Shown here one piece after another: positions 1 to 63,430 of a DNA stretch of 63,430 nt (within the stretch, counting starts at the first letter, position 1; every line of letters starts with the position of its first letter). This stretch comes from an uncultured Bacilli bacterium. GTDB lineage: Bacteria; Bacillota_I; Bacilli_A; RF39; UBA660. The notes under the pieces were generated by a model. The model was not told the DNA's origin. It saw nothing but the letters and a program-made list of their open reading frames with translations, and did not search any database. The stretch lies in contig CALVPR010000002.1 in assembly GCA_944351765.1 (NCBI GenBank), positions 1-63,430 on the forward strand. Reading direction: 5' to 3'. The position numbers and the translations under genes are program-made.

Positions 1-116
1 TTTTATGGAGTAAAATCCTTATAAAATATAGGTAAAAAGCATATTTTATATCCAAAAGTGTCAAACTCAAGATTATACCATATATGTTAAAAAATTTACA
101 TAAAGTTACTTTCTAG

Positions 117-142
117 TTAAAAAAGATACCAGTTAAGGTATC
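117..142 (-). terminator. rho-independent terminator after the activase-type ATPase gene
   Basis: Stem gatacc (125-130) / ggtatc (137-142) with a 6-nt loop. On the minus strand it is followed by a T-run (A-run 117-124 on plus), directly after the stop at 143. Confidence 0.5.
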
Positions 143-1096
143 CTATACTCTTTGTCTAACTTCTCCTTTTTCACATCTATTTCCCCATGCATCGATAATT
201 CTATTATCTCTACTTACACATATTATTTCACAGTTATTCGCACATCTATGACATTCTATTCCCCTTGTTTCAAAAGATACATCTTCTATATCGAATGAGA
301 AATTAATTTCATCTTCTTTTTTAGATAGAATAGCTACTCCTAGAGCACCCATTAAATGAGAATTAGGGTCCACTATTATTTTTTCTCCGGTTACTTCTTC
401 AAATGCCGCAATTACTCCAACATTCTTACTTACTCCACCTTGGAATACTATTGGTGTTCTAATTTTTTTCCCTTTACCAACATTATTTAAATAGTTAGTA
501 ACTACTGCTTTACAAAGGCCTGCAATTATATCTTCTTTTTTATGACCTATTTGAGCTTTATGAACTAAATCAGATTCTGCAAAGACGGTACATCTTGCTG
601 CTATTCTAGTAGGATTCTTACTAGTTAATGCTATTTTACCAAAGTCTTCAACCGCTACTCCTAGTCTTCTTGCTTGGCTAGATAAAAATGATCCTGTTCC
701 GGCTGCACATAAAGTATTCATTGCATAATCAGTAACTACACCATCATCTAATATAATAATTTTAGAGTCTTGACCTCCTATTTCAAATATTGTTTTAACA
801 TCAGGATACAATGATGTTGTACCTATTGCATGAGCAGTTATTTCATTTTTAATAATACTGGCTCCAAGTATTGTTCCTATTAATTTTCTAGCACTACCAG
901 TAGTACCTACTCCCACTACTTTATATTCATTTATATTTAAATTATTTTTTAAACTTTTTATTAATTTTTTTACTGCCCCAATGGGATCTCCTTCAGTTCT
1001 TAAATAATCACTTGCTAAAATATTATTATCCCCATCTATTACTACTCCTTTAGTAGAAATACTACCAATATCGACTCCTAAATATGCTTTTTTCAT
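143..1096 (-). CDS. BadF/BadG/BcrA/BcrD-type ATPase (2-hydroxyacyl-CoA dehydratase activase-like)
   Basis: 317-aa ORF with ASKHA-type phosphate motifs GVDIGSISTKGV, FEIGGQDSK and CAAGTGSF. Cys-rich tail CHRCANNCEIIC. Confidence 0.65.
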   Translation of the reverse strand: MKKAYLGVDIGSISTKGVVIDGDNNILASDYLRTEGDPIGAVKKLIKSLKNNLNINEYKVVGVGTTGSARKLIGTILGASIIKNEITAHAIGTTSLYPDVKTIFEIGGQDSKIIILDDGVVTDYAMNTLCAAGTGSFLSSQARRLGVAVEDFGKIALTSKNPTRIAARCTVFAESDLVHKAQIGHKKEDIIAGLCKAVVTNYLNNVGKGKKIRTPIVFQGGVSKNVGVIAAFEEVTGEKIIVDPNSHLMGALGVAILSKKEDEINFSFDIEDVSFETRGIECHRCANNCEIICVSRDNRIIDAWGNRCEKGEVRQRV

Positions 1097-1169
1097 ATTT
1101 TCCCTTCTTTCAACTAATTTTATGTAAATACATTCATATTATAACAATCATATTTAGAAAAATTTGTCG

Positions 1170-1196
1170 AAAAAAAAGCGACCTTCAAAGTCGCTT
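1170..1196 (-). terminator. rho-independent terminator (minus strand)
   Basis: Stem aagcgac (1176-1182) / gtcgctt (1190-1196). On the minus strand it is followed by T8 (A-run 1170-1177 on plus). Confidence 0.55.
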
Positions 1197-1362
1197 ACCT
1201 ATAAGTATAGGCTATTAATATTTATAAGGAGATCATAGTATTACTTTAAAATATATTATCGTTAGTTCACAGTAAAACTAGATTAATAATATTAATAGTC
1301 TGTGAATTAGAATACACATAAGTAACACTATAAATTGTGTATTCTTTATTATTATATCTAAT

Positions 1363-2169
1363 TTAATCAGAATTATTATATTTAGTAGCATTTATTGCCA
1401 TACCTAATACAAAAACATAACATAAAACATACATCCATATCATTAACATAATAATTGTTGATAAATTTCCATATAGAATATCATATTTAGCAAAATTAGT
1501 TACATAATATGAAAATATACCTGTACTAATTACCCATATTACTGTTGTAAAGAACGCCCCATAAGTTGTTTCATTACTAGGTATTTGTTTACTTGGAGAT
1601 ATTGCATAAATTAATTTTATATTAAAGTAAATTATTAAAAACGATATTGGCCATTTAACTAAATCATAAATAAACATTAAACTGCCATCAAATATTTCAA
1701 TACTTTCTAAAAGGTCTAAAATTTGTCCTCCTAGTATTGGAACTAATAACAAGAAGAAAAGTAATATTACTATTATTATTAGAATTAATACTGATTTTAT
1801 GCGATCTTTTAACATATCATTTTCTTCTACTTTATATAAAGTATTAGATGCTGTTATTATAGAATACGTACCATTAGTAGCTACCGCAAATGCTACAATG
1901 TTAAATATTCCAATATTACTATCAAATCCCTTACCAGAAATTAACGCTATTATTGTATCTGATACTTGATTAGGGAAAATATCTTTAACTAAATCTGCTA
2001 CTAAATCTATTGAAATAGAAAAGCATGAAGCTATCAAAATAATAATCGTTAAAAGAGGTATTAAAGCAAGTACAAAATAGAAAGCCATATTACCTGGTAA
2101 TATATTCATTTCTGGTTTTCGTAAAACTTTAATTAATTTCTTTAAATAACGCTTTACTTTGTTCTTCAT
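1363..2169 (-). CDS. YihY/BrkB family membrane protein
   Basis: 268 aa and polytopic. The N-terminal segment LPGNMAFYFVLALIPLL is typical of the YihY/virulence factor BrkB family. Confidence 0.65.
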   Translation of the reverse strand: MKNKVKRYLKKLIKVLRKPEMNILPGNMAFYFVLALIPLLTIIILIASCFSISIDLVADLVKDIFPNQVSDTIIALISGKGFDSNIGIFNIVAFAVATNGTYSIITASNTLYKVEENDMLKDRIKSVLILIIIVILLFFLLLVPILGGQILDLLESIEIFDGSLMFIYDLVKWPISFLIIYFNIKLIYAISPSKQIPSNETTYGAFFTTVIWVISTGIFSYYVTNFAKYDILYGNLSTIIMLMIWMYVLCYVFVLGMAINATKYNNSD

Positions 2170-2178
2170 ACTTTCACC

Positions 2179-4218
2179 CTATTTCTTTTCTTTTTGTTCC
2201 CTCATTAAAATAGTTGCTTCATTAATTGCATCTTCAATTGTTTTAATATCATCAAGAATCATACTATAACCAATTGACGCACCATATTGATGTGGTAATT
2301 CTTTTAATTCTTTATGTATTTTTCTTGTATATGCTATTACAGCTTTTTCATCATACCCAACCATATATATTAAAAATTCATTACCATCGGTTCTTATTAT
2401 ATCAGACTTTTCAAGTTGATTATTTATAAGAATTGAAGCTGCTTTCTTTATTTCATTATCCCCTTCTTCATGGCCATAATTATCATTAATATCTTTAATA
2501 TTATTCAAGTCTATTACTATAATTGCTTGAGGATATATAACATTTTCTTCCCACTTAGGAATATTATGATTTAAATAATTTCTATTTTTTAAAGAAGTCA
2601 TGATATCTATATATTTAAGTTTGTCATCTTTTCCTAATTTTTCTTTTTTATGTTTTTTAAATGCTACCATAAGAACAATTATTCCCATAACAAAGAATAA
2701 CGCTATAATTAAGTATTTAATCAAACTCTTTAAGAAGTCCATATTACTAATAGTAGCAGTCGTATTATATTTGTATTTTATATCATTATAATTAACTGTA
2801 CCAATATAGGTTGTAAATAATTTAGCAAATGTTGTATTTTTATTAACATCTCTTATTACAAATTTAAAATCTTGATCAAGAAGTCCTGTATATAATACTT
2901 TGTATCCTAGTAACTTTTGATCTTGATAATATCTATAAGTATTAATATCTAATCCTATAACACTATTATTATCAACGCTTTTTAATAATTCATCCGTATT
3001 ATTAAATCCTTTAGTTTTAACATTATTACTACCTAAATAATCATCTAAATAAGTATTACTAACTACATATACTTCTTTATTATCTAAACTTCTAATAGAA
3101 TCTACTGTAAAAGGTTCTTTAGCAAGTATTACATATTCTTCTTTTAAAGGAGAGATTGAATATACTTTATCAATATTAGTACCATCAACATTAAAGTTTG
3201 AAAATACTAAATCTACTTCTCCATTTGATAATGCTTGTCTAAGTTCCTTAATATTACTATACTCTACCATTTTGAAGTCTACATCATAAGCATCTTCAAA
3301 ACCACTTAAATAATTAGATATAGTACCTACAAAATCATTACTTTCACTATTTTCATACGGCATATTTACTACATAACCATAAGTATAAGTACTACTGTTA
3401 TAGCTTGATTTTTCAGCATCACTTACTTCCAAATACTTGAATGTCGAAGTAAGTAAATTAGTATTATAAGATTCATCATAAAGACTTGTAAACTGTTTAT
3501 TATATTTCTTCATTATATTAAGAAGTGTTTCATTATCATTAATTGTTAAAACATATTTTTTACTTAAATCACTTACATGAAATAATATATTTAAATTATT
3601 TTTAATAATATCACCTAAATATAATGTTTTAGGAATTATTGCATAAGATAATTTTTCTTCTTTAATTGCAGTAATTATCTCTTCTTCTGTTTTATATGGT
3701 GTATACTTTACTTCTTTAGCATCCACTAAATAATAAGACATTAAAGATAGATCTTCCTCTAATACTCCTATTTCTAAATTGCTTAAATCAGATATTTTAT
3801 CAATACCAGCTGTTTTAGTACTTACTACAACATAAGTATCTTCATATAATAATATATCATTATTACTAAGCTTGGCATCACTACTTAATACTTTAAATGA
3901 TACATTTTTATAACTAGTATCACTATCATATAGATAAGATATTTTATTAAATTTAATATTATATTTTTCTGTAAAGTCATCTAAATAATCAAATGATACT
4001 CCACTTCCATTTTCCCCAAATACAGGAACATCATTATATATACTAACATCTATTACATTATTTTCATTATCTTTAATCCATTTTTTTTCAAGTAAAGAAA
4101 ATGTTGAATCATCTTTACTATAATTTAAAATGAATATAAGTAATACTACTAAAAGAATAACTCCAATTATCGTTAATATTAACGTTTTATTTGCTTTATT
4201 TTTTTCCATACTATTCAC
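2179..4218 (-). CDS. Membrane sensor with tandem solute-binding-like extracytoplasmic domains and a degenerate GGDEF domain
   Basis: 679 aa. N-terminal TM, a long extracytoplasmic region, a second TM (LIIALFFVMGIIVLMVAF), then a GGDEF fold (NDNYGHEEGD ... RTDGNEF) with DGNEF in place of GG[DE]EF. Confidence 0.6.
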   Translation of the reverse strand: MNSMEKNKANKTLILTIIGVILLVVLLIFILNYSKDDSTFSLLEKKWIKDNENNVIDVSIYNDVPVFGENGSGVSFDYLDDFTEKYNIKFNKISYLYDSDTSYKNVSFKVLSSDAKLSNNDILLYEDTYVVVSTKTAGIDKISDLSNLEIGVLEEDLSLMSYYLVDAKEVKYTPYKTEEEIITAIKEEKLSYAIIPKTLYLGDIIKNNLNILFHVSDLSKKYVLTINDNETLLNIMKKYNKQFTSLYDESYNTNLLTSTFKYLEVSDAEKSSYNSSTYTYGYVVNMPYENSESNDFVGTISNYLSGFEDAYDVDFKMVEYSNIKELRQALSNGEVDLVFSNFNVDGTNIDKVYSISPLKEEYVILAKEPFTVDSIRSLDNKEVYVVSNTYLDDYLGSNNVKTKGFNNTDELLKSVDNNSVIGLDINTYRYYQDQKLLGYKVLYTGLLDQDFKFVIRDVNKNTTFAKLFTTYIGTVNYNDIKYKYNTTATISNMDFLKSLIKYLIIALFFVMGIIVLMVAFKKHKKEKLGKDDKLKYIDIMTSLKNRNYLNHNIPKWEENVIYPQAIIVIDLNNIKDINDNYGHEEGDNEIKKAASILINNQLEKSDIIRTDGNEFLIYMVGYDEKAVIAYTRKIHKELKELPHQYGASIGYSMILDDIKTIEDAINEATILMREQKEKK

Positions 4219-4690
4219 CGTTATTTGTCCATCCTATTGATTCTTTTGATGGATGCTTATTTCCTGTAACAACATAAGGAGTATCTTCTTCTCCAGTAGA
4301 TTCTCTAGTTAAGAAATACTGAACATTATAAAAATTTAATTGTTCTTCACTAAAGCTTTCTAAAGTAGATGTTGCTATTTCTTTAGCTTTAGCTGAATCA
4401 ATATCACTATTAAATGTAAGAATTACATTAATTATTTTTCCTTGAATTCTAACACTTGCATCTTTTACTCCTTCTTTTTCTTTCATTTCTATTGTAATAG
4501 TATCTAATTCGTCATTAGTTATTTCCACTTCTTCAATTCCATCTAATCTATTTCCATATTTATTTGAAGAACCTCCAATTAATAACATTGCAAAAAAAGC
4601 AATAATAATTATTAATAAAATCAATGAGACTCCTATAGCAATTGCCAATTTCTTATGTTTTTTAATTAATTCTTTCATTATAACCTCCAC
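4211..4690 (-). CDS. Membrane-anchored hypothetical protein
   Basis: 159 aa with a single N-terminal TM. Its 3' end overlaps the start of the GGDEF gene by 8 nt, which suggests an operon. No domain recognised. Confidence 0.4.
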   Translation of the reverse strand: MEVIMKELIKKHKKLAIAIGVSLILLIIIIAFFAMLLIGGSSNKYGNRLDGIEEVEITNDELDTITIEMKEKEGVKDASVRIQGKIINVILTFNSDIDSAKAKEIATSTLESFSEEQLNFYNVQYFLTRESTGEEDTPYVVTGNKHPSKESIGWTNNGE

Positions 4691-4811
4691 TTTCTATACT
4701 AATATATTATACTATATTATTATTTAATAATCAATAATATTTTCTTATCATTTAGGTTATAGTTCGACAAAATATTACACAACTTAAATATATACTAAAT
4801 ATGGTGATAAG

Positions 4812-5282
4812 ATGAAAGAGAAAATAATAAATCAAACTAAAAAAGTAGTAATTCCTGTATTTATATCAATATTGTGTGGTGCAGTATGTGGAAAAATTGT
4901 CTATAACATATATGCTGAAAATGATACTCTTTTAGATAATAATACAATGTATTTATTACAAGCTGGAGCATATTCTAGTTATGATAATATGAGAGCAAAC
5001 ACAATGGGAAATAACTATGTATACTATGAAGATGATGGTTTGTATAAAGCAATTATTGGTATTACTTCATCATATGATAATATCGAAAAAATAAAGAATT
5101 CATATAACGGAGAAGTTATTGTTAATGAATATTATTTAAACGATGTAGAATTATCTAATAAAATATATGAACTTGATAAAAAATTAAATAAAGAAGAAAA
5201 TACCGATAACATTAGAGAAATAATTAATTCTATGCTTGAATTATATAAAAAAGAAAATATCAATTTAACAAAAGTTAATTAA
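4812..5282 (+). CDS. Membrane-anchored protein, possibly SPOR-like
   Basis: 156 aa with an N-terminal TM. LLQAGAYSSYDNMRAN...YKAIIGITSSYDNIEKI resembles a SPOR repeat. The stop codon lies inside the IS target duplication. Confidence 0.4.
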   Translation: MKEKIINQTKKVVIPVFISILCGAVCGKIVYNIYAENDTLLDNNTMYLLQAGAYSSYDNMRANTMGNNYVYYEDDGLYKAIIGITSSYDNIEKIKNSYNGEVIVNEYYLNDVELSNKIYELDKKLNKEENTDNIREIINSMLELYKKENINLTKVN

Positions 5283-5285
5283 ATA
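5271..5285. repeat. Left copy of the 15-bp target-site duplication of the IS30-family element
   Basis: aaagttaattaaata is repeated exactly at 6728-6742. Confidence 0.7.
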
Positions 5286-5475
5286 CGTGAATTTTTAGAC
5301 TAAATTCCGCTTTTTGCTTAATTATTTGATTTGTAAGACTTATTTCCGAAAAAATGTATAAAAACGGAAATAAGTTTTTAAATTTGAGGTGAAAGTTTAT
5401 GAATTTGGGCATGCTAAAATTACGGAGGTTATTTCCGTTTTTAAGACTTATTGCAGTTTGAAATGCTTTCTTGCG

Positions 5476-5513
5476 ATAAATTATTCTAACGGGTACCCGT
5501 TAGAATAATTTAT
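5476..5513. repeat. 38-bp perfect palindrome spanning the transposase stop codon
   Basis: ataaattattctaacgggt|acccgttagaataatttat forms 19-bp arms with no spacer. The stop codon (5500-5502) lies inside it. Confidence 0.8.
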
Positions 5514-6633
5514 TAAATATATCTTCATCAAATATTTTAATAAATGCTTCTCTAGGTGTATTACCATCTAAAGATCTTAATGGTTTATTAATTATTGCTT
5601 TATTAACTGTTTTTATATCATTTTTTGAATATTTATCTACAGATTTTCCCTTTGGGAAAAATAATCTAATTTGTTTATTCATATTCTCGACATTTGGTTT
5701 TTGGTTTGATACATAAGGATCACAGAAGAAGATTTTACATCTTTCTTCTCCGGTCTTTTTAGAATAACAAATACCGTCTATATCAGAAAAATTAGGATCT
5801 CTATCCGTTAAAATAACAGGAATAAGAACTTTAAATGTATCTATTCCAAGTTTTTCTTCTAAATCATCAAAGAATTCGACTACCTTAGAAGAATTTGGAT
5901 TTTTTATAATATTTAATAATGTGAATTGCAAATTAGGTAGAATAAATGTTAAAATATTATTGTTATCTGTTTTTATGGCTCCAAGGAAATCAAGTTGCCA
6001 AACATAAACACCTGGATGCTTATGTATAAAAGCAAGATAATCAAGATAAGTATGACCTGTTCTGTCAATTTTATTATTTTCAGAATATTCATACTTTTTA
6101 TTATGCTTTCTTTTCTTATAAGCAACAGCATAAGGTAAATCAATTTTCTTGGTAGTTAAATAACCTTTATTAATATATCCATATAAGGTAGAAATACTTT
6201 TTTTAATAATATCATTATTTTCAATTTTGATTTGATAAATTGATTTATTTTCATCAACACCATTTTTTATAATAGTATCTAATTATTTAAATTCTTCATC
6301 ATCTACATCAATACCACGTCTTGAATTTACTAAATTAATATCAGCTTTTTGTTGTGCTTTATTGGCATCATATTTATATTTTGTAAAAGGGCAATTGCTG
6401 TTATATTTTTTTGGACAACCAGTGCAAACATAAGGCCATCTTTGAGTCCTTTTACAATTATTTTTTAACCCTGTAGATATTTCAATTCTATTTCTTTTTA
6501 CTTCTTTTGAAATGCTCGTTGGATCTACTTGTAAACTTTTACCTATTTCTTTTAATTTGTTTTCATGAGAAATTCCAGATGAAATAACCTTTCTTTGTTC
6601 TAATGTTAAATGTTTCCATTGTTTCATTTCCAA
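5500..6633 (-). pseudogene. IS30-family DDE transposase with a single in-frame TAA (6283-6285)
   Basis: One 1134-nt frame (378 codons) joins track ORFs 6283..6633 and 5500..5931. It has an HTH N-terminus (LTLEQRKVISSG..IGKSLQVDPTSISKEVKRN) and an IS30-type C-terminal signature (FFCDPYVSNQKPNVENMNKQIRLFFPKGKS ... PLRSLDGNTPREAF). Confidence 0.75.
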
Positions 6634-6727
6634 TACCTCCTTTTTCGCAAGAAAACATCAATTTATATTATAACAAGACTTATTTCAGTTTTTTACAAAA
6701 AAGCGGAATTCCAAATTAAAATTAAGG

Positions 6728-6742
6728 AAAGTTAATTAAATA
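6728..6742. repeat. Right copy of the 15-bp target-site duplication
   Basis: aaagttaattaaata is identical to 5271-5285. Confidence 0.7.
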
Positions 6743-6754
6743 AATATAAAGTAA

Positions 6755-6783
6755 TTGACTTTTTTTTTATTTTACTATAAAAT
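6755..6783 (+). promoter_or_regulatory. Candidate sigma-A promoter for tRNA-Ser
   Basis: -35 ttgact (6755-6760), then a 17-nt spacer to taaaat (6778-6783), about 15 nt upstream of the tRNA. Confidence 0.35.
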
Positions 6784-6798
6784 TAAATATGTAGCCAT

Positions 6799-6889
6799 GG
6801 AGACGTACTCAAGAGGCTGAAGAGGCGCCCCTGCTAAGGGTGTAGACTGGGAAACTGGTGCGAGGGTTCAAATCCCTCCGTCTCCGCCA
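6799..6889 (+). tRNA. tRNA-Ser (anticodon GCU)
   Basis: Acceptor stem GGAGACG/CGTCTCC, anticodon loop CTGCTAA, long variable arm, T-arm GAGGGTTCAAATCCCTC, encoded CCA. Confidence 0.9.
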
Positions 6890-6900
6890 TTTATGTATTT

Positions 6901-6923
6901 AAGAACAAAATGTTCTTTTTTTT
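6901..6923 (+). terminator. rho-independent terminator after tRNA-Ser
   Basis: Stem aagaaca / tgttctt with a 3-nt loop, followed by a T-run. Confidence 0.6.
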
Positions 6924-6995
6924 ATTTTTATTATTATTGATTTATTGTTTTTTTTTGTGTATAATATTTAATAGAGAATAAGAAAAGAGGGTACT

Positions 6996-8234
6996 ATGAG
7001 GAAGACTTTTGATTTTACTAAAATGCCAGTCGTAGATGCTGTTAACGAAATCATAATATATGCCGCTGAAAAAGGTGCTTCAGATATTCATTTTGATCCA
7101 TTTGAAGAATACTTGAAAGTTAGAATTAGAATTGATGGTGTTTTAGATACATTAACTACCGTTCCTAATAGCGTTCGTCAAAACATTATTACAAGAATTA
7201 AAATACTTGCTGGTATGAATATTACTGAAACAAGGCTACCTCAAGATGGCGCTATAAAAACAATATTAAGAGGAATTAACTTGGATATGCGTGTATCTGC
7301 TCTACCTACTAAACGTGGTGAAAAAATAGTTATTCGTATTATGGATTATTCTATGAGTTTAAAAGGTATTGAATATCTATATTTTAGTGAGGTTAATTAT
7401 AAAAAAGTTCTAAAAATGATAAGTGCTCCTAATGGAATTATTTTGGTAACTGGTGCTACCGGTTCTGGTAAATCTACAACTGTATATTCTTTCTTACAAA
7501 GACTTAATGTTGAAGGATCTAATTTAGTTACTGTTGAAGATCCTGTTGAAATGGACATTGAAGGAATTAATCAAGTTCAAGTTAATAGTGAAATAGGGCT
7601 TGATTTCGCTACAGTACTTAGAAGTATTTTAAGACAGGACCCTAATGTTATTATGATCGGAGAAATTCGTGATAGTGAAACAGCTAAAATTGCTGTTAGA
7701 GCATCTATTACAGGACATTTAGTATTATCAACTGTTCACACTAACAACTCTTTAAACACAATCGAAAGACTTTTAGATATGGATGTTGAAAGGTACTTAC
7801 TTGCAAGTGCTCTTATGGGAATTATATCACAAACATTAGCAAGAAAATTATGTGATAAATGTAAACATCTAAGGCCTACTACACAATATGAAAAGAATTT
7901 ATTCAAATTAGTATTAGGAAGAGAAGTAAATCAAATATACGAAGCTGGAGATTGTGATGAATGTAATAACGGATTTAAAGGAAGAGTTGCTCTTCATGAA
8001 GTATTATTAATTAATCAAGATATAAGAGACGCTATTAGTGATGGAATAAGAAAAGATGAATTAAGAAAATTAGTTTACACAAAAGATGTTATCACCATGT
8101 TACAAGATGGACTATATAAAGTACTAGCAGGTTTTACAACATTTGAAGAAGTACTTAGACTTGTAGATTTAGATGAAAGCATTGATTCTGACGAAATAAA
8201 AGCGAATATAACTAGTAGTTTAAATTCAAAATAA
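6996..8234 (+). CDS. GspE/PilB-family secretion/pilus assembly ATPase (orphan)
   Basis: 412 aa. Walker A GATGSGKST, Walker B/Asp-box region, His box, tetracysteine CDKC...CDEC. No pilin, platform or prepilin peptidase genes in the window. Confidence 0.75.
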   Translation: MRKTFDFTKMPVVDAVNEIIIYAAEKGASDIHFDPFEEYLKVRIRIDGVLDTLTTVPNSVRQNIITRIKILAGMNITETRLPQDGAIKTILRGINLDMRVSALPTKRGEKIVIRIMDYSMSLKGIEYLYFSEVNYKKVLKMISAPNGIILVTGATGSGKSTTVYSFLQRLNVEGSNLVTVEDPVEMDIEGINQVQVNSEIGLDFATVLRSILRQDPNVIMIGEIRDSETAKIAVRASITGHLVLSTVHTNNSLNTIERLLDMDVERYLLASALMGIISQTLARKLCDKCKHLRPTTQYEKNLFKLVLGREVNQIYEAGDCDECNNGFKGRVALHEVLLINQDIRDAISDGIRKDELRKLVYTKDVITMLQDGLYKVLAGFTTFEEVLRLVDLDESIDSDEIKANITSSLNSK

Positions 8235-8259
8235 CCTAGGACATTTTATTTATCCTAGG
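8235..8259. terminator. Shared hairpin between convergent genes
   Basis: Stem cctagga (8235-8241) / tcctagg (8253-8259), followed by ttttc on the plus strand. Confidence 0.5.
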
Positions 8260-8564
8260 TTTTCTCTATCATTAATTTCTTTATTAAACTTACTTATCTC
8301 TTTTAAATATTCTTGATATACTTCATTATTATTTAGAACATTTACTTTTTCTTCAATTATTTTGTTTATTTCTTTATATTTAGGATTATTTTCATATTCT
8401 AAACATAATGCTTCACTTTGTAATTTATTTATTTCATTCATTAAATTACTAATATTTTCATCTTTTTTTAGTATATCCCCTATTTTACTATATTCACTAT
8501 ATAATGAAGAAGACTTAATATCATTAAATAACTTATCTATATTATTCATTATATAATTCACCAT
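8250..8564 (-). CDS. YlbF/YmcA (RicA-like) family protein
   Basis: Small helical protein directly downstream of miaB, the same order as B. subtilis ymcB(miaB)-ymcA. The likely true start is MNNIDK at 8549. Confidence 0.5.
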   Translation of the reverse strand: MVNYIMNNIDKLFNDIKSSSLYSEYSKIGDILKKDENISNLMNEINKLQSEALCLEYENNPKYKEINKIIEEKVNVLNNNEVYQEYLKEISKFNKEINDRENLG

Positions 8565-9963
8565 CTAAAGACCATGTTTTTATATCGGTAATTTTAACTT
8601 TAACTATCTTACCAATATAAGAATTATCAGCTTTAACATTAACAAGTTTCATTGTATCTGTATATCCCATTAAATATCCTTCTTTTTCAGAAAGATCTTC
8701 AATTAAAACTTCTACTACTCTATCTTTATATTTCATATTATTAGCATTTGCATATTTGTTTACAAGTTCATTAAGTCTTGCAAGTCTTTCCTTTTTCTCT
8801 TCAATACTAGTATTATCTTCCATATTATAAGCAGGAGTTCCTACTCTTTTAGAAAATATAAAAGTATATGCTAAATCATATTTTAATTTATCTACTACTT
8901 CTAAAGTATCTTTAAAGTCTTCTTCCGTCTCTCCTGGGAACCCTACAATTATATCAGTAGAAATTGCCGCATTAGGAACATTATTTTTTATTTTATTAAA
9001 TAGGATAATATATTCTTCTTTAGTATATCTTCTACCCATTAATTTTAAAATTCTACTACTACCTGATTGAATAGGTAAATGAATATATGGCATAATATTA
9101 TCATATTTTGCTATTACATCAATCATATCATCAGTAAAATCCCAAGGATGAGAAGTAATAAATCTTACTCTTGGAATACCTATTTTTGCAACATCCTCAA
9201 GTAAATTAGTCATTGTATAATTTATATTTAAGTCTTTACCATAAGCATTAACATTTTGACCTAGTAAAGTAACTTCCATATATCCATCTTTCTTTAATTC
9301 TTCTACTTCTTTTAAAATATCTTCTGGAAGTCTACTTCTTTGTTTTCCCCTAGTATAAGGAACAATACAATATGTACAAAATTTATCACAACCATACATT
9401 ATATTTACCCAAGCCTTATATTTAGAATCTCTTTTTACAGGTATTCCTTCATATACAGATCCTTCAATACTATATACTTCTATTTCCTGCTTTCTACTCT
9501 TATATAAATCACTTAAATATATTGGTAACTTATGAATATTATGAGTTCCAAATACTATATCTACCCATTTGTATTTATCTTTAATCATATTAGCAATATG
9601 TTCTTCTTGTGCCATACAACCGCAAAAAACAGTTATAATATCTTTTTTAGTTTCTCTTAAATGTTTAATTCTGCCTAACATCCCTACAACTTTGTTGTGA
9701 GCATTTTCCCTTATTGCACAAGTATTAATTACTATGATATCAGCTTCATCCATATTATCAGTTTTGGCATATTTCATATCTTCTAATATAGCACTTATAT
9801 TTTCAGAATCATGAACATTCATTTGACATCCATAAGTAATTACATGATATTTTTTATTAATTCCAATATTTTTTACATCATCAGGAATTATATAATCATC
9901 TTTAATTATTTCTATTTTATTATTTGTTCTTTTTTTTGCATCTTTTAAATTTGGAAGCATCAT
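8542..9963 (-). CDS. miaB: tRNA-i6A37 methylthiotransferase MiaB (radical SAM)
   Basis: 473 aa. N-terminal UPF0004 Cys motif (YGCQMNVHDSE), radical SAM motif CDKFCTYCIVP, C-terminal TRAM domain. Confidence 0.85.
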   Translation of the reverse strand: MMLPNLKDAKKRTNNKIEIIKDDYIIPDDVKNIGINKKYHVITYGCQMNVHDSENISAILEDMKYAKTDNMDEADIIVINTCAIRENAHNKVVGMLGRIKHLRETKKDIITVFCGCMAQEEHIANMIKDKYKWVDIVFGTHNIHKLPIYLSDLYKSRKQEIEVYSIEGSVYEGIPVKRDSKYKAWVNIMYGCDKFCTYCIVPYTRGKQRSRLPEDILKEVEELKKDGYMEVTLLGQNVNAYGKDLNINYTMTNLLEDVAKIGIPRVRFITSHPWDFTDDMIDVIAKYDNIMPYIHLPIQSGSSRILKLMGRRYTKEEYIILFNKIKNNVPNAAISTDIIVGFPGETEEDFKDTLEVVDKLKYDLAYTFIFSKRVGTPAYNMEDNTSIEEKKERLARLNELVNKYANANNMKYKDRVVEVLIEDLSEKEGYLMGYTDTMKLVNVKADNSYIGKIVKVKITDIKTWSLDGELYNE

Positions 9964-9967
9964 ACTA

Positions 9968-11794
9968 TCACTTCTTTCTTATTTTTCTTTTTGATACTAA
10001 ATAATTATATTCACTAGCAAACAAAGCATTATTTTTTATTCGTTCATTAAGATAAGGGCAAACTTCTTTTACAACATTTTCCCAATAATAAATTGTTTTT
10101 TCATCTACCCTATTATTAAACACTATATCATACATAATATATTGTCCTAAAGCATCAGCATATCTTCTAAGAGGACTAGTAGAATGTGAATAATAATTAG
10201 TTCCTAATCCATGATGGGGACTACTAATACTAGAATATTCAGCATTTAAATACTTTTCCTTTACCGCTTTTAATATTCTAGCACATTTAGGATTATTTAA
10301 CAATGTTTTTCTATCAATACCTAATAATAACATTATATCTTGATCTATTTCCGAAGTAGGAGCATTATGTATTCTATGAATATAAGGATAACCTCTATCT
10401 ACAAAATAACGATCAACACTACTATTAACTAAAATCATCATTTCCTGAACTATTTTTGCAGCATTTGACTTATCGGCAATCAAACTATTAGTCTTCTTCC
10501 CAGTTGTTTTATTTTCTGCTGCCCTGTAAATATCTTTATGAATATTATTATTTTTTAATATAGTTGTTATAAAGTCTAATGCCTTTAGTCTTGTATTCAA
10601 ATCATTTAAGTCTTCCCTTTGCAATCTTTTATCAACATTATTATAACTAAGGCATCTATCAACTTTAATAACTCCTCTTTTCATAATAAAACTATCCAAA
10701 TCAATTTCAAAATGTGGAGTTATTAAATATTTATAAGTAATCACATTTCTAGTTTTACCTTCTAATAATGATCCTATATTATTAGAAACATTTTCTGGAT
10801 ACATGGTAAATTCTGAATCCCTTAAATATATAGTTTCAGCATTCTTATATGCTCGCAAATCTAAATAATCATCCTTCTTTATTAATGATGGAACATCAGA
10901 TATATGAATATATAATGTATATGTACCATCTTTATTTTTTTCTATATATAATGCATCATCATTACACTCATTGCCCTCATCATCTATTGTAAAGACTTTC
11001 TGATATCTATAATCATGTCTCATATATTCACATATATTTGTATCTTGTTTTATATATAAAAGATTATTATTATAAGAAACATCATATTTATCAATTAATT
11101 CATCGACTGTTATAATTATATCTTGAAATCTTTTAGCTAATAATTGAACATGCTTTTTATCATTATATAATTTTAAAATATCGAGAAATTTATTTTTTTG
11201 TTTAGAAATTTCATTGCTAAAATGACCCTTTATTAATATCATAATTACTTTGTAATAATATTTAATATCTTCTTCATTACTTAAAACACAATATTTTTCT
11301 AAAATATTTACCAATACTTGTTCAAATTGACTATATTCTAAATTTTTCTTATTTCCTAATATTGCTTCTATTTTATCAATCTCTTTATCTTTATATATTA
11401 TCTTTTCTAAAATACTAACCACATTTTTATATTTTTTATTCTTTTCTTTATCTTTAATTAAATTTGTAATTTTAAGCATTCTATCACGAACAACGGAAAT
11501 ATCATTTTTATTTTTATTATTAAAAGTAGATTCTATTCTTTTATTTAATGTATCTATTAATTGGCCTATTAAAGTAAGCCTAATTTGGTTTTTCTCTTCT
11601 TCAACAATATATTCTAACTCCTTAAATATATCTTGAATTTTATTTTCATTTTTTTTAGATTTTTTTAATAATACATATAATGCACCAATCATTCCTTTTA
11701 CAACATTTTCAAAATTATCATCAATATATTCTTCAAGTTCACATATCTCAATATCATAGTTTAATATTTTTTGTTCAATCTCCCTATTACTCAT
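9968..11794 (-). CDS. RNB-domain 3'-5' exoribonuclease (RNase II/R family) with a divergent N-terminal region
   Basis: 608 aa. RNB motifs FTIDDEGNECNDDALY and HHGLGTNYYSHSTSPLRRYADA. No obvious CSD or S1 domains. Confidence 0.7.
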   Translation of the reverse strand: MSNREIEQKILNYDIEICELEEYIDDNFENVVKGMIGALYVLLKKSKKNENKIQDIFKELEYIVEEEKNQIRLTLIGQLIDTLNKRIESTFNNKNKNDISVVRDRMLKITNLIKDKEKNKKYKNVVSILEKIIYKDKEIDKIEAILGNKKNLEYSQFEQVLVNILEKYCVLSNEEDIKYYYKVIMILIKGHFSNEISKQKNKFLDILKLYNDKKHVQLLAKRFQDIIITVDELIDKYDVSYNNNLLYIKQDTNICEYMRHDYRYQKVFTIDDEGNECNDDALYIEKNKDGTYTLYIHISDVPSLIKKDDYLDLRAYKNAETIYLRDSEFTMYPENVSNNIGSLLEGKTRNVITYKYLITPHFEIDLDSFIMKRGVIKVDRCLSYNNVDKRLQREDLNDLNTRLKALDFITTILKNNNIHKDIYRAAENKTTGKKTNSLIADKSNAAKIVQEMMILVNSSVDRYFVDRGYPYIHRIHNAPTSEIDQDIMLLLGIDRKTLLNNPKCARILKAVKEKYLNAEYSSISSPHHGLGTNYYSHSTSPLRRYADALGQYIMYDIVFNNRVDEKTIYYWENVVKEVCPYLNERIKNNALFASEYNYLVSKRKIRKK

Positions 11795-11803
11795 TATGAT
11801 CTC

Positions 11804-13609
11804 CTATTTCTTTTCTATTTCATTTGTACTTAAAACTGACAAGAAGGCTTCACTAGGTATTTCAACATGACCTATTTGTTTCATTTTTTTCTTTCCTTCT
11901 TTTTGCTTATCTAATAGTTTTCTTTTTCTTGTAATATCTCCACCATAACATTTGGCTAAAACATTTTTACGCATTGCTTTTATATCACTCCTAGCAATGA
12001 CTTTACTACCAATTACGGCTTGAATAGGTACTTCAAACATTTGCCTTGGTATAATATTTTTTAAATTATCTACAATAATTCTACCCCTTTTATAAGCAAA
12101 GTCTCTATGAACAATAACGCTTAAGGCATCAACTATATCTCCATTTAATAGTATATCCATTTTGACTAAATCACTATCTTTATTACCAATTAAATCATAA
12201 TCAAATGATGCATATCCTTTGGTATAAGATTTTAACTTATCAAAAAAATCATATACTATTTCTGATAAAGGTATTTCATAATGAATATTTACCCTAGTTT
12301 TATCTATATATTCCATTCCAATATAAGTTCCTCTTTTATCTTGGCACAACTCCATAATGCTTCCAATATAATTACTAGGAACAAATATATTAGTTCTAAT
12401 ATATGGTTCTTTTACTACTTTTATTTTAACCCTTTCAGGAAATTCAGATGGATTATCAATATAAATAATACTTCCATCAGTAAGTTCTATTTCATAAATA
12501 ACCGAAGGAGAAGTGGCTATTATATCTACTCCAAATTCTCGTTCAATTCTTTCCACGATTATTTCCATATGTAATAGTCCTAAAAATCCTGTCCTAAATC
12601 CAAATCCTAAAGTAGTTGATGTTTCCGGTTCAAATATCAATGATGCATCATTTAATTTTAGTTTTTCTAAAGCTTCTCTTAAATTAGGATATTTAGATGA
12701 ATCAATCGGATAGAGTCCACAAAAAACCATTGGTTTCATAGGTTTATATCCTTCTAAAGGTAATTCAGAGGGATTATTATTTAATGTAATAGTATCTCCA
12801 ACTTTTATATCATCAATACTTTTAATACTAGCACATATAAATCCAACATCTCCAGCTTCCAAAGAATTTACTTTCTTTTCCATTGGAGTATGATATCCGA
12901 GTTCTACAACATCATAAGTTGCACCTGTAGCCATCATTTTAATAGTGTCTCCGACTTTTAAAGTTCCTTCCATTACTCTAACTAAAGCAATTACACCTTT
13001 ATAAGAATCAAAATAACTATCAAATATTAAACACTGTAATTTATTTTCTTTTTTACCTTTGGGACAAGGTATTCTATTAATAATAGCTTCTACTAGTTTA
13101 TCTATACCCTCACCTGTTTTAGCAGATGTAAGAATTACTTCTTCTTTCTTAAAACCAAAAGTATCTTCTAATTCTTTAAGTCTACTTTCAATATCAGCAT
13201 TAGGTAAATCTATTTTATTTATAACAGGAATTATTTCTAAATCATTTTCTATTGCTAAATAAACATTGGCAAGAGTTTGGGCTTCTATTCCTTGAGCAGC
13301 ATCTACTATCAAGATAGCACCTTCGCAAGAAGCTAAACTACGAGATACTTCATAGGTAAAATCGACATGACCTGGAGTATCTATTAAGTTTAAAGTATAA
13401 CCATTATAATTTAATCTAACGGCATTTAATTTAATGGTTATACCTCTTTCTCTTTCTATATCCATATTATCTAATAATTGATCTTTCATTTGTCTTTTAT
13501 CAATTGCTCCAGTATATTCCAAAATACGATCAGCAAGAGTACTCTTTCCATGATCAATATGAGCAATAATACTAAAATTTCTTACTTTTTCTGAATCCAT
13601 ATATATCAC
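11804..13609 (-). CDS. lepA: Translation elongation factor 4 (LepA)
   Basis: GTPase motifs [14 protein letters not shown] and NKID, with LepA-type length and C-terminus. The probable start is MDSEKV at 13600. Confidence 0.95.
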
Positions 13610-13688
13610 AACTTTCTAAAAATATTATAACAAAAAGATGATAAAAAATCTATAAATTAACTAATACCCAAATAAAAAAACTATATTT

Positions 13689-15443
13689 TTATACTCCAGT
13701 ATTTTTTCCAATACTTTTTAAATATAGTTTTCTAATAAAATCAAAAGGTATTACTGTAAATGATATTAATAACATTATTATAAATTCATTTAGGGTAAGT
13801 CCTCTTGTTCTAAATATATCTCCCCCATAATATATAAGATATATTTGAACAACAGCTACAAAAAGTATTACTGATAAGAATACTTTATTTTTATGTAATA
13901 ATGTAAAAAGATTCAACCTATGAGTTCTTGCATTAAAACTATTAAAGATACTTATAAATATAAATAAACCAAAGAATGCTGTAAGTAAATATTCATAGCT
14001 AGGGCTATATCTAAAGAAACTTCTAATAAAATGTGATTTCAAAAAAATAAAACATAATAATGAAGAATAAATACCTGTTACTAATATTTCATTTAACATA
14101 TAGTTATTTATGATGTTTTCATCTTTCTTTTTAGAAGGTTCTTTCATATATTCTAGTTTAGGACTTTCATACGAGAAAGCAAGGCCCGCTAATGTATCCA
14201 TTACCATATTAATCCATAACATTTGAATTACAGTAACAGGATAAGGAATTCCAATAAATGGTCCAATTATGGAAACACTAACAGCACATAAGTTTACAGT
14301 TAATTGAAATATAATAAACTTTCTAATACTTTTAAAGATTGTTCTTCCATATAGTATTGCTTTAGTAATTGATAAAAAGTTATTATCTAATATTACAATA
14401 TCTGATGCTTCTTTTGCTACTTCAGTTCCACTTCCCATAGCAAAACCAACGTCAGCTTTCTTTAAAGCAGGAGCATCGTTTACCCCATCTCCAGTCATAC
14501 CTACAACAAGATTTAATTCTTGGGCAAGACGCACTAACCTACTTTTATCACTAGGAAGAGCTCTTGATACTATTTTAAGTCTAGGAAGTATTTGTTTTAC
14601 TTTATCATCACTCATTAAATTAAGTTCATCAGAAGTAATTACTAAATCATTATCACTATTAATTAATCCAATTTCACTTCCAATAGAAAGAGCAGTATTT
14701 TTACTATCTCCTGTTATCATAACTGTTTGAATACCAGCATCTTTTACTAAACTAATAGCATCCTTACTTTCATTTCTTATTTCATCCTTTATAAATAATA
14801 TTCCTATTAAAACAATATTATTTAAACTATCTTTATTTACTGTATTATCAGAATTAGCAATAGCAATTGCTCTTATTCCGTTTTTAGTCATATTATCTAT
14901 TTTAGATAGTATTTTATCTTTTTCTTTTAATAACATTTTATTACCATATTTGTCATAACATAAATCAGTATATTTAAGTATCTTTTCAGGAGCTCCTTTT
15001 ACTAATTTAATATTCTTATTATCTTTTGATATTATTGTTATTGAATATTTATTTTTACTATTAAATGGTAACTTATATAGTTCTTTAATATCATTATTTT
15101 TTTTAATTTTAATAAATTCTAAAAGGGACTTGTCAGTTATATTTCCCCCGATTATTTTATTTTCTACTGGGTCATATATACTATCATTATTATAGACAAG
15201 ATTGTCTACTACTAGTTCTTTATATTTAGGATAATTATTTAATTCTATACTATTATTAATTTCAAGGTTGTCCCCACTGATCATATTAATTACTTCAAGT
15301 TTTCCTTTAGTAAGAGTTCCTGTTTTATCTGTAAATAAAATATTTAAACTACCTGCAGTTTCTATTCCTACTAGTTTTCTTACTAAAACATTATTTTTAA
15401 GCATCCTTTTCATATTAGAAGATAATACCAAAGTTATCATCAT
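13689..15443 (-). pseudogene. P-type cation (Ca2+-type, P2) ATPase, C-terminal ~2/3, separated from its 5' part by the ICE
   Basis: Contains DKTGTLT, TGD, GDGVNDAPALKKADVG and C-terminal TM bundles. The ATG is preceded in frame by gaa gga ctt ccg (E-G-L-P, 15444-15455) and has no RBS of its own. Confidence 0.9.
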
Positions 15444-15475
15444 CGGAAGTCCTTCTCCTTGTATGCCGTATGGAT
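15444..15475. other. Left ICE-chromosome junction (att site)
   Basis: The host sequence ends with ...cggaagtcc-ttc. The ICE arm tccttgtatgccgtatggat (15456-15475) is an imperfect inverted copy of the right-end arm. The shared core is ttc (15453-15455). Confidence 0.75.
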
Positions 15476-15486
15476 AACGAAAAGAG

Positions 15487-17064
15487 TTAAAAATTATTCA
15501 ATTCCTTAAAATTGAAGTAAATATCCAATTGTTTATCAGCATGAACATCTATTCTATCTACTAATCTTAAAATCATCTCTCTACTCGGTTCTTTCATACT
15601 TATAAACTCTTCTAATAAATTTTTATAATCTATTTCTTGTTCAGTGCTATTGTTTTCTTCTATATATTTTTCTTTTTCACTTATTTCCAATTTTATTTCA
15701 TCGATTTCCTTATATAATTTTGCACTAATTCTATTATACATATCTTCATTTATTTTATTTTCTATTTTATCCATATATATTTTATCAAGATTACTAATTT
15801 TATTTTCTTGTTTCTCTTTTAACATATTAAGTTCATGTTTTATTTTTTCTATAGGATTTTCAAATTTTAGTTTACTTGCTTCTTTTAATAATTCTTGTTC
15901 GTTTAAATAATTTAAAGCGATATTTTTAATTGTATTTATTACAACTTGTTCTAAATAATCGTAATTAAAACCATGAGATGTGCAGACATTATATTTAGAA
16001 TTCATTCTATAATAATTACATACCGTATAAGTTCTGCCATCACTTTTTCTAGGATTACAAATACCAAGTCTATGTTTACATTCATAACAAAACAATATCC
16101 CATCCAAAAGTCTATATATTTTCTTTTCACATCTTATTGATGTTTTAGGCAACATCTTCCCAACTGTTTGAAAATCATTTTTACTAACAAGTGCCTCGTG
16201 TGTATTTTCTACTATAATCCAATCTTCCTTACGATTATTAACTACTTTCTTAATTTTATAATTAACTTTACTTCTGCGATTTTGCACCATATTTCCAGTA
16301 TATAACTCATTAGTTAAAATACCTTTAATAGTTTTTTGATTCCATATTCCACTTTTTGATTCTATTGCATGATTAATACGGTTATTGACTTTACCTTTAA
16401 TCATTGCCCTAGTAGGAATATTTTCTTCAGTTAATATCAATCTAATCTGATAAGGAGTTTTTCCCTCTAATGCCAAAGAAAATATTTTTTTAACAATATA
16501 ATCTTCTTCAGGATCAGGTACAAGATGATTTTTATCATTAGGATCAATCATATAACCAAGTGGTGGACATCCACCAACCCATAAACCTTGTTTTTGTTTT
16601 GTTCGTAATGCTACTCTAATTTTCTTTGAAATATCTTTAGCATACATATCGTTAAAAACTGCTTTAAATGGTGCCATATCATTTCCTGATGAATCATATT
16701 CTGTATCAATTCCGTCAGTTACTGCAACATATCTAACTTTTTTTGCAGGAAAATATTTTTCTATAAACTCTCCAGTACCAATATAATCTCTACCTAATCT
16801 TGACATATCTTTTGTCACAACCATATTGATTTTTCCAGTTTCAATATCATTAAGCATTCTTTGAAAAGATGGTCTATTAAAATTAGTTCCTGAAAATCCA
16901 TCGTCTACATATATATCACTTATTTCATAACCTTGTTCTCTTACCCAACTTTTTAAAAACTCTCTTTGATTGGTTATACTTTCACTTTCACCTTGTTTTT
17001 CATCTTCTCTTGATAAACGAATATAGATAGCGACTTTATAATCTTTTGTTATAACGTTATTCAT
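15487..17064 (-). CDS. Large serine recombinase (ICE integrase)
   Basis: 525 aa. Resolvase catalytic domain (VAIYIRLSREDE..SITNQ), recombinase domain, Cys-rich zinc ribbon, C-terminal coiled coil. The stop codon is 12 nt from the ICE terminal arm (31 nt from the ICE/host boundary). Confidence 0.9.
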   Translation of the reverse strand: MNNVITKDYKVAIYIRLSREDEKQGESESITNQREFLKSWVREQGYEISDIYVDDGFSGTNFNRPSFQRMLNDIETGKINMVVTKDMSRLGRDYIGTGEFIEKYFPAKKVRYVAVTDGIDTEYDSSGNDMAPFKAVFNDMYAKDISKKIRVALRTKQKQGLWVGGCPPLGYMIDPNDKNHLVPDPEEDYIVKKIFSLALEGKTPYQIRLILTEENIPTRAMIKGKVNNRINHAIESKSGIWNQKTIKGILTNELYTGNMVQNRRSKVNYKIKKVVNNRKEDWIIVENTHEALVSKNDFQTVGKMLPKTSIRCEKKIYRLLDGILFCYECKHRLGICNPRKSDGRTYTVCNYYRMNSKYNVCTSHGFNYDYLEQVVINTIKNIALNYLNEQELLKEASKLKFENPIEKIKHELNMLKEKQENKISNLDKIYMDKIENKINEDMYNRISAKLYKEIDEIKLEISEKEKYIEENNSTEQEIDYKNLLEEFISMKEPSREMILRLVDRIDVHADKQLDIYFNFKELNNF

Positions 17065-17092
17065 TATTCCTCCTCTTGTTATAACAAAACCA

Positions 17093-17236
17093 TCAATAAT
17101 ATATTAACTCTTTATTGTAATCATTACAAGTCGCATCTATATTATTTTTTATAAAATTTAAAAAAAGTTCGTTCATAAGCATTTGAAATGTATATCCATC
17201 ATTTTTATAAAATGTGTTTACCTTAAATTCATTCAT
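17093..17236 (-). CDS. Small ORF (47 aa), possible excision accessory factor
   Basis: Not in the ORF track. ATG at 17236 is preceded by GAGGTGA. Translation: MNEFKVNTFYKNDGYTFQMLMNELFLNFIKNNIDATCNDYNKELIYY. It sits directly upstream of the recombinase. The functional suggestion is pure inference. Confidence 0.3.
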   Translation of the reverse strand: MNEFKVNTFYKNDGYTFQMLMNELFLNFIKNNIDATCNDYNKELIYY

Positions 17237-17362
17237 CCTATCACCTCTAGCGAAGTATATGAACTTATTTTTTTAATTATTAATAATTTTATAAAATTTC
17301 TTTTAATTCGACAATTAAATTCTATCTTTTAACCCCACTTTCTAAATTACAATTTCAATGTT

Positions 17363-17524
17363 TTAAATATGTTTTGATTCACCAAAATATTTATCCCACA
17401 AATTTATCTCATAGAATCTGCGATGATATAAAATATATTCTATTTTGGATTTATCAGGGAACATAGTTATATATCTATGTCCCCAAAATTTAATCCATTT
17501 CCATTTTAACTTTGAAAATTTCAT
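17363..17524 (-). CDS. Small ORF (53 aa), translationally coupled to the ArdC-like gene
   Basis: Not in the ORF track. Its ATG overlaps the ArdC-like stop as ATGA (17521-17524). Translation: MKFSKLKWKWIKFWGHRYITMFPDKSKIEYILYHRRFYEINLWDKYFGESKHI. Confidence 0.35.
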   Translation of the reverse strand: MKFSKLKWKWIKFWGHRYITMFPDKSKIEYILYHRRFYEINLWDKYFGESKHI

Positions 17525-18528
17525 ACACTAACACAACTCTTTTCATTATTAGATAATTCTAAATCTCTGTTGTAAAATTTCTCAAAATTATTTATTATTC
17601 TTTTAGAATAATTCACAATAGTATTAAACGAATCATCAATCTCTTTGAAATCTCTATTTTTACTCCATGAATATAAATATGTTAACGAATAATCATTTGT
17701 ATTTAATCCTAAATATTTTGCTACTGAATAAGCAATCGCTTCTGCCTCAGTCTCATATTGATTACGATGTTCTATATAATCACGATTATTATTTTCTAAA
17801 TGCTTATGAGCAAGTGAATGAGCATACTCATGTATTAATACTTTTAGTTGCATTAATGATCCTAAACCTTTACGAACTACTATTTCTTTATTTTCAAAAT
17901 CACAATATCCTTTTGCTGTTGATTCAATTTTTTTATATTTAACTTTAAAACCATCATTATAAATAGTTTTAATAAATATATCCATTATTTCTTCAGCTTT
18001 ATTATCATTAAGAATAGGATTTAATTCTTGTTTAATAATTTCCATTGGCATATTAGTTTCTTTAGCATCAAAAACATTACCTAAACTAAACCCTGATAAT
18101 TTTTGTTTATAAAAAGATATAGAATCATCAGTTTTATCTCTATATCTTTTTTTCTCATCATCAGTTAGTAAATAATAAGGTTTTATTTCGTATTTTGTAT
18201 CATCTATTTTTATTTTTGCTAAATTATAAAAATTAGGAATAAATATTTTAATTCCTTTAGCTCCTTTGTTAATTTTATAACCCATCTTTGAAAATGTTTT
18301 AAAAGAAGATACATATTCAGCATCAGGATTTTGCAACCATATTAATATTTGATTATTAAATGAATAATTATTAAATTTTAAAATATTATCTAAAAACTTT
18401 TTTATATCACTTTTACCTTGAAATTTATTGAAAGCTTCTTTTTTAAGATTTAATAAAATATCTTTTAATTCATTTTCTATATTATCTTTTTCTTTTGTAT
18501 CTTTTGATTTTCTAAACTGAAAACCCAA
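17521..18528 (-). CDS. ArdC-like antirestriction protein (ssDNA-binding N-domain plus HExxH metallopeptidase)
   Basis: 335 aa with C-terminal LIHEYAHSLAH. The N-terminal region resembles ArdC-N. The probable start is further upstream at ATA 18559-18561, after AGGAGGG. Confidence 0.6.
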   Translation of the reverse strand: MGFQFRKSKDTKEKDNIENELKDILLNLKKEAFNKFQGKSDIKKFLDNILKFNNYSFNNQILIWLQNPDAEYVSSFKTFSKMGYKINKGAKGIKIFIPNFYNLAKIKIDDTKYEIKPYYLLTDDEKKRYRDKTDDSISFYKQKLSGFSLGNVFDAKETNMPMEIIKQELNPILNDNKAEEIMDIFIKTIYNDGFKVKYKKIESTAKGYCDFENKEIVVRKGLGSLMQLKVLIHEYAHSLAHKHLENNNRDYIEHRNQYETEAEAIAYSVAKYLGLNTNDYSLTYLYSWSKNRDFKEIDDSFNTIVNYSKRIINNFEKFYNRDLELSNNEKSCVSV

Positions 18529-18572
18529 TTCATTTATTTTTTTTAATTTTTCTTCTATTATAATTATCCCTC

Positions 18573-19142
18573 CTAAATATTAATTTTATCTAGTTCTATT
18601 TCATCATAATCGTAGTAGTTATAATGAATATTACCCAATTTTTCCATTTCATCTGACAAAGTTATATCACATTTACTGAATGTTTTATTTTTATAATCAT
18701 AAGACAAATTTATTTTATTATTGTATTCATTATCATTTATTCTTGATAAAAATAACTTATTATCATAATCAGCATTAAAATAAATATCGAAACTCCAATC
18801 ATAATTGTTTACAAGATTATTCAACTCTAACACTTTATCATATAATTCTTTTTCTAACAATTTATAATCATGATTATTTATTGATTTAAAATTATGGTTA
18901 TTCACAAATATTTTAAATTTATCATTATATTCTAACCATTTATTTGAACTTTTTAAAAATGTAATTGCAAACTTTCTTGCATCATTTATTTCATCATCAG
19001 TAAGATCATGTATATCATCATGCAATAGAAAAGCATACTTACTTAATAAATCGATAGTCATAAGGTCAACTTTATCTAAATTATATATTCTGCTTACAAG
19101 TTCTCTAATTTCACTATTTATAATTTCTTTTATAAAATCCAT
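18573..19142 (-). CDS. Acidic hypothetical protein (ICE)
   Basis: 189 aa, D/E/N-rich, tightly packed in the ArdC operon. No motif recognised. Confidence 0.4.
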   Translation of the reverse strand: MDFIKEIINSEIRELVSRIYNLDKVDLMTIDLLSKYAFLLHDDIHDLTDDEINDARKFAITFLKSSNKWLEYNDKFKIFVNNHNFKSINNHDYKLLEKELYDKVLELNNLVNNYDWSFDIYFNADYDNKLFLSRINDNEYNNKINLSYDYKNKTFSKCDITLSDEMEKLGNIHYNYYDYDEIELDKINI

Positions 19143-19143
19143 T

Positions 19144-19698
19144 TTATATTTTCATATTCCTTTCACAATTATTAATTAATACATTTAATTTGTCAGATAC
19201 GATTATCCATCTTGCAGGTATTTCACATTCCAAATACAAAGCTTTATCATTTAAAATTGTTTTTAATGATTCTTCTATACTTTCTAAACAATTATCAAAA
19301 TCTTGACCTCCATAATAAAATTCTTCATTTTCATCAACAATATAAAACTTGTTATCCTCTTCAACTAAATGGAAATTGTAAAATCCCTGATATGTATTAT
19401 TCATATTTTTTAATTTTTCTATTATTCTATCTTTTATATGTTTAATATCTTCTTTTCCGTTATCATCTACAAAAGTATAATTTATGTGAGTATTTCTAAA
19501 CTTCTCATCACTTAATAATCTATCTATTTTACATAATACTTCAATGTTAGGGGCATCATATATTAAATAAGATTTACCCTCATATATAATACCACTACCT
19601 GTTTTTTTTAATTCATCAAAAAAAGGAACTTCACTTTTTTTTACAATAATATGATAAGTTCCAATTCTCAATACAAAACTTTTATCATTCAAACTCAA
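19144..19698 (-). CDS. Hypothetical protein (ICE)
   Basis: 184 aa, lying 1 nt from the next ORF. No motif recognised. Confidence 0.4.
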   Translation of the reverse strand: MSLNDKSFVLRIGTYHIIVKKSEVPFFDELKKTGSGIIYEGKSYLIYDAPNIEVLCKIDRLLSDEKFRNTHINYTFVDDNGKEDIKHIKDRIIEKLKNMNNTYQGFYNFHLVEEDNKFYIVDENEEFYYGGQDFDNCLESIEESLKTILNDKALYLECEIPARWIIVSDKLNVLINNCERNMKI

Positions 19699-19704
19699 TG
19701 CCTC

Positions 19705-20295
19705 CTAAATTTTTATATCTTTACTATCGTTATTATTAAAAGAAATATCGTATTCTAAATTGTCATATATAAATTTTTCTAATCTTTCTTTCATATTTAA
19801 CATAAGTGTTGTATCACTACCCAAATTTAATTTAACTTCCTCAAAATAAAAATTTTCTATATCCCCATTATCTTTTTCACTAGAATAACGAAGTCCCATC
19901 TTTCCATCTAGTATTATTAAATCACACAAATATTTTTCATCTATATCCCAAAATGTTGCTAAATCATAATAATCTTCGTAATCTAAATCTTTAGCATCAA
20001 TTTCTATTCTTCTTATATCTTCAATATTGTAATTACTTTTAAATTTATAGTGATTACCTTTAAAAATTTTATCTTTAAATATATATTTTAATTTTTTAAA
20101 CACATAATCTACTGCTCCATCATAATCATCACATTTAAAATATTTAGCTGATTTCCATGCAACATCATTAAACATATCATTTATATCAGAACAAGATCTA
20201 TCTGCAGTAATAACCATAATGTTATCACTATTTCGAGATTCACAAGCCCATATTAATAGTTCATTATCAGTGGCAGGTTCATAAACAGTAAGCAT
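19705..20295 (-). CDS. Hypothetical protein (ICE); N-terminus probably extends to 20430
   Basis: 196 aa from the ATG. The same frame stays open for 45 more codons up to ATA 20428-20430, placed 6 nt after AGGAGGG. Confidence 0.4.
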   Translation of the reverse strand: MLTVYEPATDNELLIWACESRNSDNIMVITADRSCSDINDMFNDVAWKSAKYFKCDDYDGAVDYVFKKLKYIFKDKIFKGNHYKFKSNYNIEDIRRIEIDAKDLDYEDYYDLATFWDIDEKYLCDLIILDGKMGLRYSSEKDNGDIENFYFEEVKLNLGSDTTLMLNMKERLEKFIYDNLEYDISFNNNDSKDIKI

Positions 20296-20441
20296 TAATC
20301 CTTGTTCTCTACAATTATTAAATGTTTTATAATATCCCTCTAAATTATCTGATGCATTTTTAAGTTTTTCTTCTAATTTATTAAAAAAAGTTTGACTAAC
20401 TTCGAAACTCCTATTTTTTGTAATATTTATATTTATCCCTC

Positions 20442-21017
20442 CTAAATTTCAATATCTTCATCAAAAACATCAATTTCTTCAAAACTATTTCCATATTGGT
20501 CGGTTGGCTCAATATATTCACACATAATAGAAAGTGCCTCTTCATAACTATGTGAATTGGTAACTCTATTTACCATTTCTTTTGCTTGGTCATGATAACC
20601 TGCTCGTTTTAAGGCTCGAGAACATATCGCAATTAAATTAAACACATTCCCATCGGCTCCAACTATTGGTGCTTTTGGTTTTTTATTAATTTCTTTAACA
20701 TCCTTTAAATAATTATCAATATAGTCCGATAACCACATTGCACCAAGATCATTTCTTATTTTTAATCTAAATATTGCCAAATTCCCCATATCAATATTTT
20801 TATTATTAAGGGCAAAAGCAAGATTGGTTGCTCCTTCTTTTTCAAAAGAATATATTTCATCAAAAGAAAAAGAATCAGGTACGATTCTATTATCTTTTAA
20901 CATATTAGTTATTCCATCAACCCATTCATCAAGATTACCTCCACAACCTTGTAAAACAAGAAAATCATAATTTTTATTTTTTAATTTCTTTACTTCATCT
21001 AATTTTAATTTTTTCAA
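20442..21017 (-). CDS. Hypothetical protein (ICE)
   Basis: 191 aa. TTG start 6 nt after AGGAGG. The C-terminal segment VGADGNVFNLIAICSRALKRAGYHDQAKEM looks like a small helical module but was not identified. Confidence 0.4.
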   Translation of the reverse strand: MKKLKLDEVKKLKNKNYDFLVLQGCGGNLDEWVDGITNMLKDNRIVPDSFSFDEIYSFEKEGATNLAFALNNKNIDMGNLAIFRLKIRNDLGAMWLSDYIDNYLKDVKEINKKPKAPIVGADGNVFNLIAICSRALKRAGYHDQAKEMVNRVTNSHSYEEALSIMCEYIEPTDQYGNSFEEIDVFDEDIEI

Positions 21018-21028
21018 TATTATCCTCC

Positions 21029-21283
21029 TTATATTTTTTTATTTACATTATCCATATTTGGATCTGCTTTTTTAATTATTTTGAAATGATCCTCACCAAC
21101 AATAAGTCCTAATGAAGATCCATTTTCCCAATCCACAAATATAGTACCTGCATCATCAACAAAATCAACTTCCCCTCTTGTTCCACTAGGAACTGCTTGA
21201 CTATCATTCATATATATTAATTCAATTTCAGTTCCTTTTGTATACAAACTTTTTATTCTTTCTATTTCATATTCTTTTAACAA
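21029..21283 (-). CDS. DUF4314-like small protein
   Basis: 84 aa. GTRGEVDFVDDAGTIFVDWENGSSLGL matches my recollection of the DUF4314 core seen on Firmicute conjugative elements. Confidence 0.45.
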   Translation of the reverse strand: MLKEYEIERIKSLYTKGTEIELIYMNDSQAVPSGTRGEVDFVDDAGTIFVDWENGSSLGLIVGEDHFKIIKKADPNMDNVNKKI

Positions 21284-21392
21284 AAAAATCCCTCCAATTC
21301 AAATTACATTTTATACAAAAAAATTATATTTAATAACGACTTCATTCTTGTATTAATTATTAAAGTTAAATAATACATATTATAAATGTAAA

Positions 21393-21425
21393 AAAACTAG
21401 TATTCATAAGTTGATTACTAGTTTT
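21393..21425. terminator. Bidirectional hairpin terminator
   Basis: Perfect 10-bp stem aaaactagta / tactagtttt with a 13-nt loop. A- and T-runs flank it. Confidence 0.5.
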
Positions 21426-21433
21426 ATTTATTA

Positions 21434-21632
21434 TAATTACTGTTTAAAAAATCAAATATTTCATTAAATAAATTTGTCTCTTTATTTGCTTTAATAACTT
21501 TTATTTATAACTCTTTAACACTATTAATATATTCCCAAGCATTCTTTCTAAATTATTTTCTTCTTCCGTCAAATCAATGTCTTTTTCCGTCACTAAAATT
21601 CCAATTAAATCAAATGCAATATCTTTAATCAT
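21434..21632 (-). pseudogene. Internally deleted remnant of a HAD-hydrolase gene (paralog of 51557..52108)
   Basis: 21540-21632 aligns with 52016-52108 (N-terminal ~31 codons). 21434-21505 aligns with 51557-51630 (C-terminal ~25 codons). The ~385-bp middle part is missing. Confidence 0.7.
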
Positions 21633-21709
21633 CATTACTCTCTCTAATTACTATGCCACAAAAACTATGCTTCTACAATAATTAATAAAGTTTAACAAAA
21701 TATAACTTT

Positions 21710-22150
21710 TTATTTTTTTCCACACAATTCATCTATATCTATCTCATATAATTCAGACAATAAAATAAGTCTATCAATAGGTATTTTAATTTTACCTTTA
21801 AAATATCTTTGACAAGTAGCACCTGTACATTTTAAATATGAAGCAATTTCATCATAAGTATTTTTATTTTTTTCTTTTAGTTTGCATAAATTCTTTAACA
21901 CTTTATTATAATTCATTTTTTTTATATTTAAATTATATTCTAGTTTTTTGTTTAGCCCTAAAATAAAAGATAAATCAACTTTATAAAACATAGATAATTG
22001 GTCTGCTATATCAATAGGTATCATTACAATACCACGTTCCCAATTATTATATGTTGATCGACTACATTTTAATATTTTTGATATCTGATCTTGTGTTAAT
22101 TCTTTTTCATTTCTTAATCTTTTAATGTTATTAATATACATATACATCAC
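21710..22150 (-). CDS. XRE-family regulator with two HTH units
   Basis: 146 aa. HTH units: LTQDQISKILKCSRSTYNNWERG and TYDEIASYLKCTGATCQRYFKG. Confidence 0.6.
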   Translation of the reverse strand: MMYMYINNIKRLRNEKELTQDQISKILKCSRSTYNNWERGIVMIPIDIADQLSMFYKVDLSFILGLNKKLEYNLNIKKMNYNKVLKNLCKLKEKNKNTYDEIASYLKCTGATCQRYFKGKIKIPIDRLILLSELYEIDIDELCGKK

Positions 22151-22271
22151 CTACAATAATTTTCTCATTAAGTGTACACAAAATGATACTTTTGACTAAT
22201 GTACGTAAGAAATTTACAAAAAAAGTAAAAAATTGTGGTATAATAAAAAAAGAAATAGCAAAATATCATTG

Positions 22272-22532
22272 TTATTTCTTTGGATTAGTTAAATTAACTC
22301 TATTCGGTAAGTTGTCATAATCATCACGTTCCAAGAATAGTTCAAATTCTTTAACTCCAAGACATTTAGCAATTTTTTCAATTTTATCAAGAGATGGACT
22401 ATGTTGACCTCGTTCCAAGCGACCAATATAATTAGAACTAACATCCAATATCTCTGCTAATTGTTCTTGTGTAAAGTTCTTTCTATAACGATGATATTTA
22501 ACATTTTTACCTAAAATGGTTTTTAACTTCAT
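22272..22532 (-). CDS. XRE-family HTH regulator
   Basis: 86 aa with FTQEQLAEILDVSSNYIGRLERGQHSPSL. Divergent from the plus-strand small-gene block. Confidence 0.7.
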   Translation of the reverse strand: MKLKTILGKNVKYHRYRKNFTQEQLAEILDVSSNYIGRLERGQHSPSLDKIEKIAKCLGVKEFELFLERDDYDNLPNRVNLTNPKK

Positions 22533-22675
22533 CGTATCACCTACACTTAATATGATACGATTTTATTTAAACTATAACCACAACCTAAATTGTCAAGTTG
22601 ATTTATACTAATCTTTTTAACATTTTGAAAGAAAGGAGGCAATATTATCTTTAAATTGGCTAAAAATCATTTAAA

Positions 22676-23014
22676 GTGGCTATTATGTCAGATATACCTA
22701 AAATGATGCTTAAAGAGTTGGATAAATTAATTGAGAATAGAGATAGATTTAATCAATATATTAAAGACGGATTCTCTATTCATTACGATTTATATACTTT
22801 TAATTTATTAATAACTTACAAAAGAAAAGAATATACAGTAAATCTTATACAAAAAAATGAACAATTTTATTGGCATCTAACTCAATATAACAATTCATTT
22901 TATGAAACTACTATAGATAATGGATTAGATATTATTTTGTTTGCCATTAAAGAAAATGAAAAGCTATATAGTGATAAAAAAAGAAATGATGAAAAATACA
23001 AAAGTAGCAAATAA
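22676..23014 (+). CDS. Hypothetical protein (ICE regulatory block)
   Basis: 112 aa, one of the few plus-strand ORFs not antisense to a gene. Start uncertain (GTG 22676 or ATG 22684). Confidence 0.4.
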   Translation: MAIMSDIPKMMLKELDKLIENRDRFNQYIKDGFSIHYDLYTFNLLITYKRKEYTVNLIQKNEQFYWHLTQYNNSFYETTIDNGLDIILFAIKENEKLYSDKKRNDEKYKSSK

Positions 23015-23165
23015 AGATAATGACAAATTAGATTGTTTTGCACGTATTTCAAAAATTAAATGTAATGCTATTAAAATAAAAGATTGTAAAAATTGTAATT
23101 TTTATAAACATATAAAAGATGTTCCACAATATAAAAAACATTTACAATCAAATAGTTTTAATTAA
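22941..23165 (+). CDS. Small Cys-rich protein
   Basis: The likely real start is ATG 22986 (MMKNTKV...). Four Cys in CFARISKIKCNAIKIKDCKNC. Confidence 0.35.
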   Translation: MPLKKMKSYIVIKKEMMKNTKVANKDNDKLDCFARISKIKCNAIKIKDCKNCNFYKHIKDVPQYKKHLQSNSFN

Positions 23166-23238
23166 TTTAATTTTTATTTATAGCTTAAACAGTAATTGAA
23201 ATTTGTAGCAAAACCTTAACAAAAAAAGGATGTGAAAA

Positions 23239-23487
23239 ATGTTAACAAATAATAAAAAAAATGTCACAGTTAAAGTTAATGACATTAAATCTATAAAAAG
23301 TATAAAGAAAAAAATAAATGAAAATGATAAAATAACATTTATAATTACTACTAAAGATATGGAAATGCTAAAAAACATTATAGAAGTTGTTGTAGACTTA
23401 CAAAAAGACTATAGTGATAAAGATTTTCAGTTAGTCATTTCAAGCAGTTATGAAAAACTACATAAAATGACTAATGAAGAACTATGA
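23239..23487 (+). CDS. Hypothetical protein
   Basis: 82 aa with an ATG start, followed by an imperfect hairpin and T-run at ~23499-23530. Confidence 0.4.
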   Translation: MLTNNKKNVTVKVNDIKSIKSIKKKINENDKITFIITTKDMEMLKNIIEVVVDLQKDYSDKDFQLVISSSYEKLHKMTNEEL

Positions 23488-23543
23488 TATATAATAAGGC
23501 AACTGCTAGTACAGGGTTGTTTTTTTATTAACTTAAATTCATA

Positions 23544-23612
23544 ATAAAAAGAGTAATATAAAGATAAATATTACTTTAAATTACTCTAGTTTCAATTATT
23601 ATTTACATATGT
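23544..23612. repeat. 69-bp perfect direct repeat, copy 1 (3' end plus terminator of the paralog gene)
   Basis: Identical to 24376-24444. Contains the hairpin agtaatat/atattact (23552-23575), followed by a T-run on the minus strand. Confidence 0.9.
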
Positions 23613-24141
23613 TTTCTTGTATTTGTTCAACACCTTTTTTTGATGTTTCAACAATATCTAATTCAACATATACTGTTCCTGATGAAGGATTACCATGATA
23701 TTTATTAAATAATGAAGCAAATAAGTAAGAGTTTAATTGTTTAAAATCATTAACTACTCCTTTTCCTTTTAAATGATATGTAAATTCATAATATTTATAT
23801 GTTTCTAAATTATCTATAGATGATGGAATAGCAACAATAAATGGAACATAGCCTTGATAATCATCTACAACAATATAAGATACCCCATCCGATGCCAAAG
23901 GATAATCTATAGTATCTATCACTCTATATGTTCGTGTAAAACTACAATCATATTCTCGTGATTCTTCATTTTGCTTATTCTCTAATTGTTTTTCTAATGT
24001 ACTAACTTTTTCTTTGTACGAATCAACATCTTCTTTATATGAAGAAATTTCTGTTTTTTGTAAGATTACAAATACTACACATACAATTATAACTACTAAT
24101 AAAGCTATTATAGTTATAATTTCTATTTTTTTATTTTTCAT
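23599..24141 (-). CDS. Membrane-anchored protein, paralog A (conserved Cys pair)
   Basis: 180 aa with an N-terminal TM. Shares EYDCSFT.T.RV.D, YYEFTY..KG.G..ND and G..QIQE.ICK with 24431..24931. Confidence 0.55.
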   Translation of the reverse strand: MKNKKIEIITIIALLVVIIVCVVFVILQKTEISSYKEDVDSYKEKVSTLEKQLENKQNEESREYDCSFTRTYRVIDTIDYPLASDGVSYIVVDDYQGYVPFIVAIPSSIDNLETYKYYEFTYHLKGKGVVNDFKQLNSYLFASLFNKYHGNPSSGTVYVELDIVETSKKGVEQIQENICK

Positions 24142-24375
24142 AATAATATTCCTTTCTCAATCATTATAAACTTATACAAATAATCCTACAATCCTCCTTT
24201 CTCAAATTTATATAGTTTATTTTATTACACTCTACTCTTAAATATATTATAGCATAATTTTTATTTTTTTTACTACATTTGATTAAAATAATTTTTAATA
24301 TTTTTTGCATTTATTAATACACTTTTTACTACTATAATAGTTAAAAATATTTAATATTGCATTTTTAGTTATTAT

Positions 24376-24444
24376 ATAAAAAGAGTAATATAAAGATAAA
24401 TATTACTTTAAATTACTCTAGTTTCAATTATTATTTACATATGT
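24376..24444. repeat. 69-bp perfect direct repeat, copy 2
   Basis: Identical to 23544-23612. Confidence 0.9.
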
Positions 24445-24931
24445 CTTCTTGTATTTGATCCAATCCTTGTTTATTTGTTTCTTTAATGCTAAGTCTTACT
24501 CTAAGAACTCCGTCTGGAACTTCTTCTAGTGATTCATCTGTTATATAACGAGTAATATCAGAAATATCATTTATAATTCCTGTTCCTTTAACTTGATAAG
24601 TAAATTCATAATACTTATCAACTTCTAAATCTTCTTTTAAATTGGTAAGAATAGGATGAGCATATGCATTATGAGATTGAAATTTATCAAGAATAACATA
24701 AGATTTTTCTGGAACTTCAGCTACATAACCATCCATTTTATCTACAACTCTCCACGTTTTCGTAAAACTACAATCATATTCTTTCTGCTCTGTTTCAAAT
24801 TTAATCGCATTATTATTAGTATTATTTTTTTGTTCTATATTTTCATACAATTTTAATTTAACTATAAAAAACGTTAGCAATACAACAGTTATTGATAAAA
24901 CAACAATCACTATATTCTTTATATTTTTCAT
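24431..24931 (-). CDS. Membrane-anchored protein, paralog B
   Basis: 166 aa with an N-terminal TM and the same conserved blocks as paralog A. Confidence 0.55.
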   Translation of the reverse strand: MKNIKNIVIVVLSITVVLLTFFIVKLKLYENIEQKNNTNNNAIKFETEQKEYDCSFTKTWRVVDKMDGYVAEVPEKSYVILDKFQSHNAYAHPILTNLKEDLEVDKYYEFTYQVKGTGIINDISDITRYITDESLEEVPDGVLRVRLSIKETNKQGLDQIQEDICK

Positions 24932-24959
24932 CTACTTATTCACTTATTAATAAAATATA

Positions 24960-25679
24960 TTATACTGCATATGTAATATAACTATCCCATCCTATTGCTG
25001 AATCTTTTATAATAGGTAAAGAAACCATTTTCTCCCCGAAAGCAGAACCATTATTATATCCTTTATTAGGATCAACATAATATATATTTATTGAACTATA
25101 GTCATCATCAAAAATTGCAGTAATAGTATGACCACTTATTGTTACAAAATGTCCTCCTGAATTACTATAATTATATGCAGGCATTGTTTCCATTCTAATA
25201 TGCATAATTGGTGGATAACCTAAGTCAATACTTCTTTTTACAATATTATAAAATTGACTATAGGTTAAAGATGCAGTCTCCGCATAAGTATAATTAGATA
25301 TACCTAATTCTGAATTCATAGCACTTGCAATACGTGTTTGAACAGTACCAGCTGAAGTTGTACCAACTAATGTTCCATAATATTCTTGAGTTTTAGAAGT
25401 ACCTCTAATAGCATGTATTGCTTGTTTCATTGAAGCAGGTCCACAATAATTTGGTAATTGTTCAAATGCTGGGACATCTATTTTATTAGTAAAATATCTA
25501 CGTGTCATTACGTTAGGATCTTGATTTAAAGTTTCTAAATATTCATCCGTAAATGGTGTACCATTAGAACAACTTAAATCATAAATGTCTGGTCTATTTA
25601 AAGATTCATAAAATGCTAAATCTTCCTCTGTATAAACTCCACATCCTTCTGAAGCACTAACATTTGATGTTGACATCAT
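24960..25679 (-). CDS. Papain-fold (C39-like) cysteine peptidase domain protein
   Basis: 239 aa. Putative catalytic Cys in NYCGPASMKQAIH and His in GGHFVTISGH. No signal peptide when read from the annotated ATG. Confidence 0.5.
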   Translation of the reverse strand: MMSTSNVSASEGCGVYTEEDLAFYESLNRPDIYDLSCSNGTPFTDEYLETLNQDPNVMTRRYFTNKIDVPAFEQLPNYCGPASMKQAIHAIRGTSKTQEYYGTLVGTTSAGTVQTRIASAMNSELGISNYTYAETASLTYSQFYNIVKRSIDLGYPPIMHIRMETMPAYNYSNSGGHFVTISGHTITAIFDDDYSSINIYYVDPNKGYNNGSAFGEKMVSLPIIKDSAIGWDSYITYAV

Positions 25680-25752
25680 AAAAATAATAGCAGTACCTCC
25701 TTTATTTTTTTTATTACCCCCTAAATTAAATAATAAATATAAATTTTAACTC

Positions 25753-25783
25753 AAAATACCACCTACATTCTAGATGGTATTTT
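25753..25783. terminator. Hairpin terminator between the T4CP gene and the peptidase gene
   Basis: 9-bp stem aaaatacca / tggtatttt with built-in A/T runs. Confidence 0.45.
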
Positions 25784-26040
25784 CATAATAATAATACGAT
25801 TAATTGATGAGCAGAAAAAACCATCATTAAGATAAAAGGTCTAATACTGCTTGACACTCTTTCCTATTAATAATGTATCATATTTTTTATAAAAATGCAA
25901 TCATAAATTTTAAAAAAAAATTAACTTTTTGTTAAAACACATAAAACTCAACTTATACATAATTTAAAGAACAATAATTTACTTTTTTTATACTTATACA
26001 AACAAAACAGAAATATTCACATAATAAACTTAAATACCTT

Positions 26041-27792
26041 TTACTCTAATTCAATTTTAGTATCTTTTTTCATGACTTTTGCTTTTCTAAATTCATCTAA
26101 ATTAAAACATTTTATTTCAAACTCTTTAGATTTATTAGGAATATTTGCTTTTTTAATTTTTATTGGATAATCATATATAGTAACAACTTTAGATTTAATT
26201 GGAAACATTCTACTTTTTAAATACAATGCCTCACCAAATTTAAATCTCATAATTTCATCAGGCATTAATAGTTCTCTACCCATAAGACTTTTATCGTTTG
26301 AAATATTATAATCTAATTGTTCTAATTTAGTTGAAGTCGATACACGATCTGATGAAATTGTATATTTACCTAAACGAGTAGATATTTCTTTAGCAGTTTC
26401 ATTATCAGATGTTAATAGATAAATCCAATTCGTACAATTAGATTTAATTGTTCCTGCCGAATCTTTATATGTCTCTTTTAACTGATCAAAATCTTGTAAA
26501 ACTAGATAAAAACGAATGTTACGAGATCTTGAAACAGTAATTTTATTTGATATAGATGTTATTGGTGGCATATTAGCAAATTCATCAAGAATAAAATTTA
26601 TTCTTATAGGCATTTTTCTATCTTTAAGTGTCTGTGCAGTATTGACTAATGCTTGATAACACTGATCGATAAATAATGTGGCTAATTCATGTCTACTCTC
26701 TTTTTCATCAGGAATTATTAAAAAAACTGCAGTTTTTGTTTTGCCGATACTATCAAGTTCAAAATCTGTTCGACTTGTAAGATTAGCAATACCAGTGTCA
26801 CTAAACATTTTTATGGTAGTAGCAAGAACGGAAAATAAAGTTGCTCTAGTTTCTCCTTTAGCAAAGCTACCTGTAGCATAAGACATCTTTGATAAACTTC
26901 CCATTGGTTTTTGTTGAAAATATAAATCTAAAGAATTAAATCTATCAATTGTTTTAGCTCCATGTTCAACTAATAAATTATATAATGAATATAAATTAAC
27001 TTCCGATTCATCTTCGCAATCTTCTATTAGTGCATAACATAAAGCAGATAACACTGCAGTTGCAGACTTTTCCCAATACATATCTTTACTAGAAAGATTT
27101 TTACATAAAGATTTTGAAAAGTTCTCTATTATGTCTCCTGCTAAATCAATATTACCCTCATGATAATATTTATATGCCAAGTGAAGTGGATTCCATCCAT
27201 CACTTGCCAAAGCATCCCTCAAATTAATAATATGAATCTTATAATTTTGTTTTTTCAAAAAGTTAGCAGTTATGGAATATAATTCACCTTTAACATCATT
27301 TATAATCATTGATTCACCTGCATATCCCAAATTGAATATTAAAGGCATTATCTCACAAATTGTTTTACCACTTCCTGTTGATCCAATTATTAAAGTATGA
27401 TCAAACGAGTTATCATAATAATATTTACCATCTAACTTCGTTACAGGTATACCACCACTTTTTAACTTTTCGCCAATATTCCAAACATCAAAATTCTTTT
27501 TTATTTCCTTTTTAGTCATCCATCTAGAACTACCATATTCAAAATTACCATCTTCTTCAGGCAATCCTTTTTTTCTTAAAAATTTAAGTTTGATGTCTTT
27601 ATCATATTTTAAGATAAATAAAAATATTAATAAAGATAACATAACAGTTCCAAATAATAATCCGACATCTTTTAAAGAAAATAATGATTTAATAAAATTA
27701 AAATCCCATTTCAATTGTATATCATGTGTTATAATCCAAACCAAATTATAACAAATATTAGCAGAAATTATAAAATCTAAAATTACAATCAA
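26041..27792 (-). CDS. Type IV coupling protein (VirD4/TraG family)
   Basis: 583 aa. N-terminal TMs, Walker A GSTGSGKT, Walker B FILDEFANM. The probable start is ATA 27823-27825, 8 nt after GGAGGA. Confidence 0.8.
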   Translation of the reverse strand: MIVILDFIISANICYNLVWIITHDIQLKWDFNFIKSLFSLKDVGLLFGTVMLSLLIFLFILKYDKDIKLKFLRKKGLPEEDGNFEYGSSRWMTKKEIKKNFDVWNIGEKLKSGGIPVTKLDGKYYYDNSFDHTLIIGSTGSGKTICEIMPLIFNLGYAGESMIINDVKGELYSITANFLKKQNYKIHIINLRDALASDGWNPLHLAYKYYHEGNIDLAGDIIENFSKSLCKNLSSKDMYWEKSATAVLSALCYALIEDCEDESEVNLYSLYNLLVEHGAKTIDRFNSLDLYFQQKPMGSLSKMSYATGSFAKGETRATLFSVLATTIKMFSDTGIANLTSRTDFELDSIGKTKTAVFLIIPDEKESRHELATLFIDQCYQALVNTAQTLKDRKMPIRINFILDEFANMPPITSISNKITVSRSRNIRFYLVLQDFDQLKETYKDSAGTIKSNCTNWIYLLTSDNETAKEISTRLGKYTISSDRVSTSTKLEQLDYNISNDKSLMGRELLMPDEIMRFKFGEALYLKSRMFPIKSKVVTIYDYPIKIKKANIPNKSKEFEIKCFNLDEFRKAKVMKKDTKIELE

Positions 27793-27821
27793 AAAATAAT
27801 TAGAATATTTTCTTAAATCTC

Positions 27822-28406
27822 TTATATATTAATTCCTCCTACATCTTTGTTTTTTATTTGCTTATATGAACAAGCATTATTTAATAATTCTTCTAAAAAT
27901 AAACCACCTTTATATAAAGGAATTATTTCACACTTTATATATGAATCAGAAAATGATTCAATACTTTTATTATAATCAACTCTTAATCTATCATATTCAC
28001 TTATATCATCCTGATACTTGTTAATAAGAGCATCATTAATTAAATATTTCATATATGCTTGAGCTTGTTTTTTATTTTTATTTGAGAAAGTATATAAACT
28101 TGGAAAATCATCTTGATTATTAATAGCTTTTAAAAATAAACAATGCTCTTTATCAGTAGGTATTGATTGTATTTTTAAATCATTATTTATATTAATTTTA
28201 TAATTATCATTTAGAAATTGTTTTAAAGAAAATCTATCAATGTTAAGATTTTGATCTAATACATCTTTATTTAAATTAATATTATAATTGGCAAATACAT
28301 AATTCATTATATAATTGATTGTTTTACTTTTAGCAGACATACTATCATTACCAATTAACATATCATTTTCTAAATCATCATCTCTAGTGATATCTACAAC
28401 ATACAT
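27822..28406 (-). CDS. Hypothetical protein (mob operon)
   Basis: 194 aa. Its start overlaps the relaxase stop by 1 nt. No motif recognised. Confidence 0.4.
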   Translation of the reverse strand: MYVVDITRDDDLENDMLIGNDSMSAKSKTINYIMNYVFANYNINLNKDVLDQNLNIDRFSLKQFLNDNYKININNDLKIQSIPTDKEHCLFLKAINNQDDFPSLYTFSNKNKKQAQAYMKYLINDALINKYQDDISEYDRLRVDYNKSIESFSDSYIKCEIIPLYKGGLFLEELLNNACSYKQIKNKDVGGINI

Positions 28407-29851
28407 TATTTTTTTACCTCCAATTCGTATTCCATTTGTTCTATGATTTCTTTTTCTTCTCGTTCCATTTCATAGTAAAGATGATTAATAGCTTTATTTA
28501 TAAACCTTTTATAATTAAGTTCCTTATAAAAGTTTTTTTCTTTTAACTTATTATGTCTAATAGAGTCATAACCAACTCTTCTTAAGTTTTTATATAACTC
28601 TTGTATAGACATGTCAGTATCTAATGTTGATATTGATGCCAATAATAAATCAACATCAAAATCATAATGTGAATTTCGTAGCCATCTCTTAAAAACTTTT
28701 TTTATTTGATTATCATTTAAATCAGCAAGTATGCATATTTTATATAGTCCTTTGGCAATATCTTTTTTTGTTTCATCTTTTACATATTCTTTTTTACTTC
28801 TAAAATTAAAATCCATTATATTTTTTCTTAAAAATAATTTTTCTCGTTCCATAAAATCTTTAGCTTGATATTTTTTAAAATTATCTAAAATCTCATTACC
28901 AATTTTAGAATATAATCTTTGTCTTTGTTCTTCATAATATTTACTTTCTCTATTACTAGAACTCATACCATATAAACTATTAAGTTCCTTTTGATGTTTA
29001 TCAAGTAATTTTAAATAATTGGCATAATCATATTTAATAGAATCATGTGATAATATATATTCAATAATGCTATCTAAATCTTTACGATAAATAGCCATAT
29101 TTTTGGAATTATATTGTAGTCTACCTTTACTAGGAAGTTCAGTATATAAATGCAATAATAATTTATTTAATTCTTTTCTATACTTATCACTAAATAATCT
29201 TTGATTCTTAATTTTATTTAATTCATTTAATCTTACCTTACCAGTAATATCTGAAAAAGATTTATCACGAAGTTCATAAAACTTTTTATAATCAACTAAA
29301 TAATTTGCAACATTACTTTTAAAATTTTTAAAACATATTTTTGATATAGTAGGATTTGTTTTAGTTACTTTATTTTCAAATATACAAAAGTGAATATGTG
29401 GATGTTTAGATGTATCCCTATGTAAAGCACAATACCAACTAACATTATTTAAATTAAGTCCCATATCTTGAATCAAAGATGGAATAACTTGATTAGATAA
29501 ACTATAATAATCAGCTTTAGTTATTAATCCATGTTCTATTGCAAACTCTGATGGAAAAGAAAGAAATCCTCTCCAAAATAATCCTTTATTATTATCTTGT
29601 AATTTATTTAACTCATCATTTTTTAAAACATCACCTTTACTAGACCAAAGGTAAGTATCATAACTTTCATCAAGATAAGTTTCTTTATCAGTAAAAAGAG
29701 CATAATCTTTTAATAGATTATACTCATCTATACTAGAAGAATCTGCTTTCTCTTTTTTAGAAACATAATTCATCCAAGATTTAATTCCTTTTTTCTTATT
29801 AGATACTTTTTTATATTCAATTTTAAATACAATATTACTACTACTCATCAT
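28406..29851 (-). CDS. Relaxase (MobA/VirD2-type relaxase/mobilisation nuclease domain)
   Basis: 481 aa. The histidine triad HRDTSKHPHIHFCIF fits H-x-D-x(4)-H-x-H. It lies next to RHH genes and the oriT-like region. Confidence 0.7.
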   Translation of the reverse strand: MMSSSNIVFKIEYKKVSNKKKGIKSWMNYVSKKEKADSSSIDEYNLLKDYALFTDKETYLDESYDTYLWSSKGDVLKNDELNKLQDNNKGLFWRGFLSFPSEFAIEHGLITKADYYSLSNQVIPSLIQDMGLNLNNVSWYCALHRDTSKHPHIHFCIFENKVTKTNPTISKICFKNFKSNVANYLVDYKKFYELRDKSFSDITGKVRLNELNKIKNQRLFSDKYRKELNKLLLHLYTELPSKGRLQYNSKNMAIYRKDLDSIIEYILSHDSIKYDYANYLKLLDKHQKELNSLYGMSSSNRESKYYEEQRQRLYSKIGNEILDNFKKYQAKDFMEREKLFLRKNIMDFNFRSKKEYVKDETKKDIAKGLYKICILADLNDNQIKKVFKRWLRNSHYDFDVDLLLASISTLDTDMSIQELYKNLRRVGYDSIRHNKLKEKNFYKELNYKRFINKAINHLYYEMEREEKEIIEQMEYELEVKK

Positions 29852-30242
29852 CTACCTCGCTTTTATTAGCAGACATTTTTCTTATATCTTTCAAAACAAT
29901 TTCTTTTGCTTTTGTTAAAATAGGATGTTCAATACTAGAAAAATTTAAATCTTCCATTGTTTGTGGAACTTTTAAATGTTGCATGAAAATATCTTGTTGT
30001 TTTAAAATCCATCTAGTATTAAAATCACTTCTATTAAGGGCAACCATTAATTGTTTAAAATAAATATCAAAACTTTTTTTAAAAGCATTTTCAAATAATT
30101 CAAAAAATTGTGATTGACTATCACTTAATTTATTTATGTTTAATTTTTCTTTAATAGCAGAATATACAAACTCTGATGTTGTTATACCAAGTTTTTCTGC
30201 ATAGGTAAATATTTCTTTTTTCTCATCTTTAGTTACACGAAT
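29841..30242 (-). CDS. MobC-like ribbon-helix-helix relaxosome accessory protein (start uncertain)
   Basis: The track gives only 29841..30047. The same frame is open up to 30275 and encodes ERLTIRVTKDEKKEIFTYAEKLGITTSEFVYSAIKEKL. There is no ATG/GTG/TTG; the candidate start is ATT 30240-30242. Confidence 0.45.
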   Translation of the reverse strand: MRVTKDEKKEIFTYAEKLGITTSEFVYSAIKEKLNINKLSDSQSQFFELFENAFKKSFDIYFKQLMVALNRSDFNTRWILKQQDIFMQHLKVPQTMEDLNFSSIEHPILTKAKEIVLKDIRKMSANKSEVDDE

Positions 30243-30258
30243 TGTTAATCGTTCATCC

Positions 30259-30435
30259 TTATTGTTTATCTTCTGATCCCTTATTCATAATTAGATTTAA
30301 GTTAGAAAGAACAAAATCTTTAACAGCTTTATCAATAAAATCTTGTTGTGTCATATTTAATTCTTTTAGTATATCACGAAAAGCATCATATAACTTCTCA
30401 TCAATTTTTCCTTTAATAATGTTATTATTATTCAA
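30259..30435 (-). CDS. Small ribbon-helix-helix (CopG-like) protein
   Basis: Not in the track. TTG at 30435, 6 nt after GGAGGTGA. 58 aa: NNNNIIKGKIDEKLYDAFRDILKELNMTQQDFIDKAVKDFV... Confidence 0.5.
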   Translation of the reverse strand: MNNNNIIKGKIDEKLYDAFRDILKELNMTQQDFIDKAVKDFVLSNLNLIMNKGSEDKQ

Positions 30436-30462
30436 ATAAAATCACCTCCAATTGTTAAAAAT

Positions 30463-30516
30463 AATGTACACAAAAATGTACACGATTTTTTTAATTTTTC
30501 TAAAAATAATGTACAC
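30463..30516. promoter_or_regulatory. Three AATGTACAC repeats in the mob-operon promoter region (candidate operators)
   Basis: Copies at 30463-30471, 30475-30483 and 30508-30516, with further copies at 30741-30749 (aatgtacat) and 30785-30793. The core TGTACA is palindromic. Confidence 0.45.
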
Positions 30517-30536
30517 AGTTAAGGCATCAAAAAAAA

Positions 30537-30696
30537 CAGGATAACTGTGGCTGACAAATCAACTCCCCAGTGGGGAGTTAGCCCTAATTATAAGGGTTTG
30601 CAATCTTTTTTATTGTCCGACAATTTTATTATTGTCTGACTTATGTCATACTATATTTTTAATAAAAATGCCTAAAAACGCCCATTTGTCAGACAA
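30537..30696 (-). promoter_or_regulatory. Candidate oriT (GC-rich hairpin, ATCCTG nick-like core, TTGTCnGACAA repeats)
   Basis: Hairpin aactcccc-agt-ggggagtt (30561-30579). On the minus strand TATCCTGT (core 30537-30542) lies 18 nt 3' of the hairpin. Palindromic repeats occur at 30612-30624, 30631-40 and 30686-30696. Confidence 0.5.
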
Positions 30697-30792
30697 AAGT
30701 ATAACAATTTTGACTAATTTTAATAGGAAAAATACCCCCAAATGTACATCATTTTTCAAATTTTTATTTTTATTTTTTCAAAAAAATGTACA

Positions 30793-31023
30793 CTATATTT
30801 CAATTTTTTTATCTACATCAAACAATACTCCGTATTTATTTTCTAAAATACTAATCGCAGAATTATATACTTCATCTAAAATATTTTTATCATCAACAAC
30901 TTCTTTTGTGCATTGATAAACTAAATTATAATCAATATTACGATTATTATTTTTACTTAAAATATCAGAAACTTGTGATGCAACTTCTTCAGCTTGAGAA
31001 TTTATTTTTATTTCTTTTCTCAA
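30793..31023 (-). CDS. Small hypothetical protein
   Basis: 76 aa, last gene of the T4SS operon. No motif recognised. Confidence 0.4.
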   Translation of the reverse strand: MRKEIKINSQAEEVASQVSDILSKNNNRNIDYNLVYQCTKEVVDDKNILDEVYNSAISILENKYGVLFDVDKKIEI

Positions 31024-31039
31024 ATAATCACCTCTCTTT

Positions 31040-31534
31040 CTAATCTAAACCATTTATAACATTAATGGGATTAACAAGATTATCTTTATCAAATTTTAAA
31101 TTAGGACTCATTAAAGTAAAATGTAAATGCGTTCCTGTGCTTTTGCCTGTTGATCCAATAACACCAATTTTTTGTTTAGCTGTCACTTGTTCTCCTTCAG
31201 ATACAACAATAGAATCATCTAACATATGACCATAAGCAGAATAAAAAATTACTCCATTATAGTTATGTTCTATGTACACATAATTTCCAAGTCCATCTTC
31301 TTGAAATCCAACTTCAACAACAACTCCATCACCTGATGCAACAATATTAGTTCCCTCTAATGCACTCAAATCAATTCCTGAATGAAATGCTTGTGTTCCA
31401 CCGAAAGGATCTTCTCTATCACCAAATTCAGATGTAATTGTGTAATTTATTCCATCTTCAAATGGAGTAGTAAAGAATACTCCTGCCATAACTGAACTAT
31501 CACCACTACCTGAATCTGATGTAATCAAGACCAA
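31040..31534 (-). CDS. M23-family peptidoglycan hydrolase (T4SS cell-wall hydrolase)
   Basis: HSGIDL and GSTGKSTGTHLHF metal-ligand motifs. The frame is open upstream to 31609 and there encodes a TM anchor (IIKFIFLPLAPILFLIIFLVLI). Confidence 0.75.
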   Translation of the reverse strand: MVLITSDSGSGDSSVMAGVFFTTPFEDGINYTITSEFGDREDPFGGTQAFHSGIDLSALEGTNIVASGDGVVVEVGFQEDGLGNYVYIEHNYNGVIFYSAYGHMLDDSIVVSEGEQVTAKQKIGVIGSTGKSTGTHLHFTLMSPNLKFDKDNLVNPINVINGLD

Positions 31535-31605
31535 AAATATAATTAAAAATAATATTGGTGCTAATGGTAGAAAAATAAATTTTATTATTTGTTGTTCGGT
31601 ACTAA

Positions 31606-33963
31606 TTATCTACCACCAGCATTACCAAATAATAATTTTTCTTCTTCTCTTAAATGAATTTGAATAGGCATTCGTGTATCTTGACCAATTACAAACAATG
31701 CTTGTCCTTTACCTGCAGTTGTTAAAAACTGAACTTCTGATTCACTTAAGTTCATCATTTTTTGTACTGATTCTATTTCTCTTTGTCCCTGTGCCATAAT
31801 TATTAAATAAGTACTATTATCAATAATTACTTGCCCATATCTTTCTAAACCATCAGCAGTATAATCAATAAAGTTTTGACTTATAGTCCAAACTGCTGAA
31901 TTGTATTTACGACATCTTTTAGTACACCTTTTAAGAAAGTCAGCTCCATCAGGATTAGATGGATCAATTAAAAGATGTGATTCATCACAAACAAGAATTA
32001 CTTGCTCATCACGATTACGACTAATTTCATTCCAACACCAAGAAAGAATATTAAAAAATTGTGTACGAAGAATTGTATTATCACTATCAACAAGACTATG
32101 AATATCTAACACAATAAAGTCAGTATCCTTATCAACATTAATTGTTGATGTTCCATTAAATAATTTAGCATCAGCTCCAAATGTTGCTCTTTTTAACATA
32201 GAACTTATTTTTTCTAATGACTCTATAACATTTCTAGCATTATTATTTTGTTTTGCTATATTTAACTTTTCTAAAATTTTATTATAAAGATCTTCCATAA
32301 TAGGATAATCTTCACTTTTAAAATTAGTTAAGTCAGTTTCAAAGTCTATACCTTTATCACGATAAACCTCAATTAAAATTTCTTCAATTTTTGTTATTTC
32401 ATATGCCGATAAATCTTGAAGATAATACTTAATAAATGTTCTAAATGTTTGAAAATGTCTAGATAAATCATTAGACTTATTTTCATTTGTATCATTATCT
32501 ATCTCATCAGCACCATGTCTAACTTCTAATGGATTTATAATACCTGCAATACCAGTTCCTGCATCAATCCAAGCTCCTCCAACTGACTCGCACAAATCTC
32601 TATATTCTCGTTCAGGATCTATAATTATAACTTTAGATCCTCGACACCAAGCACCACGAACTAATTTTTTTATAAGAGTTGATTTACCACTTCCTGATTT
32701 ACCGACAATAACTGCATTTGAATTATTTCTCTTATTAGTTCTTTTCCACATATCAAAAAATAATAAACTACCAAGTGCATCATTACCAAGCATAATTGCA
32801 TCACCATCATCCTGAAGATTTTGAAATATAAAAGGAAATGAAGATGCAACAGTCATCATTGGAATAGGAAGTCCAAATTGTTTTTCTAGTTCATTATACA
32901 AAGTTGGCAAACACATCTTTAAAGATCTTTCTTGTTCGAACATCAAGTCAGCTCCACCAAGTCCATATGCTGACAAAGTATATTTTAATTCTTTTTTAGT
33001 TTTTTCTAATTGTTCTTTAGTTTCACCATAACATAAAAAATTGACCGTTAGTAAAGAAAACCTTTCATGTTCTCGGTCAATTCTATTTACAAGTTCAACA
33101 TAATCTTGCATTTGATTATTTAAAATTATCTGATCATTGTAATCACTTATATTAATCATTTTTGATTTTACTTCTGACATACTCTTTTTAAGTGTTGCCG
33201 AAATTTCTTGTGTATTCATTGGGCTAATACTAATAGTCATTCTAGTTCTATCAACATTAGCTACTGCACCAAGCCATCCAACATTTACCATTGATGGATA
33301 ACTTCGCAATGTGACTATACTTATATAAGCATCACCTAAAATTAGGTCTTTTTCCCCAATTTTAAGCCCTGTAGGGGCGATTCTCTCTTTAAACGACCTA
33401 GTTATGCCTGTAGCATCTTTTTTAAAAGAATCAAGGGATGTGACAGGATTCAAAACAACATATAATAGTTCTCGCCATTCTTCACTAGAAACGATATTTG
33501 CAGAAAGTCCGATTGCACTAAACTCCTGAATCAAATCATTTAACTTTTGTTTCAACAACTTTTCATTATCTGAATTTTCTTCTACAATTAAATAAAACTC
33601 TCTATTAACAACTGACTTCTGATTATTTAAAAATTGAATATAATCATAATCTTCTTCTAATAACCTTTGCTTATTTTTATTTTTTTCAGATCTTATTTTA
33701 GCTCCTAGTGTGTTAAGATTACTTTCCAAGTTAATAGGTTTATCTATACTAAAAATTTTAATTGGATAATCAATTGAATTTAATACTTTCTTTAGTTGAC
33801 TAACTTTTATTTTTTGTTCTTCATCAAATAGCAAAGAAAGATTGATAGATCCTATTTTTATACCACCAACAATATGATTATTGTCTAAGAAAACATAGTT
33901 ATTCCAAACATCTTGAAATGGAATAAACTCTAAAATAGTTTTAGGAAGTTTTTTAACATTCAC
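31606..33963 (-). CDS. VirB4-family conjugation ATPase (PrgJ/TcpF-like)
   Basis: 785 aa. Walker A GKSGSGKST, Walker B ILVCDESHLL. The probable start is ATA 33994-33996, 7 nt after GGGAGGG. Confidence 0.85.
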   Translation of the reverse strand: MNVKKLPKTILEFIPFQDVWNNYVFLDNNHIVGGIKIGSINLSLLFDEEQKIKVSQLKKVLNSIDYPIKIFSIDKPINLESNLNTLGAKIRSEKNKNKQRLLEEDYDYIQFLNNQKSVVNREFYLIVEENSDNEKLLKQKLNDLIQEFSAIGLSANIVSSEEWRELLYVVLNPVTSLDSFKKDATGITRSFKERIAPTGLKIGEKDLILGDAYISIVTLRSYPSMVNVGWLGAVANVDRTRMTISISPMNTQEISATLKKSMSEVKSKMINISDYNDQIILNNQMQDYVELVNRIDREHERFSLLTVNFLCYGETKEQLEKTKKELKYTLSAYGLGGADLMFEQERSLKMCLPTLYNELEKQFGLPIPMMTVASSFPFIFQNLQDDGDAIMLGNDALGSLLFFDMWKRTNKRNNSNAVIVGKSGSGKSTLIKKLVRGAWCRGSKVIIIDPEREYRDLCESVGGAWIDAGTGIAGIINPLEVRHGADEIDNDTNENKSNDLSRHFQTFRTFIKYYLQDLSAYEITKIEEILIEVYRDKGIDFETDLTNFKSEDYPIMEDLYNKILEKLNIAKQNNNARNVIESLEKISSMLKRATFGADAKLFNGTSTINVDKDTDFIVLDIHSLVDSDNTILRTQFFNILSWCWNEISRNRDEQVILVCDESHLLIDPSNPDGADFLKRCTKRCRKYNSAVWTISQNFIDYTADGLERYGQVIIDNSTYLIIMAQGQREIESVQKMMNLSESEVQFLTTAGKGQALFVIGQDTRMPIQIHLREEEKLLFGNAGGR

Positions 33964-33995
33964 TTTAACTTTATCATCGTTTGATTTAATTTTTA

Positions 33996-34286
33996 TTAAA
34001 AATCCCTCCCAATATGAATTTTAGCAAGATTTACATCTTTTAAATCTTTATCTATTTTATTTAACTTATTAGAAATAGAATTAAATCGATTATCTAATAA
34101 TATTAATGTTCTAATATACTCTGACATTGTAATTTTTCTTTGATAAGCATTTCTTTTTAACATTTGTTTCTCTTTATTACTTAATCTTAAAGTGATTAAA
34201 GTATCATATAATTTTAACTGATTACTCAAAACTATCACCAACTTTAAATATTTTTTGTAAGTGATTATTAACTCCTGCATTATCAT
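33996..34286 (-). CDS. RHH-like small protein
   Basis: ITLRLSNKEKQMLKRNAYQRKITMSEYIRTLIL has a MobC/CopG-like strand-helix-helix pattern. The annotated N-terminus overlaps the upstream ORF by 65 nt, so the start is uncertain. Confidence 0.4.
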   Translation of the reverse strand: MIMQELIITYKKYLKLVIVLSNQLKLYDTLITLRLSNKEKQMLKRNAYQRKITMSEYIRTLILLDNRFNSISNKLNKIDKDLKDVNLAKIHIGRDF

Positions 34287-34593
34287 ATTTACGAAGAATA
34301 CCCATATTCAATGTTGCAATAGGAATATCTATATAGTTGTAATTTATTACACCACAAATATCTTTAATTATTCTTTTTTTCTTTAATTCTTTTAATATTC
34401 CATCTTTTTTAACTACAGGGTCTAAAAAAACACGACCATCATCTAGATAAACATCTTCTAAATTAATCGTAAGGTCATGCCTTTCTTTATTGTTAATATA
34501 TGATAAACGGATTCTATTATTATTGTAGGTACTAACTATAATATTATAATACCCTTTGCCTAATTTTATTTTTTTCTTTTTATCTATAATCAT
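34222..34593 (-). CDS. Hypothetical protein, possibly DUF4313-like; paralogous to the C-terminal part of 35123..35614
   Basis: 123 aa. Shared pattern: NNR(I/L)...L(T/S)INL.D...F(L/I)DP..K..G(I/L)..EL...II K...YN....LNM..L+.YD..G. Confidence 0.35.
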   Translation of the reverse strand: MIIDKKKKIKLGKGYYNIIVSTYNNNRIRLSYINNKERHDLTINLEDVYLDDGRVFLDPVVKKDGILKELKKKRIIKDICGVINYNYIDIPIATLNMGILRKYDNAGVNNHLQKIFKVGDSFE

Positions 34594-34600
34594 TCCTCCT

Positions 34601-35020
34601 TTAGATTTTCATATCAAAAGAATACCCATATTTTTCTTTTGTATTTTTTATCCAGTCAATCATTTTATTCTCATTTTTATATAGTTTAGATAATTCATAA
34701 GCTACTTCTTCAGCATCAAATAAATTTTTACAATAAATACAAAACATTCCATTTTCAGAATCATAATTTAATTTTTGATTTAATTTCAAAAAGTTACTAG
34801 ATAAATAATCACTAAATAAATCATTATAGCAATGTCCATCACCATAACAACTTTTTTCTTTAACTTCAGATAACCAATCATACTGATAATCATCTTGATC
34901 CAATATTACACTATAATTATCATCATTTTTTATAATTTTAAATGGTTTTATTAATTCCTTAAATAATAAAGCAAACTCAGTACATTTATCTTTATTTTTA
35001 AAAAGTTCAGGAAAAGACAT
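34601..35020 (-). CDS. Hypothetical protein; N-terminus probably extends to 35110
   Basis: 139 aa from the ATG. The frame is open for 30 more codons (SLLQEYKGIEYLIGKGRAKALNNYLKEQK, HhH-like) back to ATT 35108-35110, 6 nt after GGAGGT. TAA lies immediately upstream. Confidence 0.4.
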   Translation of the reverse strand: MSFPELFKNKDKCTEFALLFKELIKPFKIIKNDDNYSVILDQDDYQYDWLSEVKEKSCYGDGHCYNDLFSDYLSSNFLKLNQKLNYDSENGMFCIYCKNLFDAEEVAYELSKLYKNENKMIDWIKNTKEKYGYSFDMKI

Positions 35021-35122
35021 TTTTTGCTCTTTTAAATAGTTGTTAAGTGCCTTAGCTCTTCCTTTTCCAATTAAATACTCAATGCCCTTATATTCTTGTA
35101 ATAAACTAATTTAAATACCTCC

Positions 35123-35614
35123 TTAAATAGATGGTTTAAAAGACATATCTTCTTCATAACCAATCAAACTTAAATAATTTTCATATCCTTTTGGATCATA
35201 TTCTTTTAATACATTCATATTAAATTTAACTAAATCATATTTTCCCATATTATACTGAACATTTTCCTTTATTACTTCTTTTATAATGCCACAATTAATA
35301 AGTTCTTGATAAAGACCACAATCTTTATTTATGGGATCAATAAATCCCTCGTCATAAGAATTTATTGATTCATCAGGCAAATTAATTGTAATATTTGAAA
35401 ATAGGTCATCTTGTGTATAGCATAAAATTGCTAATCTATTATTATATGAATAACTATTAATCTCAAAATATAATTCTTCATCATTAAAATTCAAACTTTT
35501 TATATGTAATTCCTCCTTTCTAGAACATCTACTTGATATTACACAAACAAAATAAAAAAAGACTAATAAAATAAATATTAGCCCAATAATAAATAACATA
35601 ATAATTCCTCCCAT
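35123..35614 (-). CDS. Membrane-anchored protein with a DUF4313-like C-terminal domain
   Basis: 163 aa with an N-terminal TM. The C-terminal half is paralogous to 34222..34593. Confidence 0.35.
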   Translation of the reverse strand: MGGIIMLFIIGLIFILLVFFYFVCVISSRCSRKEELHIKSLNFNDEELYFEINSYSYNNRLAILCYTQDDLFSNITINLPDESINSYDEGFIDPINKDCGLYQELINCGIIKEVIKENVQYNMGKYDLVKFNMNVLKEYDPKGYENYLSLIGYEEDMSFKPSI

Positions 35615-35675
35615 ATAAAAAGATTATCTTATTTTAGATAATCCTAACAATTTACTTTATAAATTATAATTGGTA

Positions 35676-36260
35676 TTATTCACAAGTTCCATTCTTACTT
35701 TTAAAATAATTTTCTATATTTGCCAATGAATCATCAATATTGTTAAAATTTACAATTTTCTTTATTTCGTTTGACATTTCTTTAGAACAACTATCACACT
35801 TGAAAAAATTATTTGTTCCAAATTCTATTTGATATCTTTCATTATCAATAGAACATATTGTAATAGCACTGCTTTCTACATTAGGATAATCATCTTTAGC
35901 AACTGTATATATTCCTAATCCTATTACTGCTACTATCATAAAAATAACATAGACAATAAAAATAATTCCTATTATTTTTATAATTTTTATTATCATACCT
36001 GCTAATCGTTCTGTATTACTTACTTTATTCATTAAAAACTCCTTTGAATCATTATCCAAAATTTCATCAATACTAATATTAAATGCTTTTGATAATTTTT
36101 TTAATTGTTCTGGATTAGGTGCTGTTTCTCCTAATTCCCAATTAGAAATAGTTTGTCTTGTAACATCAACTTTTTCTCCTAATTGCTCTTGTGAAAGCCC
36201 ACTTTTCTTTCTTAATTGTAAGATTTTATTACCTAAATTCATCTTTCTTTCTCCTTTCAC
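35676..36260 (-). CDS. Membrane-tethered XRE-family HTH regulator with a Cys-rich extracytoplasmic tail
   Basis: 194 aa. HTH LSQEQLGEKVDVTRQTISNWELGETAPN, a central TM (IIKIIGIIFIVYVIFMIVAVIGLGIY), and a C-terminal domain with 4 Cys. Confidence 0.65.
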   Translation of the reverse strand: MKGERKMNLGNKILQLRKKSGLSQEQLGEKVDVTRQTISNWELGETAPNPEQLKKLSKAFNISIDEILDNDSKEFLMNKVSNTERLAGMIIKIIKIIGIIFIVYVIFMIVAVIGLGIYTVAKDDYPNVESSAITICSIDNERYQIEFGTNNFFKCDSCSKEMSNEIKKIVNFNNIDDSLANIENYFKSKNGTCE

Positions 36261-36389
36261 AAAAAGTATATACTATTAGCATTTAACATATCTACCAAAT
36301 TTCTTTGGAAGTTTGTCAAAGTTTTTTAACATTTTAACAAATTACTATTTGTTGCTTTATTAATATACATAATTATACCATATAAAAAG

Positions 36390-36671
36390 CTACTTTAATT
36401 TATATTTTTTTTGATTTTTTTTATAAATTAAAAACTTTTTAAAAATAATTAAAGGAGTACTACCATTAGGTAAAGGTAAGAGAAGAAGAAACATTGTTAT
36501 TGGAAAGGATATAAATAAAAAGACTTTTAACCTATAATCATTAGCAAATGATTGAAAGAAAAAACCAAATCCAAAAGATATTGCCATAGCTAGTATCTCT
36601 AAAATACCAAAACCTTTAAATATTTCTTTTTTAATTTTAATATTTTTAGGTATTAAATATATTAGTACCAC
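36390..36671 (-). CDS. PrgI/VirB3-like small T4SS membrane protein
   Basis: 93 aa. IPKNIKIKKEIFKGFGILEI followed by two TMs. Overlaps the upstream VirB6-like gene by 10 nt. Confidence 0.5.
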   Translation of the reverse strand: MVLIYLIPKNIKIKKEIFKGFGILEILAMAISFGFGFFFQSFANDYRLKVFLFISFPITMFLLLLPLPNGSTPLIIFKKFLIYKKNQKKYKLK

Positions 36672-37924
36672 TTCCTATCTGAAACATTATCTTTATTATT
36701 CATATATTGATTCCTCATAGTATTGAATCTCATGTTATTAAAATTGTTAAATCCACTATTTGATGAAGTAGAACTATTACTTCCATATCTACCTTTACTA
36801 TTTTGATTTGTAAAATCTTTAGTTTGTTCCCATGCTTTTCTTGAATTATGTTGCCTAATACTTTCCTGAACAACATCTTTTTGTTCTGGTGTTAATTTTT
36901 TTCCTTTATTCATCATATTTGATAATATTGATGCACCTCCTGACACAATATTTGATCCACCACTTATAACATTAGATCCTAATGATAATGCACTAGATAT
37001 TCCTGCTGAGGCAAGACCAAGTCCTTGACCTGTTAAATGTCCCATAGCAACTAACGACTGCATATCACCCATACCTGATATTATTCCTGACTGCTGATTT
37101 AACAATGAACTTACTAAAGTTGGAGTTGATATAATAAATAACAAAGCACCTATTACTAAAAATATTCCTGTTAAAGTACCATTTTCGTTAAATGCACTAC
37201 CAAAAAGAGTTAATAATAATCCAATACCTATAAACTGAACAACAGTTACTAAAAATGCACCCATTGTCGATTTACACCATAATTCAAATGTTTTTGATTG
37301 ACCTGTTAATGCAGTGGCACAAAAAGGTCCAATAATCTTATATAATGCTATTTCCATAACTCTTTTTGCCATTTGAATTGCTATAAAAAAAAGCAAAAAT
37401 ATTGTAATAATCGCTAAAACAATTAACATAAAAAAATTAAGTGAATATTTATAACAATCACCCAATCCTACAAAACCACCCTCTGTATCATTAATGTCAA
37501 CTGTTTTCCAATTTTTTACGAAATATTCTAAATTATCAGATTCAGTTTCATTTGTGTACATCATAGATCGAACTATGGAACTTGAAATTGTAGCTTCAGC
37601 TGATGAAGATGAACTCATATCTGATACTGAAATAACTGCCTCAGTTAATCCTTTTGATATATCATGACCAAATTGAAATAATGGTGAAATTAAAAACATC
37701 ATAACTATCGCTAAAATAATACCTCTATAAACTGATAATGGTGTCTCCTTACCTTCATTACGAACAATAAAATTCATAATAAGCTCTATAACTACTTTTA
37801 ATACTAACCAACTACATGCAACTATAATTGCACCATTAAAAATTTTAGTAACATATTCATTATTAAAAAAATCATATTGCCAAATTTTATTTATAACATC
37901 AAAAAAGCCATCTAATAAAACCAA
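36662..37924 (-). CDS. VirB6/TrbL-like polytopic T4SS channel protein
   Basis: 420 aa, with at least 6 TMs and an S/N-rich C-terminal tail. The probable start is ATA 38012-38014, 7 nt after GGAGGA, with TAA immediately upstream. Confidence 0.55.
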   Translation of the reverse strand: MVLLDGFFDVINKIWQYDFFNNEYVTKIFNGAIIVACSWLVLKVVIELIMNFIVRNEGKETPLSVYRGIILAIVMMFLISPLFQFGHDISKGLTEAVISVSDMSSSSSAEATISSSIVRSMMYTNETESDNLEYFVKNWKTVDINDTEGGFVGLGDCYKYSLNFFMLIVLAIITIFLLFFIAIQMAKRVMEIALYKIIGPFCATALTGQSKTFELWCKSTMGAFLVTVVQFIGIGLLLTLFGSAFNENGTLTGIFLVIGALLFIISTPTLVSSLLNQQSGIISGMGDMQSLVAMGHLTGQGLGLASAGISSALSLGSNVISGGSNIVSGGASILSNMMNKGKKLTPEQKDVVQESIRQHNSRKAWEQTKDFTNQNSKGRYGSNSSTSSNSGFNNFNNMRFNTMRNQYMNNKDNVSDRKWY

Positions 37925-38101
37925 AATACCTTTTCCAATTGCCCATAAAACACTACGAAAAATATCAGTATACCAATGTTGCTCAACAGGTGTTATATTT
38001 AATATTTGAATTATTTACAATTCCTCCTATGCATTTCATAATTTCCTTATATTTTTTTACATTTTATTTAAATCTCTACTTTTTTACAAAAAATTGTTTT
38101 T

Positions 38102-38722
38102 TTAATATTTTTCTTTTGAAAGTAATTCAGCAATAAATACTATTTGATAATCTGTACCATCCCTACAAGTTATTAATACTAAATATGTCTTGTTTATATC
38201 TCTCTTTATTTCTACCTTTCCAGTCTTTTTAACATCATAAATATTTACTACTTTGTAAGAATACTTATATCCACTATAGTAAACATACACATTATCATTA
38301 AGCGATAACTTATGTAAATTTTTAAAATGAGAAAAAGTTCCTGATCCTGAATGTCCTGCCAATATAAAAGTTCCATTAACTTTATCAGGCATATCAGATT
38401 TATTAATTATTTGAATATTTTTATTTACATTATTGTTGATATCATTAACATCATAAAATCCTTTTTGCAAACTTATAATTGGTATTTCTAATATTCCAAT
38501 ATAATTATTTTCTTGATCCAAATTTGTTTTTTCTTCTTCTATAACTATATTTTCTTCTTTTGAAGTTTCTTTATAAAAAAATTGCTCAATTTTTAATTCT
38601 TCTTGTTTTTCTTGATATTGATTATAAATATATGGGAAAATAAATACTCCAATACCAAAAATAATAAGTAAAGAGCCAAATATTACATGGCTCTTACTTT
38701 CTTTTATATTTATCATAAGCAA
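38102..38722 (-). CDS. Sortase (ICE-encoded)
   Basis: 206 aa. N-terminal TM, active-site His in ILAGHSG and Cys in LVLITCRDG. Overlaps the adhesin gene by 29 nt. Confidence 0.8.
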   Translation of the reverse strand: MLMINIKESKSHVIFGSLLIIFGIGVFIFPYIYNQYQEKQEELKIEQFFYKETSKEENIVIEEEKTNLDQENNYIGILEIPIISLQKGFYDVNDINNNVNKNIQIINKSDMPDKVNGTFILAGHSGSGTFSHFKNLHKLSLNDNVYVYYSGYKYSYKVVNIYDVKKTGKVEIKRDINKTYLVLITCRDGTDYQIVFIAELLSKEKY

Positions 38723-40565
38723 TATATCCTATACCTAATACAATAACTATAATTCCAATTATATTTAAAACATTAGAATCAGAAATACCTGTGCTTGGAA
38801 CTTCAACAATCATTTCATTAGTCATATTTGCTTTAATTATTTCTCCATCATTAGTTATTTCAAACCACATTTTTTCAGGATTTAATAAGTACCCATCAGG
38901 AGCTTCTTTTTCAACAATGTAATATTTTCCAATTGGTAAGTCTTTTATAACAATTTTTCCTTGTTCATCAGTTCTACCAGAAAATACCAAATCATTATTT
39001 TCATTATAAATTTCTATTAATGTATCTGGTAAAGGTTTACTAGTTGAAAAATCAGTTTTTGTAAAATCAATTTCTCCTTTAGGTAATTTATTTTCTATAT
39101 TCAACGAGTATTCAACTACTGGTGTATATTGATCTTTGTATTTTAATTCAAAATAGTATTTTTTTGTATCTAATATATGATTTCCAACCGTTTCAATTTC
39201 TTGAATATAATACTTCCCTAAATATAGATTATCAAGACATGCATAACCATCACTATTTGTTGTTAATTCTGCAATTTTTGTCCCTGCTTTATAAATTAAC
39301 TTTCCAAGCGAATTATAAATATCTTCATTTGCAAACAAACCAAATTTTACTCCTTTAAGTGGAATGTTAGTATAAATATATCCTTTATCAGTTAATTTAA
39401 CATCTTCCCCTATTTTATTTATTTCTACTTTACCATATACTGGTTTATTTGAAAAGTCTATTTCAAATACTATTTCGTTTCCATTACTAACAAGTTGTGA
39501 ATCTTCATTTATTTCAAAGGGTAATGATTCATTATTCCATAAATATCCGTCTATTTTTTGATCTACTTCCTCAAGTTGATATCTTCCTTTTAATAATGGC
39601 TCATTGGTTAATAAAACACCACTATCATCCGTTTTAAATTCACAAATGTCTTCTTGACAAACATACTCGTTTGTGTCTAAATTTTTAATTTTAAAAATAA
39701 TATTACTTCTTTTTAAAACTTCTCCTGTATCTTTATCTTTCTTTACAACTTTTAATTTAGCTCCTACAACTTCAATATTTAATGAAACATAATTCGGAGA
39801 TAACATTCCTATTGACATTAATTTTTGATTATCACCTTGATAATATAAAATTGCAAATTCTGTAGTATAGCTCTTATTCACTAATGTTATATTATAATTT
39901 TTTACTTTATCTTCAACTTGAATTGTTAATTCATTTTTATTAATACTTACATTTTTTAAATCGCTAGAATATAATTCAAAGTTTTCTAATACTGAATTAT
40001 CATCTTTTAATGTTATTTTATTTCCAAGTTGTGTCTTTATTGTTTTACTATCAAAAGATGGTTTTATTTCATGTTTATTAACTAAATCTAATATTTCATT
40101 TTTTTGGTTACTTATATCATATTCTGGAGCATTTATATCTAAGTCAGTTACCCATTTAACTTCATTACCAGAAACATATTCCCAAATCAATTCTTGTGTA
40201 GCCAAATAATATTCTTTTTCTTGATGATTAGGATAATTATATCCATAATATCCTAATGTTTGAATATATTTAATTTGTTCTGGTGTTAAATTAGATAAGG
40301 AAAAATCAGTTGTTGAATTATAAATATTTGTATTTATTTTTACACCAGGTTCTATGCAATAAGCAATTTTACCATTTAATATATAACTTTCTGCATAAAA
40401 TAAGTGTACCCTATCATCACCATTATAAACTGCATACAAACCATCATATCTATTCTTTATAATTTCAGAATCATTAATATCTGCTTTAACGCAAAACATA
40501 TTACTCATCGTAATAATAGTTGTTAATATTAATGTTAAAATTATTTTTTTATTAATCTTTTTCAT
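38694..40565 (-). CDS. Cell-wall-anchored adhesin: thioester domain plus Cna-B/SpaA-like repeats plus VPSTG sorting signal
   Basis: 623 aa with a signal peptide. Thioester-type Cys in IAYCIEPG and Gln in ATQELIWEY. Repeats contain GKYYIQEIE and GKYYIVEKEAPDGY. The C-terminus is VPSTG, then a hydrophobic stretch, then KYKRK. Confidence 0.7.
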   Translation of the reverse strand: MKKINKKIILTLILTTIITMSNMFCVKADINDSEIIKNRYDGLYAVYNGDDRVHLFYAESYILNGKIAYCIEPGVKINTNIYNSTTDFSLSNLTPEQIKYIQTLGYYGYNYPNHQEKEYYLATQELIWEYVSGNEVKWVTDLDINAPEYDISNQKNEILDLVNKHEIKPSFDSKTIKTQLGNKITLKDDNSVLENFELYSSDLKNVSINKNELTIQVEDKVKNYNITLVNKSYTTEFAILYYQGDNQKLMSIGMLSPNYVSLNIEVVGAKLKVVKKDKDTGEVLKRSNIIFKIKNLDTNEYVCQEDICEFKTDDSGVLLTNEPLLKGRYQLEEVDQKIDGYLWNNESLPFEINEDSQLVSNGNEIVFEIDFSNKPVYGKVEINKIGEDVKLTDKGYIYTNIPLKGVKFGLFANEDIYNSLGKLIYKAGTKIAELTTNSDGYACLDNLYLGKYYIQEIETVGNHILDTKKYYFELKYKDQYTPVVEYSLNIENKLPKGEIDFTKTDFSTSKPLPDTLIEIYNENNDLVFSGRTDEQGKIVIKDLPIGKYYIVEKEAPDGYLLNPEKMWFEITNDGEIIKANMTNEMIVEVPSTGISDSNVLNIIGIIVIVLGIGYIAYDKYKRK

Positions 40566-40673
40566 AATTTCCTCCTCCTTTTTTATTAAGACATTAAAAA
40601 AACTTAAACTTTATATCAAAATGCTTATCTAAATAACCAATAGCATTGTTATGTTTTTAAGGTTTAAGTTATT

Positions 40674-40946
40674 TTATATTAAATATTGTTTTAAATAATT
40701 TAAATCATTAATCAAATCCAGCAAATTACATCTAATATCAGGAAATTTCTTATACTTTCGCAATTTTTCTTCAAAATATTTTGCAAGAGATTCTACATAT
40801 TCAACATCTTGTAATCTTTGAAAGAAGAATTTTTTTATATTTTTTTCATTTTTTTCATTCTTAATAGTTCCAAAGTATAAAAGCATATCATAAATTCTAT
40901 TGGGTAAATTATGGCTTTTAATAAATCTATAAAAATCTTTATTCAT
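40674..40946 (-). CDS. Hypothetical protein
   Basis: 90 aa, no motif recognised. Confidence 0.35.
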   Translation of the reverse strand: MNKDFYRFIKSHNLPNRIYDMLLYFGTIKNEKNEKNIKKFFFQRLQDVEYVESLAKYFEEKLRKYKKFPDIRCNLLDLINDLNYLKQYLI

Positions 40947-41368
40947 TATATAGAATGATCCTTAGTATAAAATAACTCTTCAAATTCATCTAACAATTCT
41001 ATATCAGAATCATTAAATGAAACCGCCCCATAAAGATCAATATCTTTTTCTATTAAACTATTAAGAGTAGATTTTATATCTTCAATATTATCAATATGAT
41101 GTATTGGAATCATCCAATTATTAATTAGATAATTTAACCTATACATAAGATCTTCAGTTTTCACACTTAAATCATCTTCATCAAAGTAATCATCAAAATA
41201 TTTACTAAATCTACTATAGATTATATCAAATAAATTTTCATCACTTATAATATCTTTTAAAATGTCTATTCTTTGTAATGGAATACCCTCAATGTTTTTA
41301 TATTCAAATATAGAATTTATATTATTTAAAAATTGTTCTTTCATTATTGAAAATACCCCAATATCCAT
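40946..41368 (-). CDS. Acidic hypothetical protein
   Basis: 140 aa, D/E-rich. Stop/start overlap with the next ORF. Confidence 0.35.
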   Translation of the reverse strand: MDIGVFSIMKEQFLNNINSIFEYKNIEGIPLQRIDILKDIISDENLFDIIYSRFSKYFDDYFDEDDLSVKTEDLMYRLNYLINNWMIPIHHIDNIEDIKSTLNSLIEKDIDLYGAVSFNDSDIELLDEFEELFYTKDHSI

Positions 41369-41583
41369 GAAACTAATTGTGTAGTTACTAATGCAGATAC
41401 ACCTGCAATAATTGTAGTTTTTATTTTTCTATCATAAGATGCTTTTTGATTATCATCAGAACTAGCCATTTTCAAAGCAAAGTCTTTTGCAACAAAGAAA
41501 GCAGTTCCTCCAATAACAAATAATCTCAAATAACCCATAGCATCATTAATCATTTCTAAAACATTATTTAATATTTCTTCCAA
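41344..41583 (-). CDS. Small two-TM membrane protein
   Basis: 79 aa with two hydrophobic helices. Possibly a minor T4SS component. Confidence 0.35.
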   Translation of the reverse strand: MEEILNNVLEMINDAMGYLRLFVIGGTAFFVAKDFALKMASSDDNQKASYDRKIKTTIIAGVSALVTTQLVSWILGYFQ

Positions 41584-41683
41584 TTAAAAAAATCCTCCTA
41601 TTAAGAGAACATCATGAAAGTAATTTTTTAATCTAATTTTATAAAATCTTATTTCATTCAATTTACTTATTAATATTCCTCCT

Positions 41684-42487
41684 TTATTTATTATTAGTTT
41701 CAAAAAATAATTTTAATTGTATTCCATTTTCAATTCTTCTTTTAATCACTTCACAATATTTATCAGTTATTTCAATTCCAATCCATCTTCGATTTAAAAC
41801 CTCACACGAAAGTAAAGTAGAGCCACTTCCAGATGTAAAATCCAAAACTAATTCATCAGACTTGGTATAAGTCATAATTAAATATTCCATTAAATTACAT
41901 GGCTTTTGTGTAGGATGAAATAAGTTAGTTTCTCTTGCGAATTGAATTACATTTCTTGGATAATTTGCATATTCCTGAATATACTCTTGCTTTGTATTAT
42001 CTTTTTTCTCTTTTAAATAATCTACTGATGATTTTTTATTCTTAATATTTACCGATATAAGATCCTGTGGATAATAACACATTGGGGTTTTACAACTAGA
42101 AACTGCCCCTGATTTTGAAAAAACCATTACATCCTCATAACACCTAAGTGGTTGATATTTAGCATTTTGAAAACCTGTGATTTGTGTTTTTATCCATTTC
42201 CAATCATACCTATATAATTTTTCATTACTTTTCCGTAAATTAGTAGAAAATGGTTCATTTCCAAATAATACAATTGCTCCATCATCTTTTATTAGTTTTA
42301 AAAGTCTTTCCCACATTTTATCAAATGGAATTAATTGATCCCAACTAAAACCTGTTACTGCATATGGTGGATCAGTTATGATTGCATCAAACTTATAATT
42401 ATTCTCAATTAAATAATCCATAACTTCTAGACAATCACCCTTATATAATTTACCAAGTTTTGTTGAATAGAATGGACTCATTTGCAA
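41684..42487 (-). CDS. DNA methyltransferase (N6-adenine/N4-cytosine, beta-class), orphan
   Basis: 267 aa. Motif IV IITDPPYAV precedes the AdoMet motif LDFTSGSGST. No endonuclease gene is adjacent. Confidence 0.75.
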   Translation of the reverse strand: MQMSPFYSTKLGKLYKGDCLEVMDYLIENNYKFDAIITDPPYAVTGFSWDQLIPFDKMWERLLKLIKDDGAIVLFGNEPFSTNLRKSNEKLYRYDWKWIKTQITGFQNAKYQPLRCYEDVMVFSKSGAVSSCKTPMCYYPQDLISVNIKNKKSSVDYLKEKKDNTKQEYIQEYANYPRNVIQFARETNLFHPTQKPCNLMEYLIMTYTKSDELVLDFTSGSGSTLLSCEVLNRRWIGIEITDKYCEVIKRRIENGIQLKLFFETNNK

Positions 42488-42564
42488 ATCTTATCACCTC
42501 CCTCAAATTAATATTTAGTTTTTTTATAATGAGTTCCCTATAAACTCATAAAAAAAAGATGAAC

Positions 42565-43092
42565 TTAATCATCTTCCTCACAAAACTTTTTTAAATCTAT
42601 CCACATTTTTACAATACAACTTTTCTTTATTTTTTGTAAATACGACTTAGATACACCAATTATTTCAGCAATATCATCTTCAGATTTATGTGCTAAAAAA
42701 GTATTTATTAAATATATTGCCTCATCACCAGTTAGTTTTAAACTTAAAATCATAATTGTATTGTAAACATTAGTCGTATGAAGTTGTTTATCAGTATATT
42801 TTTGAATTGCTTGTTCAATTTTACTTACATTATTTCTTTGAGTAAATCCTCCCAATTTTTCATCATAATTTGCAGAAATACTTATGCTACATTCAACAGG
42901 AAATTCATATAAATATCTTGCAGATTTGAAAGAAGTAAATAAACTTTGTAATTTTTTCTTAATTTCGATAATATTATAATTATTACAAATATTTTCATCT
43001 AATAATATATTATATACTTTATTCTGCTCCACATAATTTGAAATATTTTTACTAATATTTAATAATTGATCTAATGTTACAATGCCATTCAT
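42565..43092 (-). CDS. Sigma-70 region-4-like HTH regulator
   Basis: 175 aa with the C-terminal HTH EDDIAEIIGVSKSYLQKIKKSCIVKM. The rest is divergent. Confidence 0.4.
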   Translation of the reverse strand: MNGIVTLDQLLNISKNISNYVEQNKVYNILLDENICNNYNIIEIKKKLQSLFTSFKSARYLYEFPVECSISISANYDEKLGGFTQRNNVSKIEQAIQKYTDKQLHTTNVYNTIMILSLKLTGDEAIYLINTFLAHKSEDDIAEIIGVSKSYLQKIKKSCIVKMWIDLKKFCEEDD

Positions 43093-43318
43093 TGTTTATC
43101 CTCCTTTCAACAAAAAAGAGATTTTAAGGGCAAAAAACTCCACTATAAAATCTCTTCAATAGAAAAAGCATATTTTAAATTCCGATCTTCTAACAATATT
43201 CTGTTAGTAATTAATAAGTTGTCATTACTGTTCATAATTCAACTCCCCCACAAATTTGCCATTTATTTTAATAATTTTTTTAATGTTTGTCAATGCTTTT
43301 GGAAAAAAATGGAAAATA

Positions 43319-43353
43319 AAAATGAGCATCTCAACTGAGATTTAACTCATTTT
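43319..43353. terminator. Imperfect hairpin terminator downstream of the Gfo-like gene
   Basis: aaaatgag..tctca-ac-tgaga..ctcatttt. Confidence 0.4.
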
Positions 43354-43462
43354 ACTACATTATACTACTTGACAATTTTTTTTCAATAAACTAAATCGTA
43401 TGAATTTAATATTTAAAAAGTGTTTAAATAGTGTTTGAAAAGTATTTAAAAAGTATTTTTAT

Positions 43463-45184
43463 TTAATAATTTTCAACCATCTTTTCAATTAATGATACTT
43501 TTTTATTTCTAATGATATATTCTAAATATTTAAAATATAAATATGCACTTTTTTTATTTTTAAAAGTTTTACTTAATAACCCACCTGCAACATCTTTTGT
43601 GTCATCTATTGAAATAAATACTTCGTAGCATTTTTTTTGTGGAATATATCTTTCAAATGCATATAAAGTATAGATATCATTATAATACATACTACTATAT
43701 ATTTCTTTTTTTTCTAAATCACGATCTACGATTTTAGAATAATTTTTTAATCTTTTCGCTATAAAACGATATGTATAATCATTTCGTATGTCAATAGTTT
43801 CTATTTTATTAACCTTTGAATAATAATTATGAATCCCTTTAGCACAGGAATATAAAATTTCTATTGCAAGAGCTTGATCTCTTATGTCGCCTTTACAATC
43901 TTCATTATTTAAAAACTTTTCAATAAATATTTCTCTTGACAACTCATTATACCCCAAGAATTCTTTTTTTTCTTCATCAGTATACATATCCCCTAAACTT
44001 ATTTTTTTAAAAGGAACTTTATCTACTAACGGATTACTAAATATAAATATATCAAAATGTTCTAATCCCCCAACATTCTCTTCATCATTTGTCCTATCAC
44101 TTATTTCTTTTGATTGATAACTATGAACTTGTATATTAAATAAATGTCCAATTTCTATGTTAATTCTTTCATGTCTTATTCTCCCATTTTGTTTATAAAA
44201 ATCTTTTGTTTTAATCCATGCTCTTCTTGACACACCATTATGTAATAAATTTAAATTTGCAGTAGTTATGGTAAATCCATCTTTATTATAAAAAGATAAT
44301 AATCCATGATAATCTTTTTCACCATAGTAATCAAAAGTAGGTTTATCATTTTTTTCATAATAATCAGGAATATCTTGATTTTTAAATATTCTTTTATAAT
44401 CAGATACATTTAATATATTTATCTCATCATTGGGAGTAAATACTTTTGAATATACATCTCCATAGACAATTTTTTTATTATCACTTAATGAATCATTTAT
44501 TTTAATAAAATCACTTAACAAATCTATAAAATGATATCCACTATGAAATAATTTCCCATAACCATATTTGTATGGATGATTTTCTTTTTCCATATCGTGG
44601 GGCATTTCCCAAGCACCATCAGAATGAAAAATATCTATATTAGTTATTGGCATTTTAAATTTATCAACAACTTGAATAAGCAATTCTTTTATTTTTTCGT
44701 ATCCACGATGGTATTGCCTTTGACACATGACCTTACAAGATCCTTTACTAGTTTTAGCAAGCTCTAAAATTTCGTAATATTGTTTTCTTATTTTTTCTAT
44801 ACTAGATAATGATGTCATATTTTTACTAACTGTAATAGGTTTATCAGTTAAAACATTTATATTATTCTTTAATGCAAAATTCAAATACATAAAATGTGCT
44901 TTAGGTTCAGTAGAAATAATTAAATGAGTTATTTGTAGTTCATCACATTTTAGCTTTAATTTATTAAATATTTCAATAGGTAAATAATTATTATCTTTTA
45001 AAGAATCATCTATTATAAATATTTCAGTGGTGTTAAAACCATTTTCTTCTAAATATCTCTTTGTTATATCTTTTTGTGAAGCCAATTCAACAACTAATGC
45101 TAAATTAATTTTATGCTTTTTAAAAAAATTCATATATATTCTTTTAGCATGAGCTCCAACACCTACTAAAGCCACATTTTTCAT
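43463..45184 (-). CDS. Gfo/Idh/MocA-type NAD(P)-binding oxidoreductase domain fused to a ~200-aa unknown C-terminal region
   Basis: 573 aa. Rossmann start MKNVALVGVGAHAKR and ...NNINVLTDKPITV. The C-terminal third has no recognisable motif. Confidence 0.5.
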   Translation of the reverse strand: MKNVALVGVGAHAKRIYMNFFKKHKINLALVVELASQKDITKRYLEENGFNTTEIFIIDDSLKDNNYLPIEIFNKLKLKCDELQITHLIISTEPKAHFMYLNFALKNNINVLTDKPITVSKNMTSLSSIEKIRKQYYEILELAKTSKGSCKVMCQRQYHRGYEKIKELLIQVVDKFKMPITNIDIFHSDGAWEMPHDMEKENHPYKYGYGKLFHSGYHFIDLLSDFIKINDSLSDNKKIVYGDVYSKVFTPNDEINILNVSDYKRIFKNQDIPDYYEKNDKPTFDYYGEKDYHGLLSFYNKDGFTITTANLNLLHNGVSRRAWIKTKDFYKQNGRIRHERINIEIGHLFNIQVHSYQSKEISDRTNDEENVGGLEHFDIFIFSNPLVDKVPFKKISLGDMYTDEEKKEFLGYNELSREIFIEKFLNNEDCKGDIRDQALAIEILYSCAKGIHNYYSKVNKIETIDIRNDYTYRFIAKRLKNYSKIVDRDLEKKEIYSSMYYNDIYTLYAFERYIPQKKCYEVFISIDDTKDVAGGLLSKTFKNKKSAYLYFKYLEYIIRNKKVSLIEKMVENY

Positions 45185-45275
45185 TATAATTCCCCCTGAT
45201 GGTTATTTATTATAAAGCAACTTTAGTTATTTCAATAAAACAAAAAAAAATAGTGCTATGCAAAATTGACTAGCA

Positions 45276-45869
45276 CTACTTTTTTAAATAATTATCAATA
45301 TAATATTTTAATATTTCAAAGTCTCTTCTTACAATGAATTTTGTATGATAAACACTTTCATATTGTGAACTTACTAATTTACTCTCTGATTCCTTAATAA
45401 GTTTTAATGCTTCATTTATATCAAGCCATAATAATCTTGAGCCTTCATCAATTTCTTTTTGAGTAAAATTAACGTTCCCATTATCATTTATAACATTAGC
45501 AACATAAACATATGATGTTTGTCTAAAATTATCTTGAGATTTATATTCTTCAGTAATCCCTAAAAAATCTATTATTTTTATTTCACATCCAGTTTCTTCT
45601 AAAACTTCTCTTTGAAAAGCATTAGCAGGATCTTCATCTGTTTCAATACCACCACCAACTAATTTATATTCATTTTTTAATTGTTTATTCAATATAGCAA
45701 TTTTACCATCATTAAAGACTATTCCCCTAGCTCCAAATCGTTGCCTTGGATTCACCATTTTAATAGATGTTATTCCAAAATCTTCATCAGTTATTTTTTT
45801 TATACATATCATATTAATTATCTCCTTATAAATAAAATTCAAAAAATTTATACTAAATATTGTGTCCAT
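45276..45869 (-). CDS. NUDIX hydrolase
   Basis: Nudix box GGGIETDEDPANAFQREVLEETG. The likely true start is ATG 45812 (MICIKKITDEDF), after AAGGAG. Confidence 0.8.
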   Translation of the reverse strand: MDTIFSINFLNFIYKEIINMICIKKITDEDFGITSIKMVNPRQRFGARGIVFNDGKIAILNKQLKNEYKLVGGGIETDEDPANAFQREVLEETGCEIKIIDFLGITEEYKSQDNFRQTSYVYVANVINDNGNVNFTQKEIDEGSRLLWLDINEALKLIKESESKLVSSQYESVYHTKFIVRRDFEILKYYIDNYLKK

Positions 45870-45920
45870 AAAAGAAAAAACAACAAATATTTCACAAATT
45901 GTGTTTTTCAGCCTTTTTAA

Positions 45921-46481
45921 TTACCAAAAACAATTATCTACATTTACATTCTCTATTTCAAGAACATTTATTTGAGCAAAAGGTCCACCATTTCTTGAAA
46001 TATTTCCGTACTCATCATAATCATAAAAATATATATTTAAATATTCATAATTATATTTAAAAAAACCTCCTGTTTTAAATTTATATTTTCTTAATTCTTG
46101 TAATACATTATTAGTTATATCTTTAGCTTCTCTTTTTATTACCTCTTTATCAAAACTTCCGATTGGATAAAGAGATATTTGTAAATATGGGTAATGTGAA
46201 GTAAAACCCTGATATTTGTAAACTTCATTATTGCTAGTAATACTATTAAATATTTCCCCAATCTTTTCTCCATAGTCTTTTGAACTAATATCCAATATTT
46301 CTTCTTCATTTTTTGAAGGTTCTTCTTTTACATCTGATACTCCATCAATATTTATTGTATTTTCATCATCTACTTTTTTGTCATCTTCTAAATCGTTATT
46401 ACAATTTGTTATATTCAAAACAATTAAGGTACACAAAATAATTATTAATAGTTTTTTTTTCATATTTTTTCTCCATTTCAC
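45921..46481 (-). CDS. Secreted protein or lipoprotein, unknown function
   Basis: 186 aa. Signal-like LLIIILCTLIVLNITNC (non-canonical lipobox). Confidence 0.4.
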   Translation of the reverse strand: MKWRKNMKKKLLIIILCTLIVLNITNCNNDLEDDKKVDDENTINIDGVSDVKEEPSKNEEEILDISSKDYGEKIGEIFNSITSNNEVYKYQGFTSHYPYLQISLYPIGSFDKEVIKREAKDITNNVLQELRKYKFKTGGFFKYNYEYLNIYFYDYDEYGNISRNGGPFAQINVLEIENVNVDNCFW

Positions 46482-46542
46482 TCAAATTTTGTTAATTTTT
46501 CAAATATATTATATCATAAAAAAATTGATAAAATTTAAATTA

Positions 46543-47436
46543 TCAATCTTCTATTACAATTTTAATAAAATCTTTTGCCACTTTATTAATTGTTTTTTTA
46601 GAATAAATGATTCCGATTGAATTTATAGGCATTTCTTCTTTTAACTTAATCTTAATCAAATCATATTCTTTTACTTCTTCTTCAATAAAATAACCTATAA
46701 AATCATTTTCTTTTATAAAATCTGCCATTAATTTTGAATCAGGCATTGAATGAGTAGCAATTAACTTAATGTTATTCTTTTGTAAAATTTCATCTAACAT
46801 TTGTCTTCTACGAGAATTTCCTGATATGACCAATGTATAATTAGACAAATCTTTTAATGATTTAACATCATTCTTAATTTTTTCATAAAAAGATTTAGAA
46901 CAAGCAAAACAAGTTTCATATTGATGAATAGGTTTTACTTCAAAATCAAATTTTTCACTATAGTTTATATGGGGTAAATAATCTACTAAAATATCAATTT
47001 TATGTTGTAATAAGAAATCATTTAAGTTTGTTGCACTATCAGTGTTTATTTTAATTTTTACATTAGGATATAATTTAGTAAATTTATTTAAATATTTAGC
47101 AAGAGTAAAATCTGCAATGTTTCTAGTTGTTCCTATTGTTAATACTACATCTAAATTAGTAGATAACTGACTCGCTGAAAAGATGTCAATGCTATTGAAA
47201 AAATCATCTAATTGTTTATATAACCTCTCCCCATCAAGAGTTAACTCAAATCCCTTATTATTAGTATTAACTAATTTAAGATCTAAAATCTGTTCTAATT
47301 GCTTAATACTTCTAGTTAAACTAGATTGAGAAACATTATTTTTTCTACTAGCATCAGAATAGCTTTTTTCTTTTGCTGTAATATAAAAATCATGATAATA
47401 AATAAAGTTATTTCTTAAATCATATAATTCAAACAC
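46543..47436 (-). CDS. LysR-family transcriptional regulator
   Basis: 297 aa. N-terminal wHTH (FYITAKEKSYSDASRKNNVSQSSLTRSIKQLEQ) plus a LysR substrate-binding fold. Divergent from the protease gene. Confidence 0.8.
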   Translation of the reverse strand: MFELYDLRNNFIYYHDFYITAKEKSYSDASRKNNVSQSSLTRSIKQLEQILDLKLVNTNNKGFELTLDGERLYKQLDDFFNSIDIFSASQLSTNLDVVLTIGTTRNIADFTLAKYLNKFTKLYPNVKIKINTDSATNLNDFLLQHKIDILVDYLPHINYSEKFDFEVKPIHQYETCFACSKSFYEKIKNDVKSLKDLSNYTLVISGNSRRRQMLDEILQKNNIKLIATHSMPDSKLMADFIKENDFIGYFIEEEVKEYDLIKIKLKEEMPINSIGIIYSKKTINKVAKDFIKIVIED

Positions 47437-47949
47437 AACATCACCCCTAAATATGCTTTATATAATAAATGAAAATAAAAAAAAAGTCAAGTATATCAAC
47501 TTGTTAAACAAAATAAAAAAAACGATTATAGCGTTGATAACTTGCCAAAAAATTCTGATGATAAATAAATTGTTTTTATTGGGAATTTGGTAAATAAGGA
47601 GAATTATTAAGAATTATTCAAAAAACATATTATTTAAGATTTATTTATAAAACTTTAATTTGCCATTTCAATAATCTTATAAGATACATAAATATTTAAA
47701 TTATGTTATTAATACTAATTATATAGTTATTGTTTATTTATTATTTTAAAAAATAAAATATGTGTAAAGTTATAAAAAAAATAAAATATTTTAATGAAGT
47801 GTGATATAATTAAAATAGATATGAGCAGTATTAGTATCTATGATAGGTAGTTACTCAAAAAAAACTCAAATATTTATCGTTAATGAGTCTAATCTCTATC
47901 AGGTTAGGTGGTGAGAAAAGAAAAAGATATACAATAAAATTTTTGAAAA

Positions 47950-49212
47950 ATGAAAAGGAGGAAAAAAATGAAAAAATTTTTCAAAAAATTTACTATTTTA
48001 TCATTCACTGCACTTACTTTAATATTTAACATTATTCCTGTTAATGCATCAGTTAACGAAAACAAAAATAATAAAGAATATGAAGAATATCTTGAACGAA
48101 ATTGGTCTATGGTTCAATTAGCTACAAAAGTAGAGAAAAAAATTAAAGATTACTATAATATAGAAAAAACTTATGAAGATGAATATCCATCTTACTTCGG
48201 TGGAATTTATATTAATGATGATGCTACGTCATTAATAATTCAAATTGTAAAAGAAAATATTCCATTAAATAATACAGAAGAATATAATTTTTATAATGAA
48301 CTTATAAATTTAGATAATAGTATTGAAATAGAATATGTTGAAAATTCATTTAATGCCTTAAATGATATAAATAATCATGTTGGTGCTTATATTATGTCAA
48401 AAGAATCTTATGATGATAATTTAACAGGTGCGTATATTGATGTAATGAATAACACAACTATTATTGAATTAGTTGATAATACTGAGGAACAGCAAGAAGC
48501 TATTATTAAAGAGGTCTTTGGCTTAACTAATTATTCTAAATTTAAAGCAAAATCAAATCAAAATATTGAGAATAGTTTAATTACTTTTAGAAAAAGTGAA
48601 GAAGCTTCTTCTCACCAAAATATTAATGCAGGAGCAGAGATTTCTGTTGGACAGTTTCTTTGTTCTATGGGATTTAGAACAACATATAATGGAAAAAAAG
48701 GTTATGTTACAGCAGGTCATTGTGTTAAGGGATTAAGCTCTGTTCAAGCTGGATATGTTAGATTAGCTCAATATTCTAATAATGAAAGATATGATTACGG
48801 ATTTGTAGAAACTTATTCATCATATACTCCTACAAATACTTTAGCATATTCAAGCGGCAATGTTACAAAATTAGGTTTGGTAAATTATTGCCCTGTAATT
48901 ACTGTAAATATGGAAATAGCTAAATCAGGTATGAAAACAGGGTACACTAGTGGAAAAGTACAAGGATTAAATCAAACTATTGAATACACAAAAAATAATA
49001 TAACTCTAAAAGGTATGGTAAAAAGTAATGTTAAATGTGATAATGGGGATAGTGGTTCACCAGTATTTATTCCTAGAACTGATGCTAATGGAGGAGCAAT
49101 ACCTGTTGGTATATTAAGTGGTGGTAGTACTGGAATTTTGGGAATAGGAAGAACTATGTATTTTACTGATATTAGTGATTTACCATCAGAACTTCAATCA
49201 GGAAGATATTAA
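47950..49212 (+). CDS. Secreted S1 (chymotrypsin-fold) serine protease with an alpha-lytic-type pro-region
   Basis: 420 aa. Signal peptide, a pro-domain-like YFGGIYINDDATSLIIQIV, TAGHC (His) and GDSGSP (Ser). Confidence 0.7.
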   Translation: MKRRKKMKKFFKKFTILSFTALTLIFNIIPVNASVNENKNNKEYEEYLERNWSMVQLATKVEKKIKDYYNIEKTYEDEYPSYFGGIYINDDATSLIIQIVKENIPLNNTEEYNFYNELINLDNSIEIEYVENSFNALNDINNHVGAYIMSKESYDDNLTGAYIDVMNNTTIIELVDNTEEQQEAIIKEVFGLTNYSKFKAKSNQNIENSLITFRKSEEASSHQNINAGAEISVGQFLCSMGFRTTYNGKKGYVTAGHCVKGLSSVQAGYVRLAQYSNNERYDYGFVETYSSYTPTNTLAYSSGNVTKLGLVNYCPVITVNMEIAKSGMKTGYTSGKVQGLNQTIEYTKNNITLKGMVKSNVKCDNGDSGSPVFIPRTDANGGAIPVGILSGGSTGILGIGRTMYFTDISDLPSELQSGRY

Positions 49213-49250
49213 TATAAACAGGAATAAATAAGAAAAAACAATTTTATTTT

Positions 49251-49295
49251 AATAGGGGCTGTATGAAATTATTCTGTTTCATAACAGCCCCTATT
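49251..49295. terminator. Strong bidirectional terminator
   Basis: aataggggctgtatgaaa / tttcataacagcccctatt, an 18-19-bp stem. Confidence 0.7.
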
Positions 49296-49552
49296 AAATA
49301 ATCTTTATCATATTTGTTTCTCCAATTCATCTTTTTCCAATAATTTATAATTATCATTATCTATTGCCTCTAATATATCAGAATAATTTATATTATCAAG
49401 TTTACTTAAAAAATTATTATCATTTGCATAACATTCTGCTAAAAAATATGCAATACTACTAGAGGATAAATTATAATATTCATCATTTAAATATAGATCA
49501 TATGCTATTTTCTGAATCTCTTTGACATTTCATCATCAAATAGTATTTCTCT

Positions 49553-49622
49553 ATTATTAGAAATAGTAATCTATTTTTTTTATTTTTTATACAAAAGAAA
49601 ATAGATTACTATTTCTAATAAT
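49553..49622. repeat. 25-bp perfect inverted repeat with a 20-nt spacer
   Basis: attattagaaatagtaatctatttt (49553-49577) / aaaatagattactatttctaataat (49598-49622). Confidence 0.85.
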
Positions 49623-49657
49623 CTAATTTAAAATTTAATTAAATATAATAAATTAAT

Positions 49658-50167
49658 TTAATCAATATATTCAGAATTAGCACATTGTTTTAAATTAACA
49701 TTAATATCCTTTAAGAACTCTTCAAGATATTTATTATTTTGTCCTTTTTTAACAACATATTTATAATGATATCCTTCTTCTATATATGGATTTCCAACTA
49801 TCATTTCATAGTCAAATGAATCATTATCTGAAGATGTTATATCATTTGCACTAACACTATTTTCTATTATTTTTTTTAAATCATAATTATATGTTCCCTT
49901 AATAGATTTTGTATATTTTAACGCCAAATTACAAGTTTCCAATGGTTTACAATCTTCATAAGCTGTAAATAATTCATAATTACCATCTGCATATAAATTT
50001 AGATAAATAGGCACACAAGATTCATTACCCATTGATATAGATAATATTGTTTCAGCATGGTCTGATAACGGTTCATCTCCTCCTAATTTATTTTTTGTAC
50101 TTCCACAACCTGAAATGCCAACTACCATAACCCCACATAATAAAATAGTTAATATTGTTTTTTTCAT
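49658..50167 (-). CDS. Lipoprotein, unknown function
   Basis: 169 aa. Lipobox VVGISGC. Confidence 0.55.
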   Translation of the reverse strand: MKKTILTILLCGVMVVGISGCGSTKNKLGGDEPLSDHAETILSISMGNESCVPIYLNLYADGNYELFTAYEDCKPLETCNLALKYTKSIKGTYNYDLKKIIENSVSANDITSSDNDSFDYEMIVGNPYIEEGYHYKYVVKKGQNNKYLEEFLKDINVNLKQCANSEYID

Positions 50168-50464
50168 AAATCCTCCTTATAACAAATATTATTTATCTAC
50201 TATTTTCTTCAATAAATATTATATCATTTTTAACACAAAAAAAATAGCCCTATACTAGCAACTATCTACTACTATTTACTAATTTGTCTCAAGAAGTAAG
50301 ATGTATAATCAATAAAGTAAAATGGTTCAACAACGAGAAAAGTTATAATCTCATTGCATATTAATAATAACATAAATCAACTTTTTTTATTAAATTTTTT
50401 CTATATATCTTTTTAAATATATTCTAAATAATTATTAATAAATCAGTAAAATTTAATAAAGAGA

Positions 50465-50494
50465 AATAAAAAAACATCAACAACAATTGTTGAT
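50465..50494 (-). terminator. Terminator just inside the ICE right end
   Basis: Stem atcaacaa (50476-83) / ttgttgat (50487-94). On the minus strand it is followed by a T-run (A-run 50465-74 on plus). Confidence 0.5.
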
Positions 50495-50530
50495 ATCTTG
50501 ATGGTTTTGTTATTAATTATAATAATTTCA

Positions 50531-51415
50531 TCATCCATAAAGGAAACAAGGTTCCGGAACTGCTACTACGATTACTGCAACACTTAAAGTTAACGCTTCA
50601 AGGAGATAACCAAATAAAAGAGGAATATTAGTTACAGTATCTATAATTTTAGTTATATTAAAGTTATTTTCAATTACTATGTTAGAAAATAGATAAGAAA
50701 TAGACACTAATATAGCAGCAATATAACCTAATTTACTTATCGTTTTAGCTAGTTTATTCAGTCTTAATTTAAGTGGAGATGGGAGTGCTTTTTCTTCTAA
50801 TTCACTAGCAAGTTTTCCATAAAGAGTATCTGCTCCTATTTTATTCACTTTCATTAAAGCATATCCATCATATACAACAGTACCCCTATAAACTAAATTA
50901 TTATCTTTGACATTATTTAAGTTAATTGCCTTTTCTTTATATTGTTCTTTAGTTTCTCCATTCATCATTGATTCATCTACAGTAATACTACCCGATACAA
51001 TTATTCCATCACTAGGTATCTTATCACCAGAAGATAAGAGGGCAATATCATCCATTACTACTTCATCTATGTTAATTTCTTCTACTTTTCCATTTCGTTT
51101 AACACGACATTTAATTTTAGAGGATTCTTCTTGGAGTCTAACAAAGGCTTTTTCTGAACCATACTCTGATATTGTTGAAATTAAAGATGCTACTAATATA
51201 GCTACTGCTATTCCTATTGTTTCAAATATATCAAAGTGTCTAAATAAAAATATTACTTTAACAGCTAGTACAATTAACAATATTTTAATAATAGGATCTC
51301 CTAAAGTTTCAATAAATAGATGAAAAAAGGTATTTTTTCTTGTTCTTATTATTTCATTAGTACCATATTTTTTTCTTTTTTCTATTACTTCATCGTTAGA
51401 TAAACCATTAGTCAT
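50531..51415 (-). pseudogene. P-type cation (Ca2+-type) ATPase, N-terminal ~1/3, truncated by the ICE
   Basis: Cation_ATPase_N-like start (LSNDEVIEKRKKYGTNE), TM1-2, the actuator domain, and TM3-4 ending ...LSVAVIVVAVPE. Six ICE-encoded codons follow (PCFLYG, then stop). Confidence 0.9.
50533..50560. other. Right ICE-chromosome junction (att site)
   Basis: ICE arm atccataaaggaaacaagg (50533-50551), core ttc (50552-50554), then host sequence cggaac... Confidence 0.75.
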
Positions 51416-51426
51416 AATATTCCTCC

Positions 51427-51534
51427 TTACAGTAAATAATATAAAAAAAAAGAATAATTAGACTATTAATTATCTTTCATATTTTGACAATTATTTAAAA
51501 AATTCTTTATATAAATTATTAAATATTCATAAAT
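51427..51534. repeat. ~108-bp direct repeat, copy A (partial copy of the 3' end and downstream region of the ferritin-like gene)
   Basis: Aligns with 59116-59205, with one ~19-nt and a few small indels. Shared strings are taaataatataaaaaaaagaataatta and attctttatataaattattaaatattc. Confidence 0.7.
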
Positions 51535-51556
51535 TAATCACTAGATTTTTCTATTT

Positions 51557-52108
51557 CTAATTATTGTTTAAAGTTTTAGATATTTCACTAAATAAATTTG
51601 TCTTTTTATTTACCTTAATAACATTTATACCCAAATTTTTAGCACCATTAACATTATTAATATTATCATCTAAAAACAATAATTCTTTAGGACTTAAATT
51701 AAATTTATTAAGAATATAGGTATAAAAATCTTGATTAGGTTTAACTTTATGAATTTCTGCAGAAATTAAAACATCATCTAAATAATCTATACAAAATGCT
51801 TCACCTATAAAATTTCTAACAAATGAAACATGATTAGTTGCTATAATAATTTTTACATTATTATATTTTTCTTTTATTTTCTTAAATAATAACTCATCTT
51901 TTACTTTATATAATTTATCGATTAACTCTTCAGTTTTTCTCATTAAAATTGAATCTTTTTCAATTATTTTTCTTGCTTCTGTTAAATAATCAGAATCATT
52001 GATATTATTTCCAAACATTCTTTCTAATCTATCTTCTTCTTCCGTTAAATTAATTTCTCCTTCCGTCACTAAAACTCCAACTAAATCAAATGCAATAACT
52101 TTAATCAC
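51557..52108 (-). CDS. HAD-superfamily hydrolase
   Basis: 183 aa. Motif I FDLVGVL, motif II-like ATNH, motif IV-like FLDDNINNVNGA. Confidence 0.7.
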   Translation of the reverse strand: MIKVIAFDLVGVLVTEGEINLTEEEDRLERMFGNNINDSDYLTEARKIIEKDSILMRKTEELIDKLYKVKDELLFKKIKEKYNNVKIIIATNHVSFVRNFIGEAFCIDYLDDVLISAEIHKVKPNQDFYTYILNKFNLSPKELLFLDDNINNVNGAKNLGINVIKVNKKTNLFSEISKTLNNN

Positions 52109-52261
52109 TTTACTTCTCCTCTATAAAAATATTCTATAAATTTAACACTTCATTCTTACTTTTTTATAACTTATATATTATCATTAACTAACACTTTTTA
52201 TTATCATTTATTTTTTCTTTATAAATAATAAATTGCACTCCTTATTTATTAATATTTTCTA

Positions 52262-52393
52262 ATTTTTTATTCAATATAGCAATTTTCCCATCATTAAAGA
52301 CTACGCCCTAGCTCCAAAACGATATCTTGGATTCTCCATTTTAATAGGTGTTATTTCAAAATCTTTATCAGTTAATACTTTAATATAATTCAA
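52262..52393 (-). pseudogene. 5' fragment of a NUDIX-hydrolase gene (paralog of 45276..45812), frameshifted and truncated
   Basis: Roughly 85-90% identical by eye to 45672-45812. Reads NYIKVLTDKDFEITPIKMENPRYRFGARA then stop, against MICIKKITDEDFGITSIKMVNPRQRFGARGIVFNDGKIAILNK in the ICE copy. Confidence 0.7.
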
Positions 52394-52445
52394 TCTAACA
52401 TCTCCTTTTTAATAATTTTAAAGTGATAGTATTAAGACATTACTT

Positions 52446-53339
52446 TTATATTTCTATTTCTATAATCAAATTATTATTTTTATATTTAGCATAAATATTA
52501 CCACCATTTAGTTCAATTAATTGTTTTGCAATCGATAATCCCAAACCTGAAGATTTACTACCTGTTTGTAATGTATAATATCTATTAAATATTTTCTTTA
52601 CATTAGTTATATTTAAAGATTTAGTTTTATTAGATATTATAATTTTCCCAGTATTCAATAGATTAACTTCTAAATTATCTTCTGAATACTTCAAAGCATT
52701 AGAAATAATATTTTCTAAAACTCTAACAAACATATTTTTATCTAGATATTTAAAAATTTTCTTTTCAACAATTAATATTTTAGGGGTAATTTTTTTTTGC
52801 TTAAATAACCCATAATAAGAAACCAAAACATCTTCTAGTATATCATTTATACAAACTTTTTCTTTTTTTATTTTATCTTTTAAATCTAAACATTTAGAAT
52901 AATCATATAATTGTTCAGTCAATGTTGTAAGAATATCAACTTTGTCGCTAATTATTTTTAAATAATTACTCTGTTTCTTATTTAAATTATCTTTTTCAAT
53001 TAAATCAATATATCCTTTAATAGCTGTTAAAGGTGTTCTCAAATCATGAGATATATTTGTTATAGACTTTTGTAATTCTTGATTACCATTTTTATATTTT
53101 TTTTCTTGTTTACGAAATTCATATATATATAAATTTAAATTATTTGCTAATTTTTTTAAATTTATGTTATTTGTAGAAATAGTTATTAAACGATTGGAAT
53201 CTTCTTTTAATATTTTTTCAATATTTGTTTCTATTTCTTTAATAGACAAGTTAATTATTACAATTTTACTAATCAAAAAGATTATAACGAGTATTAAAAA
53301 GATTATTATTAATATCCAATATATACTCATTATAATCAA
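52446..53339 (-). CDS. Sensor histidine kinase
   Basis: 297 aa. N-terminal TM, H-box ISHDLRTPLTAIKGY, N box, G2 box SSGLGLSIAKQLIELNGG. Confidence 0.85.
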   Translation of the reverse strand: MIIMSIYWILIIIFLILVIIFLISKIVIINLSIKEIETNIEKILKEDSNRLITISTNNINLKKLANNLNLYIYEFRKQEKKYKNGNQELQKSITNISHDLRTPLTAIKGYIDLIEKDNLNKKQSNYLKIISDKVDILTTLTEQLYDYSKCLDLKDKIKKEKVCINDILEDVLVSYYGLFKQKKITPKILIVEKKIFKYLDKNMFVRVLENIISNALKYSEDNLEVNLLNTGKIIISNKTKSLNITNVKKIFNRYYTLQTGSKSSGLGLSIAKQLIELNGGNIYAKYKNNNLIIEIEI

Positions 53340-53346
53340 TTCCTTT

Positions 53347-54117
53347 CTAATTTAATTCTTTCTTCTTAATAAGAATTATACCACATAAATTAATTATAAA
53401 AATCAAAAATATAGAATATAACCATAATATATTATAATTATCATTTAAATTAAGGATTTGTGTTGCTTGACCGTAAGGTAAAATATTTACAATAAAAGTA
53501 TAAATATTTTTAATTATTCCAGTAGCATTAGATATTTTTGCCATAACATTAGAAGTTATAATAATAGTCCATATAACTACAATTAGTGATAAAATTCCAG
53601 AATTAGATTTACTAGATATAGACATACATATAAATGTAAATAATGATGATATTACTATATTTAATAAAAATGAATCAAATAACAAAAAAATAAATTTATT
53701 AATAGAAATAGTTATATCATTTTCCAAAATCAACCCTATTATAATTGCAAATATAATATAAATTGCACTATATGCAATACTAACTAATATAGAAGTTAAA
53801 AGATTTGATAAATATATATTACTTCTTTTATGGCCATTTATTATTTTGTTCTTAATTGTTCCATCAGAATATTCAAAACCAATAAATATTGATATAAAAA
53901 TAGGTAATATTAGCCAATTAAAAGAATTATAACCAAAGAATACATTTCCAAGTTCATTGGTACAACCTGCACATGAAGATGGATTAACTCCATTATAATT
54001 AATATAAAGAAACATTGCCATTAGACCCATTATTAATAGTAACACCCAAAAAGTTATACTTTTTTTTAAGCGATAAAAATTTGCATTTAGTAATTTAATC
54101 ACGTCTATCACTTCCAA
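53347..54117 (-). CDS. ABC-2-type transporter permease
   Basis: 256 aa with 6 TMs. Overlaps the ATPase gene by 23 nt. Confidence 0.6.
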   Translation of the reverse strand: MEVIDVIKLLNANFYRLKKSITFWVLLLIMGLMAMFLYINYNGVNPSSCAGCTNELGNVFFGYNSFNWLILPIFISIFIGFEYSDGTIKNKIINGHKRSNIYLSNLLTSILVSIAYSAIYIIFAIIIGLILENDITISINKFIFLLFDSFLLNIVISSLFTFICMSISSKSNSGILSLIVVIWTIIITSNVMAKISNATGIIKNIYTFIVNILPYGQATQILNLNDNYNILWLYSIFLIFIINLCGIILIKKKELN

Positions 54118-55006
54118 TTAAATTAATATAATAATTTTCAAGAGTCTCATTATTTTCATGAATTTCTTCAATTATACATTTTCTCTTTGATAAATCTAAC
54201 ACAATTTCTGATATATTTACACTTCCGTAAATACTTATTTGGGAATTGTCATTAACTTCATATGATATACTTTTAATTTCAAAATATTTAACAGCTTCTT
54301 TTAAATTATTTACCTTTACAATTATTTTCTTTCTCATTTTTTGATTTAATTCATCTGCACTAATCTCACTTATAATTCTTCCATTATCTAAAAAGCCATA
54401 ATAAGTTGCTACTTTAGATAATTCATCAAGGTAATGACTAGATATCAAAATAGTTATACCTTTTTTATTTAAATTAAGTATTAATTCTCTTATTTCAATT
54501 ATTCCTTCAGGATCTAGCCCATTAATAGGTTCATCTAAAATAAGAAAATCAGGATTAGATGATAAAGCTATAGCAATACCTAATCTTTGTTTCATTCCTA
54601 AAGAAAAATATTTAACTTTCTTTGATCCTACATTTTGTAGACCAACAATTTTTAGCAAATAATCAATTTTATTTAAAGATGGAATACCAATATTTTTAAA
54701 TTGGACTATTAAATTATCTTTTGCAGACATATTTCCATACATAGATGGAGTTTCGACTATTGCTCCTATTCTATTTCTCTTATCTAAAATATTACTATCA
54801 TCATAAGGAACATTATATAGTGAATAAAAACCACTTGTAGGATTTTGTAAGCCTGTTATAATACGGATTAAAGTAGTCTTTCCACTTCCATTTTTACCAA
54901 TTAATCCATATATTGCACCTTTTTTAATAGTCATATTAAGATTTTTCAAAACACTGACATTTTTGTATCTTTTCTCAATACTATGTACTTCTAATACATT
55001 AATCAT
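54095..55006 (-). CDS. ABC transporter ATP-binding protein
   Basis: Walker A GKNGSGKTT, signature FSLGMKQR, Walker B LILDEP. Confidence 0.9.
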   Translation of the reverse strand: MINVLEVHSIEKRYKNVSVLKNLNMTIKKGAIYGLIGKNGSGKTTLIRIITGLQNPTSGFYSLYNVPYDDSNILDKRNRIGAIVETPSMYGNMSAKDNLIVQFKNIGIPSLNKIDYLLKIVGLQNVGSKKVKYFSLGMKQRLGIAIALSSNPDFLILDEPINGLDPEGIIEIRELILNLNKKGITILISSHYLDELSKVATYYGFLDNGRIISEISADELNQKMRKKIIVKVNNLKEAVKYFEIKSISYEVNDNSQISIYGSVNISEIVLDLSKRKCIIEEIHENNETLENYYINLIGSDRRD

Positions 55007-55086
55007 ATATACACTCCTCTCTAAAAATTATTTTACTAAAAAATAGTTAAGATAATAGTTAAAAAAAAGTTAAGATTTAGTTAAGA

Positions 55087-55752
55087 TTAATCATCAAAAA
55101 TTTTATAACCTATTCCCCAAACCGATTCAATATATTTTTTATTAGAAAATTTTTGAATTTTTTTCTTTAAATTACTAATATGAACTTTCAATGAATTTTC
55201 ATCACAATCAGGTGTATCAAAACTTATTAATTCAAGCATTTTATTTTTTGAAATTACTTTATTTGGTGAAAGCAATAGTTGTTTTAAAATAGCATATTCC
55301 GTTTTAGTTAAATTGACTTTATTATCACAAACATATAATATTCTGCTATCAATTGATAATTTTAATTCTTTGAATTTTAAATCATAATTATAATTATCTT
55401 TATTTCTTAATCTTGCTTTTACTCTTGCTAACAATTCTTCATTATTAAATGGTTTAGTAATATAGTCGTCTGCACCATTTAGCAAATTTTTTATTTTATC
55501 ATCTACTGAAATTTTTGCACTAATAACAACAATTGGAATTTGACTGAATTTTTTTATTATTTCTTCACCATTAACACTAGGTAGCATTAAATCTAATAAA
55601 ATCAAATCAATATTTTCTTTTTCAAGTATCATAATTGCTTCTGATCCTGAATAGGCATCCAATATTTTATAATGTTCACTTAATAAAATTTCTTTAATTA
55701 GATTATGAATACTTATATCATCTTCTACTATTAATATTTTTTTCATAAGCAC
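55087..55752 (-). CDS. OmpR-family response regulator
   Basis: Receiver domain (ILIVEDD...DLILLDLMLP...K) plus a winged-helix C-terminus (...IESVWGIGYKI). Confidence 0.9.
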   Translation of the reverse strand: MLMKKILIVEDDISIHNLIKEILLSEHYKILDAYSGSEAIMILEKENIDLILLDLMLPSVNGEEIIKKFSQIPIVVISAKISVDDKIKNLLNGADDYITKPFNNEELLARVKARLRNKDNYNYDLKFKELKLSIDSRILYVCDNKVNLTKTEYAILKQLLLSPNKVISKNKMLELISFDTPDCDENSLKVHISNLKKKIQKFSNKKYIESVWGIGYKIFDD

Positions 55753-55782
55753 CTCATTCTTTTATATAATTATAACACGTAT

Positions 55783-55861
55783 AATAAGAAATCATTTAAG
55801 TTTGTTGCACCTATTAGTGTTTATTTTAATTTTTACATTAAGATATAATTTAGACAAATTT
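55783..55861. pseudogene. ~79-bp internal fragment of a LysR gene (paralog of 46543..47436)
   Basis: aataagaaatcatttaagtttgttgcac...gtgtttattttaatttttacatta...gatataatttag matches 47009-47085 at ~90% identity. Confidence 0.7.
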
Positions 55862-55892
55862 CACATATAATAAAATCTATCAATTAATCTTT

Positions 55893-56792
55893 TTAAATAT
55901 ATAATAAAGGAAATCCTTGTTCTTCTAATTGATTTAAAGTATATTCTAAATCCATTCTATATAGATAATTACTATACTTTGTTACTTCGTTGTATATCTT
56001 ATGTAATTTTTCAAATCTATATACAAGTTTTAGTTCTATACCCTCAATATCTATTGTAATTTTTCTTTCTTTATTTACAAAAGAAAACAAATATTCATTA
56101 AACTTATTTAAATCATTTACTATAGAATTAATAATAACATCTTGATATTCATTATAAAATTTTATATATTTCTCTTCATCATTTAATATTTCTAATAATT
56201 CTTTTTTGGAATATAAATTAGCTATTTCATAGTCTTCAAATAATAATGAAATAAAATATTCATCAATATTCTTATTATTATATTTTAAATATAATTTATT
56301 ATAATCTTCTTTATTCATTACTCTTCTTTTTGTTTCATAATAATAGTATCCATCTTTTTTATAATAATATTTGTTATTATGAGAAATAAAGATATCGTCG
56401 CCTTTTGACAGTTTATTAAGTTTATATATAGTTCCAAACTCAAACATTTTTGAAATACTTAAAATAAGTTCTTCATCATTAGTTTTATTTATAATATACT
56501 TAAATATTGGAATATAGTCATAACTTATATAATCAAAAATATAATCTTCAATTGGAGTAAATTTTCCTTTTATATATCTTTCTTGATACCTAATTTCTTT
56601 ATATTTATGATTTATATTATCCATTGCATTAAAAGTTAATATAATAGAACCCATTGTATAATCTTTATAATTATCATACTCTTGTTTTTCTTTTTGAATA
56701 TAATCATTTAATATTATTCCTAGAATAGAACCTATAACTAATAATATACTAATTATTAAAAGTAAATTTTTTTTATTTTTTTTCATAATCAT
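55893..56792 (-). CDS. Membrane-anchored hypothetical protein
   Basis: 299 aa with an N-terminal TM, Y/N/K-rich. In an operon with the second ABC system. Confidence 0.4.
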   Translation of the reverse strand: MIMKKNKKNLLLIISILLVIGSILGIILNDYIQKEKQEYDNYKDYTMGSIILTFNAMDNINHKYKEIRYQERYIKGKFTPIEDYIFDYISYDYIPIFKYIINKTNDEELILSISKMFEFGTIYKLNKLSKGDDIFISHNNKYYYKKDGYYYYETKRRVMNKEDYNKLYLKYNNKNIDEYFISLLFEDYEIANLYSKKELLEILNDEEKYIKFYNEYQDVIINSIVNDLNKFNEYLFSFVNKERKITIDIEGIELKLVYRFEKLHKIYNEVTKYSNYLYRMDLEYTLNQLEEQGFPLLYI

Positions 56793-57408
56793 CTACTTCT
56801 TTTAAAATTCCTTTATCCATTTCATATATTTTATCACATAAAAGTTTTATATCTTCATAATTATGACTGGTTAAAAGTATAGTCTTTTTTTGTTTTTTAT
56901 ACTGTAAAATAATATTTCTAAAATGATTAACACTATCTTTATCTAATCCATTAAATGGTTCATCTAATATTAATATTTCACTATCATACATAAGGGCATT
57001 TGCTAATTTTAATTTTTGTTTCATCCCCATTGAATAATTTTTATATTTTGTTTTATTGTATGGATCTAATCCTACTAAATTTAATATTTCATATATTTTA
57101 TCTTCTTTTATTTTAACTCCTAGTTGTGATAATAATTTTAAATTATAAAATCCTGTTTCATCACTTAGAAAATTACTATCAATTAATACTCCTAATTTTT
57201 CAGCATTACTTTTATTAGAATTAATAGTAATATTACCACTTGTAGGTATATATAAACCACATATCATCTTTAATAAAACAGTTTTACCACTTCCATTTCT
57301 ACCCACAATTCCTATTGTTTCTCCTTGTTTTACATTTAATATAAGAGATTCTACAATTATTTTATCATCGAACTTCTTTGTTACATTTTTTACTTCTATT
57401 ATGTTCAT
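56773..57408 (-). CDS. ABC transporter ATP-binding protein
   Basis: Walker A GRNGSGKTV, signature YSMGMKQK, Walker B LILDEP. Confidence 0.85.
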   Translation of the reverse strand: MNIIEVKNVTKKFDDKIIVESLILNVKQGETIGIVGRNGSGKTVLLKMICGLYIPTSGNITINSNKSNAEKLGVLIDSNFLSDETGFYNLKLLSQLGVKIKEDKIYEILNLVGLDPYNKTKYKNYSMGMKQKLKLANALMYDSEILILDEPFNGLDKDSVNHFRNIILQYKKQKKTILLTSHNYEDIKLLCDKIYEMDKGILKEVDDYEKK

Positions 57409-58133
57409 TCGGCACCTCCTAAGTCTTTGATTGCTATTATTTTTTTCATAAATATGTATATTAAAATTATTAATAAAATAGAAAACATGATAAACATCAT
57501 AGTATTATTAAATATTATTTTTTCGTTTATTATAGTTATTGTAAATGTTGTACATAAATAATTAATAAATATATTACTACCTATTGCAAATAAATAACTA
57601 TAAAAATATTCATCAAATATTAAATAAATAATTATAAAAATATTAACACTAATTAAACAAAATAAATATTTAAGAATAAATAATTTTATAAAGAATAATG
57701 GAAACATAAATACACCCGTTACAAAATAATAATATAAAAGTAATACTAAAACATAAATAACAGTCATTATAAAGCTATATATTAAAGAAAACACATATAT
57801 ATTTTTAATTACTTTATCTCTTCCTATATTTACTGTAGCCATTGGAAAATCATTTAAGAAAAAAGATATAATTTGTAATATTGGATAAAATATTATACAT
57901 AAATAACAAATTGTAAAAATAGAAAATAATATTATATTTATATTTTCAAAATCTATTGGGTATATTAAACATCCAATTAAATACTCTTGTCTAACATCCA
58001 TATTTTTTGATATAAATACTTCATAAATAGATTGAATATATGGTTTAGAAATAAATATGTTAAGAATAAGTATTATAGTTATTATTAAATAAATTTTTTT
58101 ACTTTTAAATATTGTCTTTAATAAACTACTCAT
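57405..58133 (-). CDS. Polytopic membrane protein (putative ABC permease component)
   Basis: 242 aa and highly hydrophobic, with 4-nt overlaps at both ends. Confidence 0.45.
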   Translation of the reverse strand: MSSLLKTIFKSKKIYLIITIILILNIFISKPYIQSIYEVFISKNMDVRQEYLIGCLIYPIDFENINIILFSIFTICYLCIIFYPILQIISFFLNDFPMATVNIGRDKVIKNIYVFSLIYSFIMTVIYVLVLLLYYYFVTGVFMFPLFFIKLFILKYLFCLISVNIFIIIYLIFDEYFYSYLFAIGSNIFINYLCTTFTITIINEKIIFNNTMMFIMFSILLIILIYIFMKKIIAIKDLGGAE

Positions 58134-59047
58134 ATATAATCATTAATTCTCCTTTTTACTATAATAATACAAATTATTAACAAGAATATAAACAAGATTA
58201 TTGGATTAAAAATTATATTTAGATAAGATGGAAATACAGTTTGGTTTCCAATAAAATCATATATAGAAAAATAATTAAATATCATTGGTATTCCTATAAT
58301 ATTTGCTAAAACGATTTGAGATAAAAAGACAATTATTAAAAATAAGAAGGTGTTAACTTTTTTCTTCATTAAGAAAGTTGCTAAAATTACTATTATTGCA
58401 ATAATCATTCCATATAAAAAGCTTATTAATAAGTCCATACAACAAAGAATTATTGCATCATAATGTGTATAAATACTTTCCGCTACACTATTTAACAAAC
58501 TAAATTTTAAATAATGAGTATGAGAAAAACCAGGACTATAAAATATATTTAACAATAAATAATATAATAATTTAGGAATAACTGCTAATAATCCACCATA
58601 TATCAAAGTTGTCACAATTAGTGAACTAGTATATCTTTTTTGACCTAATTTTAATATTTTTAATCTTAAAAATCCATTATGAACTTCATCAAACAAATTA
58701 TTTCCAATAACATAAAATAAAAATAACGGAAATATTATTGTATATATTTTAAATATATTAGAACACTCTGTAATTAAATATATAAATGGCGCTGATAATA
58801 ACTTCATAATATCATTTTCCATATACATAATAACATCATTATCAATAATTAAATTACTAGCATTGCCATTTAAATAATAATCTATGTAATACTTTAAATA
58901 ATGATTATTAGTATAATTATTTACACCGTATAATATTTCATTTTTATTTATAAAAAATATGATAAAAAGTACTCCCAAACTAACTATTAAAAATAAAAAT
59001 GTTTTTTTAGTTAATAACTTATCTTTTAACAATTGCCAATTATTCAT
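58130..59047 (-). CDS. Polytopic membrane protein (putative ABC permease component)
   Basis: 305 aa with multiple TMs. First gene of the operon. Confidence 0.45.
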   Translation of the reverse strand: MNNWQLLKDKLLTKKTFLFLIVSLGVLFIIFFINKNEILYGVNNYTNNHYLKYYIDYYLNGNASNLIIDNDVIMYMENDIMKLLSAPFIYLITECSNIFKIYTIIFPLFLFYVIGNNLFDEVHNGFLRLKILKLGQKRYTSSLIVTTLIYGGLLAVIPKLLYYLLLNIFYSPGFSHTHYLKFSLLNSVAESIYTHYDAIILCCMDLLISFLYGMIIAIIVILATFLMKKKVNTFLFLIIVFLSQIVLANIIGIPMIFNYFSIYDFIGNQTVFPSYLNIIFNPIILFIFLLIICIIIVKRRINDYI

Positions 59048-59115
59048 TTAAATCTCCTTCTTATAAAAATACATTCCATACATTCTTTACCACAATATAT
59101 CATAAGTTTATTGTA

Positions 59116-59205
59116 ATTACAATAAATAATATAAAAAAAAGAATAATTAAATTAATAATTGTCTATTTAAAATATTCTTTATATAAATTATTAAATATTC
59201 CTAAA
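59116..59205. repeat. ~90-bp direct repeat, copy B
   Basis: Includes the last 43 nt of CDS 59163..59687 and the downstream sequence. Matches 51427-51534. Confidence 0.7.
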
Positions 59206-59687
59206 TGTATTTGTTCATCAACAATTATCCTTTTAAGTATATTAACAATATATTTATCCTTTATTACTTTAGTTAAATAATTATAATAATATATTGCTTG
59301 TGTTTCTGCCTCAATATTAATTCTTAATATTTCTTGTAAATTTGTATTATATTTTACATAAGAGGCATTAAAATATTTACTAAGCCCATTTTTATATGGT
59401 GAAGAATATATTGGTTTCACTCCAAGTAGCAGTATTAATTCTCCAAGTATTTCTAAATGTTTCATTTCTACTACCGATATTCTTTTTAATATATTAGAAA
59501 TATTTGGATATTCTTTTTCTAAAATTATTGATTGATATAAATATAAATGTATTGCTGTATCTTCACTAGTCTCACTGGCATAAGCTTTCCTAAGTAAATT
59601 AGCATATGAATAATTTTTAGTCTCTACTTCTATCTTTGGATAAGGTATTTTACTTTCAAATATCATATTATCCCTCCAATATATCAT
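59163..59687 (-). CDS. Ferritin-like di-iron/manganese-catalase-like (CotJC-like) protein
   Basis: Two E...ExxH pairs: SEDTAIHLY / VVEMKHLE and IEAETQAIY / VDEQIHLG. Confidence 0.55.
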   Translation of the reverse strand: MIYWRDNMIFESKIPYPKIEVETKNYSYANLLRKAYASETSEDTAIHLYLYQSIILEKEYPNISNILKRISVVEMKHLEILGELILLLGVKPIYSSPYKNGLSKYFNASYVKYNTNLQEILRINIEAETQAIYYYNYLTKVIKDKYIVNILKRIIVDEQIHLGIFNNLYKEYFK

Positions 59688-59710
59688 AGTACTTAAAATG
59701 AAAAAAAATG

Positions 59711-59959
59711 TTAATTTTCTTTAACACTTTTTATATTTTGAAGTTCAAAACGATATTTTTGTGAAACATCAGGATATTTTTCATGGTCAACTTCACTAGC
59801 AAACATATCGTAAGGTCTTATATATAATTGATTATCTCCATATAAAGCTCTATATACAACACATTTTTCCATAGTTTCAGAATATAGACCAATATCCTCC
59901 ACTATATAATAGTCTCCTTTAAAATGCTTATAAACTCCTTTAATTTTGACTTCATTCAT
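59711..59959 (-). CDS. DUF1653-like protein
   Basis: 82 aa. The pattern YKHFKGDYY.V......SET.E..VVYRALYG......RP..MF is as I recall for DUF1653. Confidence 0.5.
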   Translation of the reverse strand: MNEVKIKGVYKHFKGDYYIVEDIGLYSETMEKCVVYRALYGDNQLYIRPYDMFASEVDHEKYPDVSQKYRFELQNIKSVKEN

Positions 59960-61245
59960 TACAATTTCTCCTTTAAATTATTTTCTAAAACAGATAAATC
60001 ATTGGGACTCATAAATATGTAAACACTACCTTTATGTTTAGACAACTTTTCAGCATCAGCAATAGTTAAATGATATCCATGATTTAATTTATCTATTATT
60101 ATATTAGCTGTAATACTTGGATAATCTTCTTGTTTTTCTCTAGCAGGATGTATATCAAGTACATATGCATAATCAGCCATATTCAAATATCTTGCAATAT
60201 CACTTGCAAATCCTTCTGTTCTAGTAAAAGTATGTGGTTGAAATATTGCTACAATATTCTTATTAGGATACTTTTGTTTTATTGCTTCCATAGTTGCTTT
60301 AATTTCATTTGGATGATGTGCATAATCATCAATTATAATTGAATCATTAACTACCTCTTCACTAAATCTTCTTTTAGCCCCTTTAAACTTACTCAAATTA
60401 CTTTCTATAGTATTACTATCCATACCTTCTAAATAGCAAACCGTTATTACTGATAAAGCGTCTAATAATTGATGTTCCCCATATAATGGCAAATCAAATT
60501 TACCAAACAAATTATTATTTATATATACTTCAAATTTAATACCGTTTTCATTATACTCTATATTTTTAGCAATTACATCATTATTACTAGATAATCCATA
60601 AGTAATTGGCTCTTTATTTAATTTCATTTTTCCTGTATATAGATCATCTCCATACATAACAACTTTTTTTATCGTCTTATTTGCAAGTGTATTATAAGCA
60701 TCGATTACATCATCTATATCTTTAAAGTAATCAACATGATCTAAATCAATATTAGTAATTATTAAATAATAAGGAGTATAATTTAAGAAATGTCTTTTAT
60801 ATTCACAAGATTCCAAAGCAAAATAAGTATTTTCTTTTTTAGCAAATCCTGTTCCATCCCCAATTAAATAATTAGTATTGGGAAGCGAAATAGATAACAT
60901 TGCTGTAGTCGTTGTCTTTCCATGACAACCTGATACACATATTGTCTTAAATTTAGTTGTTAGTCTTCCTACCATTTCTTCATACGTAATAATTTCTAGA
61001 TTAAGTCTTTTGGCTTCCATTAATTCAACATTATCATCCGTTATAGAAGCCCCTTTAATTATTGTTAACCCTTCATATATATTACTTTTATCATATACAG
61101 TTACTTTTATATTTCTTTCATTTAAACCAATTTCTGTAAAAAAATGTTTGGCAATGTCACTTCCTTTTACTTCATAACCTAAATCGTTCATAATATTAGC
61201 AAGCGAACTCATCCCTGCCCCTTTAATTCCTATAAAATGATACAT
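59959..61245 (-). CDS. murC: UDP-N-acetylmuramate--L-alanine ligase
   Basis: HFIGIKGAGMSSLA, the Mur ligase P-loop GCHGKTTTT, and DDYAHHP. Confidence 0.9.
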   Translation of the reverse strand: MYHFIGIKGAGMSSLANIMNDLGYEVKGSDIAKHFFTEIGLNERNIKVTVYDKSNIYEGLTIIKGASITDDNVELMEAKRLNLEIITYEEMVGRLTTKFKTICVSGCHGKTTTTAMLSISLPNTNYLIGDGTGFAKKENTYFALESCEYKRHFLNYTPYYLIITNIDLDHVDYFKDIDDVIDAYNTLANKTIKKVVMYGDDLYTGKMKLNKEPITYGLSSNNDVIAKNIEYNENGIKFEVYINNNLFGKFDLPLYGEHQLLDALSVITVCYLEGMDSNTIESNLSKFKGAKRRFSEEVVNDSIIIDDYAHHPNEIKATMEAIKQKYPNKNIVAIFQPHTFTRTEGFASDIARYLNMADYAYVLDIHPAREKQEDYPSITANIIIDKLNHGYHLTIADAEKLSKHKGSVYIFMSPNDLSVLENNLKEKL

Positions 61246-61256
61246 AATATTCCCCC

Positions 61257-62357
61257 TTATTTTTTATATTTTTTAACGTGTGATTTAATTAATTCTTTAT
61301 CTTCAAAATAATTAATTCTCATTGCTTCTTTTACTTCTTTTATAGTAATATTAGCAACTTTTTCTGCTTTTTTACTTCCACTTTCTAATATATTATATAC
61401 TTCTTCTATTTTATTTTCATATATTTTTCTTTTTTCTCTAATTGGAGTTAATACTTCTTCAAGGACATTAAATAAAAATTTCTTAATTTTAACATCCCCT
61501 AGGCCTCCTCTTTGATAATGAGCTTTTAATTCATCTAAATTTTTATATTCTGGTAAATACTTATCAAAATATTTATTTTCACAAAAAGCATCTAAATATG
61601 TAAATACTGTATTCCCGTCTATTTTTCCTGGATCATCTATTTTTATATGATCAGGATCAGTATACATACTCATAACTTTCTTTCTAACTTCTTCAGTTGA
61701 ATCCGATAAGTAAATGCAATTCCCTAAACTTTTACTCATTTTAGCCTTACCGTCAGTTCCTGGTAATCTTAAACATACTTCATTATCTGGTAGTACTGCT
61801 TTAGGTTCTACTAATACTTCTTTTTTATATGTATTGTTAAATGTTCTAACAATTTCTCTAGTTTGTTCAATCATTGGAAGTTGATCTTCACCAACCGGAA
61901 CAATATTAGCTTTAAATGCCGTAATATCTGCAGCTTGACTAATCGGATAAGTCATAAATCCCACAGGTATAGATGTATTAAAATCTCTTAATTTAATTTC
62001 AGACTTAACTGTTGGATTTCTTTCTAACCTAGATACCGTAACTAAATTCATATAAAAAAACGTAAGTTCTGTTAACTGTGGTACTTGTGATTGAATAAAT
62101 AAAGTTACTTTATTAGGATCTAGCCCTACTGATAGATAATCAAGAGCAACCTCTATAATATTTTCTCTTATTTTTTCAGGATTGTCAGCATTATCTGTAA
62201 GTGCTTGAGCATCTGCAATCATTATATACATCTCATCATAATTACCGCTATCTTGTAACTTTACTCTTTCCCTAAGTGATCCTACAAAGTGACCTAAATG
62301 TAATTTACCCGTTGGTCTATCCCCTGTTAAAATTATATTTTTAGACATATTTCTCAT
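61257..62357 (-). CDS. trpS: Tryptophan--tRNA ligase
   Basis: Class I HIGH-type TGKLHLGH and KMSKS. Length and surrounding motifs are TrpRS-like. Confidence 0.8.
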   Translation of the reverse strand: MRNMSKNIILTGDRPTGKLHLGHFVGSLRERVKLQDSGNYDEMYIMIADAQALTDNADNPEKIRENIIEVALDYLSVGLDPNKVTLFIQSQVPQLTELTFFYMNLVTVSRLERNPTVKSEIKLRDFNTSIPVGFMTYPISQAADITAFKANIVPVGEDQLPMIEQTREIVRTFNNTYKKEVLVEPKAVLPDNEVCLRLPGTDGKAKMSKSLGNCIYLSDSTEEVRKKVMSMYTDPDHIKIDDPGKIDGNTVFTYLDAFCENKYFDKYLPEYKNLDELKAHYQRGGLGDVKIKKFLFNVLEEVLTPIREKRKIYENKIEEVYNILESGSKKAEKVANITIKEVKEAMRINYFEDKELIKSHVKKYKK

Positions 62358-62426
62358 CTCTTTTCTAACATAATTTTAGCATAATAATTACAATTAGTAA
62401 AGAAAAAGAAAACTAATAATTTATGG

Positions 62427-63296
62427 CTAATTATTAGTTTCTATTACCTTTTCTTCTTTATATTCATATGACAAAGCATTGTCTTTAACAATTACAGACT
62501 CACCAATTTCTTCTTCTAAATTTTTCCTGGTATTATTAGCAATTCTTCCCCCTCTTTTAGCTACTTCGATATTTTCATATAAACCTTTTGGTTTATGTTG
62601 TTTAGCAATTTCACGTGTTGCAAGTTCCCCCAAATCAGCAAGAGCAATTTCAATATCAGACATGTTATCCCGCAACGACTCTTTCCTAAGCCCCTTAAAA
62701 GATTTATACTCTTCAGCAGTCATACCAGACCAAGTTTTATAAATTTCATTTGTAAGTATTGCAAATTCTTTCCCTTCTTTTATTCCTCCATTCTTCCATA
62801 CATCCGTTAATTGTTTTCTATTTTGAATTCCAGATACTCTCTTTTTTATCCATGTTTCATCATAACCTTTTGACCTATATAAGTCTATTGACCTTTGAGC
62901 AGCAATAGATGGATCAAATACTTCATCAATCCTTTCACTTCCTAGTTTTGCTAACCAAAGTTTTACTGGTTCTGCTTTTTTAGATGGAATAGATTCAATT
63001 ATTCTAAACATTTCTTCAACATTACATACATCAGTCAAACGATATTTCCCATCTTTTGCTTTAAGTTTCAACTGGTGACAATTTGTCACCGTTTCATTTC
63101 CTTCTTCTTTTAATCTTTGCTTCAACTTATTCCAGTATTTTCTTCCATCTGTACTTTCTGTTAAAACACTAATTATATCAATAATACTTATATAATATTT
63201 TTCTTTGTCTTTATCCCACACAGTTCTAATAGTATTGTTATTAAACAATTTATTTACTAAATGCATTTTATCTTCCTGCATTATTACTTCCCCCAA
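62427..63296 (-). CDS. BRO-N / DinD-like DNA-damage-inducible protein
   Basis: N-terminal BRO-N-like IRTVWDKDKEKYYISIIDIISVL. The C-terminal half resembles DinD. A LexA box lies in its promoter. Confidence 0.5.
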   Translation of the reverse strand: MGEVIMQEDKMHLVNKLFNNNTIRTVWDKDKEKYYISIIDIISVLTESTDGRKYWNKLKQRLKEEGNETVTNCHQLKLKAKDGKYRLTDVCNVEEMFRIIESIPSKKAEPVKLWLAKLGSERIDEVFDPSIAAQRSIDLYRSKGYDETWIKKRVSGIQNRKQLTDVWKNGGIKEGKEFAILTNEIYKTWSGMTAEEYKSFKGLRKESLRDNMSDIEIALADLGELATREIAKQHKPKGLYENIEVAKRGGRIANNTRKNLEEEIGESVIVKDNALSYEYKEEKVIETNN

Positions 63297-63325
63297 TCTT
63301 TAATAAATTACATACTTATTATATA

Positions 63326-63338
63326 CGAACATATGTTC
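63326..63338. promoter_or_regulatory. LexA (Cheo/DinR) box
   Basis: cgaacatatgttc fits CGAAC-N4-GTTC. It lies 30 nt upstream of the start at 63296. Confidence 0.7.
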
Positions 63339-63384
63339 TGTGTCAATACATTTTTTAGAACAAAAGTCAAAATAAATTTTGACT

Positions 63385-63409
63385 AACTTACCTCACGGTA
63401 AGTTTTTTC
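63385..63409 (+). terminator. Plus-strand hairpin with T-run
   Basis: Stem aacttacc / ggtaagtt with loop tcac, followed by ttttt. It is preceded by a second hairpin, agtcaaaat/attttgact (63364-63383). Confidence 0.4.
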
Positions 63410-63430
63410 TACTTCACGGGAATTTATATT

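Follow-up and report, generated by a model that had tools for sequence, protein, structure and literature searches.

A conjugative element inserted at the PEGLP codons of a predicted Ca2+ ATPase gene in uncultured gut Bacilli

A 35,099-bp conjugative element (ICE; one copy of its GAA core counted) interrupts a predicted Ca2+ P-type ATPase gene of an uncultured gut Bacilli bacterium (GC about 24%). The break falls in the Glu codon of the PEGLP motif, as in the first-pass annotation of the window (the whole 63,430-nucleotide stretch of DNA that was analyzed), which had described a 35.1-kb conjugative element splitting the gene at this motif. Very probably, the ICE was inserted by its large serine recombinase (LSR) at the conserved PEGLP codons and can leave them without a scar, the site being a target of convenience rather than a switch evolved by the host. 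The literature search returned no case of a P-type or Ca2+ ATPase gene harboring an ICE or LSR, and nothing relevant on ICEs in RF39; as far as that search showed, the Ca2+ P-type ATPase is a new target gene for ICEs.

The interrupted gene and its attachment sites

The annotated 5' ORF (50531..51415, minus strand) reads ...VAVIVVAVPE and then runs through six element codons (PCFLYG) to a stop. The 3' ORF (13689..15443, minus strand) opens with MMITLVLSS and follows gaa gga ctt ccg directly and in frame; its ATG-ATG stands right after PEGLP, 43 nt past the LSR stop codon. The coordinates and end sequences first annotated for both ORFs were confirmed, and the single frame of about 875 aa expected from joining them at GAA proved, with the element removed in silico, to be exactly 875 aa with 0 internal stops. 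The joined protein scored 575.9 bits against TIGR01517 (PMCA-type Ca2+ ATPase, cutoff 507.05) in one collinear stretch from residue 2 to 859. The collinearity anticipated for the rebuilt protein was thus seen against TIGR01517, and ACA8, a plant pump of the PMCA type, also aligned with it through PEGLP (8qmp, E = 1.5e-119). The joined protein contains PEGLP (TM4), DKTGT, TGD and GDGxNDxP, all of which align with the structures of ACA8 and PMCA. These features point to a PMCA-type (P2B) Ca2+ P-type ATPase, with Ca2+ specificity assigned from family membership only. An uninterrupted orthologue, which the first-pass annotation had proposed to look for in related genomes, is encoded at the ICE-free locus L100; this naturally intact protein, P0002, is 100% identical to the joined protein (0 differences in 875 aa). 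Each of the 80 species-representative homologues examined is encoded by one gene, 860-880 aa long.

The window flanks abut at five empty sites (L001, L002, L003, L100 and L101) with a 3-nt overlap, GAA, which is the core shared by the two element ends (50552-50554 and 15453-15455). Locus L100 and the in silico excised window share 17,413 nt at 99.5% identity, the alignment running ungapped through the junction, and the predicted 63-nt attB is present verbatim at this locus, which comes from another metagenome. The shared GAA and the adjacent LSR gene were as first annotated, and the gene that precise attL x attR recombination would rebuild exists in nature as P0002 and the L100 attB. Read from the sequence, attP consists of two imperfect inverted 22-nt arms flanking GA, with 16/22 positions symmetric. 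At the attL junctions (n = 9), the base 5' of GA is host-specific and the base 3' of GA comes from the element. The attR in hosts L082 and L087 reads GAG, so the third core base is host-derived at attR; the attL of related elements at L108 and L192 reads GAT. Judged from this host variation, the crossover dinucleotide is GA. The sites are those of an LSR, being short, with an imperfect dyad around a 2-nt crossover and a natural attB equal to the predicted one. The exact circular attP junction anticipated for the window ICE gave 0 matches in JGI metagenome contigs (37-mer) and in IMG/VR (22-mer), and none of the 46 contigs examined for LSRs with 90% or more identity to the window LSR showed an attP-type context. 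For a related ICE, two samples (L106 and L107) did contain an attP junction.

Table 1. Features of the interrupted gene and the ICE in window coordinates.
Feature	Coordinates	Strand	Remark
ATPase gene, 3' part (E-G-L-P-MMITL... to stop)	13689..15455	-	DKTGT, TGD, GDGVNDAPAL present
attR crossover dinucleotide GA	15454..15455	-	
ICE body	15456..50551	-	BLAST HSPs to empty sites abut, 3-nt overlap
attR element-side arm (P arm) TTATCCATACGGCATACAAGGA	15456..15477	-	
LSR	15487..17064	-	Resolvase, Recombinase and Zn_ribbon_recom domains
47-aa ORF directly upstream of LSR gene	17093..17236	-	Candidate recombination directionality factor
ArdC-like anti-restriction protein	17521..18528	-	ArdcN and M78 peptidase domains
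Two Xre-type HTH regulators	21710..22532	-	21710-22150 and 22272-22532
Type IV coupling protein (VirD4/TraG type)	26041..27792	-	T4SS-DNA_transf, E = 7.5e-62
MobL-family relaxase	28406..29851	-	MobL, E = 1.2e-29
Five AATGTACAC-type repeats	30456..30809		Non-coding stretch upstream of relaxase operon
M23 peptidase	31040..31534	-	Transfer-apparatus cell-wall hydrolase
VirB4-type conjugation ATPase	31606..33963	-	TraG P-loop/AAA_10
NikA-like ribbon-helix-helix protein	33996..34286	-	Relaxosome accessory candidate
VirB6/TrbL-like membrane protein	36662..37924	-	pLS20_p028 and Mycoplasma ICE families
Sortase and thioester/SpaA-domain surface adhesin	38102..40565	-	38102-38722 and 38694-40565
N6/N4 DNA methyltransferase	41684..42487	-	
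Left-end cargo	43463..50167		
attL element-side arm (P' arm) ACCTTGTTTCCTTTATGGATGA	50531..50552	-	Imperfect inverted repeat with arm 15456-15477
attL crossover dinucleotide GA	50553..50554	-	First 2 bases of Glu codon
ATPase gene, 5' part, codons 1-288	50552..51415	-	Last codon is Glu of PEGLP

The recombinase, its target and the conjugation module

The window LSR combines a catalytic domain (PF00239, E = 2.3e-27) with two C-terminal domains (PF07508, E = 3.7e-21; PF13408, E = 4.7e-08); DUF4368 was below Pfam significance. Residues R16 and S18 do not vary among 17 relatives. The best solved-structure match for the catalytic domain is TnpX (2mhc, E = 2.5e-32), and the best full-length solved relative is SprA of SPbeta (9dxh, E = 1.2e-21, aligned over residues 12-476). 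A small ORF of 32-50 aa precedes the LSR gene in six elements of the clade that differ in cargo. A resemblance of this ORF to TnpW-like proteins was considered, and a Pfam scan gave no match even at E = 1. Position and conservation make the 47-aa ORF of the window a candidate excision (directionality) factor that probably helps excision, and together with the LSR it would form a candidate minimal recombination module (integrase/RDF pair).

LSRs with 75, 67, 60 and 54% identity to the window LSR all adjoin C-terminal fragments of Ca2+-ATPase, and the cargo of their elements is unrelated to that of the window ICE. This pattern shows one recombinase lineage dedicated as a whole to a single PEGLP-coding site. 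Relatives at 31-54% identity flank a Ca2+-ATPase fragment at 0/80 metagenome-contig loci; therefore, Ca2+-ATPase targeting does not extend to that tier. Site specificity is common among such enzymes, with 83-88% of LSR clusters specific for conserved genes (PMC10083194). Neither an ATPase target nor the window LSR clade appears in the text of Durrant et al. 2022 or in the supplements examined (PMC10083194).

Known LSR biochemistry and the anatomy of the sites suggest that the LSR recombined attP with an attB formed by the codons of ...V-A-V-P-E-G-L-P-M-M-I-T-L... in TM4, through a 2-nt staggered cut at GA in the Glu codon. GA is non-palindromic, which restricts the element to a single orientation, with the LSR gene beside the 3' gene fragment. 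Integration would separate the A domain and TM1 to half of TM4 from the P and N domains and TM5-10, and almost certainly inactivates the pump. Recombination of attL with attR would excise the element and leave a scarless gene, whose sequence is known from nature. The excised circle is predicted to undergo conjugative transfer by the MobL relaxase, the VirD4-type coupling protein, VirB4 and a VirB6-like apparatus. For the element, the PEGLP site would be a target of convenience: its DNA is near-invariant across species because of protein constraint, which would give the ICE a broad host range. A usable-looking att target was seen in all 80 of the species-representative ATPase homologues examined.

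The relaxase, coupling protein and VirB4-type ATPase all lie within the 35.1-kb insert, which identifies it as an ICE. Its relaxase has at most 27% identity to that of any PLSDB plasmid. The repeats upstream of the relaxase operon are a candidate oriT or operator. The pair of Xre-type HTH regulators faces divergent small ORFs on the plus strand (22676-23487), and this segment (21710-23487) is likely a regulatory module. The left-end cargo encodes a 573-aa protein with a Rossmann-fold N-terminus, a NUDIX hydrolase, a LysR regulator, a trypsin-like protein (plus strand) and a 169-aa putative lipoprotein. The 42565-43092 segment was considered as a sigma-factor homologue through the first gene after attP in L106, and the similarity was not significant. 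Deletion derivatives of the element that lack the transfer genes also exist.

Distribution of the insertion and alternative readings

LSRs identical or at least 90% identical to the window LSR were read on 46 contigs, represented by 20 distinct places that each stand for contigs with mostly the same neighboring genes. The same attR element arm, followed by ATPase sequence coding PEGLP-MM, is found in 20/20 of these places. The host ATPase alleles carrying the ICE make up at least 4-5 lineages, four when grouped by the attR side (50-64% identical) and five by the attL side, where identity to the window is 59-71%. The LSR and the left-end protein are each identical between hosts with ATPases that are only 50-71% identical. 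This implies recent horizontal transfer between divergent hosts, with conjugation as the predicted route. One 90% protein cluster contains many intact 875-aa members and several split 584-aa members, and the occupied locus L084 shares its downstream context with the empty locus L001 at 98% identity. The insertion is polymorphic in the window's species. In this host, it resembles the usual targeting of conserved coding sites by mobile elements.

A different reading is that regulated excision, under Ca2+ stress or by growth phase or differentiation, rebuilds the pump when it is needed, as in skin/sigK, SPbeta/spsM and A118/comK. The excision is predicted to be scarless and in frame, and the conserved small ORF beside the LSR gene, a possible directionality factor, would suit such a role. 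At this locus the reading is very unlikely, because the insertion is polymorphic rather than fixed, the ICE is newly arrived in several hosts, and sporulation genes were not seen in the window flanks examined. Moreover, serine-integrase ICEs disrupt genes as a general rule, and no switch function is required to explain it; in streptococci, 29/29 such ICEs disrupt protein genes, mostly site-specifically (PMC4701971). The analogy to skin/sigK and active lysogeny drawn in the first-pass annotation thus stands for the structure, where excision rebuilds a gene, and finds no support for function at this locus, where the element is polymorphic and recently arrived; that annotation had itself marked host use of the switch as inference.

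Unlike the window ICE, the related elements of two spore-formers, L191 and L192, seem to be fixed, since only the interrupted form is seen (18 and 24 contigs), and they may have a switch role there. The nearest intact homologue of the L192 fragment is only 85% identical, and a Ca2+ ATPase, YloB, is reported to be important in sporulation (PMC12999246). The L192 element is ~4.9 kb and contains only UbiA, a 602-aa protein, the small ORF and the LSR. The LSRs of L191 and L192 are 58% identical and their host proteins 53-91%, which fits either old vertical inheritance or independent insertions. It is conceivable, if rather unlikely, that the LSR clade with its 32-50-aa ORF is a dedicated Ca2+-ATPase interrupter, domesticated in endospore-forming Bacilli as small fixed elements that excise in sporulation. 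Excision would then rebuild a YloB-type pump needed for Ca-dipicolinate loading, adding a new member beside sigK, spsM, spoVFB, spoVR, gerE and yabG, and the window ICE would represent the still-mobile ancestral state.

A naturally split pump, whose two polypeptides reassemble so that insertion has no cost, would account for the open reading frames kept in both fragments and for the ATG-ATG start directly after PEGLP. However, both frames would still be open because the insertion is recent, as the identity to the intact allele indicates; the insertion breaks the unwound ion-site motif of TM4, and the homologues examined are single genes. This explanation was rejected on these grounds as highly improbable. 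A chimeric contig joining an ICE to two gene halves, imaginable in a metagenome-type assembly, has a negligible probability and is effectively refuted by identical junctions that recur in dozens of contigs, assembled independently in different studies and from different samples, one of them a 1.68-Mb long-read contig, and by a junction anatomy that is as expected for LSR att sites.

Insertion by the LSR at a convenient conserved site is the preferred reading. The PEGLP ion-site motif is universal, and its coding DNA serves mobile elements as a landing pad across a broad range of hosts. The natural attP/attB/attL/attR set is fully resolved for a previously undescribed lineage of LSRs from uncultured gut Bacilli, and its crossover dinucleotide is mapped from natural variation. 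The data point to one ICE spreading horizontally through divergent gut lineages, for which the retrieved records include no cultured member. Spore-forming relatives are the place where a skin-like role in a Ca2+-pump gene could show.

Comparison with known systems

The skin/sigK, SPbeta/spsM, vfbin/spoVFB, vrin/spoVR, gin/gerE, yin/yabG and A118/comK systems likewise have an LSR element in a coding sequence that is rebuilt by excision. Those elements are prophage-derived, lie in terminal-cell or special-niche genes and have been shown to excise in a regulated manner, whereas the window element is a complete and polymorphic ICE with no sign of sporulation in the flanks examined. TnpX, which with TndX represents the Tn4451 and Tn5397 recombinases, has the solved catalytic domain closest to that of the window LSR, and TnpX and TndX use the same GA crossover dinucleotide. 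Both belong to a clade of multi-targeting LSRs that commonly carry DUF4368 (PMC10083194); in contrast, the window LSR kept strictly to its site in all places examined.

The streptococcal and clostridial serine-integrase ICEs (rumA-, mutT- and hsdM-targeting; Tn5252/Tn1549 groups) resemble the window ICE in their terminal serine integrase and in the site-specific disruption of a widespread protein-coding gene, with direct repeats of 2-8 bp compared to 3 bp here (PMC4701971). The window ICE differs in its target, a Ca2+ P-type ATPase, and in its hosts, uncultured gut Bacilli. Its conjugation module is distant from known ones, the VirB6-like protein being nearest to the pLS20 and Mycoplasma ICE families. 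The comM/Mg-chelatase and prolyl-isomerase LSR clusters (Durrant et al. 2022, PMC10083194) are likewise diverged LSRs converging on one conserved site, and the window clade LSRs (54-100% identical, with unrelated cargo) share their three-domain architecture. What sets the window site apart from those clusters is that it is the ion-binding PEGLP motif itself.

Reconstruction of the split Ca2+-ATPase gene and its natural empty site

The first-pass annotation described two ATPase ORFs, a neighbouring large serine recombinase (LSR) gene and their junction sequences, and all were exact on re-reading. The same GAA is present at both junctions. Removal of the 35,099-bp insert in silico joined the ORFs at this GAA in a single 2,628-nt frame encoding 875 aa, as had been proposed. 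The joined protein matched TIGR01517, the curated PMCA-type Ca2+ ATPase equivalog, in one stretch covering residues 2-859 with 575.9 bits (cutoff = 507), and it is collinear across the junction with solved PMCA-type pumps through ...AVIVVAVPEGLPMMITL... (8qmp, E = 1.5e-119). The alternative that the halves exist in relatives as independent genes with no element between them is contradicted by 80 full-length single-gene homologues found by scanning a single genome from each species, none of which is split (0/80). These results establish the boundaries of the insert and reconstitute the ATPase gene. The split would be expected to abolish pump function, and the simplest reading is that the host lacks the pump until the ICE departs.

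Positions of features in the window and, in the last row, of the related element in L192
Feature	Position	Strand	Description
5' ATPase fragment ORF	50531..51415	minus	ends ...LSVAVIVVAVPE, then PCFLYG-stop
3' ATPase ORF	13689..15443	minus	starts MMITLVLSS; in-frame GAA GGA CTT CCG directly before
attL GAA	50552-50554		5' fragment side
attR GAA	15453-15455		3' fragment side
LSR gene	15487..17064	minus	Resolvase, Recombinase and Zn ribbon domains
Small ORF	17093..17236		47 aa
HAD gene remnants in ICE	21366-21644		two remnants
Chromosomal HAD gene	51495-52118		just upstream of ATPase
AATGTACAC-type repeats	30456-30517, 30740-30809		five repeats
Imm51 homologue	34601-35020		immunity protein
DUF4313 protein	35123-35614
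VirB6-like protein	36662-37924
Pilin-like protein	41344-41583		79 aa
NUDIX gene in ICE, matching stretch	45659-45835
NUDIX-like remnant	52241-52415		chromosomal, upstream of ATPase
LysR gene in ICE, matching stretch	47008-47085
LysR-like remnant	55782-55861		chromosomal, upstream of ATPase
tRNA-Ser(GCT)	6799-6889
Bro-N domain protein	62427-63296		right edge of window
L192 locus	3280-10707		element of ~4.9 kb: UbiA, 602-aa protein, 47-aa ORF, LSR

Uninterrupted orthologs were found in related ICE-free loci, among them L001, L002 and L100. L001 and L002 encode the closest of the 80 homologues (98% and 97% identical), and BLAST of these loci against the window gave two HSPs, one ending at 50552 and the other starting at 15455, that overlap by exactly three bases, GAA. 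P0002, from the protein database, agrees with the reconstructed protein at 100% identity. The locus that encodes it, L100, shares the window's neighbours, with a HAD hydrolase on the upstream side and LepA, RNase R and a MiaB-like gene on the downstream side, and is 99.5% identical to the excised window over 17,413 nt with no gap at the junction. The predicted 63-nt attB (...GCAGTTCCGGAAGGACTTCCGATGATG...) is present verbatim in L100, where it is a natural attB.

Gene order diverges directly after the ATPase stop codon (window 13609-13689). The next gene is lepA in the window and L100; a 113-aa ORF, a methyltransferase, a XerC-like integrase and thymidine kinase follow in L001, L002 and L084, where the ATPase is 97-98% identical. 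The tRNA gene is the sole Rfam or ARAGORN match in the window, and the Bro-N domain of the protein at its right edge is often phage-associated.

Site specificity of the LSR and its relatives

In the collection, 43 blocks index the identical 525-aa LSR and 31 more index P0387, a variant in the same 90% cluster. Among the 46 contigs read, 20 distinct places were examined. In each of them the attR arm on the element side is the same and leads into ATPase sequence that encodes PEGLP-MM. The 3' ATPase fragment can be read for at least 169 aa in 16 of these places, and the fragments form four lineages that are mutually only 50-64% identical and have differing downstream genes. At the other end, an identical 169-aa left-end protein is indexed in 152 blocks. 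The 5' ATPase fragment precedes it in every one of the eight loci with enough upstream sequence, and a ninth, L099, shows the attL junction; these 5' fragments fall into five groups that share 59-100% identity with the window. The same ICE beside four (attR) or five (attL) divergent ATPase groups indicates recent entry into at least four to five divergent hosts at the same nucleotide. The motif xVPEGLP is encoded by each of the 80 intact homologues, which agree with the window attB at 34-45 of 52 positions and depart from it chiefly at third codon positions. A site of this kind in all 80 implies many potential hosts, and the simplest reading is that the element exploits a highly constrained coding sequence as its landing pad.

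The base preceding GA at attL is C, G, T or A depending on the host, the base following GA at attR is G where the host's Glu codon is GAG, and a related element has GAT at attL. This variation on either side identifies the dinucleotide GA as the exchanged core. Because the core is non-palindromic, the ICE has a single orientation everywhere. The attP predicted for the ICE (...CATACAAGGAGAACCTTGTTTCC...) has the form TTATCCATACGGCATACAAGGA-GA-ACCTTGTTTCCTTTATGGATGA, with 16 of 22 positions symmetric around GA. Catalysis at these sites would be expected, from knowledge of the LSR family, to follow the family mechanism.

Elements whose LSRs are 75%, 67%, 60% and 54% identical to the window LSR differ widely in cargo: an arginine/agmatine catabolism island, another ICE, UbiA and a 602-aa protein on a 4.9-kb element, and a radical-SAM/PmbA cluster. 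In each, the LSR lies directly upstream of a Ca2+-ATPase C-terminal fragment starting at PEGLP. Of 80 relatives from metagenomes with 31-54% identity, none adjoins such a fragment. Ca2+-ATPase targeting is thus a property of this LSR clade. An ORF of 32-50 aa (consensus M-x-EFKVN..F...G..F...M..L...FIK; no Pfam match) is directly upstream of the LSR gene in every ATPase-targeting element examined, and is probably part of the recombination module as a candidate directionality factor. In L106 and L107, independent samples of the ICE with the 67% LSR, the LSR-proximal arm is followed by GA, an arm with homology to the left end of the window's ICE and then element genes. This attP-type junction, GTCATCCATACGATATACAAGGA-GA-TAATTGTGTTCTATATGGATGAC (L106 5560-5680), indicates that an unintegrated or tandem form exists for this clade member. 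An integrated copy of the 67% relative, L105, has one extra A beside the core.

Gene content and derivatives of the ICE

The insert encodes a VirD4-type coupling protein, MobL relaxase, VirB4-type ATPase, TrbL/VirB6-like protein and M23 peptidase for transfer, together with the LSR, an ArdC-like anti-restriction protein, a sortase, a thioester/SpaA adhesin, a DNA methylase, Xre-type regulators and a NikA-like RHH protein. Phage structural genes were not seen in the insert. This gene content is that of an ICE, and conjugative transfer is its presumed route of spread. The relaxase shares no more than 27% identity with any PLSDB plasmid and the LSR no more than 33% with any INPHARED phage LSR; these low identities and the familiar ICE gene set point to an undescribed lineage of a familiar kind of element. 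The VirB6-like protein is closest to the pLS20_p028 and Mycoplasma ICE families.

The VirB6-like and pilin-like proteins match families defined on Mycoplasma ICEs (NF045848 and NF045889; NF045849 weakly) and pLS20, consistent with a transfer-system link between Mollicutes-related and Bacilli hosts. The five AATGTACAC-type repeats lie within a non-coding stretch of 1.2 kb upstream of the relaxase operon. The repeats are a possible oriT or operator, and any placement of the oriT within the ICE is putative. The conjugation operon also holds the Imm51 homologue, for which no matching toxin was identified, and the DUF4313 protein.

Several loci carry altered forms of the ICE. L096 and L097 lack the interval at ~24.5-49.3 kb, the entire conjugation module; L088 is apparently a derivative cut down to the left end, regulators, HAD and LSR; and L092, on a contig of 1.68 Mb from ERZ21549425, carries an IS110 insertion together with a truncated methylase. 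ERZ28614683 and ERZ24773368 are further ICE-positive samples. From this series, the ICE seems to decay into small intervening elements that are no longer conjugative. The HAD remnants are 75-85% identical to the chromosomal HAD gene, and L088 has a complete HAD gene (2751-3363) 94% identical to the chromosomal copy. The short chromosomal NUDIX-like (81%) and LysR-like (94%) remnants have the order and orientation of their ICE counterparts, and they also occur in ICE-free loci (LysR-like in L002 and L100, NUDIX-like in L002). ICE cargo and chromosomal flank thus seem to have a common ancestry.

Insertion polymorphism and the regulated-switch alternative

The rebuilt pump gene had raised the idea of a skin/sigK-type or active-lysogeny switch, in which regulated excision would restore the pump. 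This reading is not supported for the window's host. Intact 875-aa and split 584-aa forms occur together in its species-level protein cluster, and loci that share their flanks are occupied in some samples and empty in others (window versus L100; L084 versus L001). The insertion is polymorphic. No sporulation genes are present in the flanks examined.

The picture differs in two low-GC, endospore-forming Bacilli, L191 (JGI 3300029305) and L192 (JGI 3300031555), whose flanks carry CotJB, CotJC, YunB and YutH. An LSR element splits the Ca2+-ATPase gene in 18 of 18 L191 and 24 of 24 L192 contigs read, with no other form found. The intact homologue nearest to the L192 fragment reaches no more than 85% identity, and the L192 element is down to ~4.9 kb. 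Between L191 and L192 the LSRs are 58% and host proteins 53-91% identical, which fits old domestication or independent insertion alike. A link of YloB-type pumps to sporulation has been reported (PMC12999246), and Ca2+-ATPase is absent from the interrupted genes listed in PMC10747680 and PMC4191935. We give a minority chance to a new developmental rearrangement in these spore formers.

By every testable criterion the window's locus is an ICE with a site-specific large serine integrase in a conserved gene. Fixation is one of the features that define the regulated intervening elements, and this locus lacks it; gene disruption is the published rule for elements such as this ICE: all 29 streptococcal serine-integrase ICEs disrupt protein genes, mostly site-specifically (PMC4701971), and of LSR clusters, 83-88% are directed at one to three conserved gene clusters (PMC10083194). 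New here are the target (codons for the PEGLP ion site in a Ca2+ pump), an LSR clade devoted to that site with its conserved small partner ORF, and the host group.
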